DNA from: a virus | Direction: 5' to 3' (one strand) | IMG/VR virus record: IMGVR_UViG_3300017917_003742 | Span: 11,160-75,159 of that record | Length of the DNA stretch: 64,000 nucleotides | Shown: in pieces, positions 1-64,000 of the stretch | Numbering within the stretch: position 1 is the stretch's first letter | Layout: each line of letters begins with the position of its first letter | Translations under genes and position numbers: made by a program | Notes under the pieces: model-generated | Database searches by the model: none | The model's input: only the letters and a program-made list of their open reading frames with translations | What the model was told of the DNA's origin: nothing

Positions 1-691
1 TATTTAACGCATCATCTTCTTTTAATAAATAAATTACACCTGCATTAAGCATGGAATCTGCTAATGCACAATAAAAAAAGTCTCCTCCTTCGGAATGACA
101 CGACGTTGTATCAAAATCTGACATTCTTAAAACATCAATGGGTGCTCTTGAATATACGATAAAATAATCAGAAAGCATTGACGCTTGAACTTGTTTTTCA
201 AGATTTGTTGTTTTTAACAAACGGTCAATTTTAACAATATTTTCTTTGTCGAACTTTAATTGATCTTGTAAAGCTTCAATTGTCCATCCGGTTTTTTCCA
301 TTCTACTATCAAACTCCTGTTTATCAGAAATTTGTAAAGATAATACAGATTCTATTGTTTCAACGTGCTTTTCTAATCTTTGTTTTTCATTTGTTAAAGC
401 TTTACCAATTCTTATTTTGTTTTTTGGTTGAGAAGGTTTGTAAACGATCCAATTATCAAAATCAATAACATATTTGTATTCTAATAAACTTTTTAAATCC
501 TGAACTATAGGAGAATCTTTTGCACCTGTTTTTAATCGGTCGATTATTCGTAGCTTGTCACCAAAAATAGAATTGAATGGTAGTTCGTTATTTTTTATTT
601 TATCTTTTAAACCTCCTGGAAGTTTATCCACATACTGTTGAGATACTTCTTCAATAACTTTTTTTCCATTTATAAAACTTTTAAAATTCAT
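1..691 (-). CDS. Hypothetical late protein, runs off the window start (MNFKSFINGKKVIEEVSQQYV...FIVYSRAPIDVLRMSDFDTTSCHSEGGDFFYCAL...)
   Basis: Hand-translated open frame from ATG at 691. TAAGTA late-type box 5 nt upstream (702-697). Absent from the ORF track because it has no stop codon in the window. Confidence 0.8.
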   Translation of the reverse strand, partial: MNFKSFINGKKVIEEVSQQYVDKLPGGLKDKIKNNELPFNSIFGDKLRIIDRLKTGAKDSPIVQDLKSLLEYKYVIDFDNWIVYKPSQPKNKIRIGKALTNEKQRLEKHVETIESVLSLQISDKQEFDSRMEKTGWTIEALQDQLKFDKENIVKIDRLLKTTNLEKQVQASMLSDYFIVYSRAPIDVLRMSDFDTTSCHSEGGDFFYCALADSMLNAGVIYLLKEDDALN

Positions 692-712
692 AAAATTACT
701 TACCTTTTACTC

Positions 713-741
713 TTGACTTCATCAATGTGGCAGACTAAAGT
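713..741 (+). promoter_or_regulatory. Sigma70-type promoter TTGACT-N17-TAAAGT facing a structured non-coding region
   Basis: Same 17-nt spacing as the other promoters in the window, but no long ORF follows until 1044. Confidence 0.65.
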
Positions 742-746
742 AGTAG

Positions 747-996
747 TGTCTCAGTTTAAATACAAAAACGCTGCATTCCTCTAGGGGGCGATGCAGGGCA
801 GGATGAAGAATCTTATTCGGTTTTATTAGTTCCGATGTGAGACAAAGATTTTTTAAGACATAACTCGGCTCCAAAAACTACGGAATAGATTATGTTCTGT
901 CAAACAGTCTTCTCTCAAAATTATTCGTTGGGGGTAGGGGGCTGTTTGACAGGATTAAGAACAAAAACTCTCACCAAAAACTACATAATAGATTAT
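747..996 (+). ncRNA. Candidate structured ncRNA or 5' leader (function unknown)
   Basis: Pairings TGTCTCA(747-753)/TGAGACA(838-844), CTGCAT(771-776)/ATGCAG(791-796), and a long G-U-containing stem at 897-952. Local GC is higher than the flanks. Confidence 0.5.
871..996 (+). repeat. Two 23-bp direct repeats CCAAAAACTAC(GG/AT)AATAGATTAT (871-893, 974-996) flanking a long hairpin
   Basis: 21/23 identity, read directly from the sequence. Confidence 0.85.
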
Positions 997-1043
997 AAAA
1001 CCTTTTATAAAAATTATAATATTTTTTGGCCTTTTTTAAAATT

Positions 1044-1508
1044 ATGAGCAAAGAATTTATTAAGAACTGGTTTAGCAACATGCTTCCTTTTGATAGTCCA
1101 CTAGTGGTTGACGGAATTTCATACCCCGCTGTGGAAAATTATTATCAAGCAATGAAATTGCACGAAAATGATTTCGAGGGCAGAAAACTACTAGCATCGG
1201 TTTCTCCAAGAAAAAGCAAAACTCTGGTAAGAGAAATGAAGCAAAGAGAGCTTTCTGTTTCTGAAAAAATAAAATTTATGCGTTTTGCAATAGAGCATAA
1301 ATACTCTAACAACACAAGCTGGGGTAAAAAATTATTAGAAACTGGCGATGAACAGATTATTGAATACAACAATTGGGGTGACGTTTTTTGGGGATTTGAT
1401 GTTGAAAAGGGTGAGGGAAAAAATCTTCTTGGTTTATTGTTAATGGCTCGTCGTTCAGAACTAAACTTGGAAAATCTTTTAAATGAAAGTTGTAAACTTA
1501 AAAACTGA
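1044..1508 (+). CDS. NADAR / YbiA family hydrolase
   Basis: FSN..., VENYYQAMK, LLETGD..IIE.N.WGDVFWG, G.G.NLLG.LLM motifs. ATG at 1044 preferred over TTG at 1026. Confidence 0.9.
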   Translation: MSKEFIKNWFSNMLPFDSPLVVDGISYPAVENYYQAMKLHENDFEGRKLLASVSPRKSKTLVREMKQRELSVSEKIKFMRFAIEHKYSNNTSWGKKLLETGDEQIIEYNNWGDVFWGFDVEKGEGKNLLGLLLMARRSELNLENLLNESCKLKN

Positions 1509-1779
1509 ACCATATGACCTTTATATAGGTCGAGAAAATATCACTTACAATCTTGAGGAGAGTAAGTGGAAAAATCCTTTTTCATTAGAATTTTATAATC
1601 GAGAAGAAGCAGTATCTTTATACGAAACTTACGTACGGCAAAGTGAATTATACAATCAACTTGATGAGTTAGAAGGTAAAACTCTTGGCTGCTGGTGCGC
1701 TCCAAAACTTTGTCATGGAGACATTTTAATAAAACTTTATAATGAAAAAAGGTTGAATTCTTTATTAGATTTCAGTTAA
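1483..1779 (+). CDS. DUF4326 family protein
   Basis: YIGR...SKWKNPF...LEGKTLGCWCAPKLCHGDIL signature. Confidence 0.85.
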   Translation: MKVVNLKTEPYDLYIGRENITYNLEESKWKNPFSLEFYNREEAVSLYETYVRQSELYNQLDELEGKTLGCWCAPKLCHGDILIKLYNEKRLNSLLDFS

Positions 1780-1786
1780 TACTGTT

Positions 1787-2683
1787 ATGGTATTACTGCT
1801 TGGTAAAAACGGATACGTTTCAAAACGTTTTATTGATTTTTTCGAATTTAAAAATATAAAATATAAAAGTCTTTCTTTAAAAGACACAAACCTTTCGCCT
1901 TCTTACGTTTTAGAATCGGTTATAGACGAAATAAAACCTCGTTTTGTTATAAATGCAATGGGTTACACAGGAGTTCCAAACGTGGACGCTTGTGAAGACA
2001 GTAAAAAAGAGTGTCTTTTTGCTAACGTAATTCTTGCCGAAGGTGTAGCGGATATGTGTCGTAAGAAAAACCTTCCTCTTGGCTTTGTTAGCAGTGGTTG
2101 TATTTACAACGAAGATGAAGTTGAATGGTGGAGAACTTATAAAGAAAAGGATTGGCCTAATTTTTCATTCTACAACACGAAAAGCGATTGCTCATGGTAT
2201 AGTGGAACAAAAGCTCTTGGAGAAAGTCTTGTAAGAAAAAGCTGGGACCGAACCAGAATATTCAGATTAAGAATGCCATTTAATCATTTGGACGGTCCTA
2301 AAAACTATCTCTCCAAAATATTCACTTATGACAAAGTGTTGAGTCTTGAAAATTCTCTTACAAATCTTGATGAGTTTGTTCGTGCAGTTTATCAAGGAAT
2401 GAATGCGGAAACTCCCTATGGAACATATAACATTGTTAATCATGGAGGAATAAGTGCAAAAAGAATTCACACTCTTGCCAAAGCATACAATCTTGGAAAA
2501 GAGAGTTATGAATACTTCGAAAGTTTAGAAGAGTTTAACAAAGTTGTAAGAACACCTAGAAGCAATTGTGTTTTAGATACTAGTAAAATTAAAACTGAGG
2601 GCATTTACATGCTTCCAGTTGAGGAGAGTTTAATTAGATGTTTTGAATCATGGAATCAACCCGAAAGAAAAATATTCTGGTAA
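1787..2683 (+). CDS. rmlD: RmlD-like SDR; NRS/ER-type NDP-4-keto-6-deoxyglucose (3,5-epimerase)/4-reductase
   Basis: GKNGYV, GYTGVPNVDACE, SSGCIY, YSGTK, LRMP, PRSNCVLD motifs. Lies in an operon with rmlB and rmlA. Confidence 0.8.
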   Translation: MVLLLGKNGYVSKRFIDFFEFKNIKYKSLSLKDTNLSPSYVLESVIDEIKPRFVINAMGYTGVPNVDACEDSKKECLFANVILAEGVADMCRKKNLPLGFVSSGCIYNEDEVEWWRTYKEKDWPNFSFYNTKSDCSWYSGTKALGESLVRKSWDRTRIFRLRMPFNHLDGPKNYLSKIFTYDKVLSLENSLTNLDEFVRAVYQGMNAETPYGTYNIVNHGGISAKRIHTLAKAYNLGKESYEYFESLEEFNKVVRTPRSNCVLDTSKIKTEGIYMLPVEESLIRCFESWNQPERKIFW

Positions 2684-3648
2684 CAGGTGGACTTGGCTTT
2701 ATTGGCTGGAACTTTATTAATAAAGTATTAGGTGAAAATTTAATTGAGTGTGATGTTTTAGTAAACATTGACAGTGGTGAGTATTCTGCCATTAACAATA
2801 TACCGCTTGAAACTCCAAAGTATAAGTTTTACAAAGGAAAAATGGGTGAATTGAGTGAATCTGTTTTGGAAAACTACAATATAGATACTGTGGTAAATTT
2901 TGCTGCAAGCACACACGTTGACAACTCCATCAAAAGCGTAAAAGCATTTGTGGAAAACAATGTTTTAGAAATGAGCATTCTCATGGAAAACTGCCGAAAC
3001 TTTTGGAAAAAGAAAAACATAGACGGCTTGTTTGTTCAAATTAGCACAGACGAAGTTTTTGGTAGTGTAGAAGATCAAGGAGGAATATCATTCAACGAAT
3101 ACACTCTTCATCATCCAAACAATCCTTATAGTGCAACAAAAAGTGCAGCAGAAGTTTTACTTCGCTCTTTTATGCACACTTACAACTTTCCAGCAATTAT
3201 TACAAACTGTGGAAATAATTATGGACCGGGACAGCATGAGGAAAAACTAATTCCTAAAATTATAAAGTGTTGCTTAGAAAAGAAAAGCATTCCAATTTAC
3301 GGAAACGGAATGCAAAAACGCGACTGGATTTATGTGGACGATCACTGTGAAGGAATTGCTCGCGCAATTCATCTTGGACGAAAAGGAGATTCTTATCTTT
3401 TTGGAACAACTAAAAATGTTACAAACTTGGAACTTACTAAAATTATTTGCCGAATTTTAGACAAAAAATTAAACAGCATTTCTCCACTTGAATCTCTTAT
3501 ACATTTTGTTGAAGATCGTTTGGGTCATGATGTAACATACACTGTGGATTATGCCCGCTCACTTCAAATGTTGGGATGGGAACCAAAAACAGATTTAAGT
3601 GAAGGACTTGAAAAAACTGTTGACTGGTATTTAAATAAAATACAATGA
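2650..3648 (+). CDS. rmlB: dTDP-glucose 4,6-dehydratase
   Basis: TGGLGFIG, FAASTHVDNSI, ISTDEVFG, PYSATK, NNYGP.Q..EKLIP, RDWIYVDDH, DRLGHD. Confidence 0.95.
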   Translation: MESTRKKNILVTGGLGFIGWNFINKVLGENLIECDVLVNIDSGEYSAINNIPLETPKYKFYKGKMGELSESVLENYNIDTVVNFAASTHVDNSIKSVKAFVENNVLEMSILMENCRNFWKKKNIDGLFVQISTDEVFGSVEDQGGISFNEYTLHHPNNPYSATKSAAEVLLRSFMHTYNFPAIITNCGNNYGPGQHEEKLIPKIIKCCLEKKSIPIYGNGMQKRDWIYVDDHCEGIARAIHLGRKGDSYLFGTTKNVTNLELTKIICRILDKKLNSISPLESLIHFVEDRLGHDVTYTVDYARSLQMLGWEPKTDLSEGLEKTVDWYLNKIQ

Positions 3649-4364
3649 AAGGAATAATTTTAGCGGGAGGGCGGGGATCGAGATTAGCACCTTTAACAAA
3701 AGCAGTTAGCAAGCAGTTGCTTCCTGTTTACAAATATCCAATGATTTATTTCCCAATCAACACATTACTCCAAATGGGAATAGAGGATATTTTAATCATA
3801 ACAACACCAGAACATCAAAATCTTTTTAAGGAAACTCTCAAAGATTTAAAATGTGCAAATTTTTCTTATATTGTTCAGGACAGTCCTCGCGGTTTGCCAG
3901 AAGCGTTTGTTCTCGCAGAAGAGTGGTTAGAAGGCAGTGACGTTGCGCTTATTTTAGGTGACAACATTATAATTAATAACGCTCCAATAGATTGCCTTCC
4001 AAACACGGTTTTTTCCTACAAAGTTAAACATCCTGAAAGATATGGTGTGTTGGATTTTGACGAAGATGGTCGCATCAAAAACATTGTTGAAAAGCCTCAA
4101 ACATACATTAGCGACAATGCAATGATTGGTCTTTATGTATTAGAGAATAGTGCATGTGAAATCGCCAAAAAATTAAAACCATCAAGCCGAGGCGAACTTG
4201 AAATTGTTGACCTTATCAAAGAAATGAATAAAAAACATCCTGTTTCAGTTTTAGAACTTGATGGTTTCTGGTTTGATGCAGGAACACATGACGATCTTCT
4301 TGATTGTGGTAATCTTGTAAAAGCTATAGAATTTAGAACAAACAAGAGCTTCGATTTAGCTTGA
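3645..4364 (+). CDS. rmlA: Glucose-1-phosphate thymidylyltransferase
   Basis: GIILAGG.GSRL.PLT..VSKQLLPVY, LILGDN, EKP, RGELEI, WFDAGT. Confidence 0.95.
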   Translation: MKGIILAGGRGSRLAPLTKAVSKQLLPVYKYPMIYFPINTLLQMGIEDILIITTPEHQNLFKETLKDLKCANFSYIVQDSPRGLPEAFVLAEEWLEGSDVALILGDNIIINNAPIDCLPNTVFSYKVKHPERYGVLDFDEDGRIKNIVEKPQTYISDNAMIGLYVLENSACEIAKKLKPSSRGELEIVDLIKEMNKKHPVSVLELDGFWFDAGTHDDLLDCGNLVKAIEFRTNKSFDLA

Positions 4365-4389
4365 TCTGCCAAGTTCTTTGGTGTATAGT
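4361..4389 (+). promoter_or_regulatory. Sigma70-type promoter TTGATC-N17-TATAGT, 5 nt before the dda ATG
   Basis: Read directly; leaderless geometry. Confidence 0.7.
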
Positions 4390-4394
4390 AGTCT

Positions 4395-5732
4395 ATGGAC
4401 GAAATCACATTAAATGAAGATCAAAAAGCTGTTTTCGAAAAACTAAAAGACTTTATTGACTCCTCTAGTCAACATATGTTTCTTATGGAAGGTGCAGCAG
4501 GCACAGGAAAAACAACAACCGTTTCGCAATTTATTGGTTGGCTTTTAGAAGAAACAAACATTTCTAACATTGCTATGGCAAGCCCAACGCACAAAGCGTT
4601 AAAGGTTATGATGGAAATGTGCCCTGATAAACATCGAGGAAGTATTCAATTTTTAACACTGCATTCTATGCTTGGATTAAAGCATGAAATTACCAAAGAT
4701 GGTAAAGAAATTTTTGTTCGTGATAAAAATGTAATGACAAAGTTTCCATTTTTTGAGCTTGTTATCATTGATGAAAGTAGTATGATTGCAGACCAACTCT
4801 TTAATGAGATGGAAGATCAAAACTATCGTAAAATCAAAGTTTTGTTTGTTGGTGACAGTAATCAGATTAATCCTGTGAATCACAAGATGAGCATTCCAAT
4901 GCTGCCTGAAAAGCGAAAAGAATTTAATATTGGTCACTGCCGACTTGAGAAAATTGTTCGTCAAGCGGAAGGCAATCCCATCATCAAATACTCTCAAAAA
5001 ATTATCAACAACGAATTCTCGTTTAATCCCGGTGAAAAAGAGATGGTTGGAGACAGCGGCATTGTAATGCTTTCAGAAAGTCAAAACAAAGTGTTACAGC
5101 AACTCTTACAGTATTATTTTGGCTCTTCAAAGTTTGACGAAGATGCAAACTATTGTAAACTCATTGCATGGAGAAACGCCACTGTAGAATTTTACAACAA
5201 GCTTGTTCGAAATTTCAAATATGGACCTAAAGCGGGTAAGATTGTGCTTGATGAAAAACTTATTGTTGACCGTCCAATTAAAGGAGATGATGATAAAGTT
5301 TCATTCGCAACAAACGAAGACTTGGTTGTGAAAAATATTGAAGTCAAAGAGAAAAAGCTTTTTGATAACGACTCTTGGCTTTATTACGACTGTCTTGTTC
5401 AAGGAATGGATAAATGCGGCAACATTCATATTCTTCATGAGAAAGAAGAAAAGCGTTACACAGACACTCTTCGTAAACTTGCCAAAGATGCAGTTGATGA
5501 AAAGGAAGTTTCCGCTCGTCTCAAAAAGTGGAGAAAATATTATTCTTTCATGGAAAACTTTGCACAGGTAAAATACAACTATGCAATTACTGCTCACTGC
5601 TCTCAAGGCAGCACATATGACAATTGCTTTGTATTACACAGTGACATTGGCATTAACCGAAACGAGGAAGAAAGACGCAGAATTCTCTACACTTCTTTTA
5701 CAAGACCAAGAAAAATGCTATACATTTTGTAA
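4395..5732 (+). CDS. dda: Dda-like SF1B DNA helicase
   Basis: GAAGTGKT, SPTHKA, TLHS, IIDESSM, GD.NQI.PV, AITAHCSQGSTY, LYT..TR. Confidence 0.9.
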   Translation: MDEITLNEDQKAVFEKLKDFIDSSSQHMFLMEGAAGTGKTTTVSQFIGWLLEETNISNIAMASPTHKALKVMMEMCPDKHRGSIQFLTLHSMLGLKHEITKDGKEIFVRDKNVMTKFPFFELVIIDESSMIADQLFNEMEDQNYRKIKVLFVGDSNQINPVNHKMSIPMLPEKRKEFNIGHCRLEKIVRQAEGNPIIKYSQKIINNEFSFNPGEKEMVGDSGIVMLSESQNKVLQQLLQYYFGSSKFDEDANYCKLIAWRNATVEFYNKLVRNFKYGPKAGKIVLDEKLIVDRPIKGDDDKVSFATNEDLVVKNIEVKEKKLFDNDSWLYYDCLVQGMDKCGNIHILHEKEEKRYTDTLRKLAKDAVDEKEVSARLKKWRKYYSFMENFAQVKYNYAITAHCSQGSTYDNCFVLHSDIGINRNEEERRRILYTSFTRPRKMLYIL

Positions 5733-5775
5733 AAAAGTGTTGAAAGTTTAAAGAATCCCATATAGATACTTTTGT

Positions 5776-5943
5776 ATGAAAACAAAAACCTATTATATGG
5801 GATTCTTCCGATATGATGACGCAAAAATTTGGAATAAAACAAATTTGAACGAAGATAAAAAAGAACTCGAAGAGTATCTTAACAATCTTCAATATGTTGA
5901 TAAGCGTTCCATCAACATCAAAACTATCGAACTGCCAGAATAA
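5776..5943 (+). CDS. Small hypothetical protein (55 aa, MKTKTYYMGFFRYDD...)
   Basis: Hand-translated. Fills the gap and abuts the next ATG (TAAATG). Below the ORF-track length cutoff. Confidence 0.65.
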   Translation: MKTKTYYMGFFRYDDAKIWNKTNLNEDKKELEEYLNNLQYVDKRSINIKTIELPE

Positions 5944-6708
5944 ATGAAAAACGTAAACGAGACAAAACTAGAGGCACTTAATATCGCCAAGCAATTTAAT
6001 GCTGGCGATTTAGATGAGCTATTAAATAATGCACAAAAAGTTCTAAACTTTTTAGAATATTATGTAGGAGACTGCTCTAATAAACTACAAGAGAAAAAAG
6101 AAAAATTTATTGAGGTTGTTGACCGACAACTAAATCAGTATAATTACAAAGACCCTCTCAGAAAAGAGTATGCGCGTCATGCAATTGTAGCAGATTATAT
6201 TGATAAGCGTTTAAAGACTGGAATTCAAGAGCTTTGCAATCAGATTGATGAAGAGGTTGGCGAGGAATACGCAACAGTAAAACCTGAATATAAGACTGGT
6301 GAAAAGATTGCAGAGGTTTTCATGAGCGGTCTTGTACCCACCGAAAAAGATTCTGTTTTTTCTAGTGGTGACTATGTTTCACCACCCGAAGAAAAAGATA
6401 CCACCTGCAAAGAAGCTGGTCATAAATCAAAGATAATTTTAACTCACAGAGAAGAAGTGGATAAAGAACTTTTAAAAGTTCTAAACGAAAAGATTCAAGA
6501 AGACATTCAAATTTCTAAAGATAATCAAAAAAAGAAGTCATGTACACCATTAGTTGATTCTTTCATAAAGCAGCAAGATAAAAAGGCGGGTAGTCCTATT
6601 GTTATAGGTAGCTCGGCAATTCAACCAATTACTGATTTCAAACATATATCAAAGGATGTTCTTGAAAGAATGCATAAAATTTCAATAAGCGAAGAAAATG
6701 GAATTTAA
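5944..6708 (+). CDS. Hypothetical protein
   Basis: 254-aa ORF coupled to neighbours. Confidence 0.7.
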   Translation: MKNVNETKLEALNIAKQFNAGDLDELLNNAQKVLNFLEYYVGDCSNKLQEKKEKFIEVVDRQLNQYNYKDPLRKEYARHAIVADYIDKRLKTGIQELCNQIDEEVGEEYATVKPEYKTGEKIAEVFMSGLVPTEKDSVFSSGDYVSPPEEKDTTCKEAGHKSKIILTHREEVDKELLKVLNEKIQEDIQISKDNQKKKSCTPLVDSFIKQQDKKAGSPIVIGSSAIQPITDFKHISKDVLERMHKISISEENGI

Positions 6709-7411
6709 TAAACAATACTGGATAGAACAATTAACTAAAGAAGTTGGTTTAGAGGGAGTTTCTTATGAGGAACTCTCAAACCACTTTGTAAACTTTGACT
6801 CATTTTTTGGAAATGACGAAGACTCTCCTACAAGCAGAGTTAATGCTAAAGAATACGTTGATCGTCAATTAGTTGAGATAGAAAAGCAATACGAGGAATT
6901 CTCTCAAACTGAAAACGCTCTTGAGTCATTTCCTTTAGCACCTTCAAAATCTTTAACACTTGATTACAACGAATCCGACATTTTCAGCCGACTTCACAAT
7001 GTTGCAAATGAAGGTTTTAAGGAAATGCCCTTTGAACAAAATTATCAAGATAATAAAATCTTGTATAACGGTGTTCCGCTTATTATTCCTGTTCAACAAA
7101 ACATTCAACGCGAAGATATTGGCTACTACGAAGTTTTTGTTGAAGGTCGTGTGTTTGTTGTTGCAATAAACAAAAAGAACGGTGACTTAAAAACAGAAGA
7201 TCAAATTAATCATGTCAAATCAACAAGTTACTTTGTAGAAGAGATCAATCCCCTAAGATTAGTTGGAGGAGAAGAAATCATTTCTTACTATCAGTTCGCA
7301 AATATGATTGAAGAAATCGTTCGTAGAAAAGGAACCGTTTCTGTTGATGTGAAACTTAAAGACAATGTTAAAACTGAATTTGATGGAGTGAAACTAGATA
7401 ATTTCCTATGA
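6698..7411 (+). CDS. Hypothetical acidic protein
   Basis: 237-aa ORF overlapping neighbours. Confidence 0.7.
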   Translation: MEFNKQYWIEQLTKEVGLEGVSYEELSNHFVNFDSFFGNDEDSPTSRVNAKEYVDRQLVEIEKQYEEFSQTENALESFPLAPSKSLTLDYNESDIFSRLHNVANEGFKEMPFEQNYQDNKILYNGVPLIIPVQQNIQREDIGYYEVFVEGRVFVVAINKKNGDLKTEDQINHVKSTSYFVEEINPLRLVGGEEIISYYQFANMIEEIVRRKGTVSVDVKLKDNVKTEFDGVKLDNFL

Positions 7412-8196
7412 TTAAAAGTTTCGAATTTAAAACAGGATTTGTAATGGGCTACGATCATTTAAAAGGTCGAGAGTTCAAATTTAATGATAAGCTGAACGTG
7501 TTGTTTGGCAACGTTGGTTCGTGCAAAAGCACTGCATTAAAAACAATGGCAGCATATTGTGGCATTCGCACAGGAGGATGGAGCACCATTTCTGAACCTG
7601 CCCAGCTTGCATACGATAGCATAAAGCATTTTCCTTTTTGCTATCGTAACTTGTCTCCAAGCAATGTTGATGCAATTGTAGATTGGGACGGAACTCCGTC
7701 ATTCTTCAACGACAGCGAGGCACTCTCTAAAAACGATAATACGTGGTTTTTTAGCAATGCAAAACAGAGTGCGGACGGAATTACCACAGAAGCAGAACAA
7801 ATGGAAATTTTGGCAAGTAAACCGTCTTCTGGACAGTATCGTATTCACAAGATCAACAAGATTATGAAGGTGATTCAAACACCGCCAAATCTTCTCCTTG
7901 TTCCACCATACATTAACAACAAAGTTCTTGCTCAAATAGAAGTCGAATACATTAAGAGTCTTCCAAGAAACGGTAAGATTACTCTTCTTTTAGATGAGCC
8001 TGAAAAGGCACTTTCTATTCCAAAGCAGATTGAATTGTTTGATGTTATGGTAAAACTGTCAGAACACTTTCAAATTATTATGGCAACTCACTCTCCTTTT
8101 ATTCTTGAGTATAAGAAAGCAAATCTTATTGACGTTACTCCCGGTTATGTTAAAGAATGCCGAACTCTGATAAAAAATATCGGAAAAGGTAAGTAA
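7408..8196 (+). CDS. Soluble ABC-type ATPase (AAA_21-like)
   Basis: Walker A GNVGSCKST, signature SSGQ, Walker B LLLDEPE, H-loop ATHSP. Confidence 0.8.
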   Translation: MIKSFEFKTGFVMGYDHLKGREFKFNDKLNVLFGNVGSCKSTALKTMAAYCGIRTGGWSTISEPAQLAYDSIKHFPFCYRNLSPSNVDAIVDWDGTPSFFNDSEALSKNDNTWFFSNAKQSADGITTEAEQMEILASKPSSGQYRIHKINKIMKVIQTPPNLLLVPPYINNKVLAQIEVEYIKSLPRNGKITLLLDEPEKALSIPKQIELFDVMVKLSEHFQIIMATHSPFILEYKKANLIDVTPGYVKECRTLIKNIGKGK

Positions 8197-8202
8197 TTTA
8201 TT

Positions 8203-8853
8203 ATGCCAGAAAAACTAGATAGGTTCTATTATAGAACCGTTAAGAAGAATTGTCTTTATTGTGGCTGTGAACTTAAATTAAATAATAATAGAGATGTGGA
8301 ACGAAAAACCTTCTGCAACAGAAGTCATTCTGCATACTGGAATAAAGATAATAGGAATTTTACTAATAACAAACCTCACAAGGAAGAGACTAAACAGAAA
8401 ATCAAAAAATCTGCAAAGGCGAGAGAAAATTGGAAAGGTGATAAAAATCCTAATTACAAAGGAAAATTAAAGAGAGGTAAACGTCTTTCTGAAAACCAAA
8501 AAGAGTTTTTACGGAAGAGAATGTTAGACGGAGGGGCTTTAGTTGCTCGAAAAGGTAATAAACGGAAAAGTTCTATTCAGATAAAAGTTGAAAATTACCT
8601 GACAAGTATAGGTATTTCTTTTATTGATGAATATAGACTCAATAATAGATTAGTTGATATTTTTATAGAGCCTAATATAGTTATTGAATGCGATGGAAAT
8701 TATTGGCACAGCTTTCCGCACATTAAACTCAAAGACGAGAAATTGAATTCTTTTTGTCGAGAAAATAATATCGAAATAATTCGTCTTACGGAAACCCAAA
8801 TAAAACAATCCGAATTTATACAAATTTTGGATAAATATTTTAATGGGAAATAA
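8203..8853 (+). mobile_element. Free-standing homing endonuclease, NUMOD3-like repeats plus DUF559/Vsr-like PD-(D/E)xK domain
   Basis: HKEETKQKIK, KGDKNPNYKG, VDIFI...VIECDG.YWH...D. Confidence 0.8.
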
Positions 8854-8983
8854 ACTAGATCGTTGCGTTAATAAAGTCAAAGCCAAAAGCGGTAAAAAGG
8901 TAAATCCTTGGGCCGTTTGTTCTAAATCCACCGGAATCAAAAAGAAAGAAGGCGGAGGATGGACCAAAGGTAAGAAGAAGTAA
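8843..8983 (+). CDS. Small basic protein (46 aa, MGNKLDRCVNKVKAKSGKKVNPWAVCSKSTGIKKKEGGGWTKGKKK)
   Basis: Hand-translated. TAAATA box 5 nt upstream (8832-8837). Confidence 0.7.
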   Translation: MGNKLDRCVNKVKAKSGKKVNPWAVCSKSTGIKKKEGGGWTKGKKK

Positions 8984-9484
8984 TTAACAAACCTTTTTAC
9001 TCAAATTACAAAATAAATCTTTTAAAGAGTTTTCGTCAAGAAAACTCTTTAATTTTTTAGGGTCCACAGGTGTTTTATTTTTGAGAAGCAACACTTCGTC
9101 AATAACACTACCCTCTAGTTCATTTACAAGAGCCTGATTTGGAATATCAGTTTTCTTTTTTAGGAAGAACAATTTGTTTGTAACACTTTTGAGTTTCTTA
9201 CAAATTTTATTAAGAAAGTTTGTTAATTTCTCACGATCATAATATTTGAATAGTTCGTGAGATTCAGAAAAAAAGTTGTCATGAAAAAATAACAAGTCTT
9301 TGTCGTTTGTTATTCTGTCGCCAAATCGTTTAACAAATAGGTAGAAAATTATTTTCTTTGCATTGCGATCTAGTTTAGAAAGCAACTTGTATTCGTATAA
9401 ACAATCAACGATTTCTTTCTCGATAAGAAATAAGAATCGGTCTATGTTCTCAAAGCTGTATAGCATAAGATAATATAACCTCAA
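8984..9484 (-). CDS. Hypothetical protein
   Basis: 166-aa ORF coupled (4-nt overlap) to the upstream minus-strand gene. Confidence 0.65.
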   Translation of the reverse strand: MRLYYLMLYSFENIDRFLFLIEKEIVDCLYEYKLLSKLDRNAKKIIFYLFVKRFGDRITNDKDLLFFHDNFFSESHELFKYYDREKLTNFLNKICKKLKSVTNKLFFLKKKTDIPNQALVNELEGSVIDEVLLLKNKTPVDPKKLKSFLDENSLKDLFCNLSKKVC

Positions 9485-10635
9485 CTGAACTCACATTCAA
9501 GTTCGTTTTTGAATGCTTGTTCTCCAGCCAATTTTATAAAATCTTCTTTCCATTTTTCATCTCTATCGGGAATGTCACTCCATATTATTTTATTCTTATG
9601 AAACGTTTCGTTGTTATAAAGTTTTATAAGAATTGAATCCTCGGTTTTTGGGGTTCCTGAAATTATAAGTTTATTAGATTTTGAACTTTTTACAACAGGT
9701 AAGCACGCTTTCAAAAATTGTTCCTTATCATCTTCTTCACAAAGATCTATATTATCTAAAATTAATAAACTGTGATTTTTACCTCTTATAATATTTGTGT
9801 TTAAACTAGAAGTGCCTATTTTACTACCATTTGAGAAATATATAGCGTCTGATCGTTGTTCAATTATTTTAGGAAAAAGAGGATTATTAAAGAAATAACA
9901 GGTTCTTCTTAATAATTCGTTGTAATGATGTGCATTCACACAGTTCATGGTATAAATTCCTGCGGAAAAATCTTTATTGAATAAACAACAGTGTAATGAG
10001 AATAATACGTGAAGCATAGACATTCCTGATTGACGACCTGCTATAGTTACGTTCATTTTATTTTCATTCCAGTCTTTTAATATTTCTTTTTGTTTATTAT
10101 ACAATTTTATAGAAGAAGACGCACCATCATGTGTGTTCCATTTGACATGATTTTCGATAAAATAAACTATATCGTTTTTACACTTTTCATATTCATCGGA
10201 TGATGAATTGTCTATAACTACTCTGTATTTTTCGATTAAATCTTTTGGGGGACCGTTGAGACGAATGTTGATAATTCCGTTATAATAATCTTCACGAAGA
10301 ATAGCATTCTCCTTTAATTGCCACATAAGTTCAAGATAGGCACTTTCCCACTTGCATGTAGTTAATTCTAGAATTTCTCTCTTAAAGTTTTCTTTACCGT
10401 ATTTCTTAAGGTCTTCTTTTAATTCATTAGAAGAACCATAGTATTTCTTCCAGTCGCTTTCTTTGACCACGCGACGACTTCTAGTTTTACCTTTTAGTGG
10501 AGGTCTTTTCTGATTGCTCCAGAATTGTTTTTTACCGATATACTTTTTACCATTAGACAGACAAGTGATACGATAAACAAAGCCAAACCACTCACTAATA
10601 TCTTCTGGAACATTTTCCCAAGAGTTTTCATTCAT
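9481..10635 (-). CDS. GIY-YIG nuclease domain fused to a degenerate terminase-large-subunit (gp17-like) ATPase domain
   Basis: N-term GFVYRIT...KKYIGKK...FKREIL...YYN. C-term EY.KC..D.VYF, L...Q, GRQSGMS, IRG...LLILDN, ISGTP, W.D.P.RD..W, F..E.ECEF. Confidence 0.75.
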   Translation of the reverse strand: MNENSWENVPEDISEWFGFVYRITCLSNGKKYIGKKQFWSNQKRPPLKGKTRSRRVVKESDWKKYYGSSNELKEDLKKYGKENFKREILELTTCKWESAYLELMWQLKENAILREDYYNGIINIRLNGPPKDLIEKYRVVIDNSSSDEYEKCKNDIVYFIENHVKWNTHDGASSSIKLYNKQKEILKDWNENKMNVTIAGRQSGMSMLHVLFSLHCCLFNKDFSAGIYTMNCVNAHHYNELLRRTCYFFNNPLFPKIIEQRSDAIYFSNGSKIGTSSLNTNIIRGKNHSLLILDNIDLCEEDDKEQFLKACLPVVKSSKSNKLIISGTPKTEDSILIKLYNNETFHKNKIIWSDIPDRDEKWKEDFIKLAGEQAFKNELECEFS

Positions 10636-10644
10636 ACTGGATAT

Positions 10645-10830
10645 TTACTTCCGTTTTTTGCGCTTTCTAGTCTTTTTGGTTTTTACTTTTCCTCTTCTGG
10701 AATATGTTCCCATTATAAACGGAGTTCGTGGATCATCTGTAGGATAAGGACCATCAGAACCTAATACTCCTGCATCAGTCATACCGTCTTCTAAAAACAT
10801 TTTTACTATTTTGTCAAAATTTTTAGTCAT
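10645..10830 (-). CDS. Small late protein with a basic C-terminus
   Basis: 61 aa. TAAATA 7 nt upstream. Ends KVKTKKTRKRKKRK. Confidence 0.7.
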   Translation of the reverse strand: MTKNFDKIVKMFLEDGMTDAGVLGSDGPYPTDDPRTPFIMGTYSRRGKVKTKKTRKRKKRK

Positions 10831-10882
10831 TTCTTACTATTTACTTGAAATCTATATATCAAGGTGGTATTTTTAAAGCATA

Positions 10883-11287
10883 ATGAACGAAGAACCTATG
10901 GATTTACTAGAGAAATACTCTAAGGAAATAGAAATGGACACCAGTATTGATGTTACAAACATTATGGAAAAGCAACTTTCTTGCCCTAATGTTAAACATA
11001 AATGGCTTTTCAGATTAATGAAAGCCAAGAAACATCTTATTGATTTGGTGGAACTTAAAGATAATTTTGTTAACAACATAATGAACAAAGATAATCCTTT
11101 AAAGTTGAGCAAAGCAGTTATTGCAAACAAGCTCGAAACTCAAGGAGATTATAAAGAATTACAGAAAAGAATAAAAGAGCAAGAGATTCTTGTAGAATAT
11201 CTTGATAGCAGTGTGAATAAAATTTTTAGTCAGATGGGATTTGACTTTAAAAATCTTGTTGAATTGATGAAAATGGAGCAATTATGA
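10883..11287 (+). CDS. uvsY: Recombination mediator UvsY
   Basis: D..ID...KW motif, helical, 134 aa, just upstream of uvsW as in T4-like phages. Confidence 0.75.
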   Translation: MNEEPMDLLEKYSKEIEMDTSIDVTNIMEKQLSCPNVKHKWLFRLMKAKKHLIDLVELKDNFVNNIMNKDNPLKLSKAVIANKLETQGDYKELQKRIKEQEILVEYLDSSVNKIFSQMGFDFKNLVELMKMEQL

Positions 11288-11940
11288 TGAATTATTCTAA
11301 TGCACTACGCGAACAAGAAATAATTAAAAATAGACACGATAGTTATTTTGATGATTTATGGGAAGTTATTAATGGGCGAGCATCCACTCCTGTAAAAGAT
11401 TATGAAAAAAGGCTTGCAGATTCTATAATGAATGAATCTAATAAACAGATGAACACTACTGAATGTAAAACTATATCCGCAGTAAATTATTTTCCTTCCG
11501 ATAATTTTTACGACAAGATGTTCACTAACTCTTTTGAATCAGATGTGAAACTTTTATCGAATTTTGAAGCAACAACAAATCTGTGTCTTTCTGGAACAAT
11601 TGAAAATATCAACTACTCTTATCAGACTCTTTGGCCGAAAAAGGATACTTCTCAGAAGAAAGTATATAAAAACTTTAATATTGATGATTTTAAGTATAGA
11701 GACGTTGCAAAGAGAAATATAAAAGCTGTTTTCCAAAAAAGAAAAATAAAAAACAAAGAAGAATGTATATATATTGTTGATAATCTTTCACCAGAAGGTG
11801 TAGAAATTTTTATTAAAAAATATGTTAATAGAGAAATAAAATGCTCTATACTAAAAATGTTGAGAAAGCTAGAAGCTTCTGATTGTACTTTTAATACACA
11901 AGATTGTGTATTTGAAAAATGGCAGAAGACATCAGAGTAA
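11284..11940 (+). CDS. Hypothetical protein inserted between uvsY and uvsW
   Basis: 218-aa ORF overlapping both neighbours. Confidence 0.65.
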   Translation: MMNYSNALREQEIIKNRHDSYFDDLWEVINGRASTPVKDYEKRLADSIMNESNKQMNTTECKTISAVNYFPSDNFYDKMFTNSFESDVKLLSNFEATTNLCLSGTIENINYSYQTLWPKKDTSQKKVYKNFNIDDFKYRDVAKRNIKAVFQKRKIKNKEECIYIVDNLSPEGVEIFIKKYVNREIKCSILKMLRKLEASDCTFNTQDCVFEKWQKTSE

Positions 11941-13343
11941 CATACGATAAGAAGAGTGGATATTTAAAATGTTCACCTAACGTTTTTAAACTGGTAAGAG
12001 AAAAGTTCTCTATAAAGAATCCATCTTATCAATCTAGGAAGTTTGTTCCTAGATTATATTCTATCACGCCTGCGGGTGCGTTTCAGGTAGGAATGTGGAA
12101 CGAGATTGAACATTATATTCGTTCTCTTAACATTCCTGTTAAAATAACATTATCAGACGAGTTTAAAAATCAATTTAATCCCCAAACAAACATCAAGGAA
12201 ATTTCTAAGATTGATGGATTCACTTATTATGATTATCAAGAGGATACACTAAACGAGTTTATCAAGAATGGTAGAGGTATATCACTTGTTGCTACTGGTG
12301 GCGGTAAAGCACTGATTGCAGGTGGCTTGTGTAAAACATTCCTCGATCACTATCCTCATTTCAAGATATTAATCATTGTTCCAAACGTGTCGTTGTTAAA
12401 TCAACTTTACTATTCTTTCCTAGATGAATTTGGAATAAGTTGTATATCTCGTTGGGGAGATGGTAAGCTTCCTGATTTATCTCAAAATATTCTCATTGCT
12501 AACTCTCAAATCTTAACAAGTGACATCAAAGCAACACTAGCTGTTGTCGGGAATTATGATGTTGTAATTGTTGATGAAGTTCATACCATTAACGAGAAGA
12601 AAAACAAAATCAGCAAAGTGGTTCATAATATAACCACACCTTTCAAGTTTGGACTTACAGGAACACTACCAGATAGTCTTATGGCAAGCTGGAATGTTAT
12701 TGGCAAGATTGGTCCTATTGTTTATGAGAAGACTTCTTATGAATTACGTAAACAAGGCACTATTACAGATGTCAAAATCAAAATGGTTTTATGTCAACAT
12801 GAACGTGTGCCTGTGTTTCTAACTGGTCCAAATCCAACTGACAAATATAACGCAGAATACGATTATGTTATAAACTACGCTCCAAGAAACGATGTTATTA
12901 AAAAGCTTTGTGACAAGCTTGTAGGAAACACATTGATTGTTGTGGACAGATTGGATTATATCTCAGTCTTGAAAAAATTATTAGAGGGTGGAGACAAAAA
13001 GATTTTCGTTATCACAGGCGAGACTCCAACAAGTGAGAGAACAGAAATCCAGAACACTATGGACAAAGAAGATGGAATCATTTGTATTGCCATGAGCAAA
13101 TGCTTTTCCACTGGTATTTCGATTAAGAATCTTCATTATGCAATTTTTGCATACATGGGAAAAGGTGGTGTTAAAACAGTTCAAACCATTGGCCGAACTG
13201 TTCGTAAACACAGTAGCAAAGAAGTAGCTGTGATTTTTGACATAGCTGACAACTTAGAATACTCTCGTAAACATGCAAAAGAAAGACTCCAAATATACAA
13301 AGAGCAAAAAATTGAGTATTCTATTACAAAAATAAAAATTTAA
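11919..13343 (+). CDS. uvsW: UvsW SF2 DNA helicase
   Basis: YDYQ, ATGGGK, VDEVH, GLTGT, STGISIKNLH, QTIGR..R. Confidence 0.92.
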   Translation: MAEDIRVTYDKKSGYLKCSPNVFKLVREKFSIKNPSYQSRKFVPRLYSITPAGAFQVGMWNEIEHYIRSLNIPVKITLSDEFKNQFNPQTNIKEISKIDGFTYYDYQEDTLNEFIKNGRGISLVATGGGKALIAGGLCKTFLDHYPHFKILIIVPNVSLLNQLYYSFLDEFGISCISRWGDGKLPDLSQNILIANSQILTSDIKATLAVVGNYDVVIVDEVHTINEKKNKISKVVHNITTPFKFGLTGTLPDSLMASWNVIGKIGPIVYEKTSYELRKQGTITDVKIKMVLCQHERVPVFLTGPNPTDKYNAEYDYVINYAPRNDVIKKLCDKLVGNTLIVVDRLDYISVLKKLLEGGDKKIFVITGETPTSERTEIQNTMDKEDGIICIAMSKCFSTGISIKNLHYAIFAYMGKGGVKTVQTIGRTVRKHSSKEVAVIFDIADNLEYSRKHAKERLQIYKEQKIEYSITKIKI

Positions 13344-13344
13344 T

Positions 13345-14076
13345 ATGTGGGAAACTGACACTGATGATATTGAACCCGAAGAAGAACTTTCTGAAATAGA
13401 TGTTCTTGATGAAAAGCCTCGTAAAAGAACACGCCGAACAAAGGCTGAAAAAGAAACTGAGGAATATGTTTCTAAAGAAGAGATGTGGAATGAACTATAC
13501 AATTATTACATTTCTCTTGGAGAAGATTATGATTGGGAAAATCAAAAGCTTCTTAAGAAAGATTCTTACCCCAAAATTTCAAATCGCTTAACAACCATTG
13601 TTAGTGATATTGCAACAAAAATGGGATACCGTGGAAACTTTTGCTCATATTCTTGGATTGACGAAATGATTGGTGATGCCACACTTAAAATGGTTAAAGC
13701 TGTTCGTGACTGCTCATTCAAGTGCTATACAATTGCCGAGATAATTTCTAAAACAGAAGATAACGGAACCGTATTTATCAGCTTTATTGATAAAAAAGGC
13801 GAAGCTCAGAAAAAGCAACTTGAAGAATCCGATACATTCTTTTTTGAAGATGGCAAGGAATATATCAAGTTTAAAGCAAATCCTTTTGGATACTTTTCTC
13901 GAATAACAAGTCATTCTTATCTTAATCGCATTAAAAAAGAAAAGTTATTAGAAGAGACAAAAAGAAATTTTCAAGCTGAAACTTGGGATCGTCTTTACTC
14001 TGATGAAAACTTTCGTAATGTTCGTCGTCCGAAATATATTGAAAACGACGATAATGATGGTATATTTGAGGAATGA
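13345..14076 (+). CDS. gp55: Late-transcription sigma factor gp55
   Basis: YVS..E, IA......NF..YSW.DEMIGDA, NPFGYF..I....Y.NRIKKEK. Confidence 0.88.
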   Translation: MWETDTDDIEPEEELSEIDVLDEKPRKRTRRTKAEKETEEYVSKEEMWNELYNYYISLGEDYDWENQKLLKKDSYPKISNRLTTIVSDIATKMGYRGNFCSYSWIDEMIGDATLKMVKAVRDCSFKCYTIAEIISKTEDNGTVFISFIDKKGEAQKKQLEESDTFFFEDGKEYIKFKANPFGYFSRITSHSYLNRIKKEKLLEETKRNFQAETWDRLYSDENFRNVRRPKYIENDDNDGIFEE

Positions 14077-14390
14077 GAAAAAAGATAGCAGACAGATTAT
14101 ACAAATTATACGGTGGTGATTTTAGACATTTTCCAAAGGGTTTACGAATGTTCCTTTGGAAAATGTTTGGGCATGATTACCGATTTTATCCACATGATAG
14201 AATGTATTTTCCAAAAATAGGAAAATATGAATATTCGGATTTAATAAATGTGGAAGATGAATGGTTTGTTTATAAGACATGGGTTCCGCATCTTTGGCCT
14301 GAATTATCAACAGAAGAAATTTGTAATGCTCGACTCATGAGCGGTCCTGTTAGTCTAAAGTTTCAATTAAATTACACTTATGAAGAGTAA
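14073..14390 (+). CDS. Small protein whose C-terminus resembles the gp23 major-capsid Gol region
   Basis: WVPHLWPELSTEEICNARLMSGPVSLKFQLNYTY aligns without gaps to T4 gp23 MVRRAIPNLIAFDICGVQPMNSPTGQVFALRAVY (recalled, aligned by eye). Confidence 0.55.
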   Translation: MRKKIADRLYKLYGGDFRHFPKGLRMFLWKMFGHDYRFYPHDRMYFPKIGKYEYSDLINVEDEWFVYKTWVPHLWPELSTEEICNARLMSGPVSLKFQLNYTYEE

Positions 14391-15147
14391 AGAAATTATA
14401 GAACAAAAAAACAAAGATAAAATAGATAGACTTTTATTAGAGATAGAAGTCTCACCTATTAACGAAACGGTCAATATCGACTATGTTATTAATCTCTGTT
14501 ATATAACAAAAAATACTATTAAAAAATATATAAAGGATAAAAAGTTAGAATGTTTATGGGTTGATAACGAACCTGTTTTTTTACGAACACATCTTTTGAA
14601 TTTTTTAAAAAATAATTATATAAAAGTTAGGACCGAATCTAAAATGTTAAAAGCTAGTATAGCTGGAAGTTCTATTTATGAAGGGAAGACCTGTGAAATC
14701 TGTAAAACCAAATCTAGATATATTTCTAATAGTAGTTGTGTTGATTGTTCTACGAGAAAAGGTATTATTAAGCTGAACGACCAAGAGCTTATGAAACAAT
14801 ATAGAACTCCTGAAAAAGTTAAACAATATACGAAAAAATATCGAAGTTTAGGAAAACATAGATGTTCTCCCTCTAATTCTAAAGTTAGTAAATTTAATCA
14901 CAATTTAATCAAAAATTACAATATAGATGCATCTATGTATAATAAATTACTAACTGAACAAAATAATGTCTGTGCTATATGTAAACGCTGTTGCGTATCA
15001 GGGAGACGTTTAGCAGTAGATCATGATCATAAAACTGGAAAGGTTCGTGGATTGCTGTGCGGTAGATGTAATACGGGATTAGGTAATTTTACTGATTCCA
15101 TTGAATTTTTAGAAGAAGCTATAAAATATTTAAAACATGAAAAATAA
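14380..15147 (+). mobile_element. Free-standing endonuclease VII-type HNH (homing) endonuclease
   Basis: Q...CAIC...LAVDHDH.TG.VRGLLC..CN.GLG, plus a CxxC...CxxC zinc finger. Confidence 0.85.
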
Positions 15148-16150
15148 TCTTATCCTGTGCGTTGGAGACATACACTTAGGAGTTAATAAGAATAATCCGT
15201 TGTTCTTTAAAACTGCATTACGTTATGCAGACTGGATTAATTCTGTTTGTCAAAAAAACAACATAAAAACAATTGTTCAGCTTGGTGACATATTTCATAA
15301 TCGGGAAATGATTCACCTTCCTGCTATAAATTGTGCATACGAGTTTTTCGATAAACTCAAAGATTATGATTTGCATATAATTTCTGGAAACCATGACTGC
15401 TTACTGAATAATACTAGTGATGTTAACTCTCTTAAACTGTTAAAGCAATGGCCTAACATCACTGTTCATGAAAAAGTTTCTGTGATAGACGAGATTTGTT
15501 TTTGTGGATGGGGAACCAAAATCGAAGATATTCCGAAAAACAACAAAATTATTTTTGGTCACTTTGACATTAAAGGATTTGAAATGAGTTCTTTTAAAAT
15601 TAGTGAACACGGCTTTTCTGCATCTGATCTTATGAGCCGTTGCAGTTTGCTTATGAGTGGTCACTATCACAAGCCACAAGTGCGTTTTTACGACAAGAAA
15701 CCTCTTGTTTATACTGGCAGTGCATATCAGCTTAATTGGGGAGAAAGTGGTGAGGATAAATATGCATACATTCTCGACACCGAGACATTACAATACAGGC
15801 TTTTAGAAAATAAAATTAGTCCTCGCTTTCAGTATATAAGAAAGCCAGAAGATTATGACAAAGTTGAAAATAACTTTGTTTCAATCGAAGTTGAAAATGT
15901 TGAAGATGTTCCAAATGCAGTTGCAAAGCTTTCTGCACTCAAAGCACTGGATATTAAAACAACGCAAAAACCCCTTGAGTATAAACGCGAAATTTCTCTT
16001 GAGAATGGCGATGTTGTGACATTTGAGGAAAACGCATCGTCTGTTCTTGAGTGTATCGAAGAATACGCATCTCTTCTAGAAAATATAACAGACGAGGAAA
16101 AGAAAATTGTTGCAGAAAAGCTCAATGACCTTTATAGTCGCTGTGTATGA
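15137..16150 (+). CDS. gp47: Recombination endonuclease subunit (Mre11/SbcD-like)
   Basis: GDIHLG, LGDIFH.R, GNHD, GHF, SGHYH. Confidence 0.92.
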   Translation: MKNNLILCVGDIHLGVNKNNPLFFKTALRYADWINSVCQKNNIKTIVQLGDIFHNREMIHLPAINCAYEFFDKLKDYDLHIISGNHDCLLNNTSDVNSLKLLKQWPNITVHEKVSVIDEICFCGWGTKIEDIPKNNKIIFGHFDIKGFEMSSFKISEHGFSASDLMSRCSLLMSGHYHKPQVRFYDKKPLVYTGSAYQLNWGESGEDKYAYILDTETLQYRLLENKISPRFQYIRKPEDYDKVENNFVSIEVENVEDVPNAVAKLSALKALDIKTTQKPLEYKREISLENGDVVTFEENASSVLECIEEYASLLENITDEEKKIVAEKLNDLYSRCV

Positions 16151-16707
16151 GTGCTGAAAAACAAAGACGCTGGTTTCCAATCAATTTTGAAAAGATCAAG
16201 GGAATTCCTATTAATTCCCATCCCGGTGCATTTGGTTGTGCTCGTAAATACAACTTTCACGAAGGAGTTGATCTTTATGGCGAACCGGGTGATTGGGTGT
16301 ATGCTATACGTGATGGTGTAGTAATTTCCAACATGGGTTTTACAGGACCAAAGGAAGGACACTCTTGGTGGTTAGAAACTAATGCAGTTCTTGTAAAAGA
16401 TGAAGAAGGTTATTATGTTTATGGAGAACTTTTTTCACATCTAAAAGCTGGTGACAAAGTTCTTGCAGGAGATAAAATTGGAGAACTCACACCAGTTCTT
16501 CCTCCGCATAAAAAGCGAGTTGACATTCCCGGTCATTCTGTTACAATGTTACATCTTGAGCGTTGGAGTCTCGCTTATGACGAGGTTGGCGGATGGAGTG
16601 CATGGCAAACCAGAGAAAGCCGCCCAAATTATCTCTTGGACCCAACACAGGAACTCATTCAAATTTTAAAAGATAAAAAAAGACCATTAACATTTTTAAC
16701 ACTATGA
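16147..16707 (+). CDS. M23-family peptidase-like protein
   Basis: HEGVDL, VYAIRDGVV, V.AGDKIG. MLHLE in place of HxH. Confidence 0.7.
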   Translation: MSAEKQRRWFPINFEKIKGIPINSHPGAFGCARKYNFHEGVDLYGEPGDWVYAIRDGVVISNMGFTGPKEGHSWWLETNAVLVKDEEGYYVYGELFSHLKAGDKVLAGDKIGELTPVLPPHKKRVDIPGHSVTMLHLERWSLAYDEVGGWSAWQTRESRPNYLLDPTQELIQILKDKKRPLTFLTL

Positions 16708-16904
16708 CTAATGAACTAACAGACCGTGAATTTGCTTGCTTGTTATGGAACACGATGTATCCTGAAAGACGCCCATTTGGACAAATTTCAGACAGCGCAA
16801 AGGACGAGTGGGAAAAACTCGCAAGAATAGCAAAAGGTATTGCCAAATTAGAAGGCATAGATTGCATGGCAGAAATCAAAGAAATCTTAAAACCACAACT
16901 ATAA
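16704..16904 (+). CDS. Small hypothetical protein
   Basis: 66 aa, coupled by ATGA overlap. Confidence 0.6.
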   Translation: MTNELTDREFACLLWNTMYPERRPFGQISDSAKDEWEKLARIAKGIAKLEGIDCMAEIKEILKPQL

Positions 16905-16905
16905 T

Positions 16906-17559
16906 ATGAAAATTTTAATTACTAGTGGAGGAACCGATGTTCCTATTGACGATGTTCGTAAAATCTCTAACATGAGTTCAGGAAAATATGGTGCCGAAAT
17001 TGCAACTGTATTACATGATAATTTTTTTAATGAACATGATATTTGGTACTTAGGGAAAAAAGGTGGAGTGTTCCCTAATCCAGAGATAGATTTACATTTT
17101 CAAGGTAAAAAATATTTAGGTAATTTAATATTTTCTAATTATGAAGAATATAAAGAGAATAGCATAATAGCAGCGGCAAAGATTTCACCTGACATAATTA
17201 TTTCCGCAGCAGCGGTTTCCGATTACATCTTGGATAAAACAGAAGGTAAAATTTCTAGTGACAATGATGAACTTGTTATTCGCTTGAAGAAAGCTCCGAA
17301 GATTTTACCTTTGCTTCGTGAAGCGGCTCCAAATGCGCTTCTGGTAGGCTTTAAACTGCTTGTAAGTCCATCCAAGGATGAGATTGACAGTGCCGTTCAA
17401 AAGGTGTTTAAAAACGGCGCAGATTTGGTCGTGTATAACGACTTAACAGAGATTCGCAAAGGTAATCTCATACGCTATGTTTTTACTCCTACCATGAGTT
17501 TCACTATTGCAAGAGACGCCAAAGAATTAGTAGACATAATCCTCAATTATAAGAAATGA
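16906..17559 (+). CDS. coaB: Phosphopantothenate-cysteine ligase (stand-alone CoaB)
   Basis: LITSGGT..PIDDVR.ISNMSSGKYG, AAAVSDY, KISS, L...PKIL, LVGFKL, VVYND. Confidence 0.88.
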   Translation: MKILITSGGTDVPIDDVRKISNMSSGKYGAEIATVLHDNFFNEHDIWYLGKKGGVFPNPEIDLHFQGKKYLGNLIFSNYEEYKENSIIAAAKISPDIIISAAAVSDYILDKTEGKISSDNDELVIRLKKAPKILPLLREAAPNALLVGFKLLVSPSKDEIDSAVQKVFKNGADLVVYNDLTEIRKGNLIRYVFTPTMSFTIARDAKELVDIILNYKK

Positions 17560-18068
17560 AAGTGTTACACGGTTTAACAGGAAGTGTCGCAACTGTTCTG
17601 AATGATAAAATTCGACAATCTTATAATTTAGTATCATTTGATACAAAATTTATTGCAACTAACAATTCCTTTCAAATATCTAGTGTAGGAGAAGCTTATA
17701 CAGATAGTAGCGAATGGTTCGTTTATAGAGAAGAGAAAAAAGTTCTTCATATCGAACTTGTTAAGTGGGCAGATGTTTTTGTCATTGCACCACTCTCTGC
17801 TAACACTCTCGCAAAAATTGCAAATGGAATTTGTGACAACTTGCTCACATGTGTCGCAAGAGCGTGGGATTTCGAGAAACCTTTCATTGTTGCTCCCGCC
17901 ATGAATACAAAAATGTGGACTCATCCAATAACAGAAGAGCATGTTAAAAAACTTCGTTCATGGGGAATATCTGTTTTAGAACCTGTTGAGAAAACTCTTT
18001 ATTGTGGTGACACAGGAATAGGAGCAATGACAAATATTGAAAACATTATTAGAGCAATAAAAATATGA
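17556..18068 (+). CDS. coaC: Phosphopantothenoylcysteine decarboxylase (stand-alone CoaC, HAL3/PPCDC type)
   Basis: TGSVA, VLHIEL..WAD, APLSANTLAKIANGICDNLLT, PAMNTKMW, L.CGD.G.GAM. Confidence 0.92.
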   Translation: MKVLHGLTGSVATVLNDKIRQSYNLVSFDTKFIATNNSFQISSVGEAYTDSSEWFVYREEKKVLHIELVKWADVFVIAPLSANTLAKIANGICDNLLTCVARAWDFEKPFIVAPAMNTKMWTHPITEEHVKKLRSWGISVLEPVEKTLYCGDTGIGAMTNIENIIRAIKI

Positions 18069-18361
18069 CAGAAGACCTTAAAAAATATTTAGAAACTCTT
18101 AAAAAACAAAATAGTCCAGAAAATCAAGACTATATTAAAGCGGTTGAGCTAGGATTAACTGGAAAAGATCGTTGGAGTGAAGGAATTCCCCATCATCCAA
18201 TGTCAGAACGATTAATGAAGTTTCTAGCAAAACACGACTTCATTGATTATGACGATTATTTCTGTTGGAAAATGGGAGGAGACGGAGATAACGGTGAAAC
18301 TCTTATGTATCAAATGGATGCCTTTTTTGAAACTCTTGATATTGAGAAAAAGAGTAGTTAA
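18065..18361 (+). CDS. Hypothetical protein
   Basis: 98 aa with a WKMGGDGDNGE motif; coupled to coaC. Confidence 0.65.
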   Translation: MTEDLKKYLETLKKQNSPENQDYIKAVELGLTGKDRWSEGIPHHPMSERLMKFLAKHDFIDYDDYFCWKMGGDGDNGETLMYQMDAFFETLDIEKKSS

Positions 18362-18369
18362 ATAACTAC

Positions 18370-18819
18370 ATGGAAAAAGATTTAACATTAGATGATCTTA
18401 AAAACGCCATTGAAGAAATGGGATATTATGTTTCGGAAATACGTCCAAAAGGACCGTGTTGGGTTATTTTTGGAAAGGTGTTTTATGAAGGAAAGTTACG
18501 ATTTGAAAAAACTGCCATCGAGTGCCGAACACATAAAGTGAAAAATATAGACCAGTTCAAATTTGATATTATAACAGACTATAAAGATATTTGGGAAGAA
18601 AATAATATCAATCCCATATTTAGTTTATACACTCTTGAAAAAATACAAGATGAACAATCAGGAGAATCTTTATATGCTGTAAGATATGCGATTACAGATC
18701 ATTTATATAAAGGAGCGAAAGAAATAACAATCGAAGAAGCGAAAGAAATATTGAAAACTCGCAGAGACGATGTTTCAATGGAATTTTATCAAGATTTGAA
18801 GAACATTTACGAATTGTAA
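18370..18819 (+). CDS. Small protein resembling two joined segments of the gp23 major capsid protein
   Basis: FYEGKLRFEKTAIECRTHKVK vs gp23 WNEMGFRIDKQVIEAKSRQLK; PIFSLYTL....D.........VRYAI vs PYVALTPL...D...........TRYGI (recalled, by eye). Confidence 0.5.
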   Translation: MEKDLTLDDLKNAIEEMGYYVSEIRPKGPCWVIFGKVFYEGKLRFEKTAIECRTHKVKNIDQFKFDIITDYKDIWEENNINPIFSLYTLEKIQDEQSGESLYAVRYAITDHLYKGAKEITIEEAKEILKTRRDDVSMEFYQDLKNIYEL

Positions 18820-18872
18820 TCTATAAAATACTTGAAAAATTCTTAAACGGGTGATAAAGTATCTATACAAAA

Positions 18873-19733
18873 ATGTCAAAATTTAATCATTTCAAAGAAA
18901 AAACCGCAGTCGCAATCATCACCTGTAACCGTGAAGAATTCCTCCATCAAGCAGTAGAAAGCATAGATCGTGAAGCTGTAGGAGAAATTTTCGTTGTTAA
19001 TGCTGGTGGTCATCTTAAAAAAAGACCCGAAGGCGTTAAAATTGTTCAGTGTAACCGAAATCCTACCGTTGTAGGAATTGCTAAGAATATTGCTCTTCGT
19101 GAAATGAAAAAGAGTGGATACGAGTTTTTATTCTTAATGGAAGATGATGTTAAAGTTAAAGATAATAATGTTTTCTTGAAGTATATTGAAACCGCAATGG
19201 ACAGTGGACTTTGGGCAGGCCAGCTTTCTTATGGTGTTCACGGAGGCGTAGGAGGCGGAAACGTAGCTCCTGACGGAACTCCCCTAAAAAGACTCACTGT
19301 TCAATACACACATCATAAAGTAGATTTATATCGCAACAGCTTTCAAGCATTCACACTTTATCATGCAAACGTTTTAAATCAGATTGGATATTTCGCAGAA
19401 AACTATCTTAATGCAGCAGAACATTTAGATCATTACTACACTGCATACCTAAAAGGTCTTGGATGTAATTACTGGTATTTCCCTGACATTGAAAATTCAT
19501 TTGAGTATCTTGAAGACATTGATGCAAATCACAGCAACTCTGTAATTCGAAATTCCAAAGATTTTACAACCAACTTTTCAACAAGTTGGGGACTGTTCAA
19601 AGATAAATTCAATTGTTATCCTCACGAAGTCACGGATTCTTCTGTTGAAGAAGTGAACGAAAGATTAAATCTTATCGAACAAAACTATTCTCAAAAATCT
19701 TTACTAGAGTCTCCCGTTGACAGCGAACAATAA
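18873..19733 (+). CDS. Glycosyltransferase family 2
   Basis: AIITCNR, GIAKN, FLMEDD, EH.D motifs. Confidence 0.85.
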   Translation: MSKFNHFKEKTAVAIITCNREEFLHQAVESIDREAVGEIFVVNAGGHLKKRPEGVKIVQCNRNPTVVGIAKNIALREMKKSGYEFLFLMEDDVKVKDNNVFLKYIETAMDSGLWAGQLSYGVHGGVGGGNVAPDGTPLKRLTVQYTHHKVDLYRNSFQAFTLYHANVLNQIGYFAENYLNAAEHLDHYYTAYLKGLGCNYWYFPDIENSFEYLEDIDANHSNSVIRNSKDFTTNFSTSWGLFKDKFNCYPHEVTDSSVEEVNERLNLIEQNYSQKSLLESPVDSEQ

Positions 19734-19745
19734 CTGTAGTATAAT
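19717..19745 (+). promoter_or_regulatory. Consensus sigma70 promoter TTGACA-N17-TATAAT, 5 nt before ATG 19751
   Basis: Perfect consensus, read directly. Confidence 0.9.
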
Positions 19746-19750
19746 CTAGC

Positions 19751-20911
19751 ATGAGTCTTATTGATAAACTTAAAGAGTTAGGTGCAGTTTTTGTCGAAGA
19801 AACCATTAACGCCAATGATGGGAAATTCATTCTCGGAAAAGACGCTACAGCTTATGAGGAATTTCTCTATGTGTTGAAGTATGGTAACATTCCATCAACA
19901 TCTGATGTTGAATACAAGAAAAATCGCTTTGAAGAAGTGCTAAAATTCTTTATCAAAGAAAATTTCAAAGTTGGGTTTGTTCGTTCAACATACAATCGTT
20001 GGAGTGCAGAAACCGTCTTCTTGTTCAATGACAGCATCAAAACTATCATTGAACTTGCTGATCGAAAAAACAATGATGTTATTCTCACCACAGACGAGGA
20101 ATCGCAAAATGATGAGTATGCAACCATAACAATCTGTTATGACCTTCAAAAAGGTGGAGAATTTGCAAATAAAGTTAAAGAAGAATTTTTCGCAAAGAAA
20201 GATTTATCCGACAGTGGCAAGATTCTTTTGTTTGAAAAGACCGAATACAATGAGATGATTCTCACTCCTCACCCAATTAAGAACTATGATCTTGATTTGA
20301 GTGAAAACTACAACGACGACTTTCTTGATGTTCATGAAAAAATCAAAGGATGGGCAGAAGATTTCAAGAGTCGCAACAATAAGCTTGTTCTTCTTCATGG
20401 TGTTCCCGGTAGTGGAAAAACCAATTATATCAAGTATATCTTGAACAATATCAAATCCTCCAAGAAGATTTATATTCCGCCATATCTTGTGAACAGCATG
20501 GCAGACCCAGCATTTTTTCCTGTTATCAAACGTGAAAAGGAAAGCATTCTCATCATTGAAGATGCAGAAAAGATTCTTATCAATCGTGAAGATTCCTCAG
20601 ACAACAGTGTAATTTCAATCTTGTTGAACCTTTGTGATGGTATCATGGCTGATGTATTGAACTTTAAAATCATCGCAACTTTCAACACAGACGAAGATAA
20701 AATTGATGCTGCATTAAAGAGAAAAGGACGCATGTTTTTGAAGTATAAGTTTGACTCTCTTTCCAAAGAGAAAACTAAGCACTTGTTCAATAAAATTTAT
20801 GGTGCAGAACCACCTAAAGAACGTATGACTCTTGCCGAAATCTACAACGACGAAAACGAATTTGGTGCGAAAAAAGAAGAGAAGAAATCTATCGGTTTCC
20901 TTAATGTATGA
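19751..20911 (+). CDS. AAA+ ATPase
   Basis: LLHGVPGSGKT, LIIEDAE, LLN..DG, TFN, D.AL.R.GR. Confidence 0.88.
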   Translation: MSLIDKLKELGAVFVEETINANDGKFILGKDATAYEEFLYVLKYGNIPSTSDVEYKKNRFEEVLKFFIKENFKVGFVRSTYNRWSAETVFLFNDSIKTIIELADRKNNDVILTTDEESQNDEYATITICYDLQKGGEFANKVKEEFFAKKDLSDSGKILLFEKTEYNEMILTPHPIKNYDLDLSENYNDDFLDVHEKIKGWAEDFKSRNNKLVLLHGVPGSGKTNYIKYILNNIKSSKKIYIPPYLVNSMADPAFFPVIKREKESILIIEDAEKILINREDSSDNSVISILLNLCDGIMADVLNFKIIATFNTDEDKIDAALKRKGRMFLKYKFDSLSKEKTKHLFNKIYGAEPPKERMTLAEIYNDENEFGAKKEEKKSIGFLNV

Positions 20912-21678
20912 TCGGAATAGGAATAATTACATATGATCGTGAAGAAAAGTTCAATAGAGTATTAAGTTCTATTGAACTTTCTCGCGTCGGACATGTTGTT
21001 GCATTAAAAGACGGAGGAAAACCGCCTTATAAAGAACTGCCTTACTCTGATAAAAAAATTGAATATCACCAATTAGAGGATAATAAAGGAGTTGGAAAGT
21101 GCAAAAATATTATTTTAAATTATTTAACAAGTAAAGATTGTGAACATATTTTTTTACTAGAAGATGACTGTCTTGTAAAAGATAACAGTGTGTGGGACTA
21201 TTGCATATCTTTCGCAGAAGAAAGTGGACTATTACATTTTAACTGGAACGATTATCGTCATCCACGTTTTGCAACAGCAGAGTTTCATAAGCACAAGGCT
21301 GCACTTTGTCATAACACAGAAGCAAGTTTCTCTTACTTTCATAAGAAATTCCTAGAAGACATTCGTTTTGATGAAAATTATATGAATGCATGGGAACATA
21401 TAGACATCGAACTTCAAGGAGAAGCGAAAGGATTTCTACCTCCTTTTCGTTGGTTTGTTTCGCCATCAGATTTAAATTTATATCTTGAGGATATAGACAC
21501 AAATGATTCTTCTATCACAAACAGGGAACATTATCATGAACGTGTAATGAGTGGTCATCACTATTTTGAAAAAAAGTGGGGTAAAAAGGTCAACGAAATT
21601 CCAAGAGTAGACGGAAAATCCTTCTACGAAAAAATGAAACAAATTACAATAAAATATGCAAATCGCAATAGTAACTAA
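20908..21678 (+). CDS. Glycosyltransferase family 2 (paralog of 18873)
   Basis: GIITYDR, GVGKCKN, FLLEDD, FDE.Y..AWEH.D. Confidence 0.85.
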   Translation: MIGIGIITYDREEKFNRVLSSIELSRVGHVVALKDGGKPPYKELPYSDKKIEYHQLEDNKGVGKCKNIILNYLTSKDCEHIFLLEDDCLVKDNSVWDYCISFAEESGLLHFNWNDYRHPRFATAEFHKHKAALCHNTEASFSYFHKKFLEDIRFDENYMNAWEHIDIELQGEAKGFLPPFRWFVSPSDLNLYLEDIDTNDSSITNREHYHERVMSGHHYFEKKWGKKVNEIPRVDGKSFYEKMKQITIKYANRNSN

Positions 21679-22522
21679 TACCTTTAGAAAATATCATCGT
21701 CAAAATATAGCTTCTGAATCTTGGTTAAATCTAAAGAGATCGTTTCCTGATAATGTGCGTTTATACAATCTCCAATTCAAGGATGAGAAAACCACATTTG
21801 AAGATCATTACGAAGGTGTTGACACAGTTTTTTGTTTGGATACATCAAGTAAAACTTATATTAAAAATGCCTCAAAAAAACTTCCTGTAATATCAGAAAT
21901 TATTTTTCGAGGTTTTGTTTATAGTAAATGTGATTATTTGATATATGTAAATTCTGATGTTATTCTTCTTCCTAGATTAATAGAATATATTTTAACAGAA
22001 AAGCCTGATTGTATGGCAGGTCCAAGACTTGATATAGAGAATGTTGATTCTTTTCAAAATATATTAGATGAGAAGGTCAAGCCAGTTCGAAATGAAATTG
22101 CAGGATACGACTTTTTTGTTTTCGAAAAGAGTTGGTTCGAGACTTATAAGAAATATTTTGTTAGTAAGTTCTTGATTGGTAAACCTCTTTTTGACGTAGA
22201 TTATGCAGGTCTTATGGTTCTCTTTGGAAAGAAATATCATATCGCAAACGGTTATCCTGTTATGGCACTTCATATTCATCACGGAATTGATTCTGTAACA
22301 ACAGATTGTGCCGAAAGGGATCATAATCAGAAAGTTCATGATGAGAACGATTTGTTCAGAATAGCCAACAATGTGATGTTTTTTAACTTACAACATAACT
22401 TGTGTAAAAGAAAACCTTGGGGTGCCTTTTTACAACCGCAGGCTAATGAACAACAAATTCAGAAAAGTTTTTTTGATGTGATGAACATACATGTTGATAA
22501 CCAGATTAAATACGTCGAATGA
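21656..22522 (+). CDS. Putative GT-A glycosyltransferase
   Basis: YVNSDVIL, R.D, GYDFFVF, H.HH; glycan-cluster context. Confidence 0.55.
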   Translation: MQIAIVTNTFRKYHRQNIASESWLNLKRSFPDNVRLYNLQFKDEKTTFEDHYEGVDTVFCLDTSSKTYIKNASKKLPVISEIIFRGFVYSKCDYLIYVNSDVILLPRLIEYILTEKPDCMAGPRLDIENVDSFQNILDEKVKPVRNEIAGYDFFVFEKSWFETYKKYFVSKFLIGKPLFDVDYAGLMVLFGKKYHIANGYPVMALHIHHGIDSVTTDCAERDHNQKVHDENDLFRIANNVMFFNLQHNLCKRKPWGAFLQPQANEQQIQKSFFDVMNIHVDNQIKYVE

Positions 22523-23157
22523 AAGTTTATACATTTTTTACAGATAGTCATCGGAAACTTTTTGATATATTTGAAAAGAATTTTCCTTACTCAGAAGCAG
22601 AGTTAAACGTTAAGTGGTTTCCACAAGAATGCAAGACTGGAAGTTATATGGCCGAAGGTTGGACTTCTACAATGAGAAAGAAGGTAGAATATATTCTACA
22701 ATCTTTGAAAGAGACGCCTGAGAACGAATGGTTCGTTCATTCAGACTGCGACATTGTTCTATTTCCCGGTTGGTCAGACATTCTTGAACGCAACAAGAAC
22801 AAAGTTGATATGATGATTCAGAATGACTATACTATGCTTTGTGCAGGATTTTTCTTTTGTAAATCCAATGTCCAGACTAAATTACTTTGGGGAAGAGTTT
22901 TAAGAGACTTAGATAAGTTTGAGCATGACCAAATTGCTATGAATCATTTCATCAAACAAATGCCCGAATTAAAAGTTGGTGTTCTTCCAGATAGTTATTT
23001 CACTTATGGATATTTTAATAGGGAGAATTGGGTTGGACAAAAATTTCAAGTTCCTAATATAGATGATTTAAAAATGTTTCATGCTAACTGGACACAAGGA
23101 GTTGACAATAAGATGAAACTCTTGGAAGAAGTAATTAGACAGAAATGTTCAAAATAG
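22519..23157 (+). CDS. Nucleotide-diphospho-sugar transferase (GT77-like)
   Basis: SDCDIV, Q.D...CAGFF, DQ, FHANW....NK. Confidence 0.75.
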   Translation: MKVYTFFTDSHRKLFDIFEKNFPYSEAELNVKWFPQECKTGSYMAEGWTSTMRKKVEYILQSLKETPENEWFVHSDCDIVLFPGWSDILERNKNKVDMMIQNDYTMLCAGFFFCKSNVQTKLLWGRVLRDLDKFEHDQIAMNHFIKQMPELKVGVLPDSYFTYGYFNRENWVGQKFQVPNIDDLKMFHANWTQGVDNKMKLLEEVIRQKCSK

Positions 23158-23966
23158 TAACAATATCTAAAAATGGTTTTGGAGAAGTTTCTGACGAAGT
23201 AAAAACAGAGCAGAACGTATTTGATCTTCTGGTAAAAAATAATAAAATATTACCAGAAGATTTAGGTTATGTCGGAATACCTTTGGCTGATAATATAAAC
23301 AATCGTGGAATAAGGTATACTCAGAGCTTAATAAACGATGTTCAGAACAAGTTTCCGAATTTTAAAAAAATATATATTTGTCAGCATATAAAAGTTAATG
23401 AGTTAAATTTTTACGACAACACTGTTTTCACTCCACATGTACTAAATTCACAGAACCATTTGTGTATTCCTCATTATAATTCTGTGATAAAACAAGATGA
23501 TTATATTGAACCGCAAAAAAGAAAATACAAGTTTTCATTTTTCGGTGCATTTAATTCACATATAACTCGTAAACAATTAGCAGTTTATAATACAGATGAT
23601 ACACCAGTCGTTGATACTGGAACATGGCATTATTATAAATCACCGAATGATAAAGAGAAATTTAAAAAAGATTACGTAAACAATCTAACTAACACTGTTT
23701 TTAGTTTGTGTCCAGAAGGAACAGGAGTGTCAACAATTCGACTTTTTGAATCTATGGCTTGTGGTTCAATACCAGTTCTTTTTAATGATGTTAAAGTACC
23801 AGAATGTATTAGAGAATATTGCATCTATTCTAAGATAGAATCTCTTCAAGATGATTTAAAAAATATCGAAAATAAAATAGACGAATATTCAAAAAACTTA
23901 TACAAAATTTATTGGGATAGACTAGAAAACGAAAAGATTCTAGAGTATATATTAGATAATGTGTAG
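23145..23966 (+). CDS. Exostosin-family (GT47) glycosyltransferase
   Basis: FSFFG, FSLCPEG.G..TIRLFESM.CG.IPV. Confidence 0.8.
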   Translation: MFKIVTISKNGFGEVSDEVKTEQNVFDLLVKNNKILPEDLGYVGIPLADNINNRGIRYTQSLINDVQNKFPNFKKIYICQHIKVNELNFYDNTVFTPHVLNSQNHLCIPHYNSVIKQDDYIEPQKRKYKFSFFGAFNSHITRKQLAVYNTDDTPVVDTGTWHYYKSPNDKEKFKKDYVNNLTNTVFSLCPEGTGVSTIRLFESMACGSIPVLFNDVKVPECIREYCIYSKIESLQDDLKNIENKIDEYSKNLYKIYWDRLENEKILEYILDNV

Positions 23967-25275
23967 TTTTTTAGTAACTAATAAACAAATCGAAAATTTA
24001 GATCACGTAAATTATTATCTAAAATTCAGAGGTCCAGACCATACAGAAATTGTAGAAGAAAATGGATGGACTATGATTCATAATTTACTGTCTATTACGG
24101 GAGATTTTACAAGTCAACCAATTTCACAGAACAATGTTTTTCTTATTTTTAATGGAGAAGTTTATAATTTTTTAGATAATAATAAAGATTATAAAAGCGA
24201 TGCATATTTTATATTAGATGAATATTTTTCTAAAGGAGAAGATTTTGTAAAAAATCTAGATGGAGAATTTGCACTCGTATTATTAGATTTTAATAAAAAC
24301 GTGTTGTATTTCTCTAGTGATATTTTTTGTTCAAAACCTATTTTCGTAGCTTCGGAAAACAAAAAGATAGGCATCGCTTCTTATAAATCATCTTTAGAAA
24401 GACTAGGATTTAATAATTTTCAGAGAGTAACTCCCAATACTCTTTATAAATTAGATATAACTAATTGGACCTTAACCCACAACAATATTCACGATTGGGA
24501 GTTGACTCAGAATATTGATTCTTACGATCTTTGGGAAGAAGCTTTTTTTCAATCATTAACTAAGAGAACTATCTTTACAAGAAATTCATTTCTTGTTCCT
24601 ATGAGTAGTGGTTATGATAGCGGCTCTATCGTTTGTGGTTTGGTAAATTCTCCTAACAAAAAAGATTTTATAACGTATTCGTTTTTCGGAAACGAAGATC
24701 GTTCTATCATAGAATCAAGATTACAGAATCATGACAAGAAATATTTTAGTAATAGTATAACAACTTCTCAGAAAAATGAAATTGTTGATCTTATGAAAGA
24801 GATTGTTGAGCCTTTTTATTATGGTCCTTCACCTCAGACTAAAACTCATGAGGGGTTTGATGATAAAGGTGCTATAGGTCTTTTTTATCTTCTTAAAGAA
24901 ATGAAACAGAAGGAGAATATCAAGGTCCAATTATCAGGACAAGGTGGAGACGAAATAACAGGAAATTTATCAACATATGGTTTTAACACCAGAAACCCTA
25001 ATCCTTGGCCGAATGATTTGAAGAGTGTGTTTCCTTGGGGAAACTTTTACTATGGCGCAAATTGGAGTTATCTGAACAAAGAAGAGTGTATAGCAGGAAG
25101 TCTTGGAATCGAAACACGCTATCCCCTCTTGGATAAGAAGGTTGTTCAGTCTTTTATTAATCTTACACCTGAATTTAAAAATAGGTTTTATAAAGCACCT
25201 TTAAGGAATTTCATGAGTAAATATAAGTTCCCATTCAAAGAAGAAAAGTTAGGATTTAATTTACAAATTATATGA
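23959..25275 (+). CDS. asnB: Asparagine-synthase-like glutamine amidotransferase
   Basis: N-terminal Cys2, RGPD, FNGEVYN, LDGEFA, MSSGYDS, SGQGGDE, E.RYPLLD. Confidence 0.85.
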   Translation: MCSFLVTNKQIENLDHVNYYLKFRGPDHTEIVEENGWTMIHNLLSITGDFTSQPISQNNVFLIFNGEVYNFLDNNKDYKSDAYFILDEYFSKGEDFVKNLDGEFALVLLDFNKNVLYFSSDIFCSKPIFVASENKKIGIASYKSSLERLGFNNFQRVTPNTLYKLDITNWTLTHNNIHDWELTQNIDSYDLWEEAFFQSLTKRTIFTRNSFLVPMSSGYDSGSIVCGLVNSPNKKDFITYSFFGNEDRSIIESRLQNHDKKYFSNSITTSQKNEIVDLMKEIVEPFYYGPSPQTKTHEGFDDKGAIGLFYLLKEMKQKENIKVQLSGQGGDEITGNLSTYGFNTRNPNPWPNDLKSVFPWGNFYYGANWSYLNKEECIAGSLGIETRYPLLDKKVVQSFINLTPEFKNRFYKAPLRNFMSKYKFPFKEEKLGFNLQII

Positions 25276-25859
25276 CAGAAATAACCAAACTAGGAACAGA
25301 ATATGGTAAACACTATATTGACCTAAATTACATAAATAAAGATTCTCTAGTATATTCATTTGGAATAGGAGAAGACATATCTTTTGATATGGAAATCATC
25401 AATCGAAAAGGGTGTACAATTCATGCTTTTGACCCTACACCAAAAAGTTTAAAATGGATAAAATCACAAAACCTACCTGATACTTTTAAATTTTATGAAT
25501 ATGGATTATCTAATATAGATGGAATATTATCATTTGAACCACCACCAAATCCAGAATGGGTATCATATAAAGAGTCATCAAAAGGCGAATTCTCTTTTCC
25601 TGTCAAAAAATTAAGTACAATTCTAAAAGAATTGGGACATTCAAAAAGAATAGATTTTCTGAAATTAGATATTGAAGGTTCAGAATATTCTGTTATAGAA
25701 AACATTTTAAAAGAAAATCTAAATCCTTTTCAGATGAGCATAGAATTTCACGGCGATCCTAAATACATAATATCTTGGGTCACTGAGAATAAACAGTTAA
25801 GAGATAGTTATCATGCATACGTATTTCCTGATAACGAGATTTACTTTTTTACAAAATAA
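25272..25859 (+). CDS. FkbM-family SAM methyltransferase
   Basis: YSFGIGEDISFD, FDPTP, LKLDIEGSEY, IEFH. Confidence 0.88.
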   Translation: MTEITKLGTEYGKHYIDLNYINKDSLVYSFGIGEDISFDMEIINRKGCTIHAFDPTPKSLKWIKSQNLPDTFKFYEYGLSNIDGILSFEPPPNPEWVSYKESSKGEFSFPVKKLSTILKELGHSKRIDFLKLDIEGSEYSVIENILKENLNPFQMSIEFHGDPKYIISWVTENKQLRDSYHAYVFPDNEIYFFTK

Positions 25860-25862
25860 AAT

Positions 25863-26426
25863 ATGGAACATTATTACCAAAATATAGGCGAAAACTGGTT
25901 TAGTTATCAAGGACTTTATACAGAAATGGTTAAGAGATACGACAATGCAAAATTTGTCGAGATTGGTTGTTGGAGAGGACGCAGTGCTTGTTATCTCGCT
26001 GTTGAAATTTTTAACAGCAACAAAAATATTCAATTGTATTGCGTTGATACTTGGGCAGGCAGTGAAGAACATAAAGACATGGACGTAATCAAGGATAATA
26101 AGTTATATGACGAATTTTTAGGTAATATTGAACCTGTAAAGCATATTATAACTCCTGTGCGAAACGCATCATTGGAAGCGGTAAAGTCTTTTGAAGATAA
26201 TTACTTTGACTTTATATTCATTGATGCCTCCCATGACTATGAAAATGTTTTAGCAGATTTAAGAGCATGGTATCCAAAACTTAAAACTGGCGGATATTTT
26301 GCAGGTCATGATTATGGTAATACATGGACTGGTGTTAACAGAGCAGTTGACCAATGGTGTCAAGAAAACAACGTGAGATTAGAAATGTCTGGTCATCAAT
26401 CATGTTGGGGATTAACTAAAAAATAA
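25863..26426 (+). CDS. Class I SAM methyltransferase (Methyltransf_24-like)
   Basis: VEIGCWRGRS, VDTW, FIDASHDY, GG...GHDY. Confidence 0.88.
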   Translation: MEHYYQNIGENWFSYQGLYTEMVKRYDNAKFVEIGCWRGRSACYLAVEIFNSNKNIQLYCVDTWAGSEEHKDMDVIKDNKLYDEFLGNIEPVKHIITPVRNASLEAVKSFEDNYFDFIFIDASHDYENVLADLRAWYPKLKTGGYFAGHDYGNTWTGVNRAVDQWCQENNVRLEMSGHQSCWGLTKK

Positions 26427-26427
26427 T

Positions 26428-27135
26428 ATGAAAACTGCTTTTTGTTTCTCAGGAGAATTAAGAAGCATAGACAAAACCTATCCGTTATTAAAGGAAAAAA
26501 TAATGGATAGGTTTTCTAACTATGATATTTTTTATCATACTTGGAAAGATGATCCTGATTTAAATAAATTACATTATTTTGAAAATGACAATCATACGAA
26601 AAATATCATCGTAGAGAATCGAGTCACTTTAGATGAAAAAAAGTATAACAAACATCTAATAAACAATACCAAAGTTCAGCCTTTGTTAAGACAACTATAT
26701 GGTCTTGAACAAGTAAACAACTTAAAAAAAGAACAAGAAAAACAAAACGGATTTTCATATGATATTGTTTTTAGGATAAGACCAGATATTCTTGTGTGCA
26801 ACAACACTTCGCTTGAAAAAGGTGTCGAGACTTGGGATATGAAAGATTATGTATATACCACAGACCATGATGATTACGGAGGTTACAATGATAAATTCTA
26901 TTTTTCGAATTCTGTAAACATGGACATATTATCCAATAGAAGAGAACTTATGGATTATTACGTGAGTATCGGCGGTTTATTACATTATGAGAAATTTTTA
27001 AAATTTTCTATAGATTACTCTGGATTAAAATTATGTCGAACTTCTATGTTGTTTACACTCCTACGAACAAACGGAAACTTCTCAGGACAATTAGAGGATA
27101 ATAAATTTATAAAAATTAATTTAGATAACTCTTGA
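26428..27135 (+). CDS. Putative glycosyltransferase-like protein
   Basis: A.CFSG.LR, YD.V.R.RPD, ND.F motifs typical of glycan-cluster proteins. Confidence 0.55.
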   Translation: MKTAFCFSGELRSIDKTYPLLKEKIMDRFSNYDIFYHTWKDDPDLNKLHYFENDNHTKNIIVENRVTLDEKKYNKHLINNTKVQPLLRQLYGLEQVNNLKKEQEKQNGFSYDIVFRIRPDILVCNNTSLEKGVETWDMKDYVYTTDHDDYGGYNDKFYFSNSVNMDILSNRRELMDYYVSIGGLLHYEKFLKFSIDYSGLKLCRTSMLFTLLRTNGNFSGQLEDNKFIKINLDNS

Positions 27136-28012
27136 TGTTTTTCAAAAAACCGTGTGGAGAAAAATAAGTTTCCCATAATTCTCTATTACTTTTAAGATTG
27201 AAATTTTTACTTACAATAATTTCAGGTAACTTTTCTATATCATCAAAATCTATTAGAATTATATGGTCGTTCCAATCTATAATGTTTTCTAATGGTAAAA
27301 TCGTGTTTGTATTTATAACTACAGGAACGCGCCCAAAACAAAGAGATTCGTAAAAACGGTAAGAGAAATTACCGTTACCTCTCATACAAAAAGTATATTT
27401 ATTTTGTATAATATTTGAATAGAATTCTCTTTTGGCTTTAAATTTCGGAAGTTCTGGCGACCAAAAACCAGACCTAACTATTTTATTGACAGGAAACACT
27501 TTTTCGATTTTTTCTAAAGCTTCTTTTCTATTACTGTTGTACACCCCACAAAACCCGATACTTTCGCTACATTCTTCCATAAAGATGCAATCATCAGATA
27601 TTAGAGCAGGAAATACTCTTTCGTTTTCTAAAATATTAGAACGTCCTACACTTGTTCTGAAAAGTATAAGATTGTCTGGTAATGTGAATTTTGATTCGTT
27701 GTCGTCATTATAAAAGGCGATTACTTTTTTATCATATTTTTTTGCATCTTGGCAAATTTCATTTATTCTTGAATCGTTAGGGTGGTATTTAAATGGAACA
27801 CCCACATAGTCACAATTTTCAATGGTAGTTGATTTTATCGAATTTTGTCCTGTGAAAAATAGTTTATTTAATAATCCATGATTCCAATAACCATGTGCAT
27901 TTGTTATTTTTTCAAAAGCTATTTCATTTACAAATGGTATTGCCCATAATAATTCTGATGAACATACTAAATCATTTGGTGTTAGCCGTTTTAAATCTAC
28001 ATGAAGGTTCAT
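27116..28012 (-). CDS. Exostosin-family (GT47) glycosyltransferase
   Basis: IGFCG, YTFCMRG.GNFSYRFYESL..GRVPV, LP....IDW. Confidence 0.8.
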   Translation of the reverse strand: MNLHVDLKRLTPNDLVCSSELLWAIPFVNEIAFEKITNAHGYWNHGLLNKLFFTGQNSIKSTTIENCDYVGVPFKYHPNDSRINEICQDAKKYDKKVIAFYNDDNESKFTLPDNLILFRTSVGRSNILENERVFPALISDDCIFMEECSESIGFCGVYNSNRKEALEKIEKVFPVNKIVRSGFWSPELPKFKAKREFYSNIIQNKYTFCMRGNGNFSYRFYESLCFGRVPVVINTNTILPLENIIDWNDHIILIDFDDIEKLPEIIVSKNFNLKSNRELWETYFSPHGFLKNIKSYLN

Positions 28013-28018
28013 TTCTTT

Positions 28019-28078
28019 TACTTAAACGTAGATTCGTTTTTGTCAACAGTTGACATTCATAGCTCTTCTATGTATATA
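28019..28078. promoter_or_regulatory. Back-to-back divergent promoters sharing palindrome TGTCAACAGTTGACA
   Basis: Plus strand: TTGACA(28050)-N17-TATATA-N5-ATG 28084. Minus strand: TTGACA(28046)-N16-TAAGTA-N6-ATG 28012. Confidence 0.75.
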
Positions 28079-28083
28079 TTTTT

Positions 28084-29082
28084 ATGAGTCAAAAAACAGC
28101 TTTAGTGTTAGGTGCTGGTGGATTTATCGGAAACCACCTTGTTAATCGTTTAAAATCCGAAGGTTATTGGGTTCGTGGTGTTGATTTAAAATATCCTGAA
28201 TATCAGTTTAGCAATTCAGATGATTTCATCATTGGTGATTTAAGAGATGTGTTTGTTGTAACAAAAGCTTTCTTTATACCAAAACAGACGGCTCCAAATG
28301 GCACAGGAATCTTTGATGAAGTGTATCAACTTGCTGCTGATATGGGTGGTGCTGGGTATATCTTTACTGGTGAGAATGATGCAAATGTAATGCACAACTC
28401 TGCTACTATTAATCTTAATGTTGCTGATGCAGCAGTTAAGTTTAATGCAGGCAAAGTGTTCTACTCGTCTTCTGCTTGTATGTATCCTGCATATAATCAA
28501 GAAGACCCTGAAAATCCAAACTGTGTTGAAAGTAGCGCATATCCTGCTGCACCAGATAGTGAGTATGGTTGGGAGAAACTTTTCAGCGAAAGACTCTATC
28601 TTGCATACAACCGAAACTATGGTCTTGATGTTCGTATTGCACGATTCCACAACATTTTTGGCCCACTAGGAACATGGCAAGGTGGTAAAGAAAAAGCTCC
28701 TGCTGCTATCTGTCGTAAAGTAATTTCCTCAACAGATGAAATTGAAATTTGGGGCGATGGCGAACAAACACGTTCGTTCCTTTATATTGATGAATGTATT
28801 GAAGGTATTCGTCGTTTAATGAATGGTGATTTCCTTGGTCCTGTAAATCTTGGCAGTGAGGAAAGAGTTACAATCAATCAGCTTGTTGACATTGCTTGCT
28901 CTATTGAAGGTAAGAATCTCAAGAAAAAACACATCACTGGCCCAACAGGCGTTCGTGGAAGAAATTCTGATAACCGATTGATACAAGAAAAATTAGGTTG
29001 GGAGCCAAACTATCCTCTCGCAAAAGGTTTAGAAACAACTTATCAGTGGATTAAATCACAAATGGAAACTAAATATATTTGA
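28084..29082 (+). CDS. NAD-dependent epimerase, GDP-mannose 3,5-epimerase-like
   Basis: GAGGFIG, LAADMGGAGYI, SSSACMYP, YGWEK, RFHNIFGP.GTW.GGKEKAPAAICRK, GVRGRNSDN. Confidence 0.9.
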   Translation: MSQKTALVLGAGGFIGNHLVNRLKSEGYWVRGVDLKYPEYQFSNSDDFIIGDLRDVFVVTKAFFIPKQTAPNGTGIFDEVYQLAADMGGAGYIFTGENDANVMHNSATINLNVADAAVKFNAGKVFYSSSACMYPAYNQEDPENPNCVESSAYPAAPDSEYGWEKLFSERLYLAYNRNYGLDVRIARFHNIFGPLGTWQGGKEKAPAAICRKVISSTDEIEIWGDGEQTRSFLYIDECIEGIRRLMNGDFLGPVNLGSEERVTINQLVDIACSIEGKNLKKKHITGPTGVRGRNSDNRLIQEKLGWEPNYPLAKGLETTYQWIKSQMETKYI

Positions 29083-29083
29083 T

Positions 29084-29287
29084 ATGATGACTACAAAATC
29101 CGCATTTGGTATTACCCGTCCCGGCGATCATTTCTCCCATACACAAGGACAACCTTTGACTCCTCCCGCTCCCGCACAAAATATTGAAGCGGAAAAATTC
29201 AAGATTCTTTCCGAAGCAATTCAGAAGTTTATGAATAAAGAAATCTCTAAATCCGAACTCGAAGCCATACAAAACTCGTTGAAGTAA
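29084..29287 (+). CDS. Small hypothetical protein
   Basis: 67-aa ORF directly after the epimerase. Confidence 0.5.
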   Translation: MMTTKSAFGITRPGDHFSHTQGQPLTPPAPAQNIEAEKFKILSEAIQKFMNKEISKSELEAIQNSLK

Positions 29288-29307
29288 AGGAGTTCTTGGT
29301 GTAAATT
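29279..29307 (+). promoter_or_regulatory. Promoter TTGAAG-N17-TAAATT, 5 nt before the GTG of gp46
   Basis: Read directly. Confidence 0.65.
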
Positions 29308-29312
29308 ACACT

Positions 29313-31055
29313 GTGAGTTCTAAAAACATCGAGTTTCAAAAAATAAAAGTTCGTAATTTCCTGTCATACGGTGACGACCCTATTGAAGTTGAATTCAAAA
29401 ACGGCATTACATTTGTAACAGGATACAACAAGGACGAAGATTCCTACAACGGCGTTGGTAAAACATCGCTTATTGTTGAGTCTTTGTCCTTTTTGCTTTT
29501 TGGTGAAACATACAGAGATATTAATCAGAAGCTCATTAAGAATAAATTTGGTGGAAAAACTTGTATTGTTGAAGGCTGGTTAAAAGTTAATGATGATGAA
29601 CTATACATTGTTCGCAGTCTTTCACCTAACAAACTTATATTAACAATCAATGGTGATTCAGACAGTTACACAAAGTCTGTTCCTGAAACTACCAAATATA
29701 TTATGGACCGTATCGGTGTGTCAAAAACAGTGTTTACAAACACAATTGTTATGACTAACCGGGAGAGTATGTCTTTCTTAAATCAGAAGAAAGAGGTCAA
29801 AACAAAGTTTATTGAAGGTATTCTTGGACTTGAAGCATTTGGTGAATTTCTTCGTTTAGCAAAAGAAGAAGCCAAATCTGTTGATGACAATCGTGCAAAA
29901 AAGTTTCAAGAAGTTAATCTTGTTGAACGTGATTTAAACAACGACCAGAGTTATTACGCTCAACATGAAGAGAAAAAGGTTCGGGATGAGCAGATTATAA
30001 ATCAAAAAATAGTTTTACTCAAAGCCGTTCAGCCTGTTGATAACTCCCAAAAAATACAAAATCTTCAAGAGGAGAAAAAAGCTCTTGAGGCATCTCTACC
30101 TGAAAAAGAGGAAAAGGTTGGAAGAGGAAATAAAAAGAAAATGGAACTTGAGGCAGACAAAAATCAGAAAGAGAAAAATCTTCGTGGATTGTCTGGCAAG
30201 CTCACTGAATGTCCTTCTTGTAAAAGACCCTTTCTCGATCACAATCCAGAAGAACTTGAAAAGGAAAAACAAACTATAAGAGACTCTATAAATGAACTAA
30301 ATGTTCAGATTGAAAAGTTCAGCAAAGCTATTAACAAAGTAAACACCGACATTTTTGGAACAAAAACCAAGATTCGTGAATTATCCTCTTCTATTGATAA
30401 TCTTCAAAATGAACAACAAAAATTTCTTAAGAGCGAGATGGAAATAAACAATCTTCTTGAACAATTAGAAAATGTTCGAAACGGAGAGAATCCGTTTGGG
30501 CCAAAAATTGAACGAGCAAAAGAGCGTTTAAAAACTTGCCAAGAACAGTTGGATTCTCTTATTCAAGAATCTAAGATTGCCAACATTGTTAAAGAAGGTG
30601 CATCACCAACAGGTGTAAAAGCTCTTGTTATCAAGAAAGTTATTAGTGCATTAAACAACAGAATCAATCATTATTTGGTTCGTCTTCACTCTCCTTTCCG
30701 AATTTATTTTGATGAATTTTTTGAAGAGAATTTTAAAAGTGTGGACGGTGAAGAATATTGCTACGGCAGTTTGAGTGGTGGAGAAGCAAAGCGTGTTGAT
30801 TTTGCAATGCTTTTCGCTTTCCGTGATATTCGTAGAATGCAGAGTAATGTTCATATCAATCTTACCGTAATGGATGAATTATTTGATAGTGCATTAGATA
30901 GCACTGGAATGAACGACATTATGGAAATCTTAAAAGAAAACAAGGACGAATGTTTTATGGTTGTAACACACCGAAAAGAAAATGTGGATGATTATGGATG
31001 TAGGATAATTGACTTGCTCAAAGAAAATCATATAACACGCTTGAATAACATGTAA
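29313..31055 (+). CDS. gp46: Recombination ATPase subunit (Rad50/SbcC-like)
   Basis: NFLSYG, NGVGKTS, coiled coil with CPSC hook, LSGGE..R, MDELFD.ALD, VTH. Confidence 0.93.
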   Translation: MSSKNIEFQKIKVRNFLSYGDDPIEVEFKNGITFVTGYNKDEDSYNGVGKTSLIVESLSFLLFGETYRDINQKLIKNKFGGKTCIVEGWLKVNDDELYIVRSLSPNKLILTINGDSDSYTKSVPETTKYIMDRIGVSKTVFTNTIVMTNRESMSFLNQKKEVKTKFIEGILGLEAFGEFLRLAKEEAKSVDDNRAKKFQEVNLVERDLNNDQSYYAQHEEKKVRDEQIINQKIVLLKAVQPVDNSQKIQNLQEEKKALEASLPEKEEKVGRGNKKKMELEADKNQKEKNLRGLSGKLTECPSCKRPFLDHNPEELEKEKQTIRDSINELNVQIEKFSKAINKVNTDIFGTKTKIRELSSSIDNLQNEQQKFLKSEMEINNLLEQLENVRNGENPFGPKIERAKERLKTCQEQLDSLIQESKIANIVKEGASPTGVKALVIKKVISALNNRINHYLVRLHSPFRIYFDEFFEENFKSVDGEEYCYGSLSGGEAKRVDFAMLFAFRDIRRMQSNVHINLTVMDELFDSALDSTGMNDIMEILKENKDECFMVVTHRKENVDDYGCRIIDLLKENHITRLNNM

Positions 31056-31075
31056 GGCATTTTTAAATATTTGAA

Positions 31076-32428
31076 ATGCCTACAATCGTTTCAAATAATG
31101 AAATTAAAAAAGTTCCTAATGTTAAGCCATTAAACGTTGGTCCCTTAAACAAGATTCAATTCTCCAACATCGTTTTTCCTTTCGGAAAACAGTTTGGTCC
31201 AAAAATCTTTGGTGAATTAGGACAAAAATTAGCGGGATACTCTCCTAACAGAAATGGAATAAAACTTCCTGTGCCGGGAGAAGGATTACCAAGAGTTATT
31301 CATTATTGTGCTGACCAAAGCGGTTGTGCTTTTTGGCGAATGATTTGGCCCGGTGATGAGCTTCTTTCCAATAATAAAGCTGTAATCATGACTCTTTATC
31401 AGATGGTTACACTTGGACAATTCTATGGTGGCATTGATGCAGTTCGCCTACAAAGACAATGCACTGAGCCTCAACTGGAATTTATCAAGTTCTTGCGAAA
31501 TGTTTCCGATCAAATGAAAGAGCAAACAGGAAAAGGCTTCCGCATAATTTGGGAAGTTGATGACCTTGTTCTTCCATCTTCTGAAATTCCTGATTACAAT
31601 GTTTGTAAATCAGCGTTTGAAGGTGATACAGTTTATAAGAACGTAAAAGAAATGATGAAGTATGTTGACGAAGTGACTGTTGTTTCTGAACATATGCGTC
31701 AACACTACAAGAAACATCTTGAATATGATAAGATTACTGTTATTCCAAACTATGCTCCGAAGAGTTGGATTGATCGCGGATTTGATGAGAAAAAGATTCT
31801 ACAAAAATATCGCAGAAAGGGCAATCCAAGAATTCTTTATGCAGGCAGCGGAACACATTTTGATGTAACAAACAAGGTTGGACAAAAGGACGATTTTGGT
31901 CATGTGGTTGATGCCATCATCAAAGATATAACTGTTAACAAAAAATACGAATGGGTTTTCTTTGGAGCACTACCTCTTCGACTAAAAGAATTTATCGGAA
32001 AAGGAATTGAGTTTCATCCTTGGTGTTCAATTCTTGAATATCCTGAAAAGCTTCGTGAGTTTAATGTAGATGTGTCTATTGCGCCTCTACAAAATAATGC
32101 GTTCTCTCGCTCAAAGGCAAACATCAAGTTGACCGAAGCTGGTATGCAGGGCATTCCTTGTGTGGCTCAAAATATTGATTGCTATAACTCTGATGGTTGG
32201 AAATATCTTTTTGATAATGCGGAAGAAATGTTCAAAAAGGTTGACCAAATTCTTAACACTGAAAAATCATACATGGATGCATGTAAGTTTGCCAGAGAGT
32301 ATAGCGAGAAGTTTCTCTTGCAAGATCACTTAGATGAGTATACATTGCTGTATACGACTGATTACGGGGACATTAAGAGAAAAGAAAACTCTTCTTTCTT
32401 AAAAAACAATCCTGAACAGTTCGTCTAA
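31076..32428 (+). CDS. GT-B fold glycosyltransferase
   Basis: D.SGC.FWR, EVDD, TVVS, IPN, YAGS.TH, IAPL..N.F...K.NIK..E. Confidence 0.8.
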   Translation: MPTIVSNNEIKKVPNVKPLNVGPLNKIQFSNIVFPFGKQFGPKIFGELGQKLAGYSPNRNGIKLPVPGEGLPRVIHYCADQSGCAFWRMIWPGDELLSNNKAVIMTLYQMVTLGQFYGGIDAVRLQRQCTEPQLEFIKFLRNVSDQMKEQTGKGFRIIWEVDDLVLPSSEIPDYNVCKSAFEGDTVYKNVKEMMKYVDEVTVVSEHMRQHYKKHLEYDKITVIPNYAPKSWIDRGFDEKKILQKYRRKGNPRILYAGSGTHFDVTNKVGQKDDFGHVVDAIIKDITVNKKYEWVFFGALPLRLKEFIGKGIEFHPWCSILEYPEKLREFNVDVSIAPLQNNAFSRSKANIKLTEAGMQGIPCVAQNIDCYNSDGWKYLFDNAEEMFKKVDQILNTEKSYMDACKFAREYSEKFLLQDHLDEYTLLYTTDYGDIKRKENSSFLKNNPEQFV

Positions 32429-32433
32429 GAACT

Positions 32434-35016
32434 ATGCTCAGAAACATCTACTACGACAAGAAGAAATCAGTTATTCATCACTGGCTTTATGACGAACAAG
32501 GCGAACCTGTTTACAACAAGGTTTACTTCAAGCCATACATTTACGTCAAAGCTGTTGACAAGAAAAAGATTGATGGAGTTGGTATTGACGGCGAAGAATT
32601 AACAAAAATGGAATTCTCGTCTGAATGGGATCGAGACAATTTCTTGAAAACTTTCAAGGGTCAAGTTTATTTCAATCTTTCTGCAACACAGCAATATCTT
32701 CTTGAGAAATACTACACCAAAGATATTCAAGAGTTGACCAGCTTTCCGTTGCGCACATTCTACTACGACATTGAGGTTGTGGCTGACGAATTCCCTGACC
32801 CAAAAGAGGCAAAGTTTCCAATGACCTCGATTACAGTTTATGATAATTTCACCAAGAAATATTATATTTGGGGTGTCAAGCCATACGATCATTACTCTTG
32901 TAAAGATCATTTACAAAACATTGAACCAGAGGACATTTGCTATGATTACTGTCCAACTGAAAAAGAACTGCTTTCAAAGTTTGTAAAGTTCTGGCGTAAA
33001 AACTATCCAGACCTTATTGTAGGTTACAACTCATACACTTTCGACTTGCCTTACATTGTTCACCGAATTGAAAAGATTTTTGGTGAAGGTAAATCATCAA
33101 TGCTTTCTCCCATCAACAACATTTATGGTCATGAGAAAGAAAACAAGTTTGCTCAGAGTTATACAGAATACACCATCGCAGGCGTTTCACATTTGGACTA
33201 TCTCGTTCTTTATAAAACATTCACTCCCGGTGAACGTGAGAGTGATTCATTAGACTTTGTTTGTAAAAATGAACTAGGCAGTGGCAAGCTTGATTATGGC
33301 GATACTTCTCTTAAAGACTTGAGCGTTGTGGATTGGAATCGTTTCATCAACTACAACGTATGGGACGTTAAACTCATGGTAATGCTTGAGGAAAAGAAAA
33401 AGTATCTGAATGTTGCAATGTTCTCTGCATTTAGTGGTTTTTGTAACGTGGATAAAGCACTAGGCAAGGTTGCTATTATTGAAGGTATTATTGCGAAGCA
33501 GGGTTTGATGAAAAATCAAATTATCACAACTCAAGACAACGGAGAACATCAAAAGATTCCCGGTGGATATGTTAAAAACCCTGAAATTGGAATGTATGAA
33601 AACGTGATGGTCATGGACTTGAACTCCTTGTATCCAAACACAATTATCACACTAAACATTTCTCCTGAAACCAAAATTGCTCGAATCGAAAACGAGGATG
33701 ACCAAAACATTTCACTTTATTTCTTCAAGCAAAAGAGAAGAATGGACATTCCAAAAGAGAGATTCAAAGAAGTTCTTGTTAAAAAGAATTGGTGTGTGAG
33801 CGCAGCAGGAATAGTTTTCGATCAGAATAAAAAAGGTCTTTGTGCAGAGTTCGCAGACAACTTATATAAAAAGAGAAAGGCTGTAAAAAATCAAATGTTA
33901 TCAATCGAAAGCAAGTTGGCAAACATGGACAAAGCAGATTTGTTTGATTACACTGCTCAAAAGAGACTTGCTGACCAATTGGACACAGAACAGTATCTTT
34001 ACAAGATTCTTCTAAACTCAACATATGGCGTTCTTGCTAACCGTTTCTTTGCACTCTATGATTTGGACTGTGCCAAGAGTATTACACTCACAGGACAGGC
34101 TCTTATTCAGCAGAGCGAGAAGATTGCAAATGAATACATGGAAAAGGAGTGGAATCTCTCGAAAAAAGACCGAGTTGTTGCAGAAGACACTGACTCTGCA
34201 ATTCTTTCGATTGATGACATTCTTAAAAAATTGAATGTAACAATCGTAGATGACAACGGAGATTTGACACCAGAGTTTAAAGAGATTGAAGAGAAAATAT
34301 CCGAAAACTTGAACAAAGGCGTTGTAGAATGGGCCAAGGACAAGTTCAATACAGTTGACTGTCGCTTTGAGTTCAAGCGTGAAAGCGCATGTCCTAAAGC
34401 AATTTGGGTGGCAAAGAAACACTACGTCATGCACATCCGAAACTCGGAAGGTGTGAAAATGGACAAACTAAAATACAAAGGTTTGAGTGTTGTGAAATCA
34501 ACATATTCAGACAAGACCAAAGATATTACAAAGAGTATTGTAAAAGGTATTTTTGATGCGGTTGACAAGAAAAAAGCAGACGAGACTTTCTTCAATTCTT
34601 ATGAGAAATTTTTCGATCTTCCAGTAAAGGATATTTCGGTTCGTTCATCAATTAAAGTGTTGAAAGATTATGATAAGGGTGGCGGGTTTAATACTGTTAA
34701 AGGTTGTCCTGCTCACGTTAAATATTCATTATATTACAACGAATTGGTGAAAAGGCTAAACTTGACTAATAAATATCCATTGATTACAGAAGGTTCCAAG
34801 ATCAAACTTGTAGCAGTAGCCCCTAATAAATATGGTATTGATGGAATAGCATATCTTGATGGGTTGCCCGAAGAATTTGAATTGGTTCCTGATAGAGTTA
34901 AGATGTTTGAGAAGTGTGTAGTTAAATGCCTTACACCAATCTTTGATGCATTAAAATGGAATGTTCCAGACCCTAAAAAACAACATGAAGTCTCGTTGGA
35001 AGACCTTTTTGGATAA
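32434..35016 (+). CDS. gp43: Family B DNA polymerase
   Basis: Exo YDIE, GYN...FD.PY, YN..DV; pol DLNSLYP, KILLNSTYG, DTDS, KKHY. Confidence 0.96.
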   Translation: MLRNIYYDKKKSVIHHWLYDEQGEPVYNKVYFKPYIYVKAVDKKKIDGVGIDGEELTKMEFSSEWDRDNFLKTFKGQVYFNLSATQQYLLEKYYTKDIQELTSFPLRTFYYDIEVVADEFPDPKEAKFPMTSITVYDNFTKKYYIWGVKPYDHYSCKDHLQNIEPEDICYDYCPTEKELLSKFVKFWRKNYPDLIVGYNSYTFDLPYIVHRIEKIFGEGKSSMLSPINNIYGHEKENKFAQSYTEYTIAGVSHLDYLVLYKTFTPGERESDSLDFVCKNELGSGKLDYGDTSLKDLSVVDWNRFINYNVWDVKLMVMLEEKKKYLNVAMFSAFSGFCNVDKALGKVAIIEGIIAKQGLMKNQIITTQDNGEHQKIPGGYVKNPEIGMYENVMVMDLNSLYPNTIITLNISPETKIARIENEDDQNISLYFFKQKRRMDIPKERFKEVLVKKNWCVSAAGIVFDQNKKGLCAEFADNLYKKRKAVKNQMLSIESKLANMDKADLFDYTAQKRLADQLDTEQYLYKILLNSTYGVLANRFFALYDLDCAKSITLTGQALIQQSEKIANEYMEKEWNLSKKDRVVAEDTDSAILSIDDILKKLNVTIVDDNGDLTPEFKEIEEKISENLNKGVVEWAKDKFNTVDCRFEFKRESACPKAIWVAKKHYVMHIRNSEGVKMDKLKYKGLSVVKSTYSDKTKDITKSIVKGIFDAVDKKKADETFFNSYEKFFDLPVKDISVRSSIKVLKDYDKGGGFNTVKGCPAHVKYSLYYNELVKRLNLTNKYPLITEGSKIKLVAVAPNKYGIDGIAYLDGLPEEFELVPDRVKMFEKCVVKCLTPIFDALKWNVPDPKKQHEVSLEDLFG

Positions 35017-35266
35017 AACAAAAAGGTTTTACCATATCATATTTGACGAGAGAGACATTGAAGAAATACGAAAAGATTACTTTGAGGAACGTTGGATTTC
35101 AAAAGAAGAATTAATTCGTTTATTTGAATACGAAGAACAACAATTTATAGAACACTACAAGAATCTTCAAAAAGATTACAATGATATGCTTTCGTATTTT
35201 AATATGAATGCATTGTCGAATTATACACTTTTAGAAAGAAAATACCAAGGAAGTTTAAAAAAATAA
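34985..35266 (+). CDS. Hypothetical protein
   Basis: ORF overlapping the gp43 end; start uncertain (34961 or 34985). Confidence 0.5.
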   Translation: MKSRWKTFLDKTKRFYHIIFDERDIEEIRKDYFEERWISKEELIRLFEYEEQQFIEHYKNLQKDYNDMLSYFNMNALSNYTLLERKYQGSLKK

Positions 35267-35311
35267 CTCTTTTCTCTTGAAAACACACGTTTCTCTGTGT
35301 TAATACTTTAT

Positions 35312-35680
35312 ATGGAAGAAAAAGTAATAGGAATTCTTAAAAACGTCAGCGAGCTTATCGTTGCAACTCTTGTCGAAGAAACAGACACCGCCGTAAAGGT
35401 TAAAAATCCTGCATTCTTAGGAATCGCTGGTCAAAATAATCAAATCAATATCAATTTCATTCCCTTGGAAATGCTCAGTCTTCAACCCTCTGTGAATGTT
35501 AGAAACCTTCTTGCAAATCCAGCCGAAGAATTGATTTATACATTTGATAAGAACAGTGTTCTCAAATCCGACTTGGTTCTTGCACAAAACGTCATTGACA
35601 ACTACAAGAATCTAACAACAGCAAAACCTGCTCCAACAACTGCAAAAACCGCAGAAGAAAACGTCGTAAAACTTTACTAA
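35312..35680 (+). CDS. Hypothetical protein (possible Sm-like beta fold)
   Basis: ATG at 35312 follows a TTGAAA-N17 promoter-like element; beta-rich ELIVATLVEE..VKVKNPA. Confidence 0.65.
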   Translation: MEEKVIGILKNVSELIVATLVEETDTAVKVKNPAFLGIAGQNNQININFIPLEMLSLQPSVNVRNLLANPAEELIYTFDKNSVLKSDLVLAQNVIDNYKNLTTAKPAPTTAKTAEENVVKLY

Positions 35681-35684
35681 TTAT

Positions 35685-35927
35685 ATGAAACCAGAAGAAC
35701 AAAATCAAAAAAATTCAGAGCTAAATACGCTCATGACAATCTTAAATAGTTATAATCAACTACCTGTTGATTTTTGCCTAAAAGAATTTTTAGGTTGGGA
35801 TGACACAAAAATTAAAACCTTTAACAAAGAACGTAAAAAGACAAAAAGAAATATTCTAAAAGAATATAACAAAATGTCTAAAGCTATTTCATCCGATTCT
35901 TGTTGCGGAACCTCCTGTCAAGGATAA
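35685..35927 (+). CDS. Small protein, weak resemblance to the portal (gp20) C-terminal crown helix
   Basis: LPVDFCLKEFLGWDDTKI vs T4 gp20 ISHRTAMKDILQMTDEEI (recalled, by eye). Confidence 0.4.
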   Translation: MKPEEQNQKNSELNTLMTILNSYNQLPVDFCLKEFLGWDDTKIKTFNKERKKTKRNILKEYNKMSKAISSDSCCGTSCQG

Positions 35928-35935
35928 ACAATTTT

Positions 35936-36169
35936 ATGGAAACACAAAACGAACTAGAAGCATTAACAGATAATGAGAAAGAAAGTGTGAACATTTTCAG
36001 ATCATATCTTGAAAATGTTGCCAAATTCAGAGGCAAAGGAACTGCTTCTGCTGCGGCAAGAGCAAGAAAAGACGCATCAGCTTTGACCAAACTTCTTAAG
36101 ACCATTCGTAAAGAATTACAAGAAGCCAAGGCACAAGCAGTGGCAGCTAAGAAAGCTCAAAAAGCATAA
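35936..36169 (+). CDS. Histone H1/Hc1-like small DNA-binding protein
   Basis: KF..KG..SAAARARK....L.KL.K.IRKE.Q motif. Confidence 0.7.
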   Translation: METQNELEALTDNEKESVNIFRSYLENVAKFRGKGTASAAARARKDASALTKLLKTIRKELQEAKAQAVAAKKAQKA

Positions 36170-36188
36170 AGAAAAAACCGAGTGTATT

Positions 36189-36226
36189 AAAAAACAGAGA
36201 AGGAATTCCTTCTCTGTTTTTTTTTT
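36189..36226 (+). terminator. Rho-independent terminator
   Basis: AAAACAGAGAAGG-AATT-CCTTCTCTGTTTT followed by a T run. Confidence 0.88.
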
Positions 36227-36263
36227 CTTGAAATCGCTTGACCCATATTGTATATTGTATTGT

Positions 36264-37271
36264 ATGTCAGAACTACTTAAAAAACTCAGAAAAAATACAA
36301 TATTAAAACCAGAAACATTAAAGAATAGCAAATACTTCTCAGACGAAAAGTTTATCGGAACAAATGTTCCGCTTTTGAATTTAGCCCTTTCAGGAAAATT
36401 AAACGGTGGATTACCAAAGGGTATTGTGCAAATTGCTGCACCACCAAAACATTTCAAAACCAACTTCATGATTGAAATCATCAAAGGTTTCCAAAAAGAA
36501 AATGAAGGTCATGATTATGTTGTAGTGCTTTATGATAGTGAATTAGGTTCCACTCCAAGTTACTTTGAAAAAGCAGGCGTTAACACTGAACGCATTGACC
36601 ATAGACCAATTCGCTCTGTTGAAGAATTAAAGGCTGATGTTGCGAATCTTATGGAAGATATTAGCGAAGGTGATCGTGTATTAATTTGTGTTGACTCTAT
36701 TGGTATGCTTCGTTCTCTTAAAGAAACAGAAGATGCAAAGGACAACAAACAAGTTGCTGATATGACAAGAGCAAAACAACTCAAGTCATTTTTCCGTATC
36801 ATTACGGGTGAAGCTGCAATCAAGCAGATTCCAATGATTATTGTAAACCACTCTTATCAAACACAAGAAATGTATGCTAAAGAAGTTGCTGCTGGTGGTC
36901 GTGGCGCACAATATGCTGCACACACTCTTCTCTTCATTACCAAAGCACAAGAGAAGGAAAAAATTGAAGGAAAAGATGCACTTGCAGGTTTCCAATTCAC
37001 CCTTGTCGCAGGTCTTAGCCGCTACGTGCGCGAGAACGCAAAGTTTCCTGTTTCTGTAAGATTCGGTGAAGGTGTTGATCGTTACAGCGGTCTTTTTGAT
37101 CTTGCAGTTGAACTTGGCTTTATTGACAATCCTAAGCAAGGTTGGTATATGCTCAAAGGAGAAGAGAGGCAACGTCGTAGAGCAGACATCGAAGAAGATG
37201 AAGATGTTATGGAAAGCTTTATCAGCAACAAAGAATTTTGTGAAGCTGTAGAGAAAAAGTATAGTCTCTAA
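36264..37271 (+). CDS. uvsX: UvsX/RecA-like recombinase
   Basis: LNLALSG...GG, APPKHFKT, YDSE.G, DSIG.L, ADMTRAKQLKS.FR, VNH.Y. Confidence 0.93.
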   Translation: MSELLKKLRKNTILKPETLKNSKYFSDEKFIGTNVPLLNLALSGKLNGGLPKGIVQIAAPPKHFKTNFMIEIIKGFQKENEGHDYVVVLYDSELGSTPSYFEKAGVNTERIDHRPIRSVEELKADVANLMEDISEGDRVLICVDSIGMLRSLKETEDAKDNKQVADMTRAKQLKSFFRIITGEAAIKQIPMIIVNHSYQTQEMYAKEVAAGGRGAQYAAHTLLFITKAQEKEKIEGKDALAGFQFTLVAGLSRYVRENAKFPVSVRFGEGVDRYSGLFDLAVELGFIDNPKQGWYMLKGEERQRRRADIEEDEDVMESFISNKEFCEAVEKKYSL

Positions 37272-37282
37272 TAAATAAAAAC

Positions 37283-37570
37283 ATGATCGAAGCAGTTATT
37301 AAATCAACCGGAAATATTGTTGGTAAGCCCGTTGTCAATAGAATTATTATTGACAACGAGAGTGATATAGCTGTTCGTAGAAAAGATGAAGAAACGGGTA
37401 AGATCGAACAGTTTACTATTGGTGAACTGTTCGATTCTTACAACCGTAAATCTTCGTATCGTAAGAATGAACCTGATCCATCTCTTTTTGAATCGTGGTT
37501 TAGTAGCAAATATATAAAAGGAAGAAACTTGGAAAGCCGAATCATCAGCATCCAGTTTTACAGAGTATAA
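37283..37570 (+). CDS. Hypothetical protein
   Basis: 95-aa ORF between uvsX and gp41. Confidence 0.6.
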   Translation: MIEAVIKSTGNIVGKPVVNRIIIDNESDIAVRRKDEETGKIEQFTIGELFDSYNRKSSYRKNEPDPSLFESWFSSKYIKGRNLESRIISIQFYRV

Positions 37571-37571
37571 C

Positions 37572-37600
37572 TTGACTTCCTCTCCTAAGTATAGGATAGT
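37572..37600 (+). promoter_or_regulatory. Promoter TTGACT-N17-GATAGT, 5 nt before the gp41 ATG
   Basis: Read directly. Confidence 0.65.
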
Positions 37601-37605
37601 AGCGC

Positions 37606-38958
37606 ATGGTAAAAATAGACCTTGATTTTTTCGAGAAAATTATCATTCAGCACTGTCTCAAAAAAGATTCCACTTACATCGCATCCATTATTGATTATCT
37701 CGACAAGAGTTTATTCAAAGACAGTAACATTGCTGAGATAATTGACATCATCAAAACTTTCTACATTGAAAGAAATTCCATTCCAACTCTCACAGAATTA
37801 AAGAGCCGAGTGAATACTTTGACACTCAAAGAGTGTTTGAAAAAAGTTGTCGGTTACATTCGTGAATTAGATTCCGAATACAACGAGAATGAGCTTGTGA
37901 ACAACACAGAATACTTTATCAAGCAAAGAAAGTATTCACTGTTAATGGAAAAAGCCATTGATGAAAAAGCCTCTAAAAAAGAATTTAATCTTGAAGAGAT
38001 TCAAAAAGAGAGTGAAAAGATTCATCAGATCACACTCATTGACAACTTTGGTTTAGATTACTTTGGAGACAATGAACGTGTTGTTGATTATCTTCAACAA
38101 AAGGACAGCTTTATTTCTACTGGATACCGAACTCTTGACGAAGCATTTGGTGGAGGCTTTCAAAAAGAAGGCAAAGCAATTTATGACATTGGCGGAGAAA
38201 CCAATGTTGGTAAAAGTATTTTCCTTGCCAACATTGCACTAAATGTTGTGTTACAAAACAAGAATGTTGTAATCATATCTCCTGAAATGAGTGAGATGCG
38301 TTATGCCAAGAGAATTTCTGGAATGCTTACAGGTATTGCAATCAATATGCTTGGAGACAACATTGAAAAGTATAAAAGAGAAATCGAAGCATTTAAGAAT
38401 AAATACTCTTCAAAATTTATCATCAAAGAAGTTCCAACAAAAGGTGTTTCTGCCAAGAATGTTTATGCATATCTCAAGAAACTCAAAGACAAAAGAGGAA
38501 TCAATCCTGATCTTCTTTGCATTGACGGACATGCACTTTTAAAGCCTTCTGTTTCACAAAATTCCAAGCACGCTGAACTTCAATTTATTGTTCAAGAGTG
38601 TCGTGGTATTTCCTATCAGATTGAAGCACCAATTTTAACTGTTGCACAACTTAACCGTGGCAGTCACAAAGCCAACAATCCCGGCCTTGATAACATGGCA
38701 GGTTCTTGGGACCAGCTTGCAGATTTTGATGCACACGTTAACATTTGGCAAACTGATGAAGACCGTGAATGTAGCATGATTCGATTTGGTGGCAAGAAAG
38801 TTCGTGATGGTGCAAAAGGCGGAGAAGGCTATCTTCGCATTGACTATGATACTCTTCGACTTTTTGAAGAAGGCGACTTGCCAGAAATGGAAATGATTGA
38901 TAAAGAAACAACACTTTCATCTATTTTAGACTTTGATTCCTTAATGAGTCAAAGTTAA
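37606..38958 (+). CDS. gp41: Replicative DnaB-like helicase
   Basis: TGY..LD...GGG, GETNVGKS, S.EMSE, IKE.PT, T.AQLNR, K.RDG. Confidence 0.93.
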   Translation: MVKIDLDFFEKIIIQHCLKKDSTYIASIIDYLDKSLFKDSNIAEIIDIIKTFYIERNSIPTLTELKSRVNTLTLKECLKKVVGYIRELDSEYNENELVNNTEYFIKQRKYSLLMEKAIDEKASKKEFNLEEIQKESEKIHQITLIDNFGLDYFGDNERVVDYLQQKDSFISTGYRTLDEAFGGGFQKEGKAIYDIGGETNVGKSIFLANIALNVVLQNKNVVIISPEMSEMRYAKRISGMLTGIAINMLGDNIEKYKREIEAFKNKYSSKFIIKEVPTKGVSAKNVYAYLKKLKDKRGINPDLLCIDGHALLKPSVSQNSKHAELQFIVQECRGISYQIEAPILTVAQLNRGSHKANNPGLDNMAGSWDQLADFDAHVNIWQTDEDRECSMIRFGGKKVRDGAKGGEGYLRIDYDTLRLFEEGDLPEMEMIDKETTLSSILDFDSLMSQS

Positions 38959-38967
38959 ATATAAATG

Positions 38968-39234
38968 ATGTTTAATGATGACTTTATTTCGCCGTGTGCT
39001 AATACACAGATTGTAAACCAAGAACTCGAAGACTTGATTAACAAGTTTGGTAGTTTGATTACTCTTATTACTAATAAACCTGTTTCTTGTGTTACGATGT
39101 TTATTATAATTCAAAAGAATCCAGAGCTTAAGAAATTCTTAGTTGAACTTTCTGAAACTTCGTGGTATTCTATCGTGGAGTATATGGCATATCGCTATCC
39201 CGTTCTCAACAAATCAAAGAAAATTAAAAAATGA
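38968..39234 (+). CDS. Hypothetical protein (position and size of gp33 late co-activator)
   Basis: TAAATA 6 nt before the second ATG. Precedes gp59-gp32 as gene 33 does in T4; no clear motif match. Confidence 0.45.
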   Translation: MFNDDFISPCANTQIVNQELEDLINKFGSLITLITNKPVSCVTMFIIIQKNPELKKFLVELSETSWYSIVEYMAYRYPVLNKSKKIKK

Positions 39235-39893
39235 GTTTGTCAGAAAACCAAAAACAAATTTACAACCTCTACCTAAGAGCATTCCGAATTAATAATAACC
39301 AACCATTCAGAGCCAAAAAAGATTTCTCTGATGTGGAAAAGGATATAGAAAAATTAACAGCATTACAAAAAATTGAAAAGGTGTTTCAAAAGTATCCTGC
39401 CTTTTTTAATAAAACTTATTTTGATGCTCCGTATAAAATTTATAGCGACGATAAGAAATATTATTCGTTGAAATTTTACGGCAGTCAAAAAGGAATAAGC
39501 ACTTGTATTGCTTATTATAAAACTTTGCTTCAAAGCAATCCCGAAGAGCAATTTGAATATATCAAAGACTCTTTTAAATTTGTCGCACAATATTGTGAAC
39601 AGAAAAAGATTCCTTTGGAGCTTTACATCAAGCATTGTTCTGTTTCACAAAATGATTGTTTGATTCATCTTAAAGAGCACAAAATTTCATGGTATGCTGT
39701 GTTTGGCATTCCCGGTTTTTTTGAGTTGCTGAACAACTTGCCAAAAGATGAGTTTGAACTATATTATGGTTCAGATGTAGAATTAAACTCACTCTTAAAT
39801 AGATACCGAGGCAGTTCAAAAACTGTTGATTATATGAGCGAGCTTAAGAAAAAAATCTCATCATATTTGCAGAAAAAACTTGCGGAAAAGTGA
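39231..39893 (+). CDS. gp59: Probable helicase loader gp59
   Basis: 220 aa, helical, IYNLYL N-terminus, directly upstream of gp32 (synteny). Confidence 0.55.
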   Translation: MSLSENQKQIYNLYLRAFRINNNQPFRAKKDFSDVEKDIEKLTALQKIEKVFQKYPAFFNKTYFDAPYKIYSDDKKYYSLKFYGSQKGISTCIAYYKTLLQSNPEEQFEYIKDSFKFVAQYCEQKKIPLELYIKHCSVSQNDCLIHLKEHKISWYAVFGIPGFFELLNNLPKDEFELYYGSDVELNSLLNRYRGSSKTVDYMSELKKKISSYLQKKLAEK

Positions 39894-39902
39894 AGAGTGT
39901 GG

Positions 39903-39974
39903 TATAAGTATACATAGCTGTCGGAGATAGTATCAAGACAGTTGATTAAGAAAAAATTAGAAAAATTAGAAATT
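39903..39974 (+). promoter_or_regulatory. gp32 promoter (TATAAGTA) and putative autoregulatory leader
   Basis: Hairpin AGCTGTC/GACAGTT, then GAAAAAATTA-GAAAAATTA-GAAATTA before ATG 39975. Confidence 0.6.
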
Positions 39975-40907
39975 ATGTCATACAACCTAGAAGATATATT
40001 AAACCAAGTCAAAGCAGTTGAAGAAACTAAGATTCAGAAAGAAAAGGGAGGCTACAAAGGCGACCCAAGAATTCTAAAATTTAAGAAGAACTGCACATAC
40101 GTAATCCGTCTCATTCCTTACATCAAGGATGTAAACAACACCTTTGTAACATACAAAGAAGTCGGATTCAAGAGTCCAGTAGACGGCACATATGTCTATG
40201 GCGGGCGTTCTCCACAGGACGCAGGAATCAAGGAAGACCTTTTCAAAAAGACCCAATGGGATCACTATTCCAAGGCTAAGGAAAGAGGCGATGAAGCTGA
40301 ACAAAAGGCTTCTTATAAGCTGCTCGCACAGCGTAAACAAGCAGTAAACGGCTATCTCGTTTCTGTTGATGGTGATGATCCTGATGCAAAGGAAAAGATT
40401 GGTGAAGTTCTTGCCATTCCATATCCAGCACAGGTTGATCGTGAAGGAAATCCTATCAGCGATATTTACAAGAAAATCCACTCTGCGATTTTCGGTGATA
40501 TGGCTAAGAAGATTGGTGCTAAGGCACTTGACCTTTCCTCAAAGGGTCGTAGCTTAATTGTTAAGGTTACTGAAAAGGCTGGTTTCAACAACTATTCAGA
40601 AACAACTTTCGATGATGCCGAAGACCTTGGACTTTCCGACGAACAGATTCGTGACATCCTTAACAAGGCACATGATTTGACTGAATTCATTCCAGAAGTT
40701 AAGTCTCAGGACGAAATTCAGAAGATTCTTGACAAGCATTGGTTCGGCACAAGTGCATCACCAGATGATGAACTTGATTCCGAAGAAGAGGAAGAAGTCT
40801 CTCCAAAGCCAAAGATCAATCTAACTACATCAGCCAAAGATGATGAAATCCCTATGGGAGATTCAAAATCTAACGAACCTGATGAATTAGATGCTCTTCT
40901 TGACTAA
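39975..40907 (+). CDS. gp32: Single-stranded DNA-binding protein
   Basis: DPR, VIRLIP, D.....G..L..K......F.NY..T.F, acidic tail ending ELDALLD. Confidence 0.85.
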   Translation: MSYNLEDILNQVKAVEETKIQKEKGGYKGDPRILKFKKNCTYVIRLIPYIKDVNNTFVTYKEVGFKSPVDGTYVYGGRSPQDAGIKEDLFKKTQWDHYSKAKERGDEAEQKASYKLLAQRKQAVNGYLVSVDGDDPDAKEKIGEVLAIPYPAQVDREGNPISDIYKKIHSAIFGDMAKKIGAKALDLSSKGRSLIVKVTEKAGFNNYSETTFDDAEDLGLSDEQIRDILNKAHDLTEFIPEVKSQDEIQKILDKHWFGTSASPDDELDSEEEEEVSPKPKINLTTSAKDDEIPMGDSKSNEPDELDALLD

Positions 40908-40946
40908 AATTAATTGAAATTTCAACAGAAGCGGCTAAATATTGCT

Positions 40947-41558
40947 ATGGACGATAATAGAGACATAGCACTTTTAGCCGCTTCTTGCGAAAGAGAAATG
41001 AAGCAAACACTTGCTGGAAGTGGCATCAAGTACAACCGAACAGACTTTCGAAGATTCTTAGGAAACAGCGGAAACAATTATCCGCAACATCCATCTGCTC
41101 CTTATCCAAGTCAATACATTCAGCAGCAGATGTATCCGCCACAACCTCCTCCTCAATATTATCCACAGGTTCCACCAGCATATAATAATCCTGTTGATCC
41201 TGTAATACCAGAAGGTGTTTTACCACCATCAAATCAACAGTTTATTCCGATGCCACAAGGAGTGGCAATGCCTCAACAAGCTCCTAGTAATTTCGGTTCT
41301 TCAATGGAATCCACTGGCGGTTTTGTAATGCCAAGTTACACTAATGAAGCAGGAAAAACTTATCTTGAAGATGAAAAACAATTCCGTGATGCTCTTATTA
41401 CAGAAATCAAAGCATTAAAGAATAACATCAAGGCTCAAAAAACTCAACTAAACAAGTTGACTAAAACAGTAGAATCGCTTATACTACTGCTCAACAAAGA
41501 ACAACCCCAATCTCAACCAGAAACAGAAATCATAGATGATAATCCAGATCAATCCTAA
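40947..41558 (+). CDS. Pro/Gln/Tyr-rich low-complexity protein with a C-terminal coiled coil
   Basis: Composition; TAAATA 5 nt before ATG 40947. Confidence 0.7.
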   Translation: MDDNRDIALLAASCEREMKQTLAGSGIKYNRTDFRRFLGNSGNNYPQHPSAPYPSQYIQQQMYPPQPPPQYYPQVPPAYNNPVDPVIPEGVLPPSNQQFIPMPQGVAMPQQAPSNFGSSMESTGGFVMPSYTNEAGKTYLEDEKQFRDALITEIKALKNNIKAQKTQLNKLTKTVESLILLLNKEQPQSQPETEIIDDNPDQS

Positions 41559-42276
41559 AGAATTCGTAAACGAGTTCATTAACCCAATCAATGAACTCAA
41601 CAGAGAAGGTAAAATTGCCCTTTTCTGTGACGGCTCAAATCTTTACTCGGTTTCCGCAACAAAGTCGCGCAACATTAATCTTTACAACACTTACAAACCT
41701 CTTCATCTTGAAGACTGTTTAGATCGTTGTAGCTTAAATGTTTTGAAACTAATCAAAGGATTAGGTTGCGTAGCAAATGACGAAATGTTTGTGTCATTAG
41801 ACATTTCCAAAGAGAATAACACTCTTTCATTTGCAACAAAAGAAATTCGCTTCAACATCAGACTACTCGATGACAATCTTGTTGAAGTTCCTAAATTTAA
41901 TCTTGAAGTATTCAAGAAATTTGCAGTTCACCATGAAGTGAACATTGATGCGAGCAAGGTCGTGAACATCAAAAAGGCACTAGAATTCTCATCAGAGACA
42001 TCAAAGTTTTACATTGAACAAGAAGACGAAGACGTTTACTTCTACTTTGGTGACAAGTCCTCTACATCGAATCATACAGACGATATTAAGATTCATGTAT
42101 CAGAAGGAGTAAAAACAACAGTGCCGAATAAAATCTATGATGTTGACATTTTACGACTTGTTCTAAAATCCAAAAACGATTTTTCGATGAAATTAAATGA
42201 TAATGGTGTCATGTATATTGAAATCGAAAACAACAACTCAAACCTAAAATACATAACAACTCCACTAATTAAATAA
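41536..42276 (+). CDS. gp45: Probable sliding clamp
   Basis: 246 aa with a two-domain alpha/beta pattern like gp45/PCNA, C-terminal KYI, replication-module context. Confidence 0.65.
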   Translation: MIIQINPKEFVNEFINPINELNREGKIALFCDGSNLYSVSATKSRNINLYNTYKPLHLEDCLDRCSLNVLKLIKGLGCVANDEMFVSLDISKENNTLSFATKEIRFNIRLLDDNLVEVPKFNLEVFKKFAVHHEVNIDASKVVNIKKALEFSSETSKFYIEQEDEDVYFYFGDKSSTSNHTDDIKIHVSEGVKTTVPNKIYDVDILRLVLKSKNDFSMKLNDNGVMYIEIENNNSNLKYITTPLIK

Positions 42277-42277
42277 A

Positions 42278-42583
42278 ATGGACTATAACACATTCGCAGG
42301 AAAAGTTAGGAGCGCAGATTGCTCCGTATCAAAACTGGACCTAGTATATAATCACACCGATTGCAGATGTTGGTCTGCGATTGTGAATCAAGGACGCGAT
42401 AATATCATTGTTACATACAATGTAAACCGTTCCGAACTTGGCTCACAAGCGTTCGACATCTTCTCTTCAACCAAAATCTTAACCGATGTTGAACCAGAAG
42501 ACGTATGCGATGTGGTCGAGTTTATGATCACTAAGCCAATTATCTCTCAAATCATTGAATCTGAACCCCTAATCGAAGAATAA
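42278..42583 (+). CDS. Hypothetical protein (paralog of the next ORF)
   Basis: KLDLVY...DCRCWSAIVNQG.DNIIVTY. Confidence 0.65.
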   Translation: MDYNTFAGKVRSADCSVSKLDLVYNHTDCRCWSAIVNQGRDNIIVTYNVNRSELGSQAFDIFSSTKILTDVEPEDVCDVVEFMITKPIISQIIESEPLIEE

Positions 42584-42586
42584 TTT

Positions 42587-42895
42587 ATGTCAAATAAAAT
42601 ATCAACTAAATCATATTGCATCAAGCGTCTGCGCGATATGGGCTACACTGTAGATAAAATTGACGCAGTTGAATACACACCAGAAGATGAAAGAAAATGG
42701 TCTTTTATCATTGATAACGGAGGAATGTCAATCTTTGTAACTTGTTACAAAAACAACACAATCCACATCTATGATGGCGGTAGGTATACAAATACCAACA
42801 TGAAACTCGATACAGATAGTATCGAAGTCCTAGCAGAATACCTAAATTCGCGTGGATTAATTCATAAACATCCAAGATACGGTCAAAACGCTTAA
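42587..42895 (+). CDS. Hypothetical protein (paralog of the previous ORF)
   Basis: KIDAVEY...DERKWSFIIDNG.MSIFVTCY. Confidence 0.7.
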   Translation: MSNKISTKSYCIKRLRDMGYTVDKIDAVEYTPEDERKWSFIIDNGGMSIFVTCYKNNTIHIYDGGRYTNTNMKLDTDSIEVLAEYLNSRGLIHKHPRYGQNA

Positions 42896-42899
42896 TTTT

Positions 42900-42929
42900 T
42901 TTGGGGGAACAATGTTCCCCCAAATTTTT
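42900..42929 (+). terminator. Rho-independent terminator
   Basis: TTTGGGGGAAC-AAT-GTTCCCCCAAA followed by TTTTT. Confidence 0.8.
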
Positions 42930-42940
42930 CTCTTATCTTT

Positions 42941-42948
42941 TATAAATA
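42941..42948 (+). promoter_or_regulatory. T4-consensus late promoter TATAAATA
   Basis: Exact T4 gp55 consensus, 5 nt before ATG 42954. Confidence 0.8.
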
Positions 42949-42953
42949 CATAT

Positions 42954-43307
42954 ATGGACGAAACCCCTGAAAATCCTTCCGAGTCCGATCTTAAAAAAGT
43001 TGAAAACTTTTTAAAAGGTATCCCTGATAAAAAAGCTCCAAAAGTTAGAAAAAAACCAAAAGCTCTTTCTCAAAAAGAGAAACAAAGACTAGGCACAGCC
43101 ATTGCTGGCACACTATCAGAATTTGTGGATTGTTATATTTTATTAGGATTTGATGTCAACGGAAACTCTATGATTCTTATAAATTCTCATAATAATCTAG
43201 AAAGCCGTGCATTATCCGATCTTGTTGAAGATTTTATGACAACAGGCGGAAGCAGCATTACAATGGGGTTGGATGAACCTGACGACGAAGACGACTCAGC
43301 AATCTAA
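42954..43307 (+). CDS. Hypothetical late protein
   Basis: ATG after the late promoter; LSEF...YILLG.D..GN motif. Confidence 0.7.
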   Translation: MDETPENPSESDLKKVENFLKGIPDKKAPKVRKKPKALSQKEKQRLGTAIAGTLSEFVDCYILLGFDVNGNSMILINSHNNLESRALSDLVEDFMTTGGSSITMGLDEPDDEDDSAI

Positions 43308-45329
43308 TTTAGATAATTGTTTTAAAGCTGCTTTTAGTTCAGCGTATTTTGCTTCTAATTCAGCTTCTAATTTTTTTACTTGTTGCTGAATATATTCATC
43401 CGTGTACTTTTGGGTACGAACACCTTCTCCACTTGGTAAAGAATCATTTTCAGAAGTTGTTCCGGCCCAATCAGTTTTATCAATAGATAAAGTATCACAA
43501 CCATTTCCGCCAAATTTATCAACCACAGTGTTTTCTGTGGTTGAATTTTTTACAGGCTGTGCCAATACAGGAGAAGGCCAATTGTTTCTTGCACCAACAG
43601 CACGAACAGCATTGTGTGGATTTGCGCTTCCACTTCCTGATTGTGAACCAATACTTGCTTGAACATCACTATTTTGTTCAAATAGTTTTAAAGGAAGATT
43701 TTTAAAATAGTGATAATGTTTATCAACAACTGCAAAGTTTGTGCTTTCTACAGAGTAAACCTGCAAACAGTGATCATTTCCATTACTATCCTTACCTACT
43801 GCAATACCAATGAGCGCCCCTGGTAAAAGAGATGCATATGTAGGACTTTTCGGTGCATCAGCCACACAATCTTGTGGTTCCGTTGCAATCTTAATTCCAT
43901 TTGCACCAAAATAACAAATTTCAGGAGATGGTGGTGGTAATACGCGAGGCTCAATGTTTTGATCATAAGTGAAATCACTTTCAGTTATATGATATTCACA
44001 AGGTGCAGTAACGTGATGAACAGATAGTTCACCTTCAACGTGTGCGCCCCCGCGAATCACTGCATTAATTCCAACATTCAAGTTACCATCAATTAAAACT
44101 TGTTGTTCAATTTCTGTTTGTCCGCCAGTTTCAAGAGTTCTGGATAAACGCTTAGGACGAAGAGAAATTACATCACCAGTAATGTCAACACGTTCACCAT
44201 CAAAAGATAATTCGCCTCTTGAACCAATCGAAACCTCTTCGCCGTTTAAATTTACAACTGTTCCATACAAATTAAGAGGACCGCTTGTTTTAAATTCAAT
44301 TCCGTTGCTGCCAACAGTTGCAGTCCAACCATCACAAACATTTAGTTCATAAGAACCACCGGGAAATTTATCAACGTCCACATTTTCAATAAGGGATGAT
44401 TCACGATATTGTGTATAAATTGTTGTTCCAAGAGGATCAATTTTCACACCACAAGGAACAAGCTTGCCGTATGGGTCTTTTCGGAATGATTCAAAATCAT
44501 TGAAAACAAGTCCAATATTTTGAATGAAATGTTTTGCAATAGTTTCTATTTTGGAACCACCATTAGGACATTTATTTTGTCCTAATTGCTTTTCGTATTC
44601 GTAAATTCTTTTTTGAATTTCTTCACGCTTTTGAGAAATGGTGTTCTTTTGCGTTTCTATGGCCCATGCGCCATCTTGAGATGACGGCGAGAGCATCTTA
44701 CCCCAACAGGTCAAGCAAAGGTTTCCTCCGCTTCCTGAGACGTTCTGATAGCCTTCCTTACCATCTCTTACACTCATCACTTCACGACTGTTTACTTTTT
44801 GTGTTGTGACAACAGTTGGAGAATTGTTTACAATCACTCTGGAAACGTTGCTGTGTGTTGGACACTTTGCAGGAGTTCCAGATTTTGTTTGGTTTGGTGC
44901 TTGATCTATGTTGTTTTCTTTGTTTACTCTTTTAACTTCGAATAATCTTTTGACATCATGAATTTCTTGATATGCATCCTTGATATTTTGCATTGGTTCT
45001 TTCCAACGATTTGCATCACCAACAGTTTCTAATACATCGCCAAGAACAACCTTTTGACAGTTCTCGTCAACATGTTCTGTTTGTGAACCGTTTATTGTTA
45101 AAAGAGAATCGCCCATAACATGTTCACGTTTGTCATGAACAGTTAACTCGTCACGGCCAAATTTATCCAATTTGCTATGAGAACCATTTTTGTGTGTTAT
45201 TGTTACACTCTCTTCGTCTTTTGTGTTGACAAATTCGATGTTTCCTGCGGGTTGGTTCAAAACAACCTTATCTTTAACGATTTCTTCTGATTGATTTGAG
45301 TCGTTGCTGTATTTACCGGGATAATGCAT
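43296..45329 (-). CDS. Baseplate spike (gp5 C-terminal beta-helix-like) protein
   Basis: G.IEF..T...E.V.I.HK.GS and V.GD....V.G repeats like gp5/VgrG; H.H near the C-terminus; directly downstream of the gp5 OB-fold gene. Confidence 0.65.
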   Translation of the reverse strand: MHYPGKYSNDSNQSEEIVKDKVVLNQPAGNIEFVNTKDEESVTITHKNGSHSKLDKFGRDELTVHDKREHVMGDSLLTINGSQTEHVDENCQKVVLGDVLETVGDANRWKEPMQNIKDAYQEIHDVKRLFEVKRVNKENNIDQAPNQTKSGTPAKCPTHSNVSRVIVNNSPTVVTTQKVNSREVMSVRDGKEGYQNVSGSGGNLCLTCWGKMLSPSSQDGAWAIETQKNTISQKREEIQKRIYEYEKQLGQNKCPNGGSKIETIAKHFIQNIGLVFNDFESFRKDPYGKLVPCGVKIDPLGTTIYTQYRESSLIENVDVDKFPGGSYELNVCDGWTATVGSNGIEFKTSGPLNLYGTVVNLNGEEVSIGSRGELSFDGERVDITGDVISLRPKRLSRTLETGGQTEIEQQVLIDGNLNVGINAVIRGGAHVEGELSVHHVTAPCEYHITESDFTYDQNIEPRVLPPPSPEICYFGANGIKIATEPQDCVADAPKSPTYASLLPGALIGIAVGKDSNGNDHCLQVYSVESTNFAVVDKHYHYFKNLPLKLFEQNSDVQASIGSQSGSGSANPHNAVRAVGARNNWPSPVLAQPVKNSTTENTVVDKFGGNGCDTLSIDKTDWAGTTSENDSLPSGEGVRTQKYTDEYIQQQVKKLEAELEAKYAELKAALKQLSKLDC

Positions 45330-45342
45330 ATTAGATATTTAA

Positions 45343-46794
45343 TTACGCTGATTCGTAAATTCCTCTATAATCTGCCTGAGATGCAAAAGAACCAAGAATA
45401 ATTGGGTAATTTAAATCACCATTTTCAAAATAAATCCAAACATGCGAACCAACACCGGGTATTGCGATCATGCCTTTGAAATCATTATTATAGTCTGGTG
45501 AACGCATAGGACCACGATGCATTTGAGAAACGTTTCCCACCAAGTTTGCACCTTTTGTTTTATTAGGATCATTGCTTGGTTCACGGCAACGATTCACTGT
45601 TGCACGGGACTCATTGTTTGCTCCTCCGATGTGCATATCTTTTCTTTGGAAAGTTGGTAATAATTTTGATGTGATGTTGTTGAAAATTTCTCCACCGCCT
45701 CCACCACGGGAAATCATACTCTGACCATTTGTAATTGGACTACGTGGCATAACAGTTTTACCGTTCACAGGAAAACTGCTGCTCAAAAATCCTTTTAATG
45801 AAAGAATTTTGTTTATGTCAAAAGGATTTTTATTATGACGAATGTTTATAGCGTTAATATTTTTTCTGTTTGCTTTAATTTTAATAGGTCCATCTTCAAA
45901 AGTAACTTCGTCATCATTATATGATGTAACTTTAAAATTATTAGGTAAACTCTTTTTATCATTAATGATTAATCCTACTGGCAAATCACTGTAAGTGTAT
46001 GATGGAGCTTCGTCAGTGTCCTCATAAAGTAATGGAGTATCAAACGGAAGCATGTTTGTTGTGTCCACTGCATTAAAGCATTCTCTGTTGAACAAAGGAT
46101 TATCCTCAGATAATTTCACATCATTTAAAAAAATGCTTGGATTTGTGACATTTACATCAATGCTCACAACAGAATTATTATCATTTGAAATTGGTGGGTC
46201 TAAATCTAAAACTTGAGGAACAAATTCCGATGGTATTTGATCTATAACAGAATCTAGAGGAGAATTTGTTTTTTTAAGATTACTTTTAACTGCGCCTGTT
46301 TTATCGCATTTATCAGGAAGACAAAACGGCAAACCGTTGACTGGAAAGTTTAAATCTGTGTTTGTTCTTGGTGGTTGACCGTAAGTTGGTAAAGGAGATT
46401 TAGCTGGTCGGTTTTGACTTTGTTGTTTATCCTTGGCGAATGCTTCGGCGGATTTGTTACTGTCTTGTGAAATATAACCAGAATCATTTCCAATGTAATA
46501 AGAATCAGAAGGCGCATTATAAAAACCGGGACTGCTCATGCCCATCATTGGAAGCATAACTTCGGCCCATAGTAGTCTTTCTTTTTGACTGTCTAAAATT
46601 TGTGGACTCAAAGAAGAACCAGTATTGGCACCCATAACCTTGAAAAATTTATCTTCTTCTTGTGCTTGGTTCCAATTTTTTGTTTGATTCAAGTTGATGC
46701 CGGGAACATAAACTTTTACTCGACCACTCTGTTGTGGGTCGTTATTCTGAATAACTATTCCTCTATATAAACCATTATAAATCATATTAATCAA
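45343..46794 (-). CDS. gp5: gp5/VgrG N-terminal OB-fold protein with a large internal insertion
   Basis: YRGIV..NNDP...GRVKVYVP and LWA near the N-terminus; IP.VGSHVWIYFENGD..YPIILGS at the C-terminus. Confidence 0.8.
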   Translation of the reverse strand: MINMIYNGLYRGIVIQNNDPQQSGRVKVYVPGINLNQTKNWNQAQEEDKFFKVMGANTGSSLSPQILDSQKERLLWAEVMLPMMGMSSPGFYNAPSDSYYIGNDSGYISQDSNKSAEAFAKDKQQSQNRPAKSPLPTYGQPPRTNTDLNFPVNGLPFCLPDKCDKTGAVKSNLKKTNSPLDSVIDQIPSEFVPQVLDLDPPISNDNNSVVSIDVNVTNPSIFLNDVKLSEDNPLFNRECFNAVDTTNMLPFDTPLLYEDTDEAPSYTYSDLPVGLIINDKKSLPNNFKVTSYNDDEVTFEDGPIKIKANRKNINAINIRHNKNPFDINKILSLKGFLSSSFPVNGKTVMPRSPITNGQSMISRGGGGGEIFNNITSKLLPTFQRKDMHIGGANNESRATVNRCREPSNDPNKTKGANLVGNVSQMHRGPMRSPDYNNDFKGMIAIPGVGSHVWIYFENGDLNYPIILGSFASQADYRGIYESA

Positions 46795-47830
46795 ATTCGT
46801 TTTTACATTCAGGCTTAGTGCCTACAACTTTATCGTTTGTTGGGTCTGTGTTTTCATTTGAAACATTATTGTCATACATTGGTCGTCCATTCATATCAAC
46901 AATGTATGTCACAGGTTCTCCGTTTGGCCCTTCGTTCATGCTTATTTCAAAACCTTCAACTTCATATTTTGCAAGCTCCTGAATACAGAAAAACTTGTTT
47001 ATTAATCGCAAAGAGTCGCCCGCGAGTGACAAAACCGCTGCCAATGCTCCTTCGACTGCATCAGAATTTCTTTTGCCGTTGAAAACGTCCATTGAGTAGT
47101 TATGACCGTGTGCTATTGGCCTTTCACTTGAATATGAAGGATGCATAAAGGACATGTTGTTTCCTTTTGGCATAGAGCGTAATCTCATAGAGTTTAAGAA
47201 ATTATTTGCATTATCCATCAATCCAAAAACGGATGCTGCCATTTTTAATTGAGTATTTTTATTCATTCTACTGTTTGTGTCCAAGCAGTTTACTCCGTCC
47301 ATGTTCGGCCATTTCATCGGATCAATTGATGTTTGGTTTTGTGCTATGCTTGCAAAACTTCCAACGTCTTCGCTAGTTTGTTGAAAATACGGAAAACTGT
47401 ATATGTTATTCTGAATATACATATTAATGGCTGGGTGCATTTTTTGTGCCTTATTCAAAAACTCTCGCAAAAGAGGAGTTGGCATAATCGCACAAGTTTG
47501 GGGATGAGTTTTACCAACTGCACTAGGAGGCATTTGGTTTACTGCATTATTAACACTCGCTGCTCCATACAAATTTTGTGTTGTTTGATTTTTAATCTTT
47601 TGTCCATTTCCAAGTTTTCCACCAACAAACGAAGAGAATTTTGTCAACTCCGTTGAACTACCTGTCCAAGGACCATGATATTCAGCAATCATCTGAACTG
47701 CACGGTCTAAAGGCATTTCGCTTGTTTCTAAGGAAAGGCGTAAATCGTCAAATATTGTTCCATTTTTTCTTTTTCCTGTTGGTGTGGAATAAAGAGATTT
47801 GCGAAAATTTTCTGTTACAACTTGAGACAT
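46787..47830 (-). CDS. Hypothetical virion/baseplate protein
   Basis: Inside the baseplate module; late box 6 nt upstream. Confidence 0.65.
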   Translation of the reverse strand: MSQVVTENFRKSLYSTPTGKRKNGTIFDDLRLSLETSEMPLDRAVQMIAEYHGPWTGSSTELTKFSSFVGGKLGNGQKIKNQTTQNLYGAASVNNAVNQMPPSAVGKTHPQTCAIMPTPLLREFLNKAQKMHPAINMYIQNNIYSFPYFQQTSEDVGSFASIAQNQTSIDPMKWPNMDGVNCLDTNSRMNKNTQLKMAASVFGLMDNANNFLNSMRLRSMPKGNNMSFMHPSYSSERPIAHGHNYSMDVFNGKRNSDAVEGALAAVLSLAGDSLRLINKFFCIQELAKYEVEGFEISMNEGPNGEPVTYIVDMNGRPMYDNNVSNENTDPTNDKVVGTKPECKNEFD

Positions 47831-47855
47831 ATCTAGTATTTACAGTCAGAAATGG

Positions 47856-49424
47856 TTAAGGTTTTATAATTAACACATCATCTGACTCAAATCTGGTTAT
47901 TTCTTTGTATGTATGAGTTTTAACACCAATCAAATCGGTGGTATAGTTTCTAGTTCTGTTATCAAAATAATGAACAACATTAGTTACAAAATATTGACCT
48001 TCTAATTTATGGTCATATTCTTTATCATTTAAATTTTGTTTAGACAATCCAAAAAATCTTCCTGTTTGACGTAGAGTTAATCCTCTTGTTGAGAAATTTA
48101 TAGCAAGATTTGAGAAAAGATAATATTGTAATAATTTATTTCGTCCTTCTGCTAAACGTGTAACTTCCTCTTTAGCAACCGTGACAATTGTTTTGGTATT
48201 TAAAGAATCTCTAATAAATGGAGTAAAAACAAGTCGGTCATTGTTCTCTTTTGTAAGAACATTATCTCGGATAGTTTTTTTGAAAAATGTTTTATATTGT
48301 TCTGCACTATGATTTTTATTCTCTTCACAAAATTGCCCACACGAAGAATTGTAAGAAACGACTCGATAATTTGTTAAATTTTTTGAGTAGTCTGAACCGT
48401 TCAAATCTACTAAACGATAGTTATAAATGATGTTATATTCATCAGCTTTTATTTCATTTTCTGATTCAGCAGAACCTAAAGGAGCTTTTATAAGAGGAGG
48501 AGTCTTTTCTGTATCAGAAAATTCTTTGAGAAAGAAATGCTCAATTTGATATTCTTTAGGAGTGTTTTGTTCGTTTCCTGCTTTTTCAAAATATTTTGAT
48601 ATAGGCTTGAGTGAAAATTGTTTTGGACTCATACTCTTCTCTGCTCTTTCAAATTTAAAAATACAAGGTTCGTTATTATAAACATCTGATGCTGTTGTAT
48701 AATGAAGCATGTATTCTAAATTATCTATAAACTTAGCATTAACAGGAGAAGAATAATTCATTGTATTCTTTTCACTACCAGAGTCCCACTCTTCTTTATT
48801 ATTTGTTAATTTAGAATACTTTTCAAAATCAGGGTCTTTTCTCAATAATTCAGCAATTGCTTCTGTGCATACAAGAGAGCGTTCAGTGTTATCAACCTGA
48901 GATATATTAGTTTTGTTAGAATTTTTACCAACGGTTGAAGTTGAAAAATCCGAATCCTTTTCAGTCATCATTTGGTAAACCTTTTCCCAAAAATAAAGTT
49001 TTTTCTTCTTGTCTGTTATTGATGTGCTGGGCAAATCTTGAACTTCGTAAACTACAGTTTCTACCTCAAGACGCCATTTCTTATCATCTAATAAAAAATT
49101 AGGCAGTCCTTGCATATTAACATCTTTTGGTTTTATAGAAATGAAAAGAGTATCTCGACCATCATTACGAAATTTATATATGATATTATTTTTATCCTGT
49201 TTAACTGATTTTTGAGTTTCCTCACTTTCTTTTTCTAAAGATTCGTAAGGAGTGTTTATAACAATACTTCCTTTGATTTTCCAATCAAAAATATCTTCTT
49301 CTAAAATAAGATTATCCCAAGAGACGTTATTTAGATATACATCGTTGACTCCGTTATAAAGTCTAACTGTGCATTCATAATCTTGCCCGTTAAAGGTGTA
49401 ATCGCTATTTTGTTCTGCGCTCAT
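47856..49424 (-). CDS. Baseplate hub protein (gp27-like)
   Basis: L.LEEDIF.W..KG at the N-terminus; G...RQ.G.F...L.GQYFVTNVVH at the C-terminus. Confidence 0.6.
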   Translation of the reverse strand: MSAEQNSDYTFNGQDYECTVRLYNGVNDVYLNNVSWDNLILEEDIFDWKIKGSIVINTPYESLEKESEETQKSVKQDKNNIIYKFRNDGRDTLFISIKPKDVNMQGLPNFLLDDKKWRLEVETVVYEVQDLPSTSITDKKKKLYFWEKVYQMMTEKDSDFSTSTVGKNSNKTNISQVDNTERSLVCTEAIAELLRKDPDFEKYSKLTNNKEEWDSGSEKNTMNYSSPVNAKFIDNLEYMLHYTTASDVYNNEPCIFKFERAEKSMSPKQFSLKPISKYFEKAGNEQNTPKEYQIEHFFLKEFSDTEKTPPLIKAPLGSAESENEIKADEYNIIYNYRLVDLNGSDYSKNLTNYRVVSYNSSCGQFCEENKNHSAEQYKTFFKKTIRDNVLTKENNDRLVFTPFIRDSLNTKTIVTVAKEEVTRLAEGRNKLLQYYLFSNLAINFSTRGLTLRQTGRFFGLSKQNLNDKEYDHKLEGQYFVTNVVHYFDNRTRNYTTDLIGVKTHTYKEITRFESDDVLIIKP

Positions 49425-49747
49425 TAAGAATTATTTATTTGTGAAACTATTTGTGTGACAGCAGCAGTTTTTAAAATTTTAACTCTTTCTCCAGAAATTA
49501 CATCAAAAGGATTTTGCTTTTTATTTGCAACAAGAATTATCCACCATAAACGGGGAGTTCCATAATATTTGTTTGATAACTCATACCATGAACGAAAATC
49601 ATACGCTGTATCATAACTATAAAGTGTAGGGTCAATATCTCCTTCAATATTAACAAGATTGAAAAAATTATAAAATTCGTATCCATCACTTGTTGTATAA
49701 GTGTTGAATATGTTTGCATAGTCGTATGAATTAAGTGGTTCGCTCAT
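49424..49747 (-). CDS. gp53: Baseplate wedge protein gp53 (LysM-like)
   Basis: LS.KYYGTPRLWWIIL.AN...NPF....G..VKI. Confidence 0.85.
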   Translation of the reverse strand: MSEPLNSYDYANIFNTYTTSDGYEFYNFFNLVNIEGDIDPTLYSYDTAYDFRSWYELSNKYYGTPRLWWIILVANKKQNPFDVISGERVKILKTAAVTQIVSQINNS

Positions 49748-49748
49748 A

Positions 49749-50864
49749 TTATCTTGGTGGTAGTCTAAATGGGTTAACGGTTAATCTTTCCGCAGTTCCA
49801 ATAGGATTGCCCATTTCTTCATCAAGCTCAAAACCTGCCTGTCGGAGAAGCTTATTAGTGTCGTTGTTTTCAAATCCTTCGCTTAATGCTTGTTGGAAAA
49901 GATCGGCAAATCTTTGTGCTTTTCTTACATCACTAATTGCTTCAACTTTGCCACCTTTTTCAAGATCGCTCATAAGATTTCTAGTTGGCATTAATAGTGC
50001 GGTGAATGTTATGGATATTCTGTAAGCTTCGGGGACAGTTCTTTTTCCGCCATCAACTACCATTGTTCTAGTATTTCCTAAATTTGTAATATTTAAGGAA
50101 GACACGTAACATGCAGGAAATTGAACAACGTCAGGAATTTTAAGAGAATATATTACTGGAGGGTCAACTATTGCAAAATTTCTTCTAGAAGGAGTATTCT
50201 GGTAAGAGAATAAATGACAAAATCTTCTGTTATTTTCCACTTCGTCCCAAGTTCCTGTGTTAAAAAGATCAAAAGTAACTTCGATGGTTTCTGTTCCTGT
50301 TCCTGTCCATGATTGAGGATTTTCAAAATTTATAGCACCAGGAAGCATGGTGTTTGCGATGGCTATTGCTGCACCACCAAATTCTTTACCACTGCTTATA
50401 CTAGCTGCTATTCCTGCGCCCACGCCTTTTGCAGCGCCGAACGCCTTTATCTCTCTGCCTAATTGTAAAAGTCCTGTGAACGGACTTTCTTCTGAGCCAA
50501 AAGTATTTGTTCTGGCTAATTTCTTAGGATTAAAATATGGTAAAATATAAGTGAATCCTGTAGCTTCGGCAAAGTATTTGTATTTGTAAACTTCTAAAGG
50601 ATCATCTGGTTCAGTGAAAGCTTTTGTGCCTTCTCTTTCAATTCGTGTGAATACGCGACCATAATATGCCAAGGCTGCTATTAATTGACCTGTGGTTTGT
50701 TGATATTCTTTAAGCTCAACATAAGGAACATCGTTATCATCAGGCAATATAGGCGAAAGAGTCCATGCCATATTTTCAATGACATTTATATCACCATTTC
50801 CTACAGGTTTGTAAAACTTACTGTTTTTATCGGATAGTGTATACTGAATTTTGAAGCCTGCCAT
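49749..50864 (-). CDS. Baseplate/tail-tube cap or initiator (gp48-like)
   Basis: F.L.NT, PPVIY...IP, ..I...G..R, PEAY.I.I.F tube-fold pattern; upstream of gp53. Confidence 0.5.
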   Translation of the reverse strand: MAGFKIQYTLSDKNSKFYKPVGNGDINVIENMAWTLSPILPDDNDVPYVELKEYQQTTGQLIAALAYYGRVFTRIEREGTKAFTEPDDPLEVYKYKYFAEATGFTYILPYFNPKKLARTNTFGSEESPFTGLLQLGREIKAFGAAKGVGAGIAASISSGKEFGGAAIAIANTMLPGAINFENPQSWTGTGTETIEVTFDLFNTGTWDEVENNRRFCHLFSYQNTPSRRNFAIVDPPVIYSLKIPDVVQFPACYVSSLNITNLGNTRTMVVDGGKRTVPEAYRISITFTALLMPTRNLMSDLEKGGKVEAISDVRKAQRFADLFQQALSEGFENNDTNKLLRQAGFELDEEMGNPIGTAERLTVNPFRLPPR

Positions 50865-50872
50865 AGAAATAT

Positions 50873-53086
50873 TTATCTAACAGATTTATTAGCTCTTTCA
50901 CGGAAATCTGCGATAGGATCACTTCCACCAAGAATGATTGGTTGTTTTCCAGAATTTGCAGCAACAGCTTGCGCAACAGATGCACTGCCTTGAATTGTGG
51001 TGTTAGCAATAAGTTGTGTTCCTTGAGCAAATACGGAAATTAATGCATCAAGTTTTTCGTTCATTTCTTTGAATGCTTCATCAAATGGACCGCCCCGTTT
51101 TGCCATAACCACATCATCCGATGATGACGGAATTACAACTTTACTATTAGACACGCGAGCATCGTTAACTTTTTGAGGCATGTCCCAACGAGTTGTACTA
51201 TTCTGAGAGGGAAAGTTTTTAGCATTAGCAACTGGATTATATTCAACAGGTTTTTTACCTTTTTCAAGGTTTTCGTCCAGTTTTTCCTTTTCACCAGTGA
51301 ACCAATTCCATATACCTTTGGCCCAATTAACAGGATTTAATGCGGATAATATATCACCTATGAGTCCTAAGAACCAGTCTACTCCACTCATTAATTTATT
51401 ATATACAGATGAAAACCAATCATTTATTTTAGTTTTAGGTGTAGCTTTTCCGTTTTTTCCTTCACGGTCTAAGAATGCATTTAATACATCTAATCCAATA
51501 GATATTGCAGTGCCAATACCGGGAAAGAATGATGCTATACCAGAACCTATGCTGATAAGACCACCAGCTATGTCGCCTTTTTTAAATCGGTCATATGCAT
51601 CTTTGAAAGAGATAAGACCTCCAATTAAAGGAATCTTTTTTGCTATGTTTTTAAACATTGCTCCAACAAGTTTAAAAATGGAACCACCGCCTAATTTCAT
51701 AAAAGACCCTACAAATTTAAAAGTTCCTCCGCCAGAAAATATACCAGAAACAAACTTAAGTAATTGTTGCGGAATTATACCAATTTTCGGTAAAAAGGAT
51801 TTGAATACGGTTGTAAATTTAGATAATGCTGTTGCAGAAGAATTTTTAACTACAGTAAAATAATTTGAAATTACTTTCAAAGGTGCTGTTAAAGAACCAA
51901 ACATTTTTGTTCCAATATCAGAAAAAACCTTTCCTATAAATTCAATAGGTTTTGTGAATAATGGCTTTAATATTGCAGTCACTTTAGAGAATGCACTAAG
52001 AGTAAATTTATCAGAAATTGTGAAAAATAGTTTCTTCACACCATAATATATACCTTTTGTTAAAAGAACTGCCAATCCTTCATTTTCTTTTCCAAGTTTT
52101 TCTTTTAATCCGAAAAAGTTGAATGTTTGTTTTAAGAAATACTTTGGTAAGTCGTAGAAAAGTGCGTGTAATCCCTCCATTGAATAATCAAATAATTTCT
52201 CTAAGAAAGGTTTTAACATTTTTATAAATGCGTTTTTCATATTACCAAAAGCATTGCCGATAGCTTTACCCATTGGTGTATCTAAGAACTTAGAAAGAAA
52301 TCCTATTCCTGCCAATAATGCAACTGTTCCAATGATACCTTTGATAATTTTGCCAACAATAGACCCTTCTTCTTTGTCTTTATCTTTTTGATCTACTATA
52401 TTATTAACAGTTCCCGCCTTTTTTAATACATTTGATAAAAACGATTTAATAGCCGAATCTATACCAACGATATTAACATCTACAACAGAATTTTTACCTC
52501 TAGTAGATTTTGTATTATTCGTATTTCCTAACACTGTGTTTATTTTTCGTGTTAATGCATTCATGTTTTTGATGTTGTTTATGAACGTATTCATAACACC
52601 AACTTTTATAGAATCACGAAAGTCGCGCATTCTTGTTAATAGACTATCTAATGTCTTTTTAAATCCTGTTAAGCTTGGAAATGTTATACCTGAAATCTTC
52701 GGTAATGAAAAACTAGATATTTTATTAGAGAAATCTTGAATACTTTGATCCAAAGATTGAAACGATGGAAACGCCATGCCTGATAAATTATTAGAGAAAT
52801 CAGAAACACTATTATCTAATGCTGTGAATGTTTTTATCTTTAATTGCTTGTTCAAGTCTTTTACCTTATCTGTTAATTTCTCAACGAAATCATTTAATTT
52901 TTTAGTATTCTTGTTAAAATCTTTTAATCTTTCACCAAAATTTTTAAGTGGACCATCATTAAGATTAAGAGGCGAAGTTTTATTTTCAAATAAACTTGTT
53001 AATTTATTCGCTAAATAATTTCCTCCTTTTCCTTGTTGTGCCAAGTAAGCTTCTAATGCATCCACAAAATTTTCGATTTTCGCCAT
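50873..53086 (-). CDS. Tape-measure-like / baseplate hub (gp29-like) protein
   Basis: 737 aa, amphipathic helical, KKIPLIG.LIS...A..RF..GD..G, PGIGTAIS motifs. Confidence 0.6.
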   Translation of the reverse strand: MAKIENFVDALEAYLAQQGKGGNYLANKLTSLFENKTSPLNLNDGPLKNFGERLKDFNKNTKKLNDFVEKLTDKVKDLNKQLKIKTFTALDNSVSDFSNNLSGMAFPSFQSLDQSIQDFSNKISSFSLPKISGITFPSLTGFKKTLDSLLTRMRDFRDSIKVGVMNTFINNIKNMNALTRKINTVLGNTNNTKSTRGKNSVVDVNIVGIDSAIKSFLSNVLKKAGTVNNIVDQKDKDKEEGSIVGKIIKGIIGTVALLAGIGFLSKFLDTPMGKAIGNAFGNMKNAFIKMLKPFLEKLFDYSMEGLHALFYDLPKYFLKQTFNFFGLKEKLGKENEGLAVLLTKGIYYGVKKLFFTISDKFTLSAFSKVTAILKPLFTKPIEFIGKVFSDIGTKMFGSLTAPLKVISNYFTVVKNSSATALSKFTTVFKSFLPKIGIIPQQLLKFVSGIFSGGGTFKFVGSFMKLGGGSIFKLVGAMFKNIAKKIPLIGGLISFKDAYDRFKKGDIAGGLISIGSGIASFFPGIGTAISIGLDVLNAFLDREGKNGKATPKTKINDWFSSVYNKLMSGVDWFLGLIGDILSALNPVNWAKGIWNWFTGEKEKLDENLEKGKKPVEYNPVANAKNFPSQNSTTRWDMPQKVNDARVSNSKVVIPSSSDDVVMAKRGGPFDEAFKEMNEKLDALISVFAQGTQLIANTTIQGSASVAQAVAANSGKQPIILGGSDPIADFRERANKSVR

Positions 53087-53092
53087 TTTAAG

Positions 53093-53108
53093 TATTTATT
53101 AGTAAGTA
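53093..53108. promoter_or_regulatory. Divergent late promoters (TAAATA on minus, TAAGTA on plus), each 6 nt from its ATG
   Basis: A 28-nt intergenic gap holds both boxes and nothing else. Confidence 0.75.
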
Positions 53109-53114
53109 TGGTAT

Positions 53115-53678
53115 ATGCGTAATTATAGTTACATCTACGAGTCGGCACAACTTGAAAATTTTGAAAGACAAATCCTTTCAGGTTACTTAACAGAAGCAAA
53201 GCTTATTGAAATGTATGAAAACAATCAGCTTTCAGAAGAACAAGAGAAAGTTGTTGAAGAACTTTTTGGTGGTCTTGGAAACATTGGTCGTGCGATTGGC
53301 GGTGGTCTTAAGAGTGCAGGTCAAGCTGTTGGAAATCAAGCAAGAAAAGTTGGAAATGCTGCTGCCGCAGGAGCAAAACAGATCGGCCAAAACGTGTCAG
53401 ATATTTATCAAACTGGAGAAGCACAAGCTGCTGCTAACAAAAGAGTCGCACAGTTGAGCAATCAAGTTAAAATTCTTGAACAACTTTTGGCACAACACGT
53501 TTCTGCAAGTCCAAATTCTTCTCTTGCTGGCAAGAATTTAGATAATATCACACTTGGTCAACTTAAGGCTGCTCTTGCTACAAAAGCTGCAATGGCATCT
53601 GGTGCCGCATCTGGTGCAAGACAGCAAGGTTTCACTGGTGGTCTTGGCGGAGCAATGGCTCAAGGTTACAACGCCTAA
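53115..53678 (+). CDS. Ala/Gly-rich late protein (candidate internal or ejected head protein)
   Basis: Acidic N-terminal part followed by an EELFGGLG.. Gly/Ala-rich helical region. Confidence 0.65.
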   Translation: MRNYSYIYESAQLENFERQILSGYLTEAKLIEMYENNQLSEEQEKVVEELFGGLGNIGRAIGGGLKSAGQAVGNQARKVGNAAAAGAKQIGQNVSDIYQTGEAQAAANKRVAQLSNQVKILEQLLAQHVSASPNSSLAGKNLDNITLGQLKAALATKAAMASGAASGARQQGFTGGLGGAMAQGYNA

Positions 53679-53698
53679 TATAAAAGAAAATCTGAAAT

Positions 53699-53733
53699 AA
53701 AAAACCCGGTTTTTAAACCGGGTTTTTCTTTTT
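53699..53733. terminator. Bidirectional rho-independent terminator
   Basis: AAAAACCCGGTTT-TT-AAACCGGGTTTTT between convergent genes. Confidence 0.88.
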
Positions 53734-54541
53734 ATGTAAATATGTTTGCGTTTAGTTCAATTTGTCCTTTATAAACCTCTCCTTCAATTTCTTTTTCCAG
53801 TGTTAATATTTTAGAAATCTGTTTGCCGAAACTCTTATCAATAGTTTCAATAATACCAGACACTACTGTTCCAGAAAGAGATTCAACTATTGCTGTTCTT
53901 TCTGCGATTGAAAGACTTAAAAGATTAATTTCTTGATCTTTAATTTTTATAGATTTGATATACTGTGTGATTTCACTGATGAAAAGAGGAGCAAAAAGTT
54001 CTTTGAGTGCAGCACGATCATTCTCATCAATCTTTTTGATTTTACTTTGTTGGAAATAAGTGTCAAAAAGATACTCTTGTTCTATGCTTGGAAATCCTAC
54101 TGTAATCTCGTATGCTCCATTCTTATAAATTTCGTCCGAGAATGATAGTTTTTGTTTTTTGATTTTATTTAAAAATTGTTCTAAATCAACGTCTTCTGAA
54201 ACAGCTTTATCGTCCTTTTTAAAATCAACACTAATTGAATTTTTAACATTCTTTTTTCGGAGTTGCAACAAGATGAAAATCTTATCAAGCGTTGTTATTT
54301 TAGAAAGAGGAATAGAAGAATCGCAAATATCTCTGATAATTGAAAAAACGCTTTGATTGAAATAGTTATTGGCGAAGATTCCTTCAACGGATGTTTTAAT
54401 AATAGATTTTAAGTGAGACGCATTCATTGGTTTAAAATGAACATCTTTATTGAGTGATGGAACGTAAACGTCCATTTCAAAATCTTTATTTGTTTCTTTT
54501 ACTAAACCAATAATATCGTTAATGTTTAAAGTTTCTGACAT
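53732..54541 (-). CDS. gp26: Baseplate hub assembly protein gp26-like
   Basis: VPS....V.FKP....K, T.LDK.FILLQLR, ..FPS..E. Confidence 0.7.
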   Translation of the reverse strand: MSETLNINDIIGLVKETNKDFEMDVYVPSLNKDVHFKPMNASHLKSIIKTSVEGIFANNYFNQSVFSIIRDICDSSIPLSKITTLDKIFILLQLRKKNVKNSISVDFKKDDKAVSEDVDLEQFLNKIKKQKLSFSDEIYKNGAYEITVGFPSIEQEYLFDTYFQQSKIKKIDENDRAALKELFAPLFISEITQYIKSIKIKDQEINLLSLSIAERTAIVESLSGTVVSGIIETIDKSFGKQISKILTLEKEIEGEVYKGQIELNANIFT

Positions 54542-54578
54542 ATAATAGATTTATCTCTCAGTGCAAGTTTTTTCAAGT

Positions 54579-55535
54579 TTAAAGAAACTCACTTGGAGAT
54601 TCTTGCATTCCTTTTGTCTGATTTCTATATTGTTCAAAAAAGTCCATTTCTTTTGGCTGTTGAGGCTCTGACTGCTTGTTACTATCTTCGATCATTTTAC
54701 TCAATATCTTTAATTCATGAGGTGATATATTTTCGTAGAAACGAAAATCAAAATGAGAATTTGTTGATAGATTAGCATATCGCACAAGAACATTCAAGGG
54801 TGATTCATCACTGAATAATATTCTGATAAGATCATTTATATTATTAATGTCTAAATTAATCTGAAAGTCGTTTTTACATTTTTCGTTTTTACAAACATTA
54901 TTCAAAAACATAACATTTAGTAGATTAGAATTTATCACGTTTAGATAATTCTCTCTTATATAATTCATAATTGGAAACGGCAGAGTTTCACATATTTTTA
55001 TTTTTTCAAACTCTTCAAAATTTTCTAAATTTATAACCTTATCTCCTATTGTTAAAATTTTTATAAATGAATACAAATAAAAATCTAATTTTTTGTTTAT
55101 ATCAATTTTATCAGACTCATTATTGTCAGTTTCTTTAATAGATGGTATATCGCAAAAAATGCGTGTGTTATTAAAAATAAACTCACGACCAAACGATTTA
55201 TCAATAAAAGGAGCCAACTTATCAATGGTATAGTTTAGGTCAACTGAGATATTTGTTTTCTCACCACACTTATCACACACTCGAATCAGTGACAGTTTTT
55301 CTCCGCATGATCTAATTTTTAATTGTAAAAATATTACAAATTTATCTATGATTGTAAAATCCGAAAGATTGTATTCTGAATTATATAAATTCGTTTTTAT
55401 TAAGTTATTAAGTGCAAAATTAAATTCATCATCTTCCTCTAACACTTTTAAAAGATTTCGATACTGTTCGCAATTAAGCTCAAACATTCGAACATATTTT
55501 TGTTTAGAAGGAATCCAGATTCTATAAGATGTCAT
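54579..55535 (-). CDS. gp26-like baseplate hub protein with a gp51-like C-terminal region
   Basis: IPS, IDKF.IFLQLKIRSCGE, CxxC, second C...C, ENISP.E. Confidence 0.65.
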   Translation of the reverse strand: MTSYRIWIPSKQKYVRMFELNCEQYRNLLKVLEEDDEFNFALNNLIKTNLYNSEYNLSDFTIIDKFVIFLQLKIRSCGEKLSLIRVCDKCGEKTNISVDLNYTIDKLAPFIDKSFGREFIFNNTRIFCDIPSIKETDNNESDKIDINKKLDFYLYSFIKILTIGDKVINLENFEEFEKIKICETLPFPIMNYIRENYLNVINSNLLNVMFLNNVCKNEKCKNDFQINLDINNINDLIRILFSDESPLNVLVRYANLSTNSHFDFRFYENISPHELKILSKMIEDSNKQSEPQQPKEMDFFEQYRNQTKGMQESPSEFL

Positions 55536-55573
55536 TTATATAATTTATTCCTATAAACACCGAAAAACAACTA

Positions 55574-56404
55574 TTAAGCATTTAATTGACCACTTGATGC
55601 ACTGTAAATTAATGGATCGTTTGGTCTTGGTATATACGGATCATCTCTTTCCCAATCATTGACAAAATATTTACTATATACAAATTTTGCTTGTAATTTT
55701 GGGAAATCTGTTCCTCCAGCATAATCTAATGTTTCTCCAGAAATGTTTATAGGAGCACAGTCTATGAATGTGAAGCTTTTTCTAATCTTTGATCTTTGAT
55801 CCGTTCCGACTCTTGCCAATTGATACACTGTTATTGTAGCTTTTATATTGTTTGTTGGAAGTCGAGTTGCTATTAAACCTTTATGTGCAACCAGAATAGA
55901 CCAAGGACGTAAGAATCCATCTACAAATGAACGGTTTGTATCCAAAAATCCAACTTCCAGAGGTGTGAAATTTGCACGACCATTAATAATCGGTGCATTA
56001 ATAAATCCTCTTTTGGAACCTTCTGTTATGCCTGCATATTCTAATGCAACATCTTCTCCCGGTATTACAACTCCTTGGGCAAAAATGCATCCAATAGTTC
56101 CTTGAACTTCATTGAGTGTTGTGGCTGCGGCTGTGGTATTCACATTCCATCGGTTGTCTTCGTATCTATTTTTTAGTGCAGCAATTTCATCTAAAACATA
56201 TGGTTTGTTATTAAGGTCTATAACTAAAACCCAATTAAACTTTAAAGGAATATTATAAGCCCAATTACAAATAGTTTGATGAAAATACGGTATAGTTTTT
56301 CTTGTATAATCCGCATCACCGGGAAGATACAATTGATTCTGAAATTGTTCATTTTCAGTTTTTATATCAAATTGTAAAGGTAGAGTTCCGCAATTAGATT
56401 CCAT
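55574..56404 (-). CDS. Tail-tube-fold baseplate protein (gp54-like)
   Basis: AQ.V.IPGE, L.V.FLDTN.SF....LRPW, F.F.DC.P..I....L.Y. Confidence 0.6.
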   Translation of the reverse strand: MESNCGTLPLQFDIKTENEQFQNQLYLPGDADYTRKTIPYFHQTICNWAYNIPLKFNWVLVIDLNNKPYVLDEIAALKNRYEDNRWNVNTTAAATTLNEVQGTIGCIFAQGVVIPGEDVALEYAGITEGSKRGFINAPIINGRANFTPLEVGFLDTNRSFVDGFLRPWSILVAHKGLIATRLPTNNIKATITVYQLARVGTDQRSKIRKSFTFIDCAPINISGETLDYAGGTDFPKLQAKFVYSKYFVNDWERDDPYIPRPNDPLIYSASSGQLNA

Positions 56405-56408
56405 TTAA

Positions 56409-56849
56409 TTACTTACGCTCTTTAGCAAATACAGGTTTAGTTAATTTGTAATCTGTTTTTCCAGTGGAGCCAATTTTCATGGTCCCGTCATCTCTTACAA
56501 ACTTAACTTCCATATTTCCTTGCTTGGAGTTTACTTTGCTACCGGGTTTGCGCGGATTAACTCCTTTTCGTCGTAAACGTCCTCCTAAACCTTTTGCAAT
56601 TCCTGCTTCGTCATGACCTTTTTCAGATTTGTTTCTTCCGCGAGGATTTAAGTGACTACCAACATATTGTTGGGTTTTCCCAACTTTGGTATCCTGCGAG
56701 GCAGAACGACCTGAACTTCCACGAACCTTTCTTATACGAGAAGAAGGAGGCGAAAAGAATTTATTATATCTCTGCTCGCGTCTTTTAGACTTGGCAGAGG
56801 TAAACTCTCCAATAACGGATGATACAAAGTTGTCGAAATTTTCAGTCAT
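56409..56849 (-). CDS. Highly basic late protein
   Basis: Arg/Lys/Gly-rich, 146 aa; N-terminus MTENFDNFVSSVIGE. Confidence 0.65.
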   Translation of the reverse strand: MTENFDNFVSSVIGEFTSAKSKRREQRYNKFFSPPSSRIRKVRGSSGRSASQDTKVGKTQQYVGSHLNPRGRNKSEKGHDEAGIAKGLGGRLRRKGVNPRKPGSKVNSKQGNMEVKFVRDDGTMKIGSTGKTDYKLTKPVFAKERK

Positions 56850-57124
56850 TATAGTGCGGCTCTTATAACATCGTTCCAGATTTTTTCTTTCAAAACAGGA
56901 TTTCTTGCCTCTTTCACATCTTCTGATAATTCATTAAATAAATTTCTTGCATCTTGAATCATCATAACAATATCCAATAATTGTGGGTCAACTTCTTTAT
57001 ATGATTGGTATTTAGCAGGTGGTCCAAATTGATTTTCAACATATTCTAAATTAACTGACTCTTTGTAACCAGCTAAGGCGTTCTTTTCGCATTGTTCTTT
57101 AATAAATTGGTCTAGATAATCCAT
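56849..57124 (-). CDS. Hypothetical late protein
   Basis: TAAGTA 5 nt upstream. Confidence 0.65.
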   Translation of the reverse strand: MDYLDQFIKEQCEKNALAGYKESVNLEYVENQFGPPAKYQSYKEVDPQLLDIVMMIQDARNLFNELSEDVKEARNPVLKEKIWNDVIRAAL

Positions 57125-57135
57125 AAAATTACTTA

Positions 57136-57164
57136 TTGAAACAACTCATATTCTGCTGTATAGT
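57136..57164 (+). promoter_or_regulatory. Promoter TTGAAA-N17-TATAGT, 5 nt before the primase GTG
   Basis: Read directly. Confidence 0.75.
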
Positions 57165-57169
57165 AGTTT

Positions 57170-58168
57170 GTGGAATTGCCTCAACCATATGTCATAGATA
57201 AAATCTATTCATACTCAACAGATATAAGAGAAACAAACTCTTATATTAATGGATGCTGCCCAATTTGCCGAGAAGGCAAAAGTTGGGGAAGTAAGAGACG
57301 AATGTTTTATTTTTTGAACGAAGACTACATCTATTGTCATAATTGCAACAGAGGATGGAACACCTTTTTTTGGGTGAAAGAAGTCACAGGATTGAGTTTT
57401 AAACAAATCAAAGAAGAACTTAAGGATTATGATTATGATCCTAAATTCCGATTACTTGTGGATGGCTATGAAGAAAACCATTTCGAATTACCGTCTTTAC
57501 CGGGAGAGTGTGTAAACTTAAAAGACAGTCTTCAAGTAAACTATTTCAAAGATTATCCTGCTGTGAAAAAGGCAGAAGAGTATTGCCATTCTCGTCGTTT
57601 ATTCACTGCGAAAAATGCACCAAAAACTTTCTATTGCTGTGTAAATGATAAGTTTCATGGCAATCGTTTAATCATTCCGTTTTATAATTCATCTGGAAAA
57701 ATCGAAAGCTACATTTCTCGTAAGCTTTTAGATTCAGACAAGAAAGCAAAGTATCTTGTAAAGTTTGGTAGTAAAAAACCGATCTTCAATCTTGATAAGA
57801 TTGATGAGAACTATCCTTACATTTTTATTTTTGAAGGTCAGATAGACGCTATGTTTGTTAAAAACGGAATTGCGGTTTCAGGAATAGTTCTTACAGATGA
57901 ACAAGAAGAAACATTAACAAAGCTTTTTCCGTTTCATAACAAAATATGGGTGTTGGATAATTATCGCTTTGAAAAAGAAGAAGTGGTAAACAGTATAAAA
58001 GAAAAATTAAAGAACAACGAAACAATTTTCTTTTATCCAAATGATTTCGCGGACAGCAAAGACCTTAACGAATATTGCGTAAAAAAAGGTCTGGACTTTG
58101 TAAATCCAGACCTTTTAATAAGTGGTAGTTTAAAGGGAGATAAAGGAGTTATGGCGTTGGGAGAGTAG
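57170..58168 (+). CDS. gp61: DNA primase
   Basis: CPIC...K.R...CHNC zinc finger, RLIIPF, KY, EGQIDAMF TOPRIM, LDN, KDLN. Confidence 0.93.
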   Translation: MELPQPYVIDKIYSYSTDIRETNSYINGCCPICREGKSWGSKRRMFYFLNEDYIYCHNCNRGWNTFFWVKEVTGLSFKQIKEELKDYDYDPKFRLLVDGYEENHFELPSLPGECVNLKDSLQVNYFKDYPAVKKAEEYCHSRRLFTAKNAPKTFYCCVNDKFHGNRLIIPFYNSSGKIESYISRKLLDSDKKAKYLVKFGSKKPIFNLDKIDENYPYIFIFEGQIDAMFVKNGIAVSGIVLTDEQEETLTKLFPFHNKIWVLDNYRFEKEEVVNSIKEKLKNNETIFFYPNDFADSKDLNEYCVKKGLDFVNPDLLISGSLKGDKGVMALGE

Positions 58169-58676
58169 AAAGACCGCCGCCTAATACCTTTTCTTCTTCA
58201 CCGTCTGCTTGACGCTCAATTTCTTCCGCTTTCTTTCTTAATTCGTCAGCTTCTTTGAAGTTTTCAATCTTATTAAGAACTTGATTATATTTCTTAATCA
58301 TTCCCGGTTCATTACGAACAAGGTCAGCCAAAATACCCATGTCGGAATATTTCTGTCCAATGTCCAATTCCTTTGTTGATAAATAACCTTCAAGGTCGGA
58401 AAGGAATTCTTCTGCTTTCTTAATAGCGGAACGTTTTTCTTGTGGTGTTGCACCGCTGATCGAGGTTTCACGGTCAAAAAGGCTCTTTGCACCTTCTACA
58501 GAACCCTTTGGTTGTCCGTTGACTGCTAAATCCTTATCAAGCTGTTCAGGGTCGGTTTCTGCGTCTGCTAGACCCTCTGCACCAATGCCGTCTGGAATGT
58601 CGTATCTGCTGCCTGCACCGAGAGGATTGTTAATTGCTTCAAGAAGCAATTTGTTGAAAAAATCGTTATAGTTCAT
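58149..58676 (-). CDS. Acidic late protein
   Basis: TAAATA 6 nt upstream; N-terminus MNYNDFFNKLLLE. Confidence 0.7.
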   Translation of the reverse strand: MNYNDFFNKLLLEAINNPLGAGSRYDIPDGIGAEGLADAETDPEQLDKDLAVNGQPKGSVEGAKSLFDRETSISGATPQEKRSAIKKAEEFLSDLEGYLSTKELDIGQKYSDMGILADLVRNEPGMIKKYNQVLNKIENFKEADELRKKAEEIERQADGEEEKVLGGGLSTLPTP

Positions 58677-58695
58677 ACTTAATATTTATTCCCGC

Positions 58696-58724
58696 TTGAC
58701 ATTTTTTGCAAATCCTTGTATAGT
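58696..58724 (+). promoter_or_regulatory. Promoter TTGACA-N17-TATAGT, 6 nt before ATG 58731
   Basis: Read directly. Confidence 0.8.
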
Positions 58725-58730
58725 AAGGGT

Positions 58731-59471
58731 ATGGCCCGAAAATTTAAAATAATCATTCCAACACAAAAAAATAAAAATGAATATAACAATTCAAGTACTA
58801 ATGAATGTCTAACATCTATAGTAGTAGATTCTACAGTTCAGAAAAATTTAGATATAAATGTAACAGTTCAACCAATTTTAGAAAATAAGACTGGACTTTC
58901 AGAATTATATCAGAACGTTCTTAATGAAAGTGAAGATTTTGATTATGTATTGTTTATGCATGATGATTTAGAAATACATGATCATTTTTTATTCAAAAAA
59001 CTGTTAAAAGCACATGAACAGTATGACATTGTTGGTCTTGCTGGTGCAACAACTCAAGACTACTCTAAAAATGTTCCGATGGTATGGCATCTTTGTCGTG
59101 AAAAACCTGAACACTCTCGCGGTATTGTAAGTCACTATATTCCACAAGGATTTAATGGAGTTTCAGAAACACATATTAATTCTGCATACTTTGGTCCAAC
59201 ACCCGGTCCTGTTGTTGTAATTGATGGCTTGTTTATGAGCTTCAAAATGTCATCCTTAAAAGGAAAGGGTGAAGTTTTTAATAGAAACTTCACATTTCAT
59301 CACTATGACATGGGAATGTGTGTAAATGCTAACGACATGAATTTAAAAATTGGCGTATGGCCCATTTTCGTGTTACACTATGGTCTTGGCGAATTTGCTC
59401 ATGACAAAACATGGCAGAAACATGCTACAGAATTTAAACAACTATACGAAAACAAAAAACTATCAGTATGA
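58731..59471 (+). CDS. GT2-like glycosyltransferase (Glyco_tranf_2_5-like)
   Basis: LFMHDD, VGLAG, IDGLFM, FHHYD..C, V.H...G. Confidence 0.8.
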   Translation: MARKFKIIIPTQKNKNEYNNSSTNECLTSIVVDSTVQKNLDINVTVQPILENKTGLSELYQNVLNESEDFDYVLFMHDDLEIHDHFLFKKLLKAHEQYDIVGLAGATTQDYSKNVPMVWHLCREKPEHSRGIVSHYIPQGFNGVSETHINSAYFGPTPGPVVVIDGLFMSFKMSSLKGKGEVFNRNFTFHHYDMGMCVNANDMNLKIGVWPIFVLHYGLGEFAHDKTWQKHATEFKQLYENKKLSV

Positions 59472-59830
59472 CACTTTTAGAAAAAAGTATATCAAATATA
59501 GACGAAAATTTTTGGTCTAAAAAATTAAAAGATAAGACGTTTTTTGGTTATTGGAGACGAGAAGAATCAGCTAAATCAGAATTTCCTTTTCCTACTGAAT
59601 ATATAGATTTTAATTGGGATGTTGAAGAGAAACAAAAAATCATTTCAACTCTTAAAAATGCTAAAGTGTACGAATCTTGGATGGGTTGGTCTAATTGTCG
59701 CTTATGTGGCATAGTCAATGGATCAAGATGCATGATATATAACAATTTAATTTTTCCAGAAGGTCTAGTTCATTATATAGAAAAACATTTCGTCAAACCT
59801 CCACAAAACATTATTGATATTATTTTATGA
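59468..59830 (+). CDS. Hypothetical protein
   Basis: GYW, G.S.CRLC...NG, PEGL.HYI..H.V.PP motif. Confidence 0.65.
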   Translation: MTLLEKSISNIDENFWSKKLKDKTFFGYWRREESAKSEFPFPTEYIDFNWDVEEKQKIISTLKNAKVYESWMGWSNCRLCGIVNGSRCMIYNNLIFPEGLVHYIEKHFVKPPQNIIDIIL

Positions 59831-60231
59831 AAAACTCCTCAGACTTTGCCAGAGACATTCTATCTACAAGAACTCATAAAGACATTCTTCCCTGTGATAA
59901 CTTTATTCCATACCTTGTTCAGAAATATGTCTCTGGTGCAAGTCCAGAACACTGTAATTTAATCAATACAATTCTTAATGGAAAACTTTCTCTTTGGAGA
60001 GATGAACAAGAAGTTTATGATTTCTTGAAATGTTTTATTCCAAAGAAAAACTCTGCATACTTCACTTATTTTGGTAAAAAGAAAAAAGAGAAGGAGACAA
60101 AGGTTGAAGTTGAGCGAATCTCTTCTGCTTTAGAAATCTCTCAAAAAGAACTACTAGAATTGTTAAATTTGTTTCCTGAATTAGAAGAAAGTATGCTTGA
60201 AGGTAAAGAAAAGATATTGAAATCAAGATAA
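59827..60231 (+). CDS. gp62: Clamp loader small subunit
   Basis: F.PYLV.KY.S, YDFL...IPK, ...IS.KE. Confidence 0.7.
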   Translation: MKNSSDFARDILSTRTHKDILPCDNFIPYLVQKYVSGASPEHCNLINTILNGKLSLWRDEQEVYDFLKCFIPKKNSAYFTYFGKKKKEKETKVEVERISSALEISQKELLELLNLFPELEESMLEGKEKILKSR

Positions 60232-60251
60232 GTGTCCTTTAAATAAAGGAT

Positions 60252-60707
60252 ATGTCAGAAGAAGCAGAACCGTTACAACCCTTACAACAAAACAATATTT
60301 CCGCAGCAATCAAAAAGCTGTATAAGACTGAAAGAATCGTAAACTACGATTTAGATTTTTCTAAATGGGAAGTTAAAAAGTTATACAATAGTACTCTTTG
60401 GATTCAGCTTATTGATGAACCAGATGCAGATACAATTCAAAAGGGATTACTCACCATTCCTGTTCAGCAAGCAAAAGGTCTTTATCGTATTGGTCGTGTA
60501 TTAATGGCAGGTCCAGATGTTAAACATGCAGCAGTTGGAGAATATATTCGTTTTCCTCAAGGCGTTGGATCACCATATGAAGTTAAAGTTGGTGGATACA
60601 AAACATGGCTTCTTCGTGAAGAACAAGTTATGATGGTTGTAGAACCTCCATTTCAAGACGAAGAAAAGATTCGTCAACACGTTGAAGACACTATCCTTTC
60701 AGCGTAA
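60252..60707 (+). CDS. groES: GroES-like co-chaperonin (gp31-like)
   Basis: G.L.IP, GRVLMAGPDV....VGE...FP, LLREEQVM.VV. Confidence 0.75.
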   Translation: MSEEAEPLQPLQQNNISAAIKKLYKTERIVNYDLDFSKWEVKKLYNSTLWIQLIDEPDADTIQKGLLTIPVQQAKGLYRIGRVLMAGPDVKHAAVGEYIRFPQGVGSPYEVKVGGYKTWLLREEQVMMVVEPPFQDEEKIRQHVEDTILSA

Positions 60708-60718
60708 TAAATATTTGA

Positions 60719-61267
60719 ATGGATAACCATTCACTTCAAAAGATTCTAGGAAACAATGTAGTTGAACTTACATTTGTCAGAAGACACGAAAAAGAAGGTT
60801 GGAATAACATAAGAGGTCTGTTAGGCACTACAAATTATGAGTTGCTTAACGGACCTTTTGGTTCTTCTGTTTTACACTTTCGTCCACCAAAAGGTGTTGG
60901 AATGGGGTATAATTATAAAGCTAAAAATCTTTGTGTTGTTTGGGACTTTTTTCGCCAAGAGTATCGTGTATTTGGTGCAGAGCAAGTTTCTATAAGAAAA
61001 GTGTTTGATTTAACAAATCAAGAAGAAAAACAAGTATTTTATGATTGGTTTTATGATTATATTATAAATATGAGTGAACAAGAAAAAGATAAATATATGG
61101 GATACGAAGGACAGGCATACGCAGCATTACAGAATGCTAGAAGAGAAGCCATACAACAAAAAGCAACTGTTCAACAACCTGAACAGAAACCAACTATTAG
61201 TAAAAGAGTTGCAGCAGTTTATAACAATATTAAAAATTATATTTCTCGTTTTTTAGGAAAGAAATAA
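60719..61267 (+). CDS. SH3/WYL-like (DUF2693-like) protein
   Basis: L..NVVELTF.R...R....TTN...VWD......R.F. Confidence 0.6.
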   Translation: MDNHSLQKILGNNVVELTFVRRHEKEGWNNIRGLLGTTNYELLNGPFGSSVLHFRPPKGVGMGYNYKAKNLCVVWDFFRQEYRVFGAEQVSIRKVFDLTNQEEKQVFYDWFYDYIINMSEQEKDKYMGYEGQAYAALQNARREAIQQKATVQQPEQKPTISKRVAAVYNNIKNYISRFLGKK

Positions 61268-61302
61268 GGTTGAAAACGCTTTTCTAGTTGTTAAATATCC
61301 TT

Positions 61303-61680
61303 ATGAATTTAACAACTTCGGAAAAAATCGAAAAAGTTTTTGAAAAATATTTCCAGAAAAATATATGTTTATCTATAAAAGATGAGACTATTAAAAAAGG
61401 AAAATTTTTGTTAATCAAAAATTGTATCATTGGAAACAATTACTATTTTGAACTAACAATTGAACGTGTCAAAAAACTAGATTTGGTTAGAATACCATAT
61501 CCATTTGGTCTTGAAGAATATCCCGAAGATAATTTACTATTTTTAGACTATAGACTTTCTTCTCTTTTCAAGAACAATAAAAAGCTATTGGCCGAAATGA
61601 GTCATTGGTGTAATACAAAAACTGACTCTAAAACAACAAATAAAATGTTTGATAACATTTTAGAAATCAAATTTGAATAA
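61303..61680 (+). CDS. Hypothetical protein
   Basis: TTGAAA-N16-TAAATA-N5-ATG 61303; IPYPF motif. Confidence 0.65.
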   Translation: MNLTTSEKIEKVFEKYFQKNICLSIKDETIKKGKFLLIKNCIIGNNYYFELTIERVKKLDLVRIPYPFGLEEYPEDNLLFLDYRLSSLFKNNKKLLAEMSHWCNTKTDSKTTNKMFDNILEIKFE

Positions 61681-61936
61681 TATGAACGAAGAAAACGCAA
61701 TTTATTTCTCTATATTCGGTGGATACATCTACGAGGCAAACACCGAAGAAGAAAAGGTTTTAGACGCCTTTCAAATTCCTCTTACACAAAGACCAAACTC
61801 TTCTTGTAAAAAATGTCATGGTAGATTTCATGTTGGTTTTAACGTAGAACAAAAACACTTTATTATCTGTACAAGTTGTTCAAAAAAATACCTTGATGTT
61901 AAAAAGATATTAAGTAAGAAGAGTGGGAAAAAATAA
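61673..61936 (+). CDS. Small zinc-finger protein
   Basis: CKKC.GR...C..C. Confidence 0.65.
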   Translation: MNNMNEENAIYFSIFGGYIYEANTEEEKVLDAFQIPLTQRPNSSCKKCHGRFHVGFNVEQKHFIICTSCSKKYLDVKKILSKKSGKK

Positions 61937-62234
61937 AATTATAAATGGCTTTTGTTTTATAAATGACGATAAAGTTATTTTCGTTGATCTTGTCACCGAA
62001 AGAACCGAAAAGTATAACATTTCTTTTTTCAAAAAATTCATCGAAGATAATGGAATAGATGAATTTTGTATATTCTTAGCAAATCGTGAAGGTGGATTTG
62101 TTACACCTCTTTACAAATATAAATTATTAACAGCAAAAAGTAAAACTCCTATCAAATCTAGTTCTCGTTCAATTGATGAATTAGTAACACTTTGTTTTAA
62201 AGTTTGTATAGAAATGTTTCCTAAACCATTATAA
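61923..62234 (+). CDS. Hypothetical protein
   Basis: 103-aa ORF overlapping the previous gene. Confidence 0.5.
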   Translation: MGKNKIINGFCFINDDKVIFVDLVTERTEKYNISFFKKFIEDNGIDEFCIFLANREGGFVTPLYKYKLLTAKSKTPIKSSSRSIDELVTLCFKVCIEMFPKPL

Positions 62235-63431
62235 TACTGTGCCAGTATTATCTAGAATTGCAAAATTAGTTTTAGGTATACCATCTACTGTATCAAAACT
62301 TCCTGATAAAATTATACGATCATTACTATCAACGGTAATTGACGCTATATAAGGACTTGTAGAACTGTTTGCTATTTGTACATAACCTATACCACCAGAG
62401 CCAAATGTTGTATCTAATGTAGATGCACTTATAGTCGAAGAAAGATTTGTGAATCGGTATACTCTATATACTATTGCATTAGGAACAGGATCATAAATTT
62501 TAACTGCTGCTAGTAATTTTTGAACTCCGCCATCATCATAATATTTTAATTTATGCGCCTCTAAAATAGAGACTAACCCCATGGCAGTTTGAAAACTTTC
62601 ATAGGTGGTAGAAGTCGAAGAAACAGTTGCAGGTAGTCGTATTAGATGTTTATTATAGGTTCCTGTTAATGCGGATGCTGCAATAACTTTACCATCATTT
62701 TGAACTTCTATATCAAGAACAATAGTTCCGGCTGGATAAATTGCTAGTGGTCTAAATGTGGATACTGGCGAACCATTAGATTTACTAATTTTAGCAATAC
62801 CTCTATATGAGGCTGATTTTACAGCAGTGAAATTTCCTCCTATAAAAATAACTGTACTATCAACAGGAGATGGTTTTATAGTTAAAACTGTGCTATTAGG
62901 AGTGCATGTGAAAGCCGCATTTAATAATCCGGTTTTATCATATGCCATGCATCGTGTTTTAGGTGTTGTGAAATCACCTCCACAATATATCTTATCGTCA
63001 ACATAAACTGCAAAAACAGTATTATTGGGTTGAGCGGAAAAGAAGCCAGATTGTGCAAATTTTCCAGCAGTTGCAGAAAGATTTATTACTGTAAGATATT
63101 GTGTATTTGCGAGGAAGTCTATGTTACCATAAGAACCACCGACTACAAATCGAAAATCCGTTCCATTACCTGCTGAAACAGACATAGCCGCAACTCCCCA
63201 AGTAGCATTACCTAATGTTGGTCTGAATGTAGGGTCTAAAACATTTGACGAATCCAATAAACCAAAACCTGTTAAAGTTTCTGAATTAACATTGAAAAGA
63301 CCGCCAAATAAAAAGTTAGAATCTTTATATGCATCATAATCAGAAGTATATACTTCCGAAATAGCCCCTGAAATAACTACAGGTTCTTGTCTATCAGGAA
63401 CAAAAAATGATATTGGAACGATTAGACTCAT
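62229..63431 (-). CDS. Beta-propeller (delta-60-repeat-like) virion surface or fibre protein
   Basis: Repeated GG.F, LDPTF/LDTTFG.GG, VQNDGK motifs; Ser/Thr-rich. Confidence 0.65.
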   Translation of the reverse strand: MSLIVPISFFVPDRQEPVVISGAISEVYTSDYDAYKDSNFLFGGLFNVNSETLTGFGLLDSSNVLDPTFRPTLGNATWGVAAMSVSAGNGTDFRFVVGGSYGNIDFLANTQYLTVINLSATAGKFAQSGFFSAQPNNTVFAVYVDDKIYCGGDFTTPKTRCMAYDKTGLLNAAFTCTPNSTVLTIKPSPVDSTVIFIGGNFTAVKSASYRGIAKISKSNGSPVSTFRPLAIYPAGTIVLDIEVQNDGKVIAASALTGTYNKHLIRLPATVSSTSTTYESFQTAMGLVSILEAHKLKYYDDGGVQKLLAAVKIYDPVPNAIVYRVYRFTNLSSTISASTLDTTFGSGGIGYVQIANSSTSPYIASITVDSNDRIILSGSFDTVDGIPKTNFAILDNTGTVL

Positions 63432-63435
63432 GAAA

Positions 63436-64000
63436 TTATGCGAAACTTATTAAATTGGACAATAATTCTTCTCCGTCATAGTAGTAGGATAATAAGTTTT
63501 TAGCACTAAGAGAAACGTCTAGGGCAGAATAATCACCTACAAAATTCCACAGATTTCCGAATGCTGTTAATGTCGAATTTATAGTTCCAATTTCAATTAT
63601 TAAATTACCCGTTTGACCCGCTACTAGTCCAGTAGGATTATTCATGACTGCATCACTAAACAATTCAAGTTTAGCATTGTTTCCAACTGTGCTGAAATTC
63701 CAATCTACTACTCCTGCATTATTTGTTAATACTCCTTGAGTTATATAATCATTGACAACATTTGCTGAAACATAATCTATATGAGAACTTAAAAGAGCGT
63801 CTCTTGTATCTAGATAATTTATAGTAAAAGCACTTGTTGTGCTTAATTGATTTACTATACTGCTGCTAGTGTTAAATATTTGTGTTCTCAAATCACTGCT
63901 TACAGAAATCATTGCAGAACTCAAGAAGTTAATTCGGCTATTTAATACCGAACTAACGCTAATCATTGTGCTGCTCAAAAAGTTTACACTATTAACCGCA
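63436..64000 (-). CDS. Tail-fibre-like protein, C-terminal part (open to the window end)
   Basis: The frame stays open upstream of 63978. 18-aa Ser-rich repeat (NFLSSxMISVSSxL) followed by a W...GN...L....NPT....GQ.G.L.I fibre-type domain. Confidence 0.6.
   Translation of the reverse strand, partial: AVNSVNFLSSTMISVSSVLNSRINFLSSAMISVSSDLRTQIFNTSSSIVNQLSTTSAFTINYLDTRDALLSSHIDYVSANVVNDYITQGVLTNNAGVVDWNFSTVGNNAKLELFSDAVMNNPTGLVAGQTGNLIIEIGTINSTLTAFGNLWNFVGDYSALDVSLSAKNLLSYYYDGEELLSNLISFA

Follow-up and report, generated by a model that had tools for sequence, protein, structure and literature searches.

Genomic context of the element

The window (the whole 64,000-nt stretch analysed here) derives from an uncultured freshwater T4-like phage. 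Near its left end gene orientation switches, between positions 691 and 1044, and the 352 nt of the switch (692-1043) carry an RNA of about 250 nt that does not code for protein (747-996, plus strand), together with its promoter and an A+T-rich spacer (Table 1). To the right, the ORFs from 1044 to 27135 lie almost all on the plus strand; to the left, the 924-aa protein encoded upstream has no relatives in IMG/VR and gave no lead in Pfam, PHROG, PDB or the Atlas. The RNA sits among accessory or anti-defence-like genes. A preliminary description of this DNA had called the interval the largest non-coding stretch of the genome, in agreement with crude ORF maps: the only longer gap, seen when ORFs were restricted to ATG starts, is reduced to 230 nt if a GTG start is admitted. 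All features listed in that description are present where it placed them.

The element was found in 10 IMG/VR contigs, a limited sample of seven distinct RNA sequences from five lineages, with RNA lengths of about 250-285 nt. In all relatives that carry it, it lies at the same divergent gene junction.

Table 1 Features of the 713-1043 region (window coordinates).
Feature	Position	Strand	Remarks
Sigma-70-type promoter	713-741	+	-35 TTGACT (713-718), 17-nt spacer, -10 TAAAGT (736-741)
5′ pseudoknotted domain	747-854	+	Helices P1, P2, P4 and PK; covariation
P1 closing stem	747-753 / 838-844	+	TGTCTCA with TGAGACA
Conserved unpaired blocks	763-771; 796-799	+	Include CAAAAACGC (763-771) and GGGC (796-799)
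P2 hairpin	769-798	+	
PK pseudoknot helix	805-814 / 845-854	+	10 bp; 3′ strand abuts 3′ strand of P1
P4 hairpin	816-836	+	
P5 and M1 region	855-896	+	P5 (857-863 / 890-896) encloses anchor and M1
Anchor	863-872	+	ACTCGGCTCC; within P5
M1 core	873-881	+	AAAAACTAC; region includes repeat copy 1 (871-893)
Long irregular hairpin	897-952	+	G-rich 3′ strand GGGGGTAGGGGG (930-941); three U-G pairs
Pyrimidine-rich block	968-975	+	CTCTCACC; part of 965-996
Module M2	core 976-984, tail to 996	+	Includes repeat copy 2 (974-996); region 965-996
A+T-rich spacer	997-1043	+	Precedes NADAR start codon (ATG 1044); sequence not conserved

A conserved promoter and a pseudoknotted 5′ domain

The predicted transcription start (746-748) coincides with the first base pair of the RNA, in the closing stem, as the preliminary description had proposed. 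A bare consensus match is insignificant here (5 kb contain 19 promoter-like sites, where 16.6 ± 4.9 would be expected), and the promoter is accepted as real because it is conserved: both hexamers and the 17-nt spacing (TTGAC[AT]-N17-TAAANT) are retained in all seven distinct sequences despite divergence of the spacer. At least three other sites in the window (TTGACA-N17-TATAAT/TATAGT) are followed by an ATG 5-8 nt on, confirming that other promoters of this phage abut start codons. Conservation between the window and the related locus L002 begins at 747 and stops at 996.

Folding of 747-1000 with RNAfold gave -67.3 kcal/mol, against -49.8 ± 4.1 kcal/mol for shuffled sequences (z = -4.26; none of 200 shuffles was as stable), while the opposite strand was less stable (-46.3 kcal/mol). 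The z-scores of all seven RNAs ranged from -3.7 to -6.0.

The 5′ domain consists of three helices (P1, P2 and P4) held by a 10-bp pseudoknot. When six sequences were aligned with MAFFT, unfitted to the model (alignment A5), 96.0% of 173 pair cells were paired, compared to 42.8-56.3% in slid controls; changes on both sides were seen in 14 of 29 pairs, compared to 1-6 when slid, and none of 500 shuffles matched the observed score. For the pseudoknot helix alone, 98.3% of the cells in A5 were paired and five of its ten pairs were compensatory. Adding the sequence of L091, in an alignment fitted to the model, raised the pairs with compensatory changes to 20 of 29; 19 of 200 cells in this alignment were G-U, which would be A-C mismatches if read on the other strand. 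G-U pairs and compensatory changes together show that selection acts on pairing in the plus-strand RNA. The preliminary description had pointed to a stem enclosing two inner hairpins and to a possible pseudoknot (AATCTT 809-814 with AAGATT 845-850): stem and hairpins covary, and the pseudoknot is present with compensatory changes of its own.

A search of Rfam 15, suggested as a check in the same description, returned no match at the gathering threshold in the whole window or in five related loci. The best sub-threshold match within 600-1150 was to a miRNA model (24.9 bits, E 0.05; threshold 79), which simply fits the long hairpin. ARAGORN found no tRNA or tmRNA gene in the window.

Two matched modules flank a long hairpin

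In the 3′ domain, two copies of one module (M1 and M2) stand on either side of a long hairpin that contains G-U pairs. Each module combines a pyrimidine-rich anchor with a core of about 10 nt that is specific to the lineage and a tail rich in A. All seven sequences have an anchor of the same kind (ACTCGRCTCY), and P5, the helix around M1, was found by RNAfold in the window, L002 and L101 despite their different sequences.

The arms of the hairpin (897-907 and 942-952) are complementary at all 11 nt. RNAfold extends them through three U-G pairs, consistent with the earlier statement that the stem needs G-U pairing. The apical part (about 908-932) is unconstrained, and the differences between the window and L002 or the contigs assembled from sequencing runs lie mostly within it. 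The 5′ strand could not be aligned in register by MAFFT and each sequence's own fold was used instead; homologous positions of the 3′ strand are paired in the own MFE folds of all six sequences, with pair types varying at at least seven positions, which is weaker evidence than the pair counts above because pairs in such folds are canonical by construction. What we take to be resemblances of the repeats to a Cas12a-type repeat handle, and of the G-rich block to an ops/JUMPStart-like motif, were considered and given no weight. In the G-block, the variable base changes in step with the base it pairs with, which speaks for RNA pairing and not for an ops-like motif.

The near-identical 23-bp repeats described as flanking this stem (871-893 and 974-996) agree at 21 of their 23 positions. 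Allowing up to three mismatches, the repeat pattern occurs three times in the window, whereas none of 100 shuffles contained three or more (shuffle mean 0.00). The two copies change together between lineages: over their first 10 nt, M1 and M2 share an identity of 0.70-0.90 within each of the five lineages, compared to a cross-lineage mean of 0.56, and among 120 permutations the observed mean was reached only by the true pairing.

In P4 CI and P1 c4-type immunity RNAs, flanking repeats are complementary to an RNA segment between or near them. An RNA of this type was rejected, as the cores of six sequences have no consistent complementary run of at least 6 nt, either within the element or within 60-80 nt on either side. 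Across 238 kb of related loci, complements of the cores were confined to self-matches and a single site of 12 in 13 nt (in L101), which falls within an ORF and is close to what chance would give.

Variable downstream genes

The 110 nt past the M2 anchor have a G+C content of 15-26% in all six lineages examined, and contigs from sequencing run X18 diverge immediately past position 1000. A terminator-like hairpin follows M2 in one of six lineages (L101, -7.3 kcal/mol); with no conserved terminator, most transcripts may continue into the downstream genes. These genes differ. The first encodes NADAR in the window and in G001, RNase HI in L094/L095, an RmlD-like protein in L101 and a 125-aa ORF in L091, while in L102 it is a convergent, conserved 348-aa gene that ends 36 nt beyond M2 and belongs to a family of 22 homologues (33-95% identity). 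The variable downstream gene, convergent in L102, is the argument for a stand-alone gene, and it needs no intrinsic terminator.

Distribution and cassette exchange

Data sets from freshwater, ponds and wastewater (16 studies) contain the element, habitats being taken from the run listing, with small word shares in further runs not counted as habitat evidence. Scans of IMG/VR with the repeat and with an 18-mer each matched L002 only, and the exact hairpin-arm pattern had no match there. A 25-mer was absent from JGI metagenome contigs, and blastn of window positions 1-3000 against 50,697 phage records found no match. Among loci collected through NADAR (14 from IMG/VR, 65 from metagenomes), nhmmer detected no element, and model R1 matched none of 78 sources. 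The NADAR protein itself has close relatives (P0002-P0013) at 58-88% identity. Models R1 and R2 gave nothing significant in L093, L096, L099/L100 and L112, of which L093 and L096 have just 2,161 and 1,242 nt of sequence preceding the exonuclease gene upstream and may not extend to the site. A three-block pattern scan of GTDB produced one match, in a high-G+C Acidobacteriaceae MAG, which shared no other similarity and was put down to chance. The syntenic junction of L099 (4361-4694, minus strand) scored 5.5 bits (E 0.34) and is regarded as an unproven analogue and not as a member. By eye, the helices of this segment are arranged in the same topology, and it includes a G-rich block as well as three short repeats.

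The phage of the window (G000) and one relative (G001) share about 76% nucleotide identity, and the best of 6,893 fully aligned 250-nt windows between them is exactly 747-996, at 96.0% (median window 76.0%, next non-overlapping window 86.0%). Identities were also compared between loci: the window and L002 are 96% identical in the RNA and 66% in the promoter, whereas the window and L091 are 56% identical in the RNA, 85% in the promoter and 90% in the exonuclease proteins. The RNA type does not track the phage backbone, so it is swapped as a cassette. Recent transfer, and not purifying selection, may account for the 96% identity of the RNA in the window and L002.

Contigs from metatranscriptomes

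Two metatranscriptome assemblies from different studies contain short contigs spanning essentially only this element, one of 253 nt over 738-991 (X20) and one of 206 nt over 764-968 (X19). The flanks are almost uncovered in both, a weak hint only. The element is common to co-occurring strains, and this may raise its depth above that of flanks that are polymorphic. A further X20 contig, a fold-back of 96 nt, lies over 702-767, reaching upstream of the predicted +1. The expression evidence consists of assembled contigs (four runs), which carry no information on strand, ends or level.

Mode of action

It is very likely that 747-996 represents a real plus-strand structured RNA under selection, and the preliminary description of a promoter-driven structured non-coding RNA is supported in its stem, both inner hairpins and pseudoknot. 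That description had left the choice between a free non-coding RNA, a leader of the NADAR-DUF4326 genes and an RNA-primed replication origin with iterons. The evidence favours the free RNA over leader and origin, and a leader specific to the NADAR genes is rejected since the first downstream gene varies by lineage.

Our best guess, and a tentative one, is that the RNA acts in trans as a stand-alone molecule. In such a model, host RNA polymerase would transcribe the RNA early from the near-consensus sigma-70 promoter, and the conserved scaffold might display its two cores, identical and unpaired, to a partner present as a dimer or in two copies. The partner could be a fast-evolving protein or nucleic acid of the host or of a rival phage, with the RNA working as a decoy, sponge or guide in takeover or conflict. 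Binding through twin modules specifically is a doubtful part of this model; a scaffold with two matched lineage-specific modules, together with cassette exchange, points to a role in recognition, selected through conflict or compatibility.

The RNA could instead be the cis-acting 5′ leader of the rightward early operon, serving antitermination in the manner of HK022 put or EAR, transcript stabilisation or processing, with the 250-nt piece as the cleaved leader. Such a leader would account for an RNA that begins at the +1 of a promoter heading a long co-directional run, for the missing conservation of an intrinsic terminator, and for a co-directional gene within about 50-110 nt in four of five lineages. 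It fits poorly with L102, where the next gene is convergent and real, and with five families of first downstream gene, which leave no conserved gene-specific regulation; conservation also spans the whole 250 nt, beyond an aptamer-sized part. A riboswitch or gene-specific leader lacks a consistent downstream gene class, and a riboswitch or attenuator lacks a conserved terminator; the one pairing in the window that could act as a switch (837-842 with 969-974) is absent from L101 and was rejected, and the short ORF at the 5′ end is not conserved either. We consider a cis-acting leader rather improbable.

A replication origin of the T4 oriE/oriF kind is unlikely. Here an early transcript would form a persistent R-loop in or near the A+T-rich stretch and prime the leading strand, the two repeats would be bound by protein in the manner of iterons, and the 5′ domain would guide the hybrid as in ColE1 RNA II. 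Several properties of the locus suit this idea: an early-type promoter placed exactly at the leftward-to-rightward gene switch and reading into A+T-rich DNA, as in a T4-type R-loop origin; direct, lineage-specific repeats; G-runs (785-789 and 930-941) unusual for a genome of 33% G+C; a spacer of low G+C content that in L091 contains a 20-bp tandem repeat of 3.5 copies; an RNase HI gene that is the next one in the same direction in L094/L095 and L102; and, in all lineages, a gene for a Dda-like helicase that follows a few genes downstream. However, RNA pairing, including the pseudoknot, is clearly selected here, whereas no conserved RNA fold is known for T4 origins from the sections of PMC3016281 available to us. 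There are two repeats, separated by about 100-135 nt, and no cluster at regular spacing; none of the neighbouring genes varies with the RNA type as an initiator gene would (the RNA is common to G000 and G001, which differ upstream); RNase HI is absent from the 75-kb fragment (29% complete), and GC skew is confounded with the change in gene orientation.

Quite unlikely, in our estimate, is a specificity-bearing control RNA, in which a pseudoknotted scaffold would carry two exchangeable recognition copies reading nucleic acid or protein of the host or a rival phage, and the types, swapped between phages that are otherwise nearly identical, would be compatibility or immunity groups. These could be ColE1-like replication-control types in a lytic T4-like phage or an RNA weapon or decoy in inter-phage or phage-host conflict.

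An element that acts only as DNA, be it a miniature transposon flanked by a target duplication, a site of recombination or a promoter/stem-loop cassette like the PeSLs, is very improbable. An inverted repeat flanked by direct repeats, and RNA types exchanged between backbones with breakpoints at the RNA ends, would suit it; G-U pairs and compensatory changes point to plus-strand RNA pairing instead, and the position is fixed and syntenic in all lineages. PeSLs, as described in the portions of PMC2839356 and PMC4122927 at hand, are short multi-copy promoter-terminator motifs, whereas this element has one copy in the 75,159-nt record and no dispersed copies, which also speaks against a MITE.

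Finally, a leader-peptide attenuator, in which translation of a 12-codon ORF (GTG 746 to TAG 782) noted in the preliminary description would control the downstream fold, is refuted and scarcely conceivable: although the ORF is intact in L002 (with TTG as start), three substitutions among close variants (775, 778 and 781) all fall on its third codon positions, and leaderless-type promoters are common in this phage, the L095 5′ end has no ATG, GTG or TTG, L101 has an in-frame stop after three codons, and the same substitutions also fit the P2 hairpin (A-U to G-U, C-G to U-G, and one end pair).

Significance

To our knowledge, phages have few large structured non-coding RNAs, and a function has been assigned to almost none of them. 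For an uncultured virus the support is unusually good, comprising a conserved host-type promoter, a covarying pseudoknot, a fixed position, occurrence in 16 studies and contigs in metatranscriptome assemblies. A trans-acting RNA would be a candidate decoy or guide; one that primes replication would make this the first origin of the T4 type in which an RNA fold is conserved. In either case, a widespread group of freshwater phages with genomes of roughly 260 kb now has a concrete RNA that is open to experiment.

Comparison with known systems

ColE1 RNA II is a promoter-driven, folded, G-rich primer that must fold correctly to prime DNA synthesis. The phage RNA resembles it in being promoter-driven, folded and G-rich, in the RNase H gene adjoining it in some lineages, and in its variant types on a common scaffold; it differs in that neither a conserved antisense promoter nor a counterpart of RNA I was seen and no sequence or Rfam similarity exists, and ColE1 is a plasmid whereas the present host genome is that of a lytic T4-like phage. 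HK022 put and EAR are cis-acting antiterminator RNAs, and EAR contains a pseudoknot. They share with the present element a structured promoter-proximal RNA heading a long operon and, for EAR, the pseudoknot, but the phage RNA is much longer, has twin modules, is directly followed by a convergent gene in L102 and has no Rfam match.

For T4, the available sections of PMC3016281 describe oriE as having direct 12-nt repeats, dependence on an early promoter and a site at a strand switch, report that dda mutations reduce synthesis most evidently at oriE, and mention no conserved RNA fold shared among the origins. On that account, the locus described here is like T4 origins in its early or middle promoter at a strand switch, the A+T-rich DNA downstream and the nearby Dda-type helicase, and like oriE in its direct repeats; it is unlike them in its covarying pseudoknotted fold and in having two spaced repeats and no iteron cluster.

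Phage-encoded, promoter-driven RNAs that combine a conserved scaffold with variable recognition segments also include VIPR vrRNAs, viral sgRNAs and RNA anti-CRISPRs. VIPR vrRNAs consist of 9-16 tandem YNNGG repeats and a tail, according to the accessible part of 10.64898/2026.04.26.720920; read against this description, 747-996 contains no YNNGG array, and a vrRNA was rejected. In viral sgRNAs the guide forms the 5′ end, according to the excerpt of 10.64898/2026.06.01.729453 at our disposal, whereas the present RNA opens with its pseudoknot domain. The analysis identified no gene for a Cas-like or Vipr-like partner. For a CRISPR mini-array or RNA anti-CRISPR, the repeats of 23-31 nt around a conserved structured insert of 80-110 nt are atypical.

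No description of this RNA was found in the literature, the supplementary candidate lists of PMC10690425 being outside the search. In that study, as far as its accessible text goes, Fremin et al. (2023) derived candidate structured RNAs of 29-151 nt from the same data source, IMG/VR, with the same kind of evidence (homologous intergenic regions and covariation). At about 250-285 nt the RNA described here is longer than these candidates, and we rate it as a new family of phage non-coding RNA, set apart from those mined from IMG/VR (PMC10690425) by length range alone.

Source phage and features of the element

The element lies within the 352 nt that separate a leftward 924-aa ORF from a rightward NADAR gene and is single-copy within the 75-kb record. 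This IMG/VR record (75,159 nt, of which the window covers bases 11160-75159; 29% complete by CheckV) encodes an SMC-like protein and a family-B DNA polymerase that is only ~31% identical to polymerases of T4-like cyanophages, pelagiphages and Methylophilales phages; blastn with window 1-3000 returned no cultured-phage match. In our reading the source is an uncultured phage, distantly T4-like, with a genome of about 260 kb and ~33% G+C.

The preliminary description, whose structural reading proved largely right, had pointed to promoter hexamers, a stem, a possible pseudoknot (809-814 with 845-850), a long hairpin and two 23-nt repeats, and these were present where claimed. The hairpin has 11 perfect pairs, lengthened by U-G pairs, and the repeats agree at 21 of 23 positions; their pattern did not occur in any of 100 shuffles. 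The fold of 747-1000 had a z-score of -4.26, with none of 200 shuffles equally stable. A bare promoter match is not above chance (19 promoter-like sites in 5 kb against 16.6 expected). Neither a tRNA nor a tmRNA was found by ARAGORN, and Rfam at gathering thresholds matched no family.

Coordinates of the element and of features discussed in the text (window positions unless a related locus, L, or record, G, is given; L082 and G000 denote the window's own record)
Feature	Location	Strand	Remark
Promoter hexamers	713-718, 736-741	+
Element	747-996	+
P1	747-753/838-844	+
P2	769-798	+
P4	816-836	+
Pseudoknot helix	805-814/845-854	+
Direct repeats (modules M1, M2)	871-893, 974-996	+
Long hairpin	897-952	+
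924-aa ORF	L082:9076-11850 (window ..691)	-	start 691; directly upstream of the RNA; relative of 700-900 aa also in L099
First rightward gene, window and G001	window ATG 1044	+	NADAR
First rightward gene, L094/L095			RNase HI
First rightward gene, L101			RmlD-like gene
First rightward gene, L091			125-aa ORF
Gene directly behind the RNA, L102	L102:3204-4250	+	348 aa; convergent; inserted there
Dda-like SF1 helicase	L091:1299-3269	-	656 aa
178-aa protein	L082:1018-1554	-	2'-5' RNA ligase (2H phosphoesterase) superfamily match
Tandem repeat	L091:6430-6510	-	directly after the RNA
Intergenic region	L099:4361-4694	-	334 nt; also in L100
Near-consensus promoters	19717-19755, 58696-58735, G000 104-145		TTGACA-N17-TATAAT/TATAGT
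GTG-start ORF	57170		preceded by similar TTGAAA-N17-TATAGT

Homologs and distribution

An exact-pattern scan of IMG/VR found one near-identical copy, on contig 3300020160_002595 (locus L002, record G001). Positions 747-996 are identical or almost so in the two phages and the alignment collapses on either side; upstream regions are syntenic at 70-76% nucleotide identity. When 6,893 fully aligned stretches of 250 nt from the two records were ranked by identity, the top one was exactly 747-996, at 96.0%, against a median of 76.0% and 86.0% for the next non-overlapping stretch. Further loci were fetched through the neighboring exonuclease protein (13, later 14); nhmmer detected diverged copies among them in L094/L097, L095/L098/L103, L101 and L102, and a covariance model added L091 (36.8 bits, E 1.6e-4). 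In total, ten IMG/VR contigs carry the RNA, representing seven distinct sequences in five lineages. Scanning IMG/VR with a three-block pattern returned these contigs and no others, its lone match in GTDB species genomes is read as chance, and no copy of the RNA was found at 78 NADAR loci from other phages. Of the 22 runs listed for window 600-1300, 20 contained near-identical sequence; they represent 16 studies, with pond, freshwater, aquatic and wastewater samples.

The L099 intergenic region, at the syntenic junction between RNase HI and the large ORF, shows by eye the same helix topology and contains a GGGGAAGGGG block as well as three short direct repeats (z = -3.2). Its RNA model score was not significant; the region may be related to the RNA but strongly diverged.

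Covariation supports the fold

Six sequences were aligned with plain MAFFT (alignment A5), and pairs in P1, P2, P4 and the pseudoknot helix were scored on it. Pairing was found in 96.0% of 173 cells, compared with 42.8-56.3% when 3' partners were slid by 1-3 columns; both sides had changed in 14 of 29 pairs (1-6 in slid controls), and the covariation score of 0.598 (controls 0.10-0.20) was reached by none of 500 shuffles. The pseudoknot helix by itself was 98.3% paired, with compensatory changes in five of its ten pairs. The pairing is conserved among homologous regions, with compensatory changes. A model-fitted alignment including L091, which leans toward the model, gave 95.0% pairing, 20/29 compensatory pairs and a fully (100%) paired pseudoknot helix. 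Because 19 of its 200 cells hold G-U pairs, in agreement with the direction of the promoter, the RNA is assigned to the plus strand.

In the 3' domain, a long irregular hairpin occurs at the same place in each lineage's fold. When each sequence is folded separately by MFE, the 3' strand of this hairpin, which aligns well, is always paired, and pair types differ at seven or more positions; this is weaker evidence because pairs taken from a fold are canonical by construction. Close variants differ, indels included, in the apical part (about 908-932), which looks to be under relaxed constraint. Stability z-scores ranged from -3.7 to -6.0 across all seven RNAs.

Each direct repeat sits in a module comprising a pyrimidine-rich anchor (ACTCGRCTCY or CTCYCNCY), a ~10-nt core and an A-rich tail. 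Compared over their first 10 nt, the two modules of a lineage are 0.70-0.90 identical (mean 0.82, five lineages) against a cross-lineage mean of 0.56, and of 120 pairing permutations the true one alone reached the observed mean. A search of 238 kb of related phage DNA gave no convincing core targets.

Promoter, neighbors and cassette exchange

All seven sequences carry TTGAC[AT] and TAAA[GCT]T separated by 17 nt, with diverged spacers, and P1 begins 5-6 nt past the -10 hexamer. Elsewhere in this phage, three near-consensus promoters have an ATG just 5-8 nt past the -10, a spacing that suggests leaderless mRNAs are common.

The RNA always lies at a junction of leftward and rightward genes, and its neighbors vary. 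A 700-924-aa protein precedes it in the window, L094, L095, L101 and L102; G001 and L091 lack it, and the RNA there adjoins an ORF of 137-145 aa. Pfam, PHROG, PDB and Atlas gave no lead for the 924-aa ORF. The L102 protein belongs to a family with 22 homologs (33-95% identity, freshwater-type assemblies) and no Pfam domain. A Dda-like helicase is encoded a few genes downstream in every lineage; that of L091 is longer than ~450 aa, its P-loop region containing an intein splicing domain and an HNH endonuclease. The region also encodes a methyltransferase and an Acb1-like 2H phosphoesterase; the 178-aa protein scored 26.1 bits against anti-CBASS Acb1, just under the 27-bit cut-off. The L091 tandem repeat comprises ~3.5 copies of an A+T-rich 20-bp unit, and at the same place G001 has an 11-bp unit twice.

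Between the window and L002, the RNA is 96% and the promoter 66% identical; between the window and L091 the values are 56% and 85%, with exonuclease proteins at 90%. RNA type therefore does not track the backbone, and exchange points lie at the RNA ends. Run X18, probably a DNA run, has a 12.3-kb contig that stops at 1000 and two more that begin at 971, indicating that contexts diverge right after the element.

Expression and possible function

Assembled contigs of four runs were compared with the window. Two of the assemblies, metatranscriptomes from separate studies, include a short contig made up almost entirely of the element (run X20, 253 nt, covering 738-991; run X19, 206 nt, covering 764-968), evidence which as assembled contigs carries neither strand, ends nor levels. 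Flanks are almost bare in both, depth on a segment common to several strains being the sum over strains. X20 also holds a 96-nt fold-back contig (reverse complement of 738-767 joined to 702-767), which could have arisen as an artefact of cDNA synthesis or come from a leftward-gene transcript.

The analysis establishes the element as a selected, plus-strand, promoter-driven structured RNA. We tentatively favor a stand-alone, trans-acting RNA, because the downstream gene is not conserved and is convergent in one lineage, constraint spans the whole 250 nt, two metatranscriptome assemblies contain the RNA by itself, and the twin modules resemble displayed recognition sites. The variable downstream gene excludes the NADAR-specific leader proposed earlier, and the suggested 12-codon leader peptide was discarded, its ORF not being conserved among homologs. 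A cis-acting leader is a distinctly less probable reading, kept because a terminator is not conserved (one of six lineages has one). An RNA priming a replication origin, also proposed earlier, is slightly less probable still; consistent with it are the strand switch and early-type promoter, G-runs, a downstream stretch of 15-26% G+C, the L091 tandem repeat, RNase HI and Dda neighbors, and parallels with T4 oriE as PMC3016281 describes it. A search within the RNA for conserved complements of the module cores found none and gave no support to an immunity RNA of the P4/P1 type.

Comparison with known RNAs

Rfam holds no family for the window RNA or the related loci. VIPR vrRNAs are YNNGG arrays and PeSLs are short and multi-copy, and the element is neither. 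PMC10690425 catalogues 8,495 IMG/VR candidate RNAs of 29-151 nt, with which a sub-part of the element might overlap. The element is a new phage ncRNA family. The family is notable for its unusual twin-module architecture and cassette-like evolution.

Follow-up and report, generated by a model that had tools for sequence, protein, structure and literature searches.

A GIY-YIG nuclease fused to a degenerate terminase ATPase domain at a uvsY-linked locus of an uncultured T4-like phage

TerL ATPase domains contact DNA in packaging motors, and they assemble with each other, with TerS, and with the portal. T4 gp17 loses its function when K166 or E256 is substituted. Rak2-like jumbo phages and Sinorhizobium phages carry catalytically dead copies of the terminase ATPase that have no nuclease domain, and we know of no function proposed for them on evidence. 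"Truncated large terminases" were described in 2017 in Rak2-like phages, including phage CBB (PMC5259590). A 2026 paper reported that T4 vs.8, a stand-alone TerL-ATPase-like protein, triggers EcAvs2 (PMC13601566). Among nucleases, the closest described relatives of the gene studied here are T4 SegE and the other free-standing Seg proteins of T-even phages.

Here we describe a gene of an uncultured T4-like phage that carries a SegE-type GIY-YIG domain and a degenerate gp17-type ATPase domain (TerL-N) in one reading frame. The gene lies in a 64,000-nucleotide stretch of an IMG/VR virus record, which we call the window. What is new here is one uvsY-adjacent locus in three states: the GIY-YIG gene alone, the two modules as split genes, and the two fused.

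Two domains in one reading frame

The first-pass annotation had described the gene as a GIY-YIG nuclease joined to a terminase ATPase domain at 9481-10635, and we found this to be correct, with the coordinates and domain boundaries accurate (Table 1). The ORF is uninterrupted over 384 aa in both the ORF list and the translation. We recovered nine fusion sequences, each from an independent assembly. This recurrence excludes an assembly artifact, a possibility that the annotation had raised, and we concluded that the fusion is real and in frame. No place in INPHARED covered at least 80% of the fusion, no BFVD protein spanned GIY-YIG and TerL-N together, and NCBIfam gave no match for the fusion, P0026, or ORF160. 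Literature searches found nothing relevant, either on GIY-YIG domains fused to terminase or on inactive paralogs of terminase.

Table 1. Features of the fusion gene and its surroundings, in window positions
Feature	Position	Strand	Basis or remark
Fusion gene P0001, 384 aa	9481..10635	(-)	ORF list, translation, Pfam, PHROG
TGA stop of fusion gene	9481-9483	(-)	Sequence
GIY-YIG nuclease domain, residues 1-138	10222..10635	(-)	Pfam PF19835, BFVD, conserved residues, dN/dS
TerL (gp17-type) ATPase-fold domain, residues ~147-384	9484..10197	(-)	PDB profile, AF2/Foldseek, phrog_5989
Degenerate Walker A, G200-R-Q-S-G-M-S206	10018..10038	(-)	Alignment to T4 gp17
Degenerate Walker B, L291-I-L-D-N295	9751..9765	(-)	Alignment to T4 gp17, family alignment
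TerL-N module as presence/absence unit, 746 bp, encodes residues ~139-384	9478..10223	(-)	blastn, breakpoint alignments
ORF160, 160 aa, invariant downstream partner gene	8984..9466	(-)	Sequence, synteny, alignment A11
Small basic ORF, 61 aa, first gene of minus-strand cassette	10645..10830	(-)	ORF list, sequence
uvsY, divergently oriented neighbor	10883..11287	(+)	Pfam UvsY, custom HMM synteny
HNH/Vsr-like ORF	8203-8853		Absent from L202 and L003

The N-terminal half matched SegE_GIY-YIG (PF19835) in Pfam at residues 10 to 122 (E of 3.5e-36; 124.6 bits against a cut-off of 25). In BFVD, it matched stand-alone SegE-like proteins of 131 to 159 aa, with TMt values of up to 0.85; a PDB sequence search with this half gave no matches. 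Across 29 homologs, Y21, Y32, G34, E102, and N119 were invariant and R54 was nearly so (at least 90%). We take Y21, Y32, R54, E102, and N119 to be the GIY-YIG catalytic set, that is, both tyrosines of the GIY and YIG motifs together with Arg, Glu, and Asn. Judged by its sequence, the GIY-YIG domain is the catalytic part of the fusion and appears intact. It is basic (pI of ~9.4). Behind it, Pfam found Terminase_6N alone and no NUMOD or HTH-type DNA-binding module.

Terminase_6N covered residues 199 to 383 (E of 9e-8; 32.4 bits against a cut-off of 22). A profile built from six fusions matched T4 gp17 (3ezk, 2o0h, and 3cpe) over residues 146 to 336 with an E of 2.5e-28. The AlphaFold2 (AF2) model of the fusion had a mean pLDDT of 93.9 and a pTM of 0.77, and its best PDB matches in Foldseek were the T4 gp17 ATPase domain (2o0j/2o0h; E of 1.7e-19 over ~276 aligned columns), with the ATPase domains of other TerL proteins ranking next. 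Profile and structure, at 2.5e-28 and ~1e-19, agree that the C-terminal domain is terminase-like, as had been proposed.

We found that the catalytic motifs of gp17 are degenerate in TerL-N. In the profile alignment, gp17 'SRQLGKT' is aligned with 'RQsG[MLIV]S', 'IYIDE' with 'lilDN', and 'TTT' with 'SGT'. M205 takes the position of gp17 K166, with R201 and Q202 kept, and N295 takes that of E256. Each of the six fusion proteins in alignment A1 has M, L, I, or V in place of the Walker A Lys, and 'DNID' is invariant; D-N, R-Q-x-G, and G-T-P are invariant across 15 family members. The fusion protein terminates at the end of the ATPase domain, with the RNase H-like nuclease domain missing, and Terminase_6C had no match across the 75-kb record. 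The gp17 alignment thus bears out the Lys-to-Met and Glu-to-Asn changes and the missing nuclease domain that the first reading had reported. It also supports the claim drawn from them: with these two residues and the nuclease domain lost, the fusion cannot be the packaging motor by the mutational standard of T4 gp17. From the motif loss and T4 gp17 genetics, we infer that TerL-N is a pseudo-ATPase that does not act as an ATPase. In the fusions, TerL-N has a neutral to acidic pI (5.5 to 7.5), and this charge, set against the basic GIY-YIG half, weakly favors protein docking over generic DNA binding.

Three states of the locus and selection on its two halves

The fusion gene sits between ORF160 and uvsY and not directly upstream of terL. 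uvsY anchors the locus in every relative, and the surroundings are the recombination genes uvsY and uvsW, outside the packaging module. The 61-aa ORF ends 9 nt ahead of the fusion ATG; relatives share a conserved C-terminal tail in this ORF but differ in the N-terminal part. The ATG of ORF160 (9464-9466) lies 15 nt past the fusion stop, and ORF160 follows the GIY-YIG gene in all three states (synteny in L002, L003, L004, L165, L178, L200-L205, and L280). ORF160 had no relatives in Pfam, PHROG, or Atlas and no Foldseek matches at E up to 0.001; its VIA matches were middling, with a weak FEN/PIN-like fold resemblance (Z of 7.1). The T4-type late promoter TATAAATA was not enriched within the window and was absent upstream of the cassette.

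At the loci that we recovered, the GIY-YIG gene most often stands alone (L003, L004, and L200-L205), and the short-form proteins stop right behind the catalytic domain. In L178, GIY-YIG (141 aa) and the dead TerL-N (248 aa) are adjacent separate genes, and TerL-N keeps its own ATG and an intact ORF. The two are fused in the window, L002, L165, and L280. Two changes, a 5-nt indel and ATC to ATG, separate the split L178 from the fused form, and they are located exactly at the domain boundary. We mapped the module breakpoints by comparing L202, L003, and L200 with the window in blastn and by breakpoint alignments. In L202, 11 bp replaces the 746-bp module of the window, and the flanks are 96 to 99% identical. 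TerL-N is dispensable in near-identical phages, and therefore any role that it has is conditional. The GIY-YIG gene was present in every relative recovered at the uvsY locus, and the sporadic unit is TerL-N only. A metagenome scan with a narrow 'DNID' query gave no matches, and one with the P0002 query returned short-form loci alone. Given this series of fused, adjacent, and absent forms, the pseudo-ATPase is therefore a dispensable add-on partner of a strongly conserved nuclease.

The GIY-YIG half had a dN/dS of 0.04 to 0.06, even where dS exceeded 1. Recent horizontal spread as an explanation of the high GIY-YIG identity was ruled out by the dS of 1.2 between the window and L280. For TerL-N, dN/dS was 0.224 between L002 and L165 (Fisher P of 5.6e-12 against equal rates), 0.25 between the window and L280, and 0.17 between the split L178 and the fused L165. 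Its protein sequence diverges ~10 times faster than that of the GIY-YIG half, and its reading frame is open across lineages at 31 to 49% identity. By these rates, the TerL-N half is under purifying selection; neutral evolution, under which the original interpretation was to be abandoned, does not fit a dN/dS of 0.17 to 0.25.

A wider family of nuclease-less TerL paralogs

The best PHROG of P0001 was phrog_5989 (E of 3.5e-36). Nine stand-alone relatives had the same best PHROG, as did the two-domain P0027, a tandem pair of TerL ATPase-like regions. In P0128, a MerR/HTH_17 domain is attached to a TerL-N-like paralog. We built a quick IQ-TREE tree with trait columns masked and found that all fusion C-domains fall in one clade of 20 (SH-aLRT of 97), together with stand-alone paralogs in which the Walker A Lys is missing. 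This Lys is absent from most stand-alone relatives; P0088 and P0114, short proteins of the same clade, retain both Lys and Glu. On the profile match and the tree, the TerL-N of the fusion is a member of a family of dead paralogs that already existed in stand-alone form.

A relative's genuine TerL falls far from the fusion clade in the tree, which rules out a recent duplication of the phage's own terL. The nearest relative with sufficient sequence carries a genuine TerL of 566 aa with 'GKS' and 'DE' at L108, on the contig that also contains L004. The expectation of an intact terL elsewhere in the genome was confirmed in this relative; the window's own contig, which is 29% complete, showed no intact terL. 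At L108, the terL locus of this lineage, we found no dead paralog beside terL. Short TerL-N-like ORFs abut terL in L348, L307, L293, L318-320, L316/317, and L227, and a protein of Xoo-sp13 annotated as "small terminase" is a nuclease-less TerL paralog directly upstream of terL. The Xoo-sp13 match H41 was rejected as a dead paralog and is an ordinary TerL. The terL-adjacent paralogs are distant relatives and may have arisen by independent duplications.

Candidate roles and comparison with known systems

The explanation that we favor, with about as much belief as doubt, is a two-module accessory nuclease in which the pseudo-ATPase is a non-catalytic docking partner. The SegE-type GIY-YIG domain would supply catalysis. 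With the Walker A Lys, the Walker B Glu, and the RNase H-like domain gone, TerL-N keeps its fold but would be a pseudo-ATPase acting by binding, without ATP hydrolysis or DNA translocation. Both modules would operate as one unit, whether fused or as neighboring genes. We consider it probable that TerL-N serves the nuclease as a partner or targeting module without catalysis of its own. That it docks to the packaging machinery in particular is a more tentative proposal, which we think less likely than not. TerL-N would then bring the nuclease to the terminase/packaging complex or to DNA engaged by that complex, possibly to cut the DNA of a co-infecting rival or to process DNA during packaging. 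A docking role seems the most likely because TerL ATPase domains self-assemble and bind TerS and the portal and because related dead paralogs are found in the small-terminase slot. The first reading had proposed targeting to the portal or motor, for which these paralogs are indirect support. Speaking against the packaging proposal are the position of the locus among recombination genes, the lack of a dead paralog beside terL at L108, the dispensability of the module, and the distant relationship of the terL-adjacent paralogs.

The same gene could instead be a Seg-type homing endonuclease in which the dead TerL-N replaces NUMOD/HTH and gives site-specific recognition for homing or marker exclusion near uvsY and uvsW. 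Its Pfam family is SegE-type, T4 segE adjoins and cuts uvsW at a syntenic position (PMC2988022), and the region is an indel hotspot of nuclease genes, where the HNH/Vsr-like ORF comes and goes and L206 carries a different GIY protein of 358 aa. We nevertheless think homing unlikely, since the GIY-YIG gene is fixed at the locus with a dN/dS of 0.04 to 0.06, unlike a selfish sporadic gene, and TerL-N alone is polymorphic. The commonest recovered state also goes without any DNA-binding extension. As noted earlier, TerL ATPase domains touch DNA in packaging motors, but the TerL-N halves are not basic, and to our knowledge no sequence-specific DNA binding by TerL ATPase domains has been described. 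Alternatively, TerL-N could be a decaying, functionless terL fragment that is read through from the GIY-YIG gene, which would fit its ~10-fold-greater protein divergence and its clean deletion in close relatives. This reading is largely refuted and, to us, scarcely credible: the frame stays open at 31 to 49% identity with a dN/dS of 0.17 to 0.25 (P of 5.6e-12 against equal rates), the motif positions are invariant, the AF2 model is confident, the split form retains its own ATG and an intact ORF, and in the tree the lineage's own TerL lies well away from the domain.

There are two further alternatives. TerL-N may serve in anti-defense by binding or distracting terminase-fold sensors (Avs1-3 and Upx), with the nuclease fusion incidental. 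It is a close mimic of the TerL ATPase, one Foldseek match is the Avs3-bound PhiV-1 terminase 8dgc, and the module is accessory, patchy, and relatively fast-evolving. For Upx sensors, the ATPase domain of the terminase suffices and its activity is not needed, and the same authors suggested that TerL-like non-terminase activators could be anti-defense proteins (PMC13601566). However, the single stand-alone TerL-ATPase-like protein tested, T4 vs.8, activates EcAvs2 rather than blocking it, and EcAvs2 contacts terminase-bound ATP (PMC13601566), which a Lys-less P-loop probably does not hold. A decoy also leaves unexplained why the module is repeatedly fused to or beside a nuclease, the HTH-carrying paralogs, and the paralogs in the TerS slot, and we regard it as distinctly improbable. 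TerL-N might still be an NTPase with a non-canonical site, in which case the protein would be a translocating or ATP-gated nuclease. The invariant P-loop Arg-Gln and Gly, Walker B Asp, adenine-contacting Gln, and coupling-motif Thr suggest that the pocket is still used, and P0088 and P0114 retain Lys and Glu. We find this very improbable: the Walker A Lys and Walker B Glu are gone in every fusion and in most stand-alone relatives, substitutions of K166 or E256 abolish gp17 function, and a compensating conserved Lys or Glu is not evident nearby.

The docking explanation can be extended to the whole family. Dead TerL paralogs might be a general plug-in adaptor that imitates a motor subunit and in this way docks accessory modules acting on DNA to the terminase or portal complex, although we judge this generalization speculative and not very likely. 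The docked module would be GIY-YIG here and an HTH domain elsewhere, or the paralog would act alone in the TerS slot. If this were true, the fusion would be a "weaponized terminase subunit" that cuts, for example, a rival genome at the packaging step, and the fused/split/absent polymorphism would reflect an arms race between phages. The locus is a concrete genetic association for one branch of the poorly understood "dead terminase" family, namely, a pseudo-ATPase repeatedly fused to or beside a conserved GIY-YIG nuclease, and it offers a first clue to the family's role. Its three states make an unexplained family testable through binding partners, competition in co-infection, and Avs/Upx sensing. 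There is also an annotation problem, as such paralogs are labeled "terminase large subunit" (phrog_5989) or "terminase small subunit" (Xoo-sp13).

Compared with known systems, the fusion resembles T4 SegE and the other free-standing Segs in its SegE_GIY-YIG catalytic family and in being a free-standing gene in a T4-like phage. Like T4 segE, it lies beside the recombination genes uvsW and uvsY (PMC2988022). Unlike the Segs, it has no NUMOD/HTH extension; its C terminus is a dead terminase ATPase or, in the common short form, nothing. Its nuclease gene is fixed and very strongly conserved rather than sporadic. TerL-N is homologous to T4 gp17 (2o0h and 3cpe) from a point ahead of the adenine-binding Gln through the rest of the ATPase domain and retains the P-loop Arg-Gln-x-Gly and the Walker B Asp. 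In contrast to gp17, it has Met for Lys, Asn for Glu, and SGT for the coupling TTT, it lacks the RNase H-like domain, and its gene is dispensable and lies outside the packaging module.

The module also resembles the dead TerL paralogs (phrog_5989 and CBB_274-like), which are likewise ATPase-only proteins of ~215 to 300 aa with degenerate motifs; the CBB protein is a structural match to it (BFVD; TMt of 0.80). Those CBB_274-like paralogs stand alone, mostly directly upstream of terL, whereas the module of the window is uvsY-linked, is fused or adjacent to GIY-YIG, and falls in a clade separate from the terL-adjacent forms examined. T4 vs.8 is similar to the module in being small, in having a terminase ATPase fold with the nuclease domain absent, and in coming from a T4-type phage. 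It was ruled out as a family member (no HMM matches at E up to 10), and, unlike the module, it keeps the Walker A Lys and the Walker B Asp-Glu ('GRQSGKS' and 'IIDE'). Both are next to a nuclease gene: T4 vs.8 adjoins the DNA repair nuclease gene denV, and the module of the window adjoins the GIY-YIG nuclease.

Domains and conservation of the fusion protein

Pfam searches of the fusion protein (P0001) identified a SegE-type GIY-YIG domain at residues 10 to 122 (E = 3.5e-36) and a T4-type terminase N-terminal domain at residues 199 to 383 (E = 9e-8). A profile built from P0001 and five full-length homologs matched the T4 gp17 structures over residues 146 to 336 (E = 2.5e-28). In the profile alignment, SRQLGKT of gp17 corresponded to RQsG[MLIV]S of the fusion, IYIDE to lilDN, and the coupling motif TTT to SGT, while the P-loop Arg-Gln, the Walker B Asp, and the adenine-contacting Gln were retained. 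The residues missing from this terminase-like half (TerL-N) are those shown by T4 gp17 genetics to be indispensable for ATP hydrolysis. The top PDB matches of an AlphaFold2 model of P0001 (mean pLDDT, 93.9; pTM, 0.77; 69-sequence alignment) were the gp17 ATPase domain (2o0j and 2o0h; E ~1e-19, ~276 aligned columns), followed by other TerL ATPase domains. P0001 stops where its ATPase domain does, and a search for the Terminase_6C nuclease domain found none anywhere on the 75-kb record. The first-pass annotation, which had described a GIY-YIG nuclease fused to a catalytically dead terminase ATPase, was thus right in all details. From the lost motif residues, its view of TerL-N as a pseudo-ATPase and not a motor also appears to hold. 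The GIY-YIG domain is very strongly conserved and apparently intact.

We found nine fusion sequences of 382 to 387 aa from independent sources (P0002 to P0006 from the protein database; L002, L165, and L280/L281 from IMG/VR; L165, L179, and L283 are one contig), and the cluster of P0002 by itself has seven members, from JGI, NCBI, ENA, and Logan. The fusion is therefore not an assembly artefact. In all of the fusions, a hydrophobic residue replaces the Walker A Lys and DNID is invariant. We calculated dN/dS for each half separately by the Nei-Gojobori method. The GIY and TerL-N values were, respectively, 0.058 and 0.224 for L002 versus L165 (dS, ~0.5; Fisher P = 5.6e-12 against equal rates), 0.038 and 0.25 for the window versus L280 (dS, 1.2 to 1.7), and 0.04 and 0.17 for the split locus L178 versus L165, with TerL-N dS near saturation (2.0). 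Because its dN/dS is 0.17 to 0.25, we concluded that the TerL-N half is selectively maintained and does not evolve neutrally, under a constraint about five-fold below that on the GIY half. The GIY half is 88 to 94% identical at the protein level; its high synonymous divergence rules out recent transfer as the cause and shows that this identity reflects strong constraint.

Three states of the uvsY locus

The window holds a T4-like replication/recombination module (including a Dda-like helicase, UvsY, UvsW-like helicase, gp55-type late sigma factor, gp46-like SMC protein, family-B DNA polymerase, gp41-like helicase, and gp5-like baseplate protein). With an estimated completeness of 29%, the viral contig that makes up this record is 75,159 bp long and has the fusion as its sole Terminase_6N match. 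The closest relative with enough sequence, an 89.9-kb contig holding L004 and L108, encodes a normal TerL of 566 aa with GKS and DE.

In every relative, we found a cassette beside uvsY that runs from a small basic ORF through the GIY gene to a 160-aa gene (ORF160), and an AAA_21-type ATPase gene comes after ORF160 at most of these loci. In the short state (L003, L004, and L200 to L205), the GIY gene is only 136 to 156 aa and ORF160 follows directly; a short GIY gene is likewise found next to uvsY in L005, where no ORF160 was detected. In the split state (L178), the GIY gene encodes 141 aa, and 8 nt beyond it comes a separate TerL-N gene (248 aa, no Walker A Lys); ORF160 is next. The fused state occurs in the window, L002, L165, and L280, and differs from the split form by a 5-nt indel and an ATC-to-ATG change exactly at the domain boundary. 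The window and L202 are 96.2% identical in nucleotide sequence over ORF160 and 98.9% over the AAA_21 region. Window positions 9478 to 10223 are precisely absent from L202, with 11 bp in their place; the pseudo-ATPase is thus a dispensable module with clean boundaries. Since evolution keeps the module adjoining or joined to the nuclease, a Rosetta-stone-type argument suggests that the two act together.

ORF160 matched no sequence family. Its AlphaFold2 model (pLDDT, 84) gave only middling structural matches, among which FEN/PIN-type 5'-nucleases recurred (T4 RNase H, Z = 7.1; then FEN-1, ExoIX, GEN1, and T5 exonuclease). ORF160 may encode a partner protein with a minimal or degenerate nuclease fold. 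The HNH/Vsr-like ORF is missing in L202 (flanks 96 to 99% identical) and in L003, a second nuclease-gene indel within the same 3-kb region as the fusion. Immediately upstream of the GIY gene lies an ORF whose C-terminal tail is conserved (G-x-D-G-P-Y-P-T...R-T-P-F-x-M-G-T-Y-S-R, followed by a run of Lys/Arg) and whose N-terminal part differs completely in length from locus to locus. The AAA_21 homolog in L178 is 604 aa versus the usual ~262 aa, with an intein-like insertion that starts inside the P-loop (GENGC, then LSEDTLV...). In G002, the 236-kb T4-like record that contains L005 (rated 100% complete), the short GIY gene adjoins uvsY. No Terminase_6N match was found there at E values up to 0.001; perhaps its TerL has diverged or is interrupted. 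In L005, a large insertion that resembles an intein also occurs in a gp55-like ORF.

Coordinates of the fusion gene, its neighbors, and related loci
Feature	Location	Strand	Remarks
Fusion ORF (P0001)	window 9481-10635	-	intact, 384 aa
ORF160	window 8984-9466	-	always after the GIY gene (short, split, or fused)
HNH/Vsr-like endonuclease ORF	window 8203-8853	+	216 aa; PHROG 559 'HNH endonuclease'; weak MTES_1575 match
ORF upstream of GIY gene	window 10645-10830	-	61 aa
ORF upstream of GIY gene	L003 4536-5066		176 aa
ORF upstream of GIY gene	L004 9204-9989		261 aa
AAA_21 ATPase homolog	L178 8281-10095	-
gp55-like ORF	L005 12471-13973
'Terminase small subunit' ORF	L177 3214-3909		Xoosp13_242, MN047793.1; cultured Xanthomonas phage Xoo-sp13
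terL in two ORFs	L332 5065-5811 and 6205-7773
vs.8	L357 14254-14913	-	phage T4, NC_000866; immediately beside repair nuclease gene denV

Stand-alone paralogs of the terminase-like half

Using an exhaustive profile search and motif extraction, we found many stand-alone proteins of 229 to 311 aa that contain the TerL ATPase fold only. Their Walker A has no Lys, their Walker B reads DN, and their coupling motif reads G-T-P; all stop just past the ATPase-domain end; phrog_5989 (annotated 'terminase large subunit') is the best match of every one. Phylogenetic analysis of 136 TerL-type ATPase domains, with the two trait columns masked, placed all fusion domains and ten stand-alone paralogs in one clade (SH-aLRT, 97), and the relative's real TerL lay far off. 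The L002, L165, and P0006 fusions were sister to stand-alone P0026 and P0028 (support, 100), so the tree requires two or more events of fusion or fission.

Further DNA-acting elements are present in some family members. P0128 has a MerR/HTH_17 domain, and P0034 has an N-terminal extension that is HTH-like by eye and in which Pfam found no domain. P0027 (612 aa, from a 2.4-kb contig whose end may have shortened the ORF) has two TerL ATPase-like regions in tandem, at residues 30 to 293 (no Walker A Lys; GIS and ED) and 359 to 579. Short ORFs with more distant similarity to TerL-N adjoin full-length terL genes (L348, L307, L293, L318 to L320, L316/L317, and L227); most have degenerate motifs, and L227 retains both Lys and Glu. 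In Xoo-sp13, the ORF immediately upstream of terL proper, Xoosp13_242, encodes a TerL ATPase-like paralog that is 27.5% identical to residues 23 to 268 of that phage's own TerL and has degenerate motifs (RESGTS and LLDV); its annotation is probably wrong. At L332, terL seemingly lies in two ORFs with complementary parts of the ATPase domain, which points to an intervening element rather than a paralog.

Possible roles of the module

Our data establish genetic linkage between a GIY-YIG nuclease and a folded, selected TerL ATPase-like domain. We propose that the pseudo-ATPase would be a noncatalytic partner or targeting module for the nuclease. TerL ATPase domains natively associate with one another, TerS, and portal; related dead paralogs occupy the TerS slot; and the fusions combine a neutral to acidic TerL-N half (pI, 5.5 to 7.5) with a basic GIY half (pI, ~9.4). 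On these grounds, docking to the terminase/packaging complex, or to the DNA that it engages, tentatively seems the most likely role, in line with the portal or motor targeting first proposed.

A homing-type, DNA-recognition role is a serious rival because the fusion locus lies among recombination genes, just as T4 segE adjoins uvsW, which it targets (PMC2988022). The other early suggestion, that TerL-N is a decoy for terminase-sensing host proteins, is unsupported. Such sensors can see TerL-ATPase-like folds: a 2026 study reported that EcAvs2 touches terminase-bound ATP via a bridging ATP and that, for Upx sensors, the terminase ATPase domain alone suffices, its activity not being required (PMC13601566). 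However, in the tested case, the stand-alone TerL-ATPase-like protein T4 vs.8, the protein was reported as an EcAvs2 activator, a trigger and not a decoy (PMC13601566), and a decoy leaves the linkage to a nuclease unexplained. We detected no relation of vs.8 to the dead TerL-N family of the fusion; with denV, it is another TerL-like ATPase adjoining a nuclease gene, which may be coincidence.

The class of dead-terminase paralogs was already known in outline. To our knowledge, neither the coupling of this class with a GIY-YIG nuclease nor the fused, split, and absent series at one locus has been reported before; together they provide the first functional handle on this family.

Follow-up and report, generated by a model that had tools for sequence, protein, structure and literature searches.

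Why should a T4-like phage keep, among its replication genes, small genes that resemble pieces of its own head and packaging proteins? The question arises from a 64,000-nucleotide stretch of DNA (the window), part of the genome of a large, uncultured T4-like phage that CheckV estimates as 29% complete, for which an initial annotation claimed four such genes in the replication region and took them for a single coordinated system. Two of the four proved to be what was claimed. The genes at 9481-10635 and 14073-14390 are intact, carry degenerate or partial copies of the large terminase subunit (TerL) and of the Gol region of the capsid protein respectively, and are under purifying selection, while for the genes at 18370 and 35685 the resemblance is not clearly above chance. 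A further gene that had not been listed, at 10645-10830, probably carries a piece of the capsid protein as well.

An inactivated terminase ATPase domain beside a GIY-YIG nuclease

Pfam and PHROG matches identify the gene at 9481-10635 (minus strand) as a GIY-YIG/TerL fusion encoding a 384-aa protein, P0001. Its catalytic GIY-YIG domain at aa 10-122 (10270-10608, minus strand) matches the Pfam family SegE_GIY-YIG (PF19835) at full length with an E-value of 3.5e-36, positions 10-123 of the 123 in the model being covered, and Terminase_6N is matched at aa 199-383 (E 9e-8). The TerL-like part, a pseudo-ATPase domain at aa 147-384 (9484-10197, minus strand), has the T4 gp17 ATPase domain 2o0h as its best Foldseek match (E 3e-19). 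By BLASTP P0001 aligns with aa 108-288 of T4 gp17 (E 3e-21) and by tblastn its aa 116-383 share 32% identity with a cyanomyovirus TerL (E 1e-31). Alignment to T4 gp17 shows RQSGMS for RQLGKT, the Walker A lysine being replaced by methionine in a degenerate GRQSGMSM (10015-10038, minus strand), and LLILDN for MIYIDE, the catalytic glutamate of Walker B having become asparagine (9751-9768, minus strand). The RNase H-like nuclease domain is absent, as P0001 stops at the boundary between the ATPase and nuclease domains and the ORF downstream has no Pfam match. The description of this gene as a dead TerL ATPase is thus borne out.

The substitutions are conserved. Five full-length homologues of P0001 (382-387 aa, 43-65% identity) carry the same ones, the Walker A lysine position is hydrophobic in all six members of the fused family, and the D-N pair does not vary, either among these or across an alignment of 15 pseudo-TerL proteins. 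The GIY-YIG motif residues are invariant across six homologues. No Pfam match to a NUMOD or helix-turn-helix DNA-binding domain was found in P0001, and the nearest stand-alone GIY-YIG relatives (P0019, P0022-P0024) have NUMOD3 where the P0001 family has the TerL module or nothing. Between relatives dN/dS is 0.04-0.08 for the GIY-YIG domain, and where the two parts are set side by side it is 0.06 for the nuclease domain and 0.23 for the pseudo-TerL, both being under purifying selection; the pseudo-TerL accumulates substitutions at 4-10 times the pace of its neighbours and is frequently lost, so that it may be only weakly useful. An intact TerL of 537 aa with GKS and DE motifs is encoded elsewhere in the genome of a relative. 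With only 30% identity to the TerL of the clade, the pseudo-TerL cannot have arisen by a recent duplication of that gene.

P0001 is not the only such protein. A stand-alone dead-TerL family shares its substitutions. Of the 150 best library representatives 29 have them, and most of these are complete proteins of 236-320 aa that end at the ATPase/nuclease boundary. Dead-TerL proteins at present carry no annotation beyond 'terminase large subunit' or 'hypothetical protein' and could mislead both genome annotation and terminase-based phylogeny.

In the window and its relatives one syntenic locus next to uvsY exists in three states, with the module fused to the nuclease (the window, L089, L127 and L004), split from it (L091 and L140) or absent (L005 and L006). 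The split pair in L091 consists of a 141-aa nuclease and a 248-aa pseudo-TerL, and in L005, which is 83-87% identical to the window in nucleotide sequence, the GIY-YIG gene ends after 140 aa, the two sequences differing by a clean 742-nt indel (9478-10219 in the window, minus strand) delimited by blastn block boundaries and alignment of the junction. Among 23 relatives anchored on UvsY the GIY-YIG gene is present at the locus in every one, lying between uvsY and an ORF of 160 aa (as a different, inverted copy in two), and the pseudo-TerL in six; in this sample the nuclease gene is fixed and sporadic presence is limited to the TerL module. The 160-aa ORF (8984-9466 in the window, minus strand) is in every case the next one after the nuclease or pseudo-TerL gene and was recovered at 22 of the 23 loci (L269 ends before it) with identities of 29-92% and a dN/dS of 0.02. 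It has no Pfam match.

Capsid-like segments in small proteins

The gene at 14073-14390 (plus strand) begins within the end of the gp55 gene and encodes a protein of 105 aa, P0003, in which a folded N-terminal domain is followed by a 33-aa tail (14289-14387, plus strand) that corresponds to T4 gp23 aa ~101-133, the Gol region. The claim of a gp23 Gol-region peptide is marginal when judged against T4 gp23 alone, with a Smith-Waterman z of 3.1 that was equalled by 3 of 96 background ORFs, and clear against the capsid protein of a same-clade relative, with scores of 85-98 and z of 13-18 that were reached by none of 300 shuffles. Profile-profile comparison with the clade capsid protein gave a probability of 96% in hhalign (E 4e-9, 33 columns). 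Between 15 and 19 of 30 tail residues are identical with those of the invariant capsid-protein segment of the clade; three capsid-invariant positions are changed in the window copy (QPM to RLM and G to S). Comparison with T4 proteins and with Pfam and PHROG profiles alone makes three of the four ORFs look like noise, which for P0003 is a false negative. The methodological point is that this capsid mimic escapes T4 and Pfam references and stands out only when the capsid protein of the clade itself serves as reference. With tblastn the ORFs at 14073, 18370 and 35685 had no matches at E<=1 in 50,697 phage records.

Third-codon-position identity between the P0003 tail and the capsid gene is below that among capsid orthologues, which rules out recent gene conversion at the DNA level. 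The family has eight members of 103-108 aa with 43-88% identity and a dN/dS of 0.2-0.4 for the closer pairs, so that here as in the pseudo-TerL the check for purifying selection came out in favour of a maintained gene. The tail (64% conservation) is no more conserved overall than the N-terminal domain (65%). AlphaFold2 models the N-terminal part with a pLDDT of about 80 and the tail with about 50. A Foldseek search of BFVD with the P0003 model returned nothing better than E 1.1, and ESM Atlas look-ups of P0003 and of P0004, the product of the ORF at 18370, gave nothing usable. The full capsid fold PF07068 has no match in the six frames of the record and the capsid-like part of P0003 is confined to its 33 residues.

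Just upstream of the nuclease gene lies a gene for a 61-aa basic protein, P0191 (10645-10830, minus strand), whose family is laid out as a motif resembling the N-arm of the capsid protein followed by a Lys/Arg-rich tail. The orthologue in L091 matches aa 112-142 of the clade capsid protein with a z of 7.6 and a related protein in L220 reaches a z of 16, whereas the window copy is not significant (z 1.1). Small proteins in relatives combine the N-arm motif DWYAPGDAR(V/I)PK with a Lys/Arg-rich tail (z 9-16).

Profile comparison by hhalign, which supports the Gol assignment, gave weak values for the other two ORFs. P0004 (18370-18819, plus strand; 149 aa) had been read as a gp23 P-domain mini-protein, but its resemblance to a capsid segment extends over 19 residues and is not significant (Smith-Waterman z <=2.5; hhalign probability 7%, P 0.005, 19 columns). 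One homologue is known, and a locus search with the P0004 alignment found no relatives. P0005 (35685-35927, plus strand; 80 aa), which had been called portal-crown-like, resembles the C-terminal region of the portal protein over aa 24-55 in a way that is suggestive and not significant. The hhalign probability is 15% (P 0.0017), the only match in a complete 236-kb relative is the portal C-terminus (E 0.023), and the position matched is consistent in three portals; in an unbiased proteome screen however P0005 reached E 0.11, which is noise level given that values down to E 0.004 were obtained with shuffled queries. A portal gene of the clade itself did not turn up in G000, in G001 or within 10 kb of the capsid genes of the clade, and searching with a single protein yielded G002-like portals only. 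Weaker gp23-like hints that had been noted in 11284 and 6698 have scores at chance level.

Possible roles as accessory genes, decoys or targeting modules

The partners and functions discussed here are all inferred from what was observed, namely homology, inactivating substitutions, conservation, purifying selection and the pattern of fusion, splitting and absence. Among the relatives retrieved with UvsY the Gol-tail gene comes and goes independently of the dead-TerL module, and the proposal of one coordinated system is not supported. We favour separately inherited accessory genes whose products each include part of a head or packaging protein of the phage, copied and kept by selection, probably as a borrowed binding surface, a reading whose probability we put at a little under one half (about 0.45). 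On this account the gene for a SegE-like GIY-YIG nuclease, which lacks a DNA-binding domain of its own, is a fixed feature of the uvsY locus throughout the phage group, and in some lineages the nuclease has an optional partner, a TerL ATPase domain minus the Walker A lysine, the catalytic glutamate and the nuclease domain, which is joined to it in one protein or comes from the gene that follows. The pseudo-terminase is probably a targeting module and may act as the subunit through which the nuclease reaches DNA or packaging complexes. P0003, presumably expressed from the gp55 transcription unit, would present its flexible copy of the Gol segment to EF-Tu, or to a sensor that reads the capsid protein with EF-Tu. 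Probably the tail either has EF-Tu as its partner or rivals the capsid protein for such a Gol-reading sensor, EF-Tu binding being extrapolated from T4 and E. coli.

The proteins copied are those that bacterial immunity reads. What Avs1-3, Upx, Avs7 and Lit sense is the ATPase domain of the terminase and, in combination with EF-Tu, the capsid protein, and non-enzymatic copies of both are kept here under selection. Avs3 reads active-site residues of the terminase together with bound ATP and EcAvs2 requires the ATPase domain with ATP (PMC13601566), so the features read by Avs2 and Avs3 are the ones altered in the pseudo-TerL while the fold is retained. The Gol region of gp23, the most conserved part of that protein, binds domains II/III of EF-Tu, and with EF-Tu it is the trigger of Lit (PMC3014915); Avs7 likewise uses capsid protein plus EF-Tu. 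Given the overlap of its gene with the end of gp55, P0003 would probably be made before the capsid protein. These points would suit a coordinated set of immune decoys that engage sensors without activating them, the dead TerL those of the Avs1-3/Upx type, the Gol-tail protein Lit/Avs7/CapRel and the portal-like peptide those of the Avs4/Avs11 type. We consider such a set unlikely, since each gene varies on its own from relative to relative, neither the portal-like nor the P-domain-like member reaches significance, and the TerL mimic is tied in this clade to a nuclease for which a pure decoy has no use. The data fit a simple loss of enzymatic function, or the use of the fragments as targeting modules, equally well. 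A looser version, that the widespread ATP-dead and nuclease-less TerL proteins and the small proteins ending in Gol or N-arm peptides form an undescribed 'self-mimic' gene class of T4-like phages which counters defence by binding Avs1-3/Upx and Lit/Avs7-EF-Tu without triggering them, we judge rather unlikely.

It is also conceivable, though rather unlikely, that the capsid-derived segments are tags that bring small proteins into the procapsid, like the targeting sequences of T4 internal proteins, and that the nuclease is docked by the pseudo-TerL at the portal or the packaging motor. The small proteins of relatives with N-arm motifs and Lys/Arg-rich tails point this way, as one of these families lies directly upstream of the nuclease gene and polybasic tails suit an internal head protein associated with DNA; in L153, moreover, a stand-alone pseudo-TerL lies two genes away from a portal gene. 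The window's own basic protein however lacks a significant capsid match, and the genes sit in the replication module with no TATAAATA late-promoter box nearby, only 3 such boxes occurring across the window where 6 are expected by chance. That the module is instead functionless debris of a selfish element, a TerL-adjacent homing endonuclease having moved with fragments of flanking genes, appears quite unlikely. A GIY-YIG gene does lie directly upstream of TerL in Agrobacterium phage Atu_ph04, the window has several endonuclease-type insertions relative to L005, and the pseudo-TerL is patchy and fast-evolving, but its frame is intact and its length kept down to 27-36% identity, its RQ.G and D-N positions are invariant with a dN/dS of 0.23, stand-alone members occur without a GIY-YIG neighbour, and the Gol-tail family keeps both length and tail at 43% identity when third codon positions have diverged. 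We rejected the reading of P0001 as half of a fractured terminase gene, part of a real packaging enzyme interrupted by a split intein and a GIY-YIG gene, as scarcely credible. Arrangements of this kind exist, but P0001 has no intein (Hint) match in Pfam, its TerL part begins at the TerL N-terminus and stops at a domain boundary, the 75-kb record holds no C-terminal half, the catalytic residues are dead and a relative has a separate intact TerL. The accessory genes that we favour are in any case testable candidates, whether for counter-defence by mimicry of a trigger or for a new means of directing a nuclease or of getting proteins into capsids.

Comparison with known systems

Like T4 SegE and other Seg-type GIY-YIG proteins, P0001 matches SegE_GIY-YIG at full length in its N-terminal domain, and T4 segE lies beside uvsW where the P0001 gene lies beside uvsY and uvsW. 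Unlike the Seg-type homing endonucleases it has no NUMOD or helix-turn-helix domain, its C-terminal module being a pseudo-terminase that is fused or separate, and unlike those sporadic genes the nuclease gene is at its locus in all 23 relatives sampled. The juxtaposition of TerL and GIY-YIG sequences recalls the fractured split-intein TerL genes with free-standing GIY-YIG genes, from which P0001 differs in that its region has neither an intein nor a C-terminal TerL half and its ATPase is inactive. With the T4 gp17 ATPase domain (PDB 2O0H, 3CPE) P0001 shares fold and motif order, and the adenine-binding glutamine, the P-loop Arg-Gln, the Walker B aspartate and the C-motif are kept; it differs in the replaced Walker A lysine and catalytic glutamate and in having no RNase H-like nuclease domain. 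T4 vs.8 is a stand-alone TerL-ATPase-like protein that activates EcAvs2 and keeps its Walker A and B motifs (PMC13601566). The stand-alone pseudo-TerL resembles vs.8 in being a paralogue, encoded by a phage, of which the ATPase domain of the terminase is the whole, P0001 itself being fused to the nuclease; close kinship of P0001 with vs.8 was ruled out, BLASTP against the P0001 C-terminal domain giving E 0.24 around GRQSGKS.

The P0003 tail and the T4 gp23 Gol segment share the pattern I-C-x-x-Q-P-M-x-x-P-x-G-x-x-F-x-L, and the copy in P0003 differs from that in gp23 in that it hangs free at the C-terminus of a 70-aa domain unrelated to the capsid protein. The T4 internal proteins IPI-III are small, often basic proteins whose capsid targeting sequences are short peptide modules, N-terminal and cleaved by gp21. 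The modules described here are instead copies of capsid segments at or near the C-terminus, and their likeness to the internal-protein sequences is proposed as an analogy only.

Virion-protein mimics in the replication region

Self-mimic genes are present in this phage, two of them genuine and under selection together with one probable family, and they are inherited independently. The initial annotation had read at least four small ORFs as truncated mimics of virion proteins, and this held for the dead TerL ATPase at 9481 and the gp23 Gol-region peptide at 14073, while the P-domain mini-protein at 18370 and the portal-crown-like peptide at 35685 did not reach significance.

The window (GC ~33%) covers positions 11160-75159 of a 75-kb viral contig from IMG/VR that CheckV puts at 29% complete, and none of 50,697 GenBank phage records matches it closely. 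PHROG and Pfam matches delineate a T4-like replication and recombination module containing the Dda helicase, UvsY (10883-11287), UvsW (11919-13343), the late sigma factor gp55 (13345-14076), gp47 and gp46, the gp43 DNA polymerase, UvsX and gp41, and the ORFs at issue sit among its genes. Relative to L005, the nearest relative (syntenic, 83-87% nucleotide identity), three ORFs at 5944-6708, 8203-8853 and 14380-15147 are clean insertions and probably mobile endonuclease genes; the last encodes an Endonuclease_7 domain (E 2e-25), and 8203-8853 has a weak restriction-endonuclease-like match and is similar to an ORF that comes shortly after the capsid gene in the relative G001. Neighbouring genes at 16906-18068 form a phage-borne split pair of the coenzyme A pathway, one matching Pfam DFP (CoaB-like, E 6e-28) and the other Flavoprotein (CoaC-like, E 1e-28), and a run of glycosyltransferase-like and unassigned genes (18873-29082) lies between replication genes.

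A pseudo-terminase joined to a GIY-YIG nuclease

In the 384-aa product of ORF 9481-10635(-), P0001, a full-length SegE-type GIY-YIG domain (aa 10-122; Pfam, E 3.5e-36) is followed C-terminally by Terminase_6N (aa 199-383; Pfam, E 9e-8). In tblastn, residues 116-383 are 31-33% identical to the N-terminal ~270 residues of large terminases from cyanomyoviruses (E ~1e-31); in BLASTP, aa 147-329 align with aa 108-288 of T4 gp17 (E 3e-21). Where gp17 has RQLGKT as Walker A and MIYIDE as Walker B, P0001 has RQSGMS and LLILDN; the adenine-binding Gln, the P-loop Arg-Gln and the C-motif are still present. The protein ends at the ATPase/nuclease domain boundary, and the ORF downstream has no Pfam family match. 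The AlphaFold2 model, of moderate confidence in the TerL part alone, has the T4 gp17 ATPase domain (2o0h) as its top structural match (E 3e-19).

Five homologues (382-387 aa, 43-65% identity) share this architecture, all with a hydrophobic residue for the Walker A Lys and Asn for the catalytic Glu. Among the best 150 matches of a library-wide HMMER search using the TerL-like part alone as query, at least 29 further representatives had non-Lys or non-Glu residues at the Walker positions, and nearly all of these were complete, at 236-320 aa with a Met start and an end at the same domain boundary. In a 15-sequence alignment of the pseudo-TerL family (mean identity 33%) the P-loop Arg and Gly show no variation, nor does the D-N pair, and every member tested had as its best match phrog_5989, annotated 'terminase large subunit'. 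G001 encodes an intact 537-aa TerL with GKS and DE motifs as a separate gene, and the pseudo-TerL shares just 30% identity with it. On these sequence comparisons the gene is not a decaying duplicate.

In L005 the GIY-YIG gene encodes a 140-aa protein 96% identical to that of the window, and exactly bases 9478-10219, the TerL-like part, are missing; L006 resembles it at this locus. The fusion is found in the more distant relatives L089, L127 and L004, and L091 (141 aa + 248 aa) and L140 have two neighbouring genes 8-14 nt apart. That nuclease and pseudo-terminase occur both as a fusion and as a split pair implies that they work jointly. In order to counter ascertainment bias, relatives were retrieved via UvsY (23 loci); all 23 had a GIY-YIG gene flanked by uvsY and a conserved ORF of 160 aa, and only six had the pseudo-TerL, scattered over UvsY identities of 50-95%. 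Between L127 and L004, dN/dS was lowest in the 160-aa ORF (8984-9466(-) in the window), at 0.02, which reflects very strong purifying selection, against 0.06 in the nuclease domain and 0.23 in the pseudo-TerL. The nuclease gene is thus fixed in this group of phages and the pseudo-terminase an optional partner, fast-evolving yet constrained. Related stand-alone GIY-YIG proteins carry NUMOD3 whereas this nuclease lacks a DNA-binding domain of its own, and the pseudo-terminase would serve as its targeting module.

In all relatives covering the site, the 160-aa ORF, which has no family match, comes next after the nuclease or pseudo-TerL gene, and its product may assist or inhibit the nuclease. Stand-alone pseudo-TerL genes (L153:5986-6714, L160:5857-6741) occur in unrelated contexts with no GIY-YIG neighbour, one of them having a tRNA nucleotidyltransferase gene on one side and a portal gene two genes away on the other. 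The complete 236-kb relative G002 has an unusually long portal (745 aa; L175/L176) and TerL (728 aa; L088) with interrupted Pfam matches, which suggests inserted domains or inteins.

Capsid and portal resemblances in small proteins

The start of ORF 14073-14390(+) overlaps the gp55 stop. Its 105-aa product, P0003, has no match in Pfam, PHROGs, phage tblastn or ESM Atlas, and its resemblance to T4 gp23 is weak (Smith-Waterman z 3.1, with 3 of 96 background ORFs scoring as well). Homologues of 103-108 aa (43-88% identity) have QPMSGPVGL in their consensus tail. When gp23-type capsid proteins were taken from relatives for comparison, the tail scored 85-98 against the clade capsid protein (z 13-18, 0/300 shuffles), and profile comparison of the family with four capsid proteins gave 96% probability and E 4e-9 over 33 columns at 48% identity. 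All-ORF screens against the relatives' proteomes yielded fragment-like virion-protein matches above shuffled controls for P0003 and the pseudo-TerL only. The copied segment corresponds to T4 gp23 aa ~101-133 and overlaps Gol, described in the literature as a 29-residue EF-Tu-binding segment and as the stretch of gp23 with the highest conservation (PMC3014915).

Even in L268, the family's most divergent member at 43% overall identity, 19 of 30 positions agree with the invariant clade capsid segment, and third-codon-position identity at shared residues is ~35-65% for the tail versus 70% among capsid orthologues, which argues for protein-level selection on the tail and not recent DNA copying. Closer pairs in the family have dN/dS of 0.2-0.4. 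In the AlphaFold2 model the N-terminal part is folded (pLDDT ~80) and the tail is of low confidence (~50); the fold has no match in BFVD. The gene has a patchy distribution in relatives, one that is independent of the pseudo-TerL.

Retrieval of capsid genes also brought up small proteins in other contigs in which the N-arm motif of the capsid protein, DWYAPGDAR(V/I)PK, precedes a tail rich in Lys and Arg (z 9-16). One member of this family, not named in the initial annotation, is the 61-aa basic ORF at 10645-10830, immediately upstream of the nuclease gene, with the tail YSRRGKVKTKK in common; the orthologue in L091 matches aa 112-142 of the capsid protein (z 7.6), and the window's own copy does not match (z 1.1). 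In the viral contigs L220-L224 and L219 such proteins combine a Gly-rich stretch, the N-arm motif and a polybasic tail, are significantly similar to clade capsid protein aa ~100-142 and may be internal head proteins.

For the 149-aa product of ORF 18370-18819(+), P0004, we found one homologue, and its best relation to capsid proteins covers 19 columns (hhalign probability 7%, P 0.005; Smith-Waterman z <=2.5). Each of the two family members retains part of the motif FEKTAVEAGTR, and the parts complement each other; the resemblance is suggestive and does not hold up after correction for how many ORFs a reader goes through. A portal origin for the 80-aa product of ORF 35685-35927(+), P0005, is possible but less likely than not. 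It has two orthologues, the family members match one and the same C-terminal region in three different portals, and that region is its sole six-frame match in G002 (E 0.023). Profile comparison gave 15% probability (P 0.0017), and in an unbiased screen the match lay among noise (E 0.11 versus 0.004 reached by shuffled queries); the clade's own portal was not found in searches of relatives' sequences. Further gp23-like hints had been proposed in ORFs 11284 and 6698, where Pfam, PHROG and score tests detected no virion-protein resemblance.

Separate genes and known immune sensors

A true anti-defence role for these proteins as mimics of immune triggers draws on what bacterial sensors recognise: Avs3 and EcAvs2 sense the active site of the terminase ATPase together with the ATP bound there, the ATPase domain alone is enough for EcAvs2 and Upx (PMC13601566), and the capsid protein together with EF-Tu is involved in Lit (PMC3014915) and likewise in Avs7. 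The single system put forward in the initial annotation is not supported, as the genes vary independently among relatives, the TerL mimic is tied to the nuclease and significance is lacking for two of the four proposed members. We consider the anti-defence role unlikely. Copies of capsid peptides on several small proteins make this a recurring feature of the phage group, and this recurrence raises the alternative that they are capsid-targeting or assembly tags.

We favour, with no more than moderate confidence, borrowed binding surfaces that are used separately, each function being one that we infer: the pseudo-terminase would be the targeting subunit of a nuclease and P0003 a competitor for EF-Tu or the Gol site. 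The published stand-alone TerL-ATPase-like protein T4 vs.8 is an activator of EcAvs2 with intact Walker motifs (PMC13601566), and it is not close kin of the pseudo-TerL (E 0.24).
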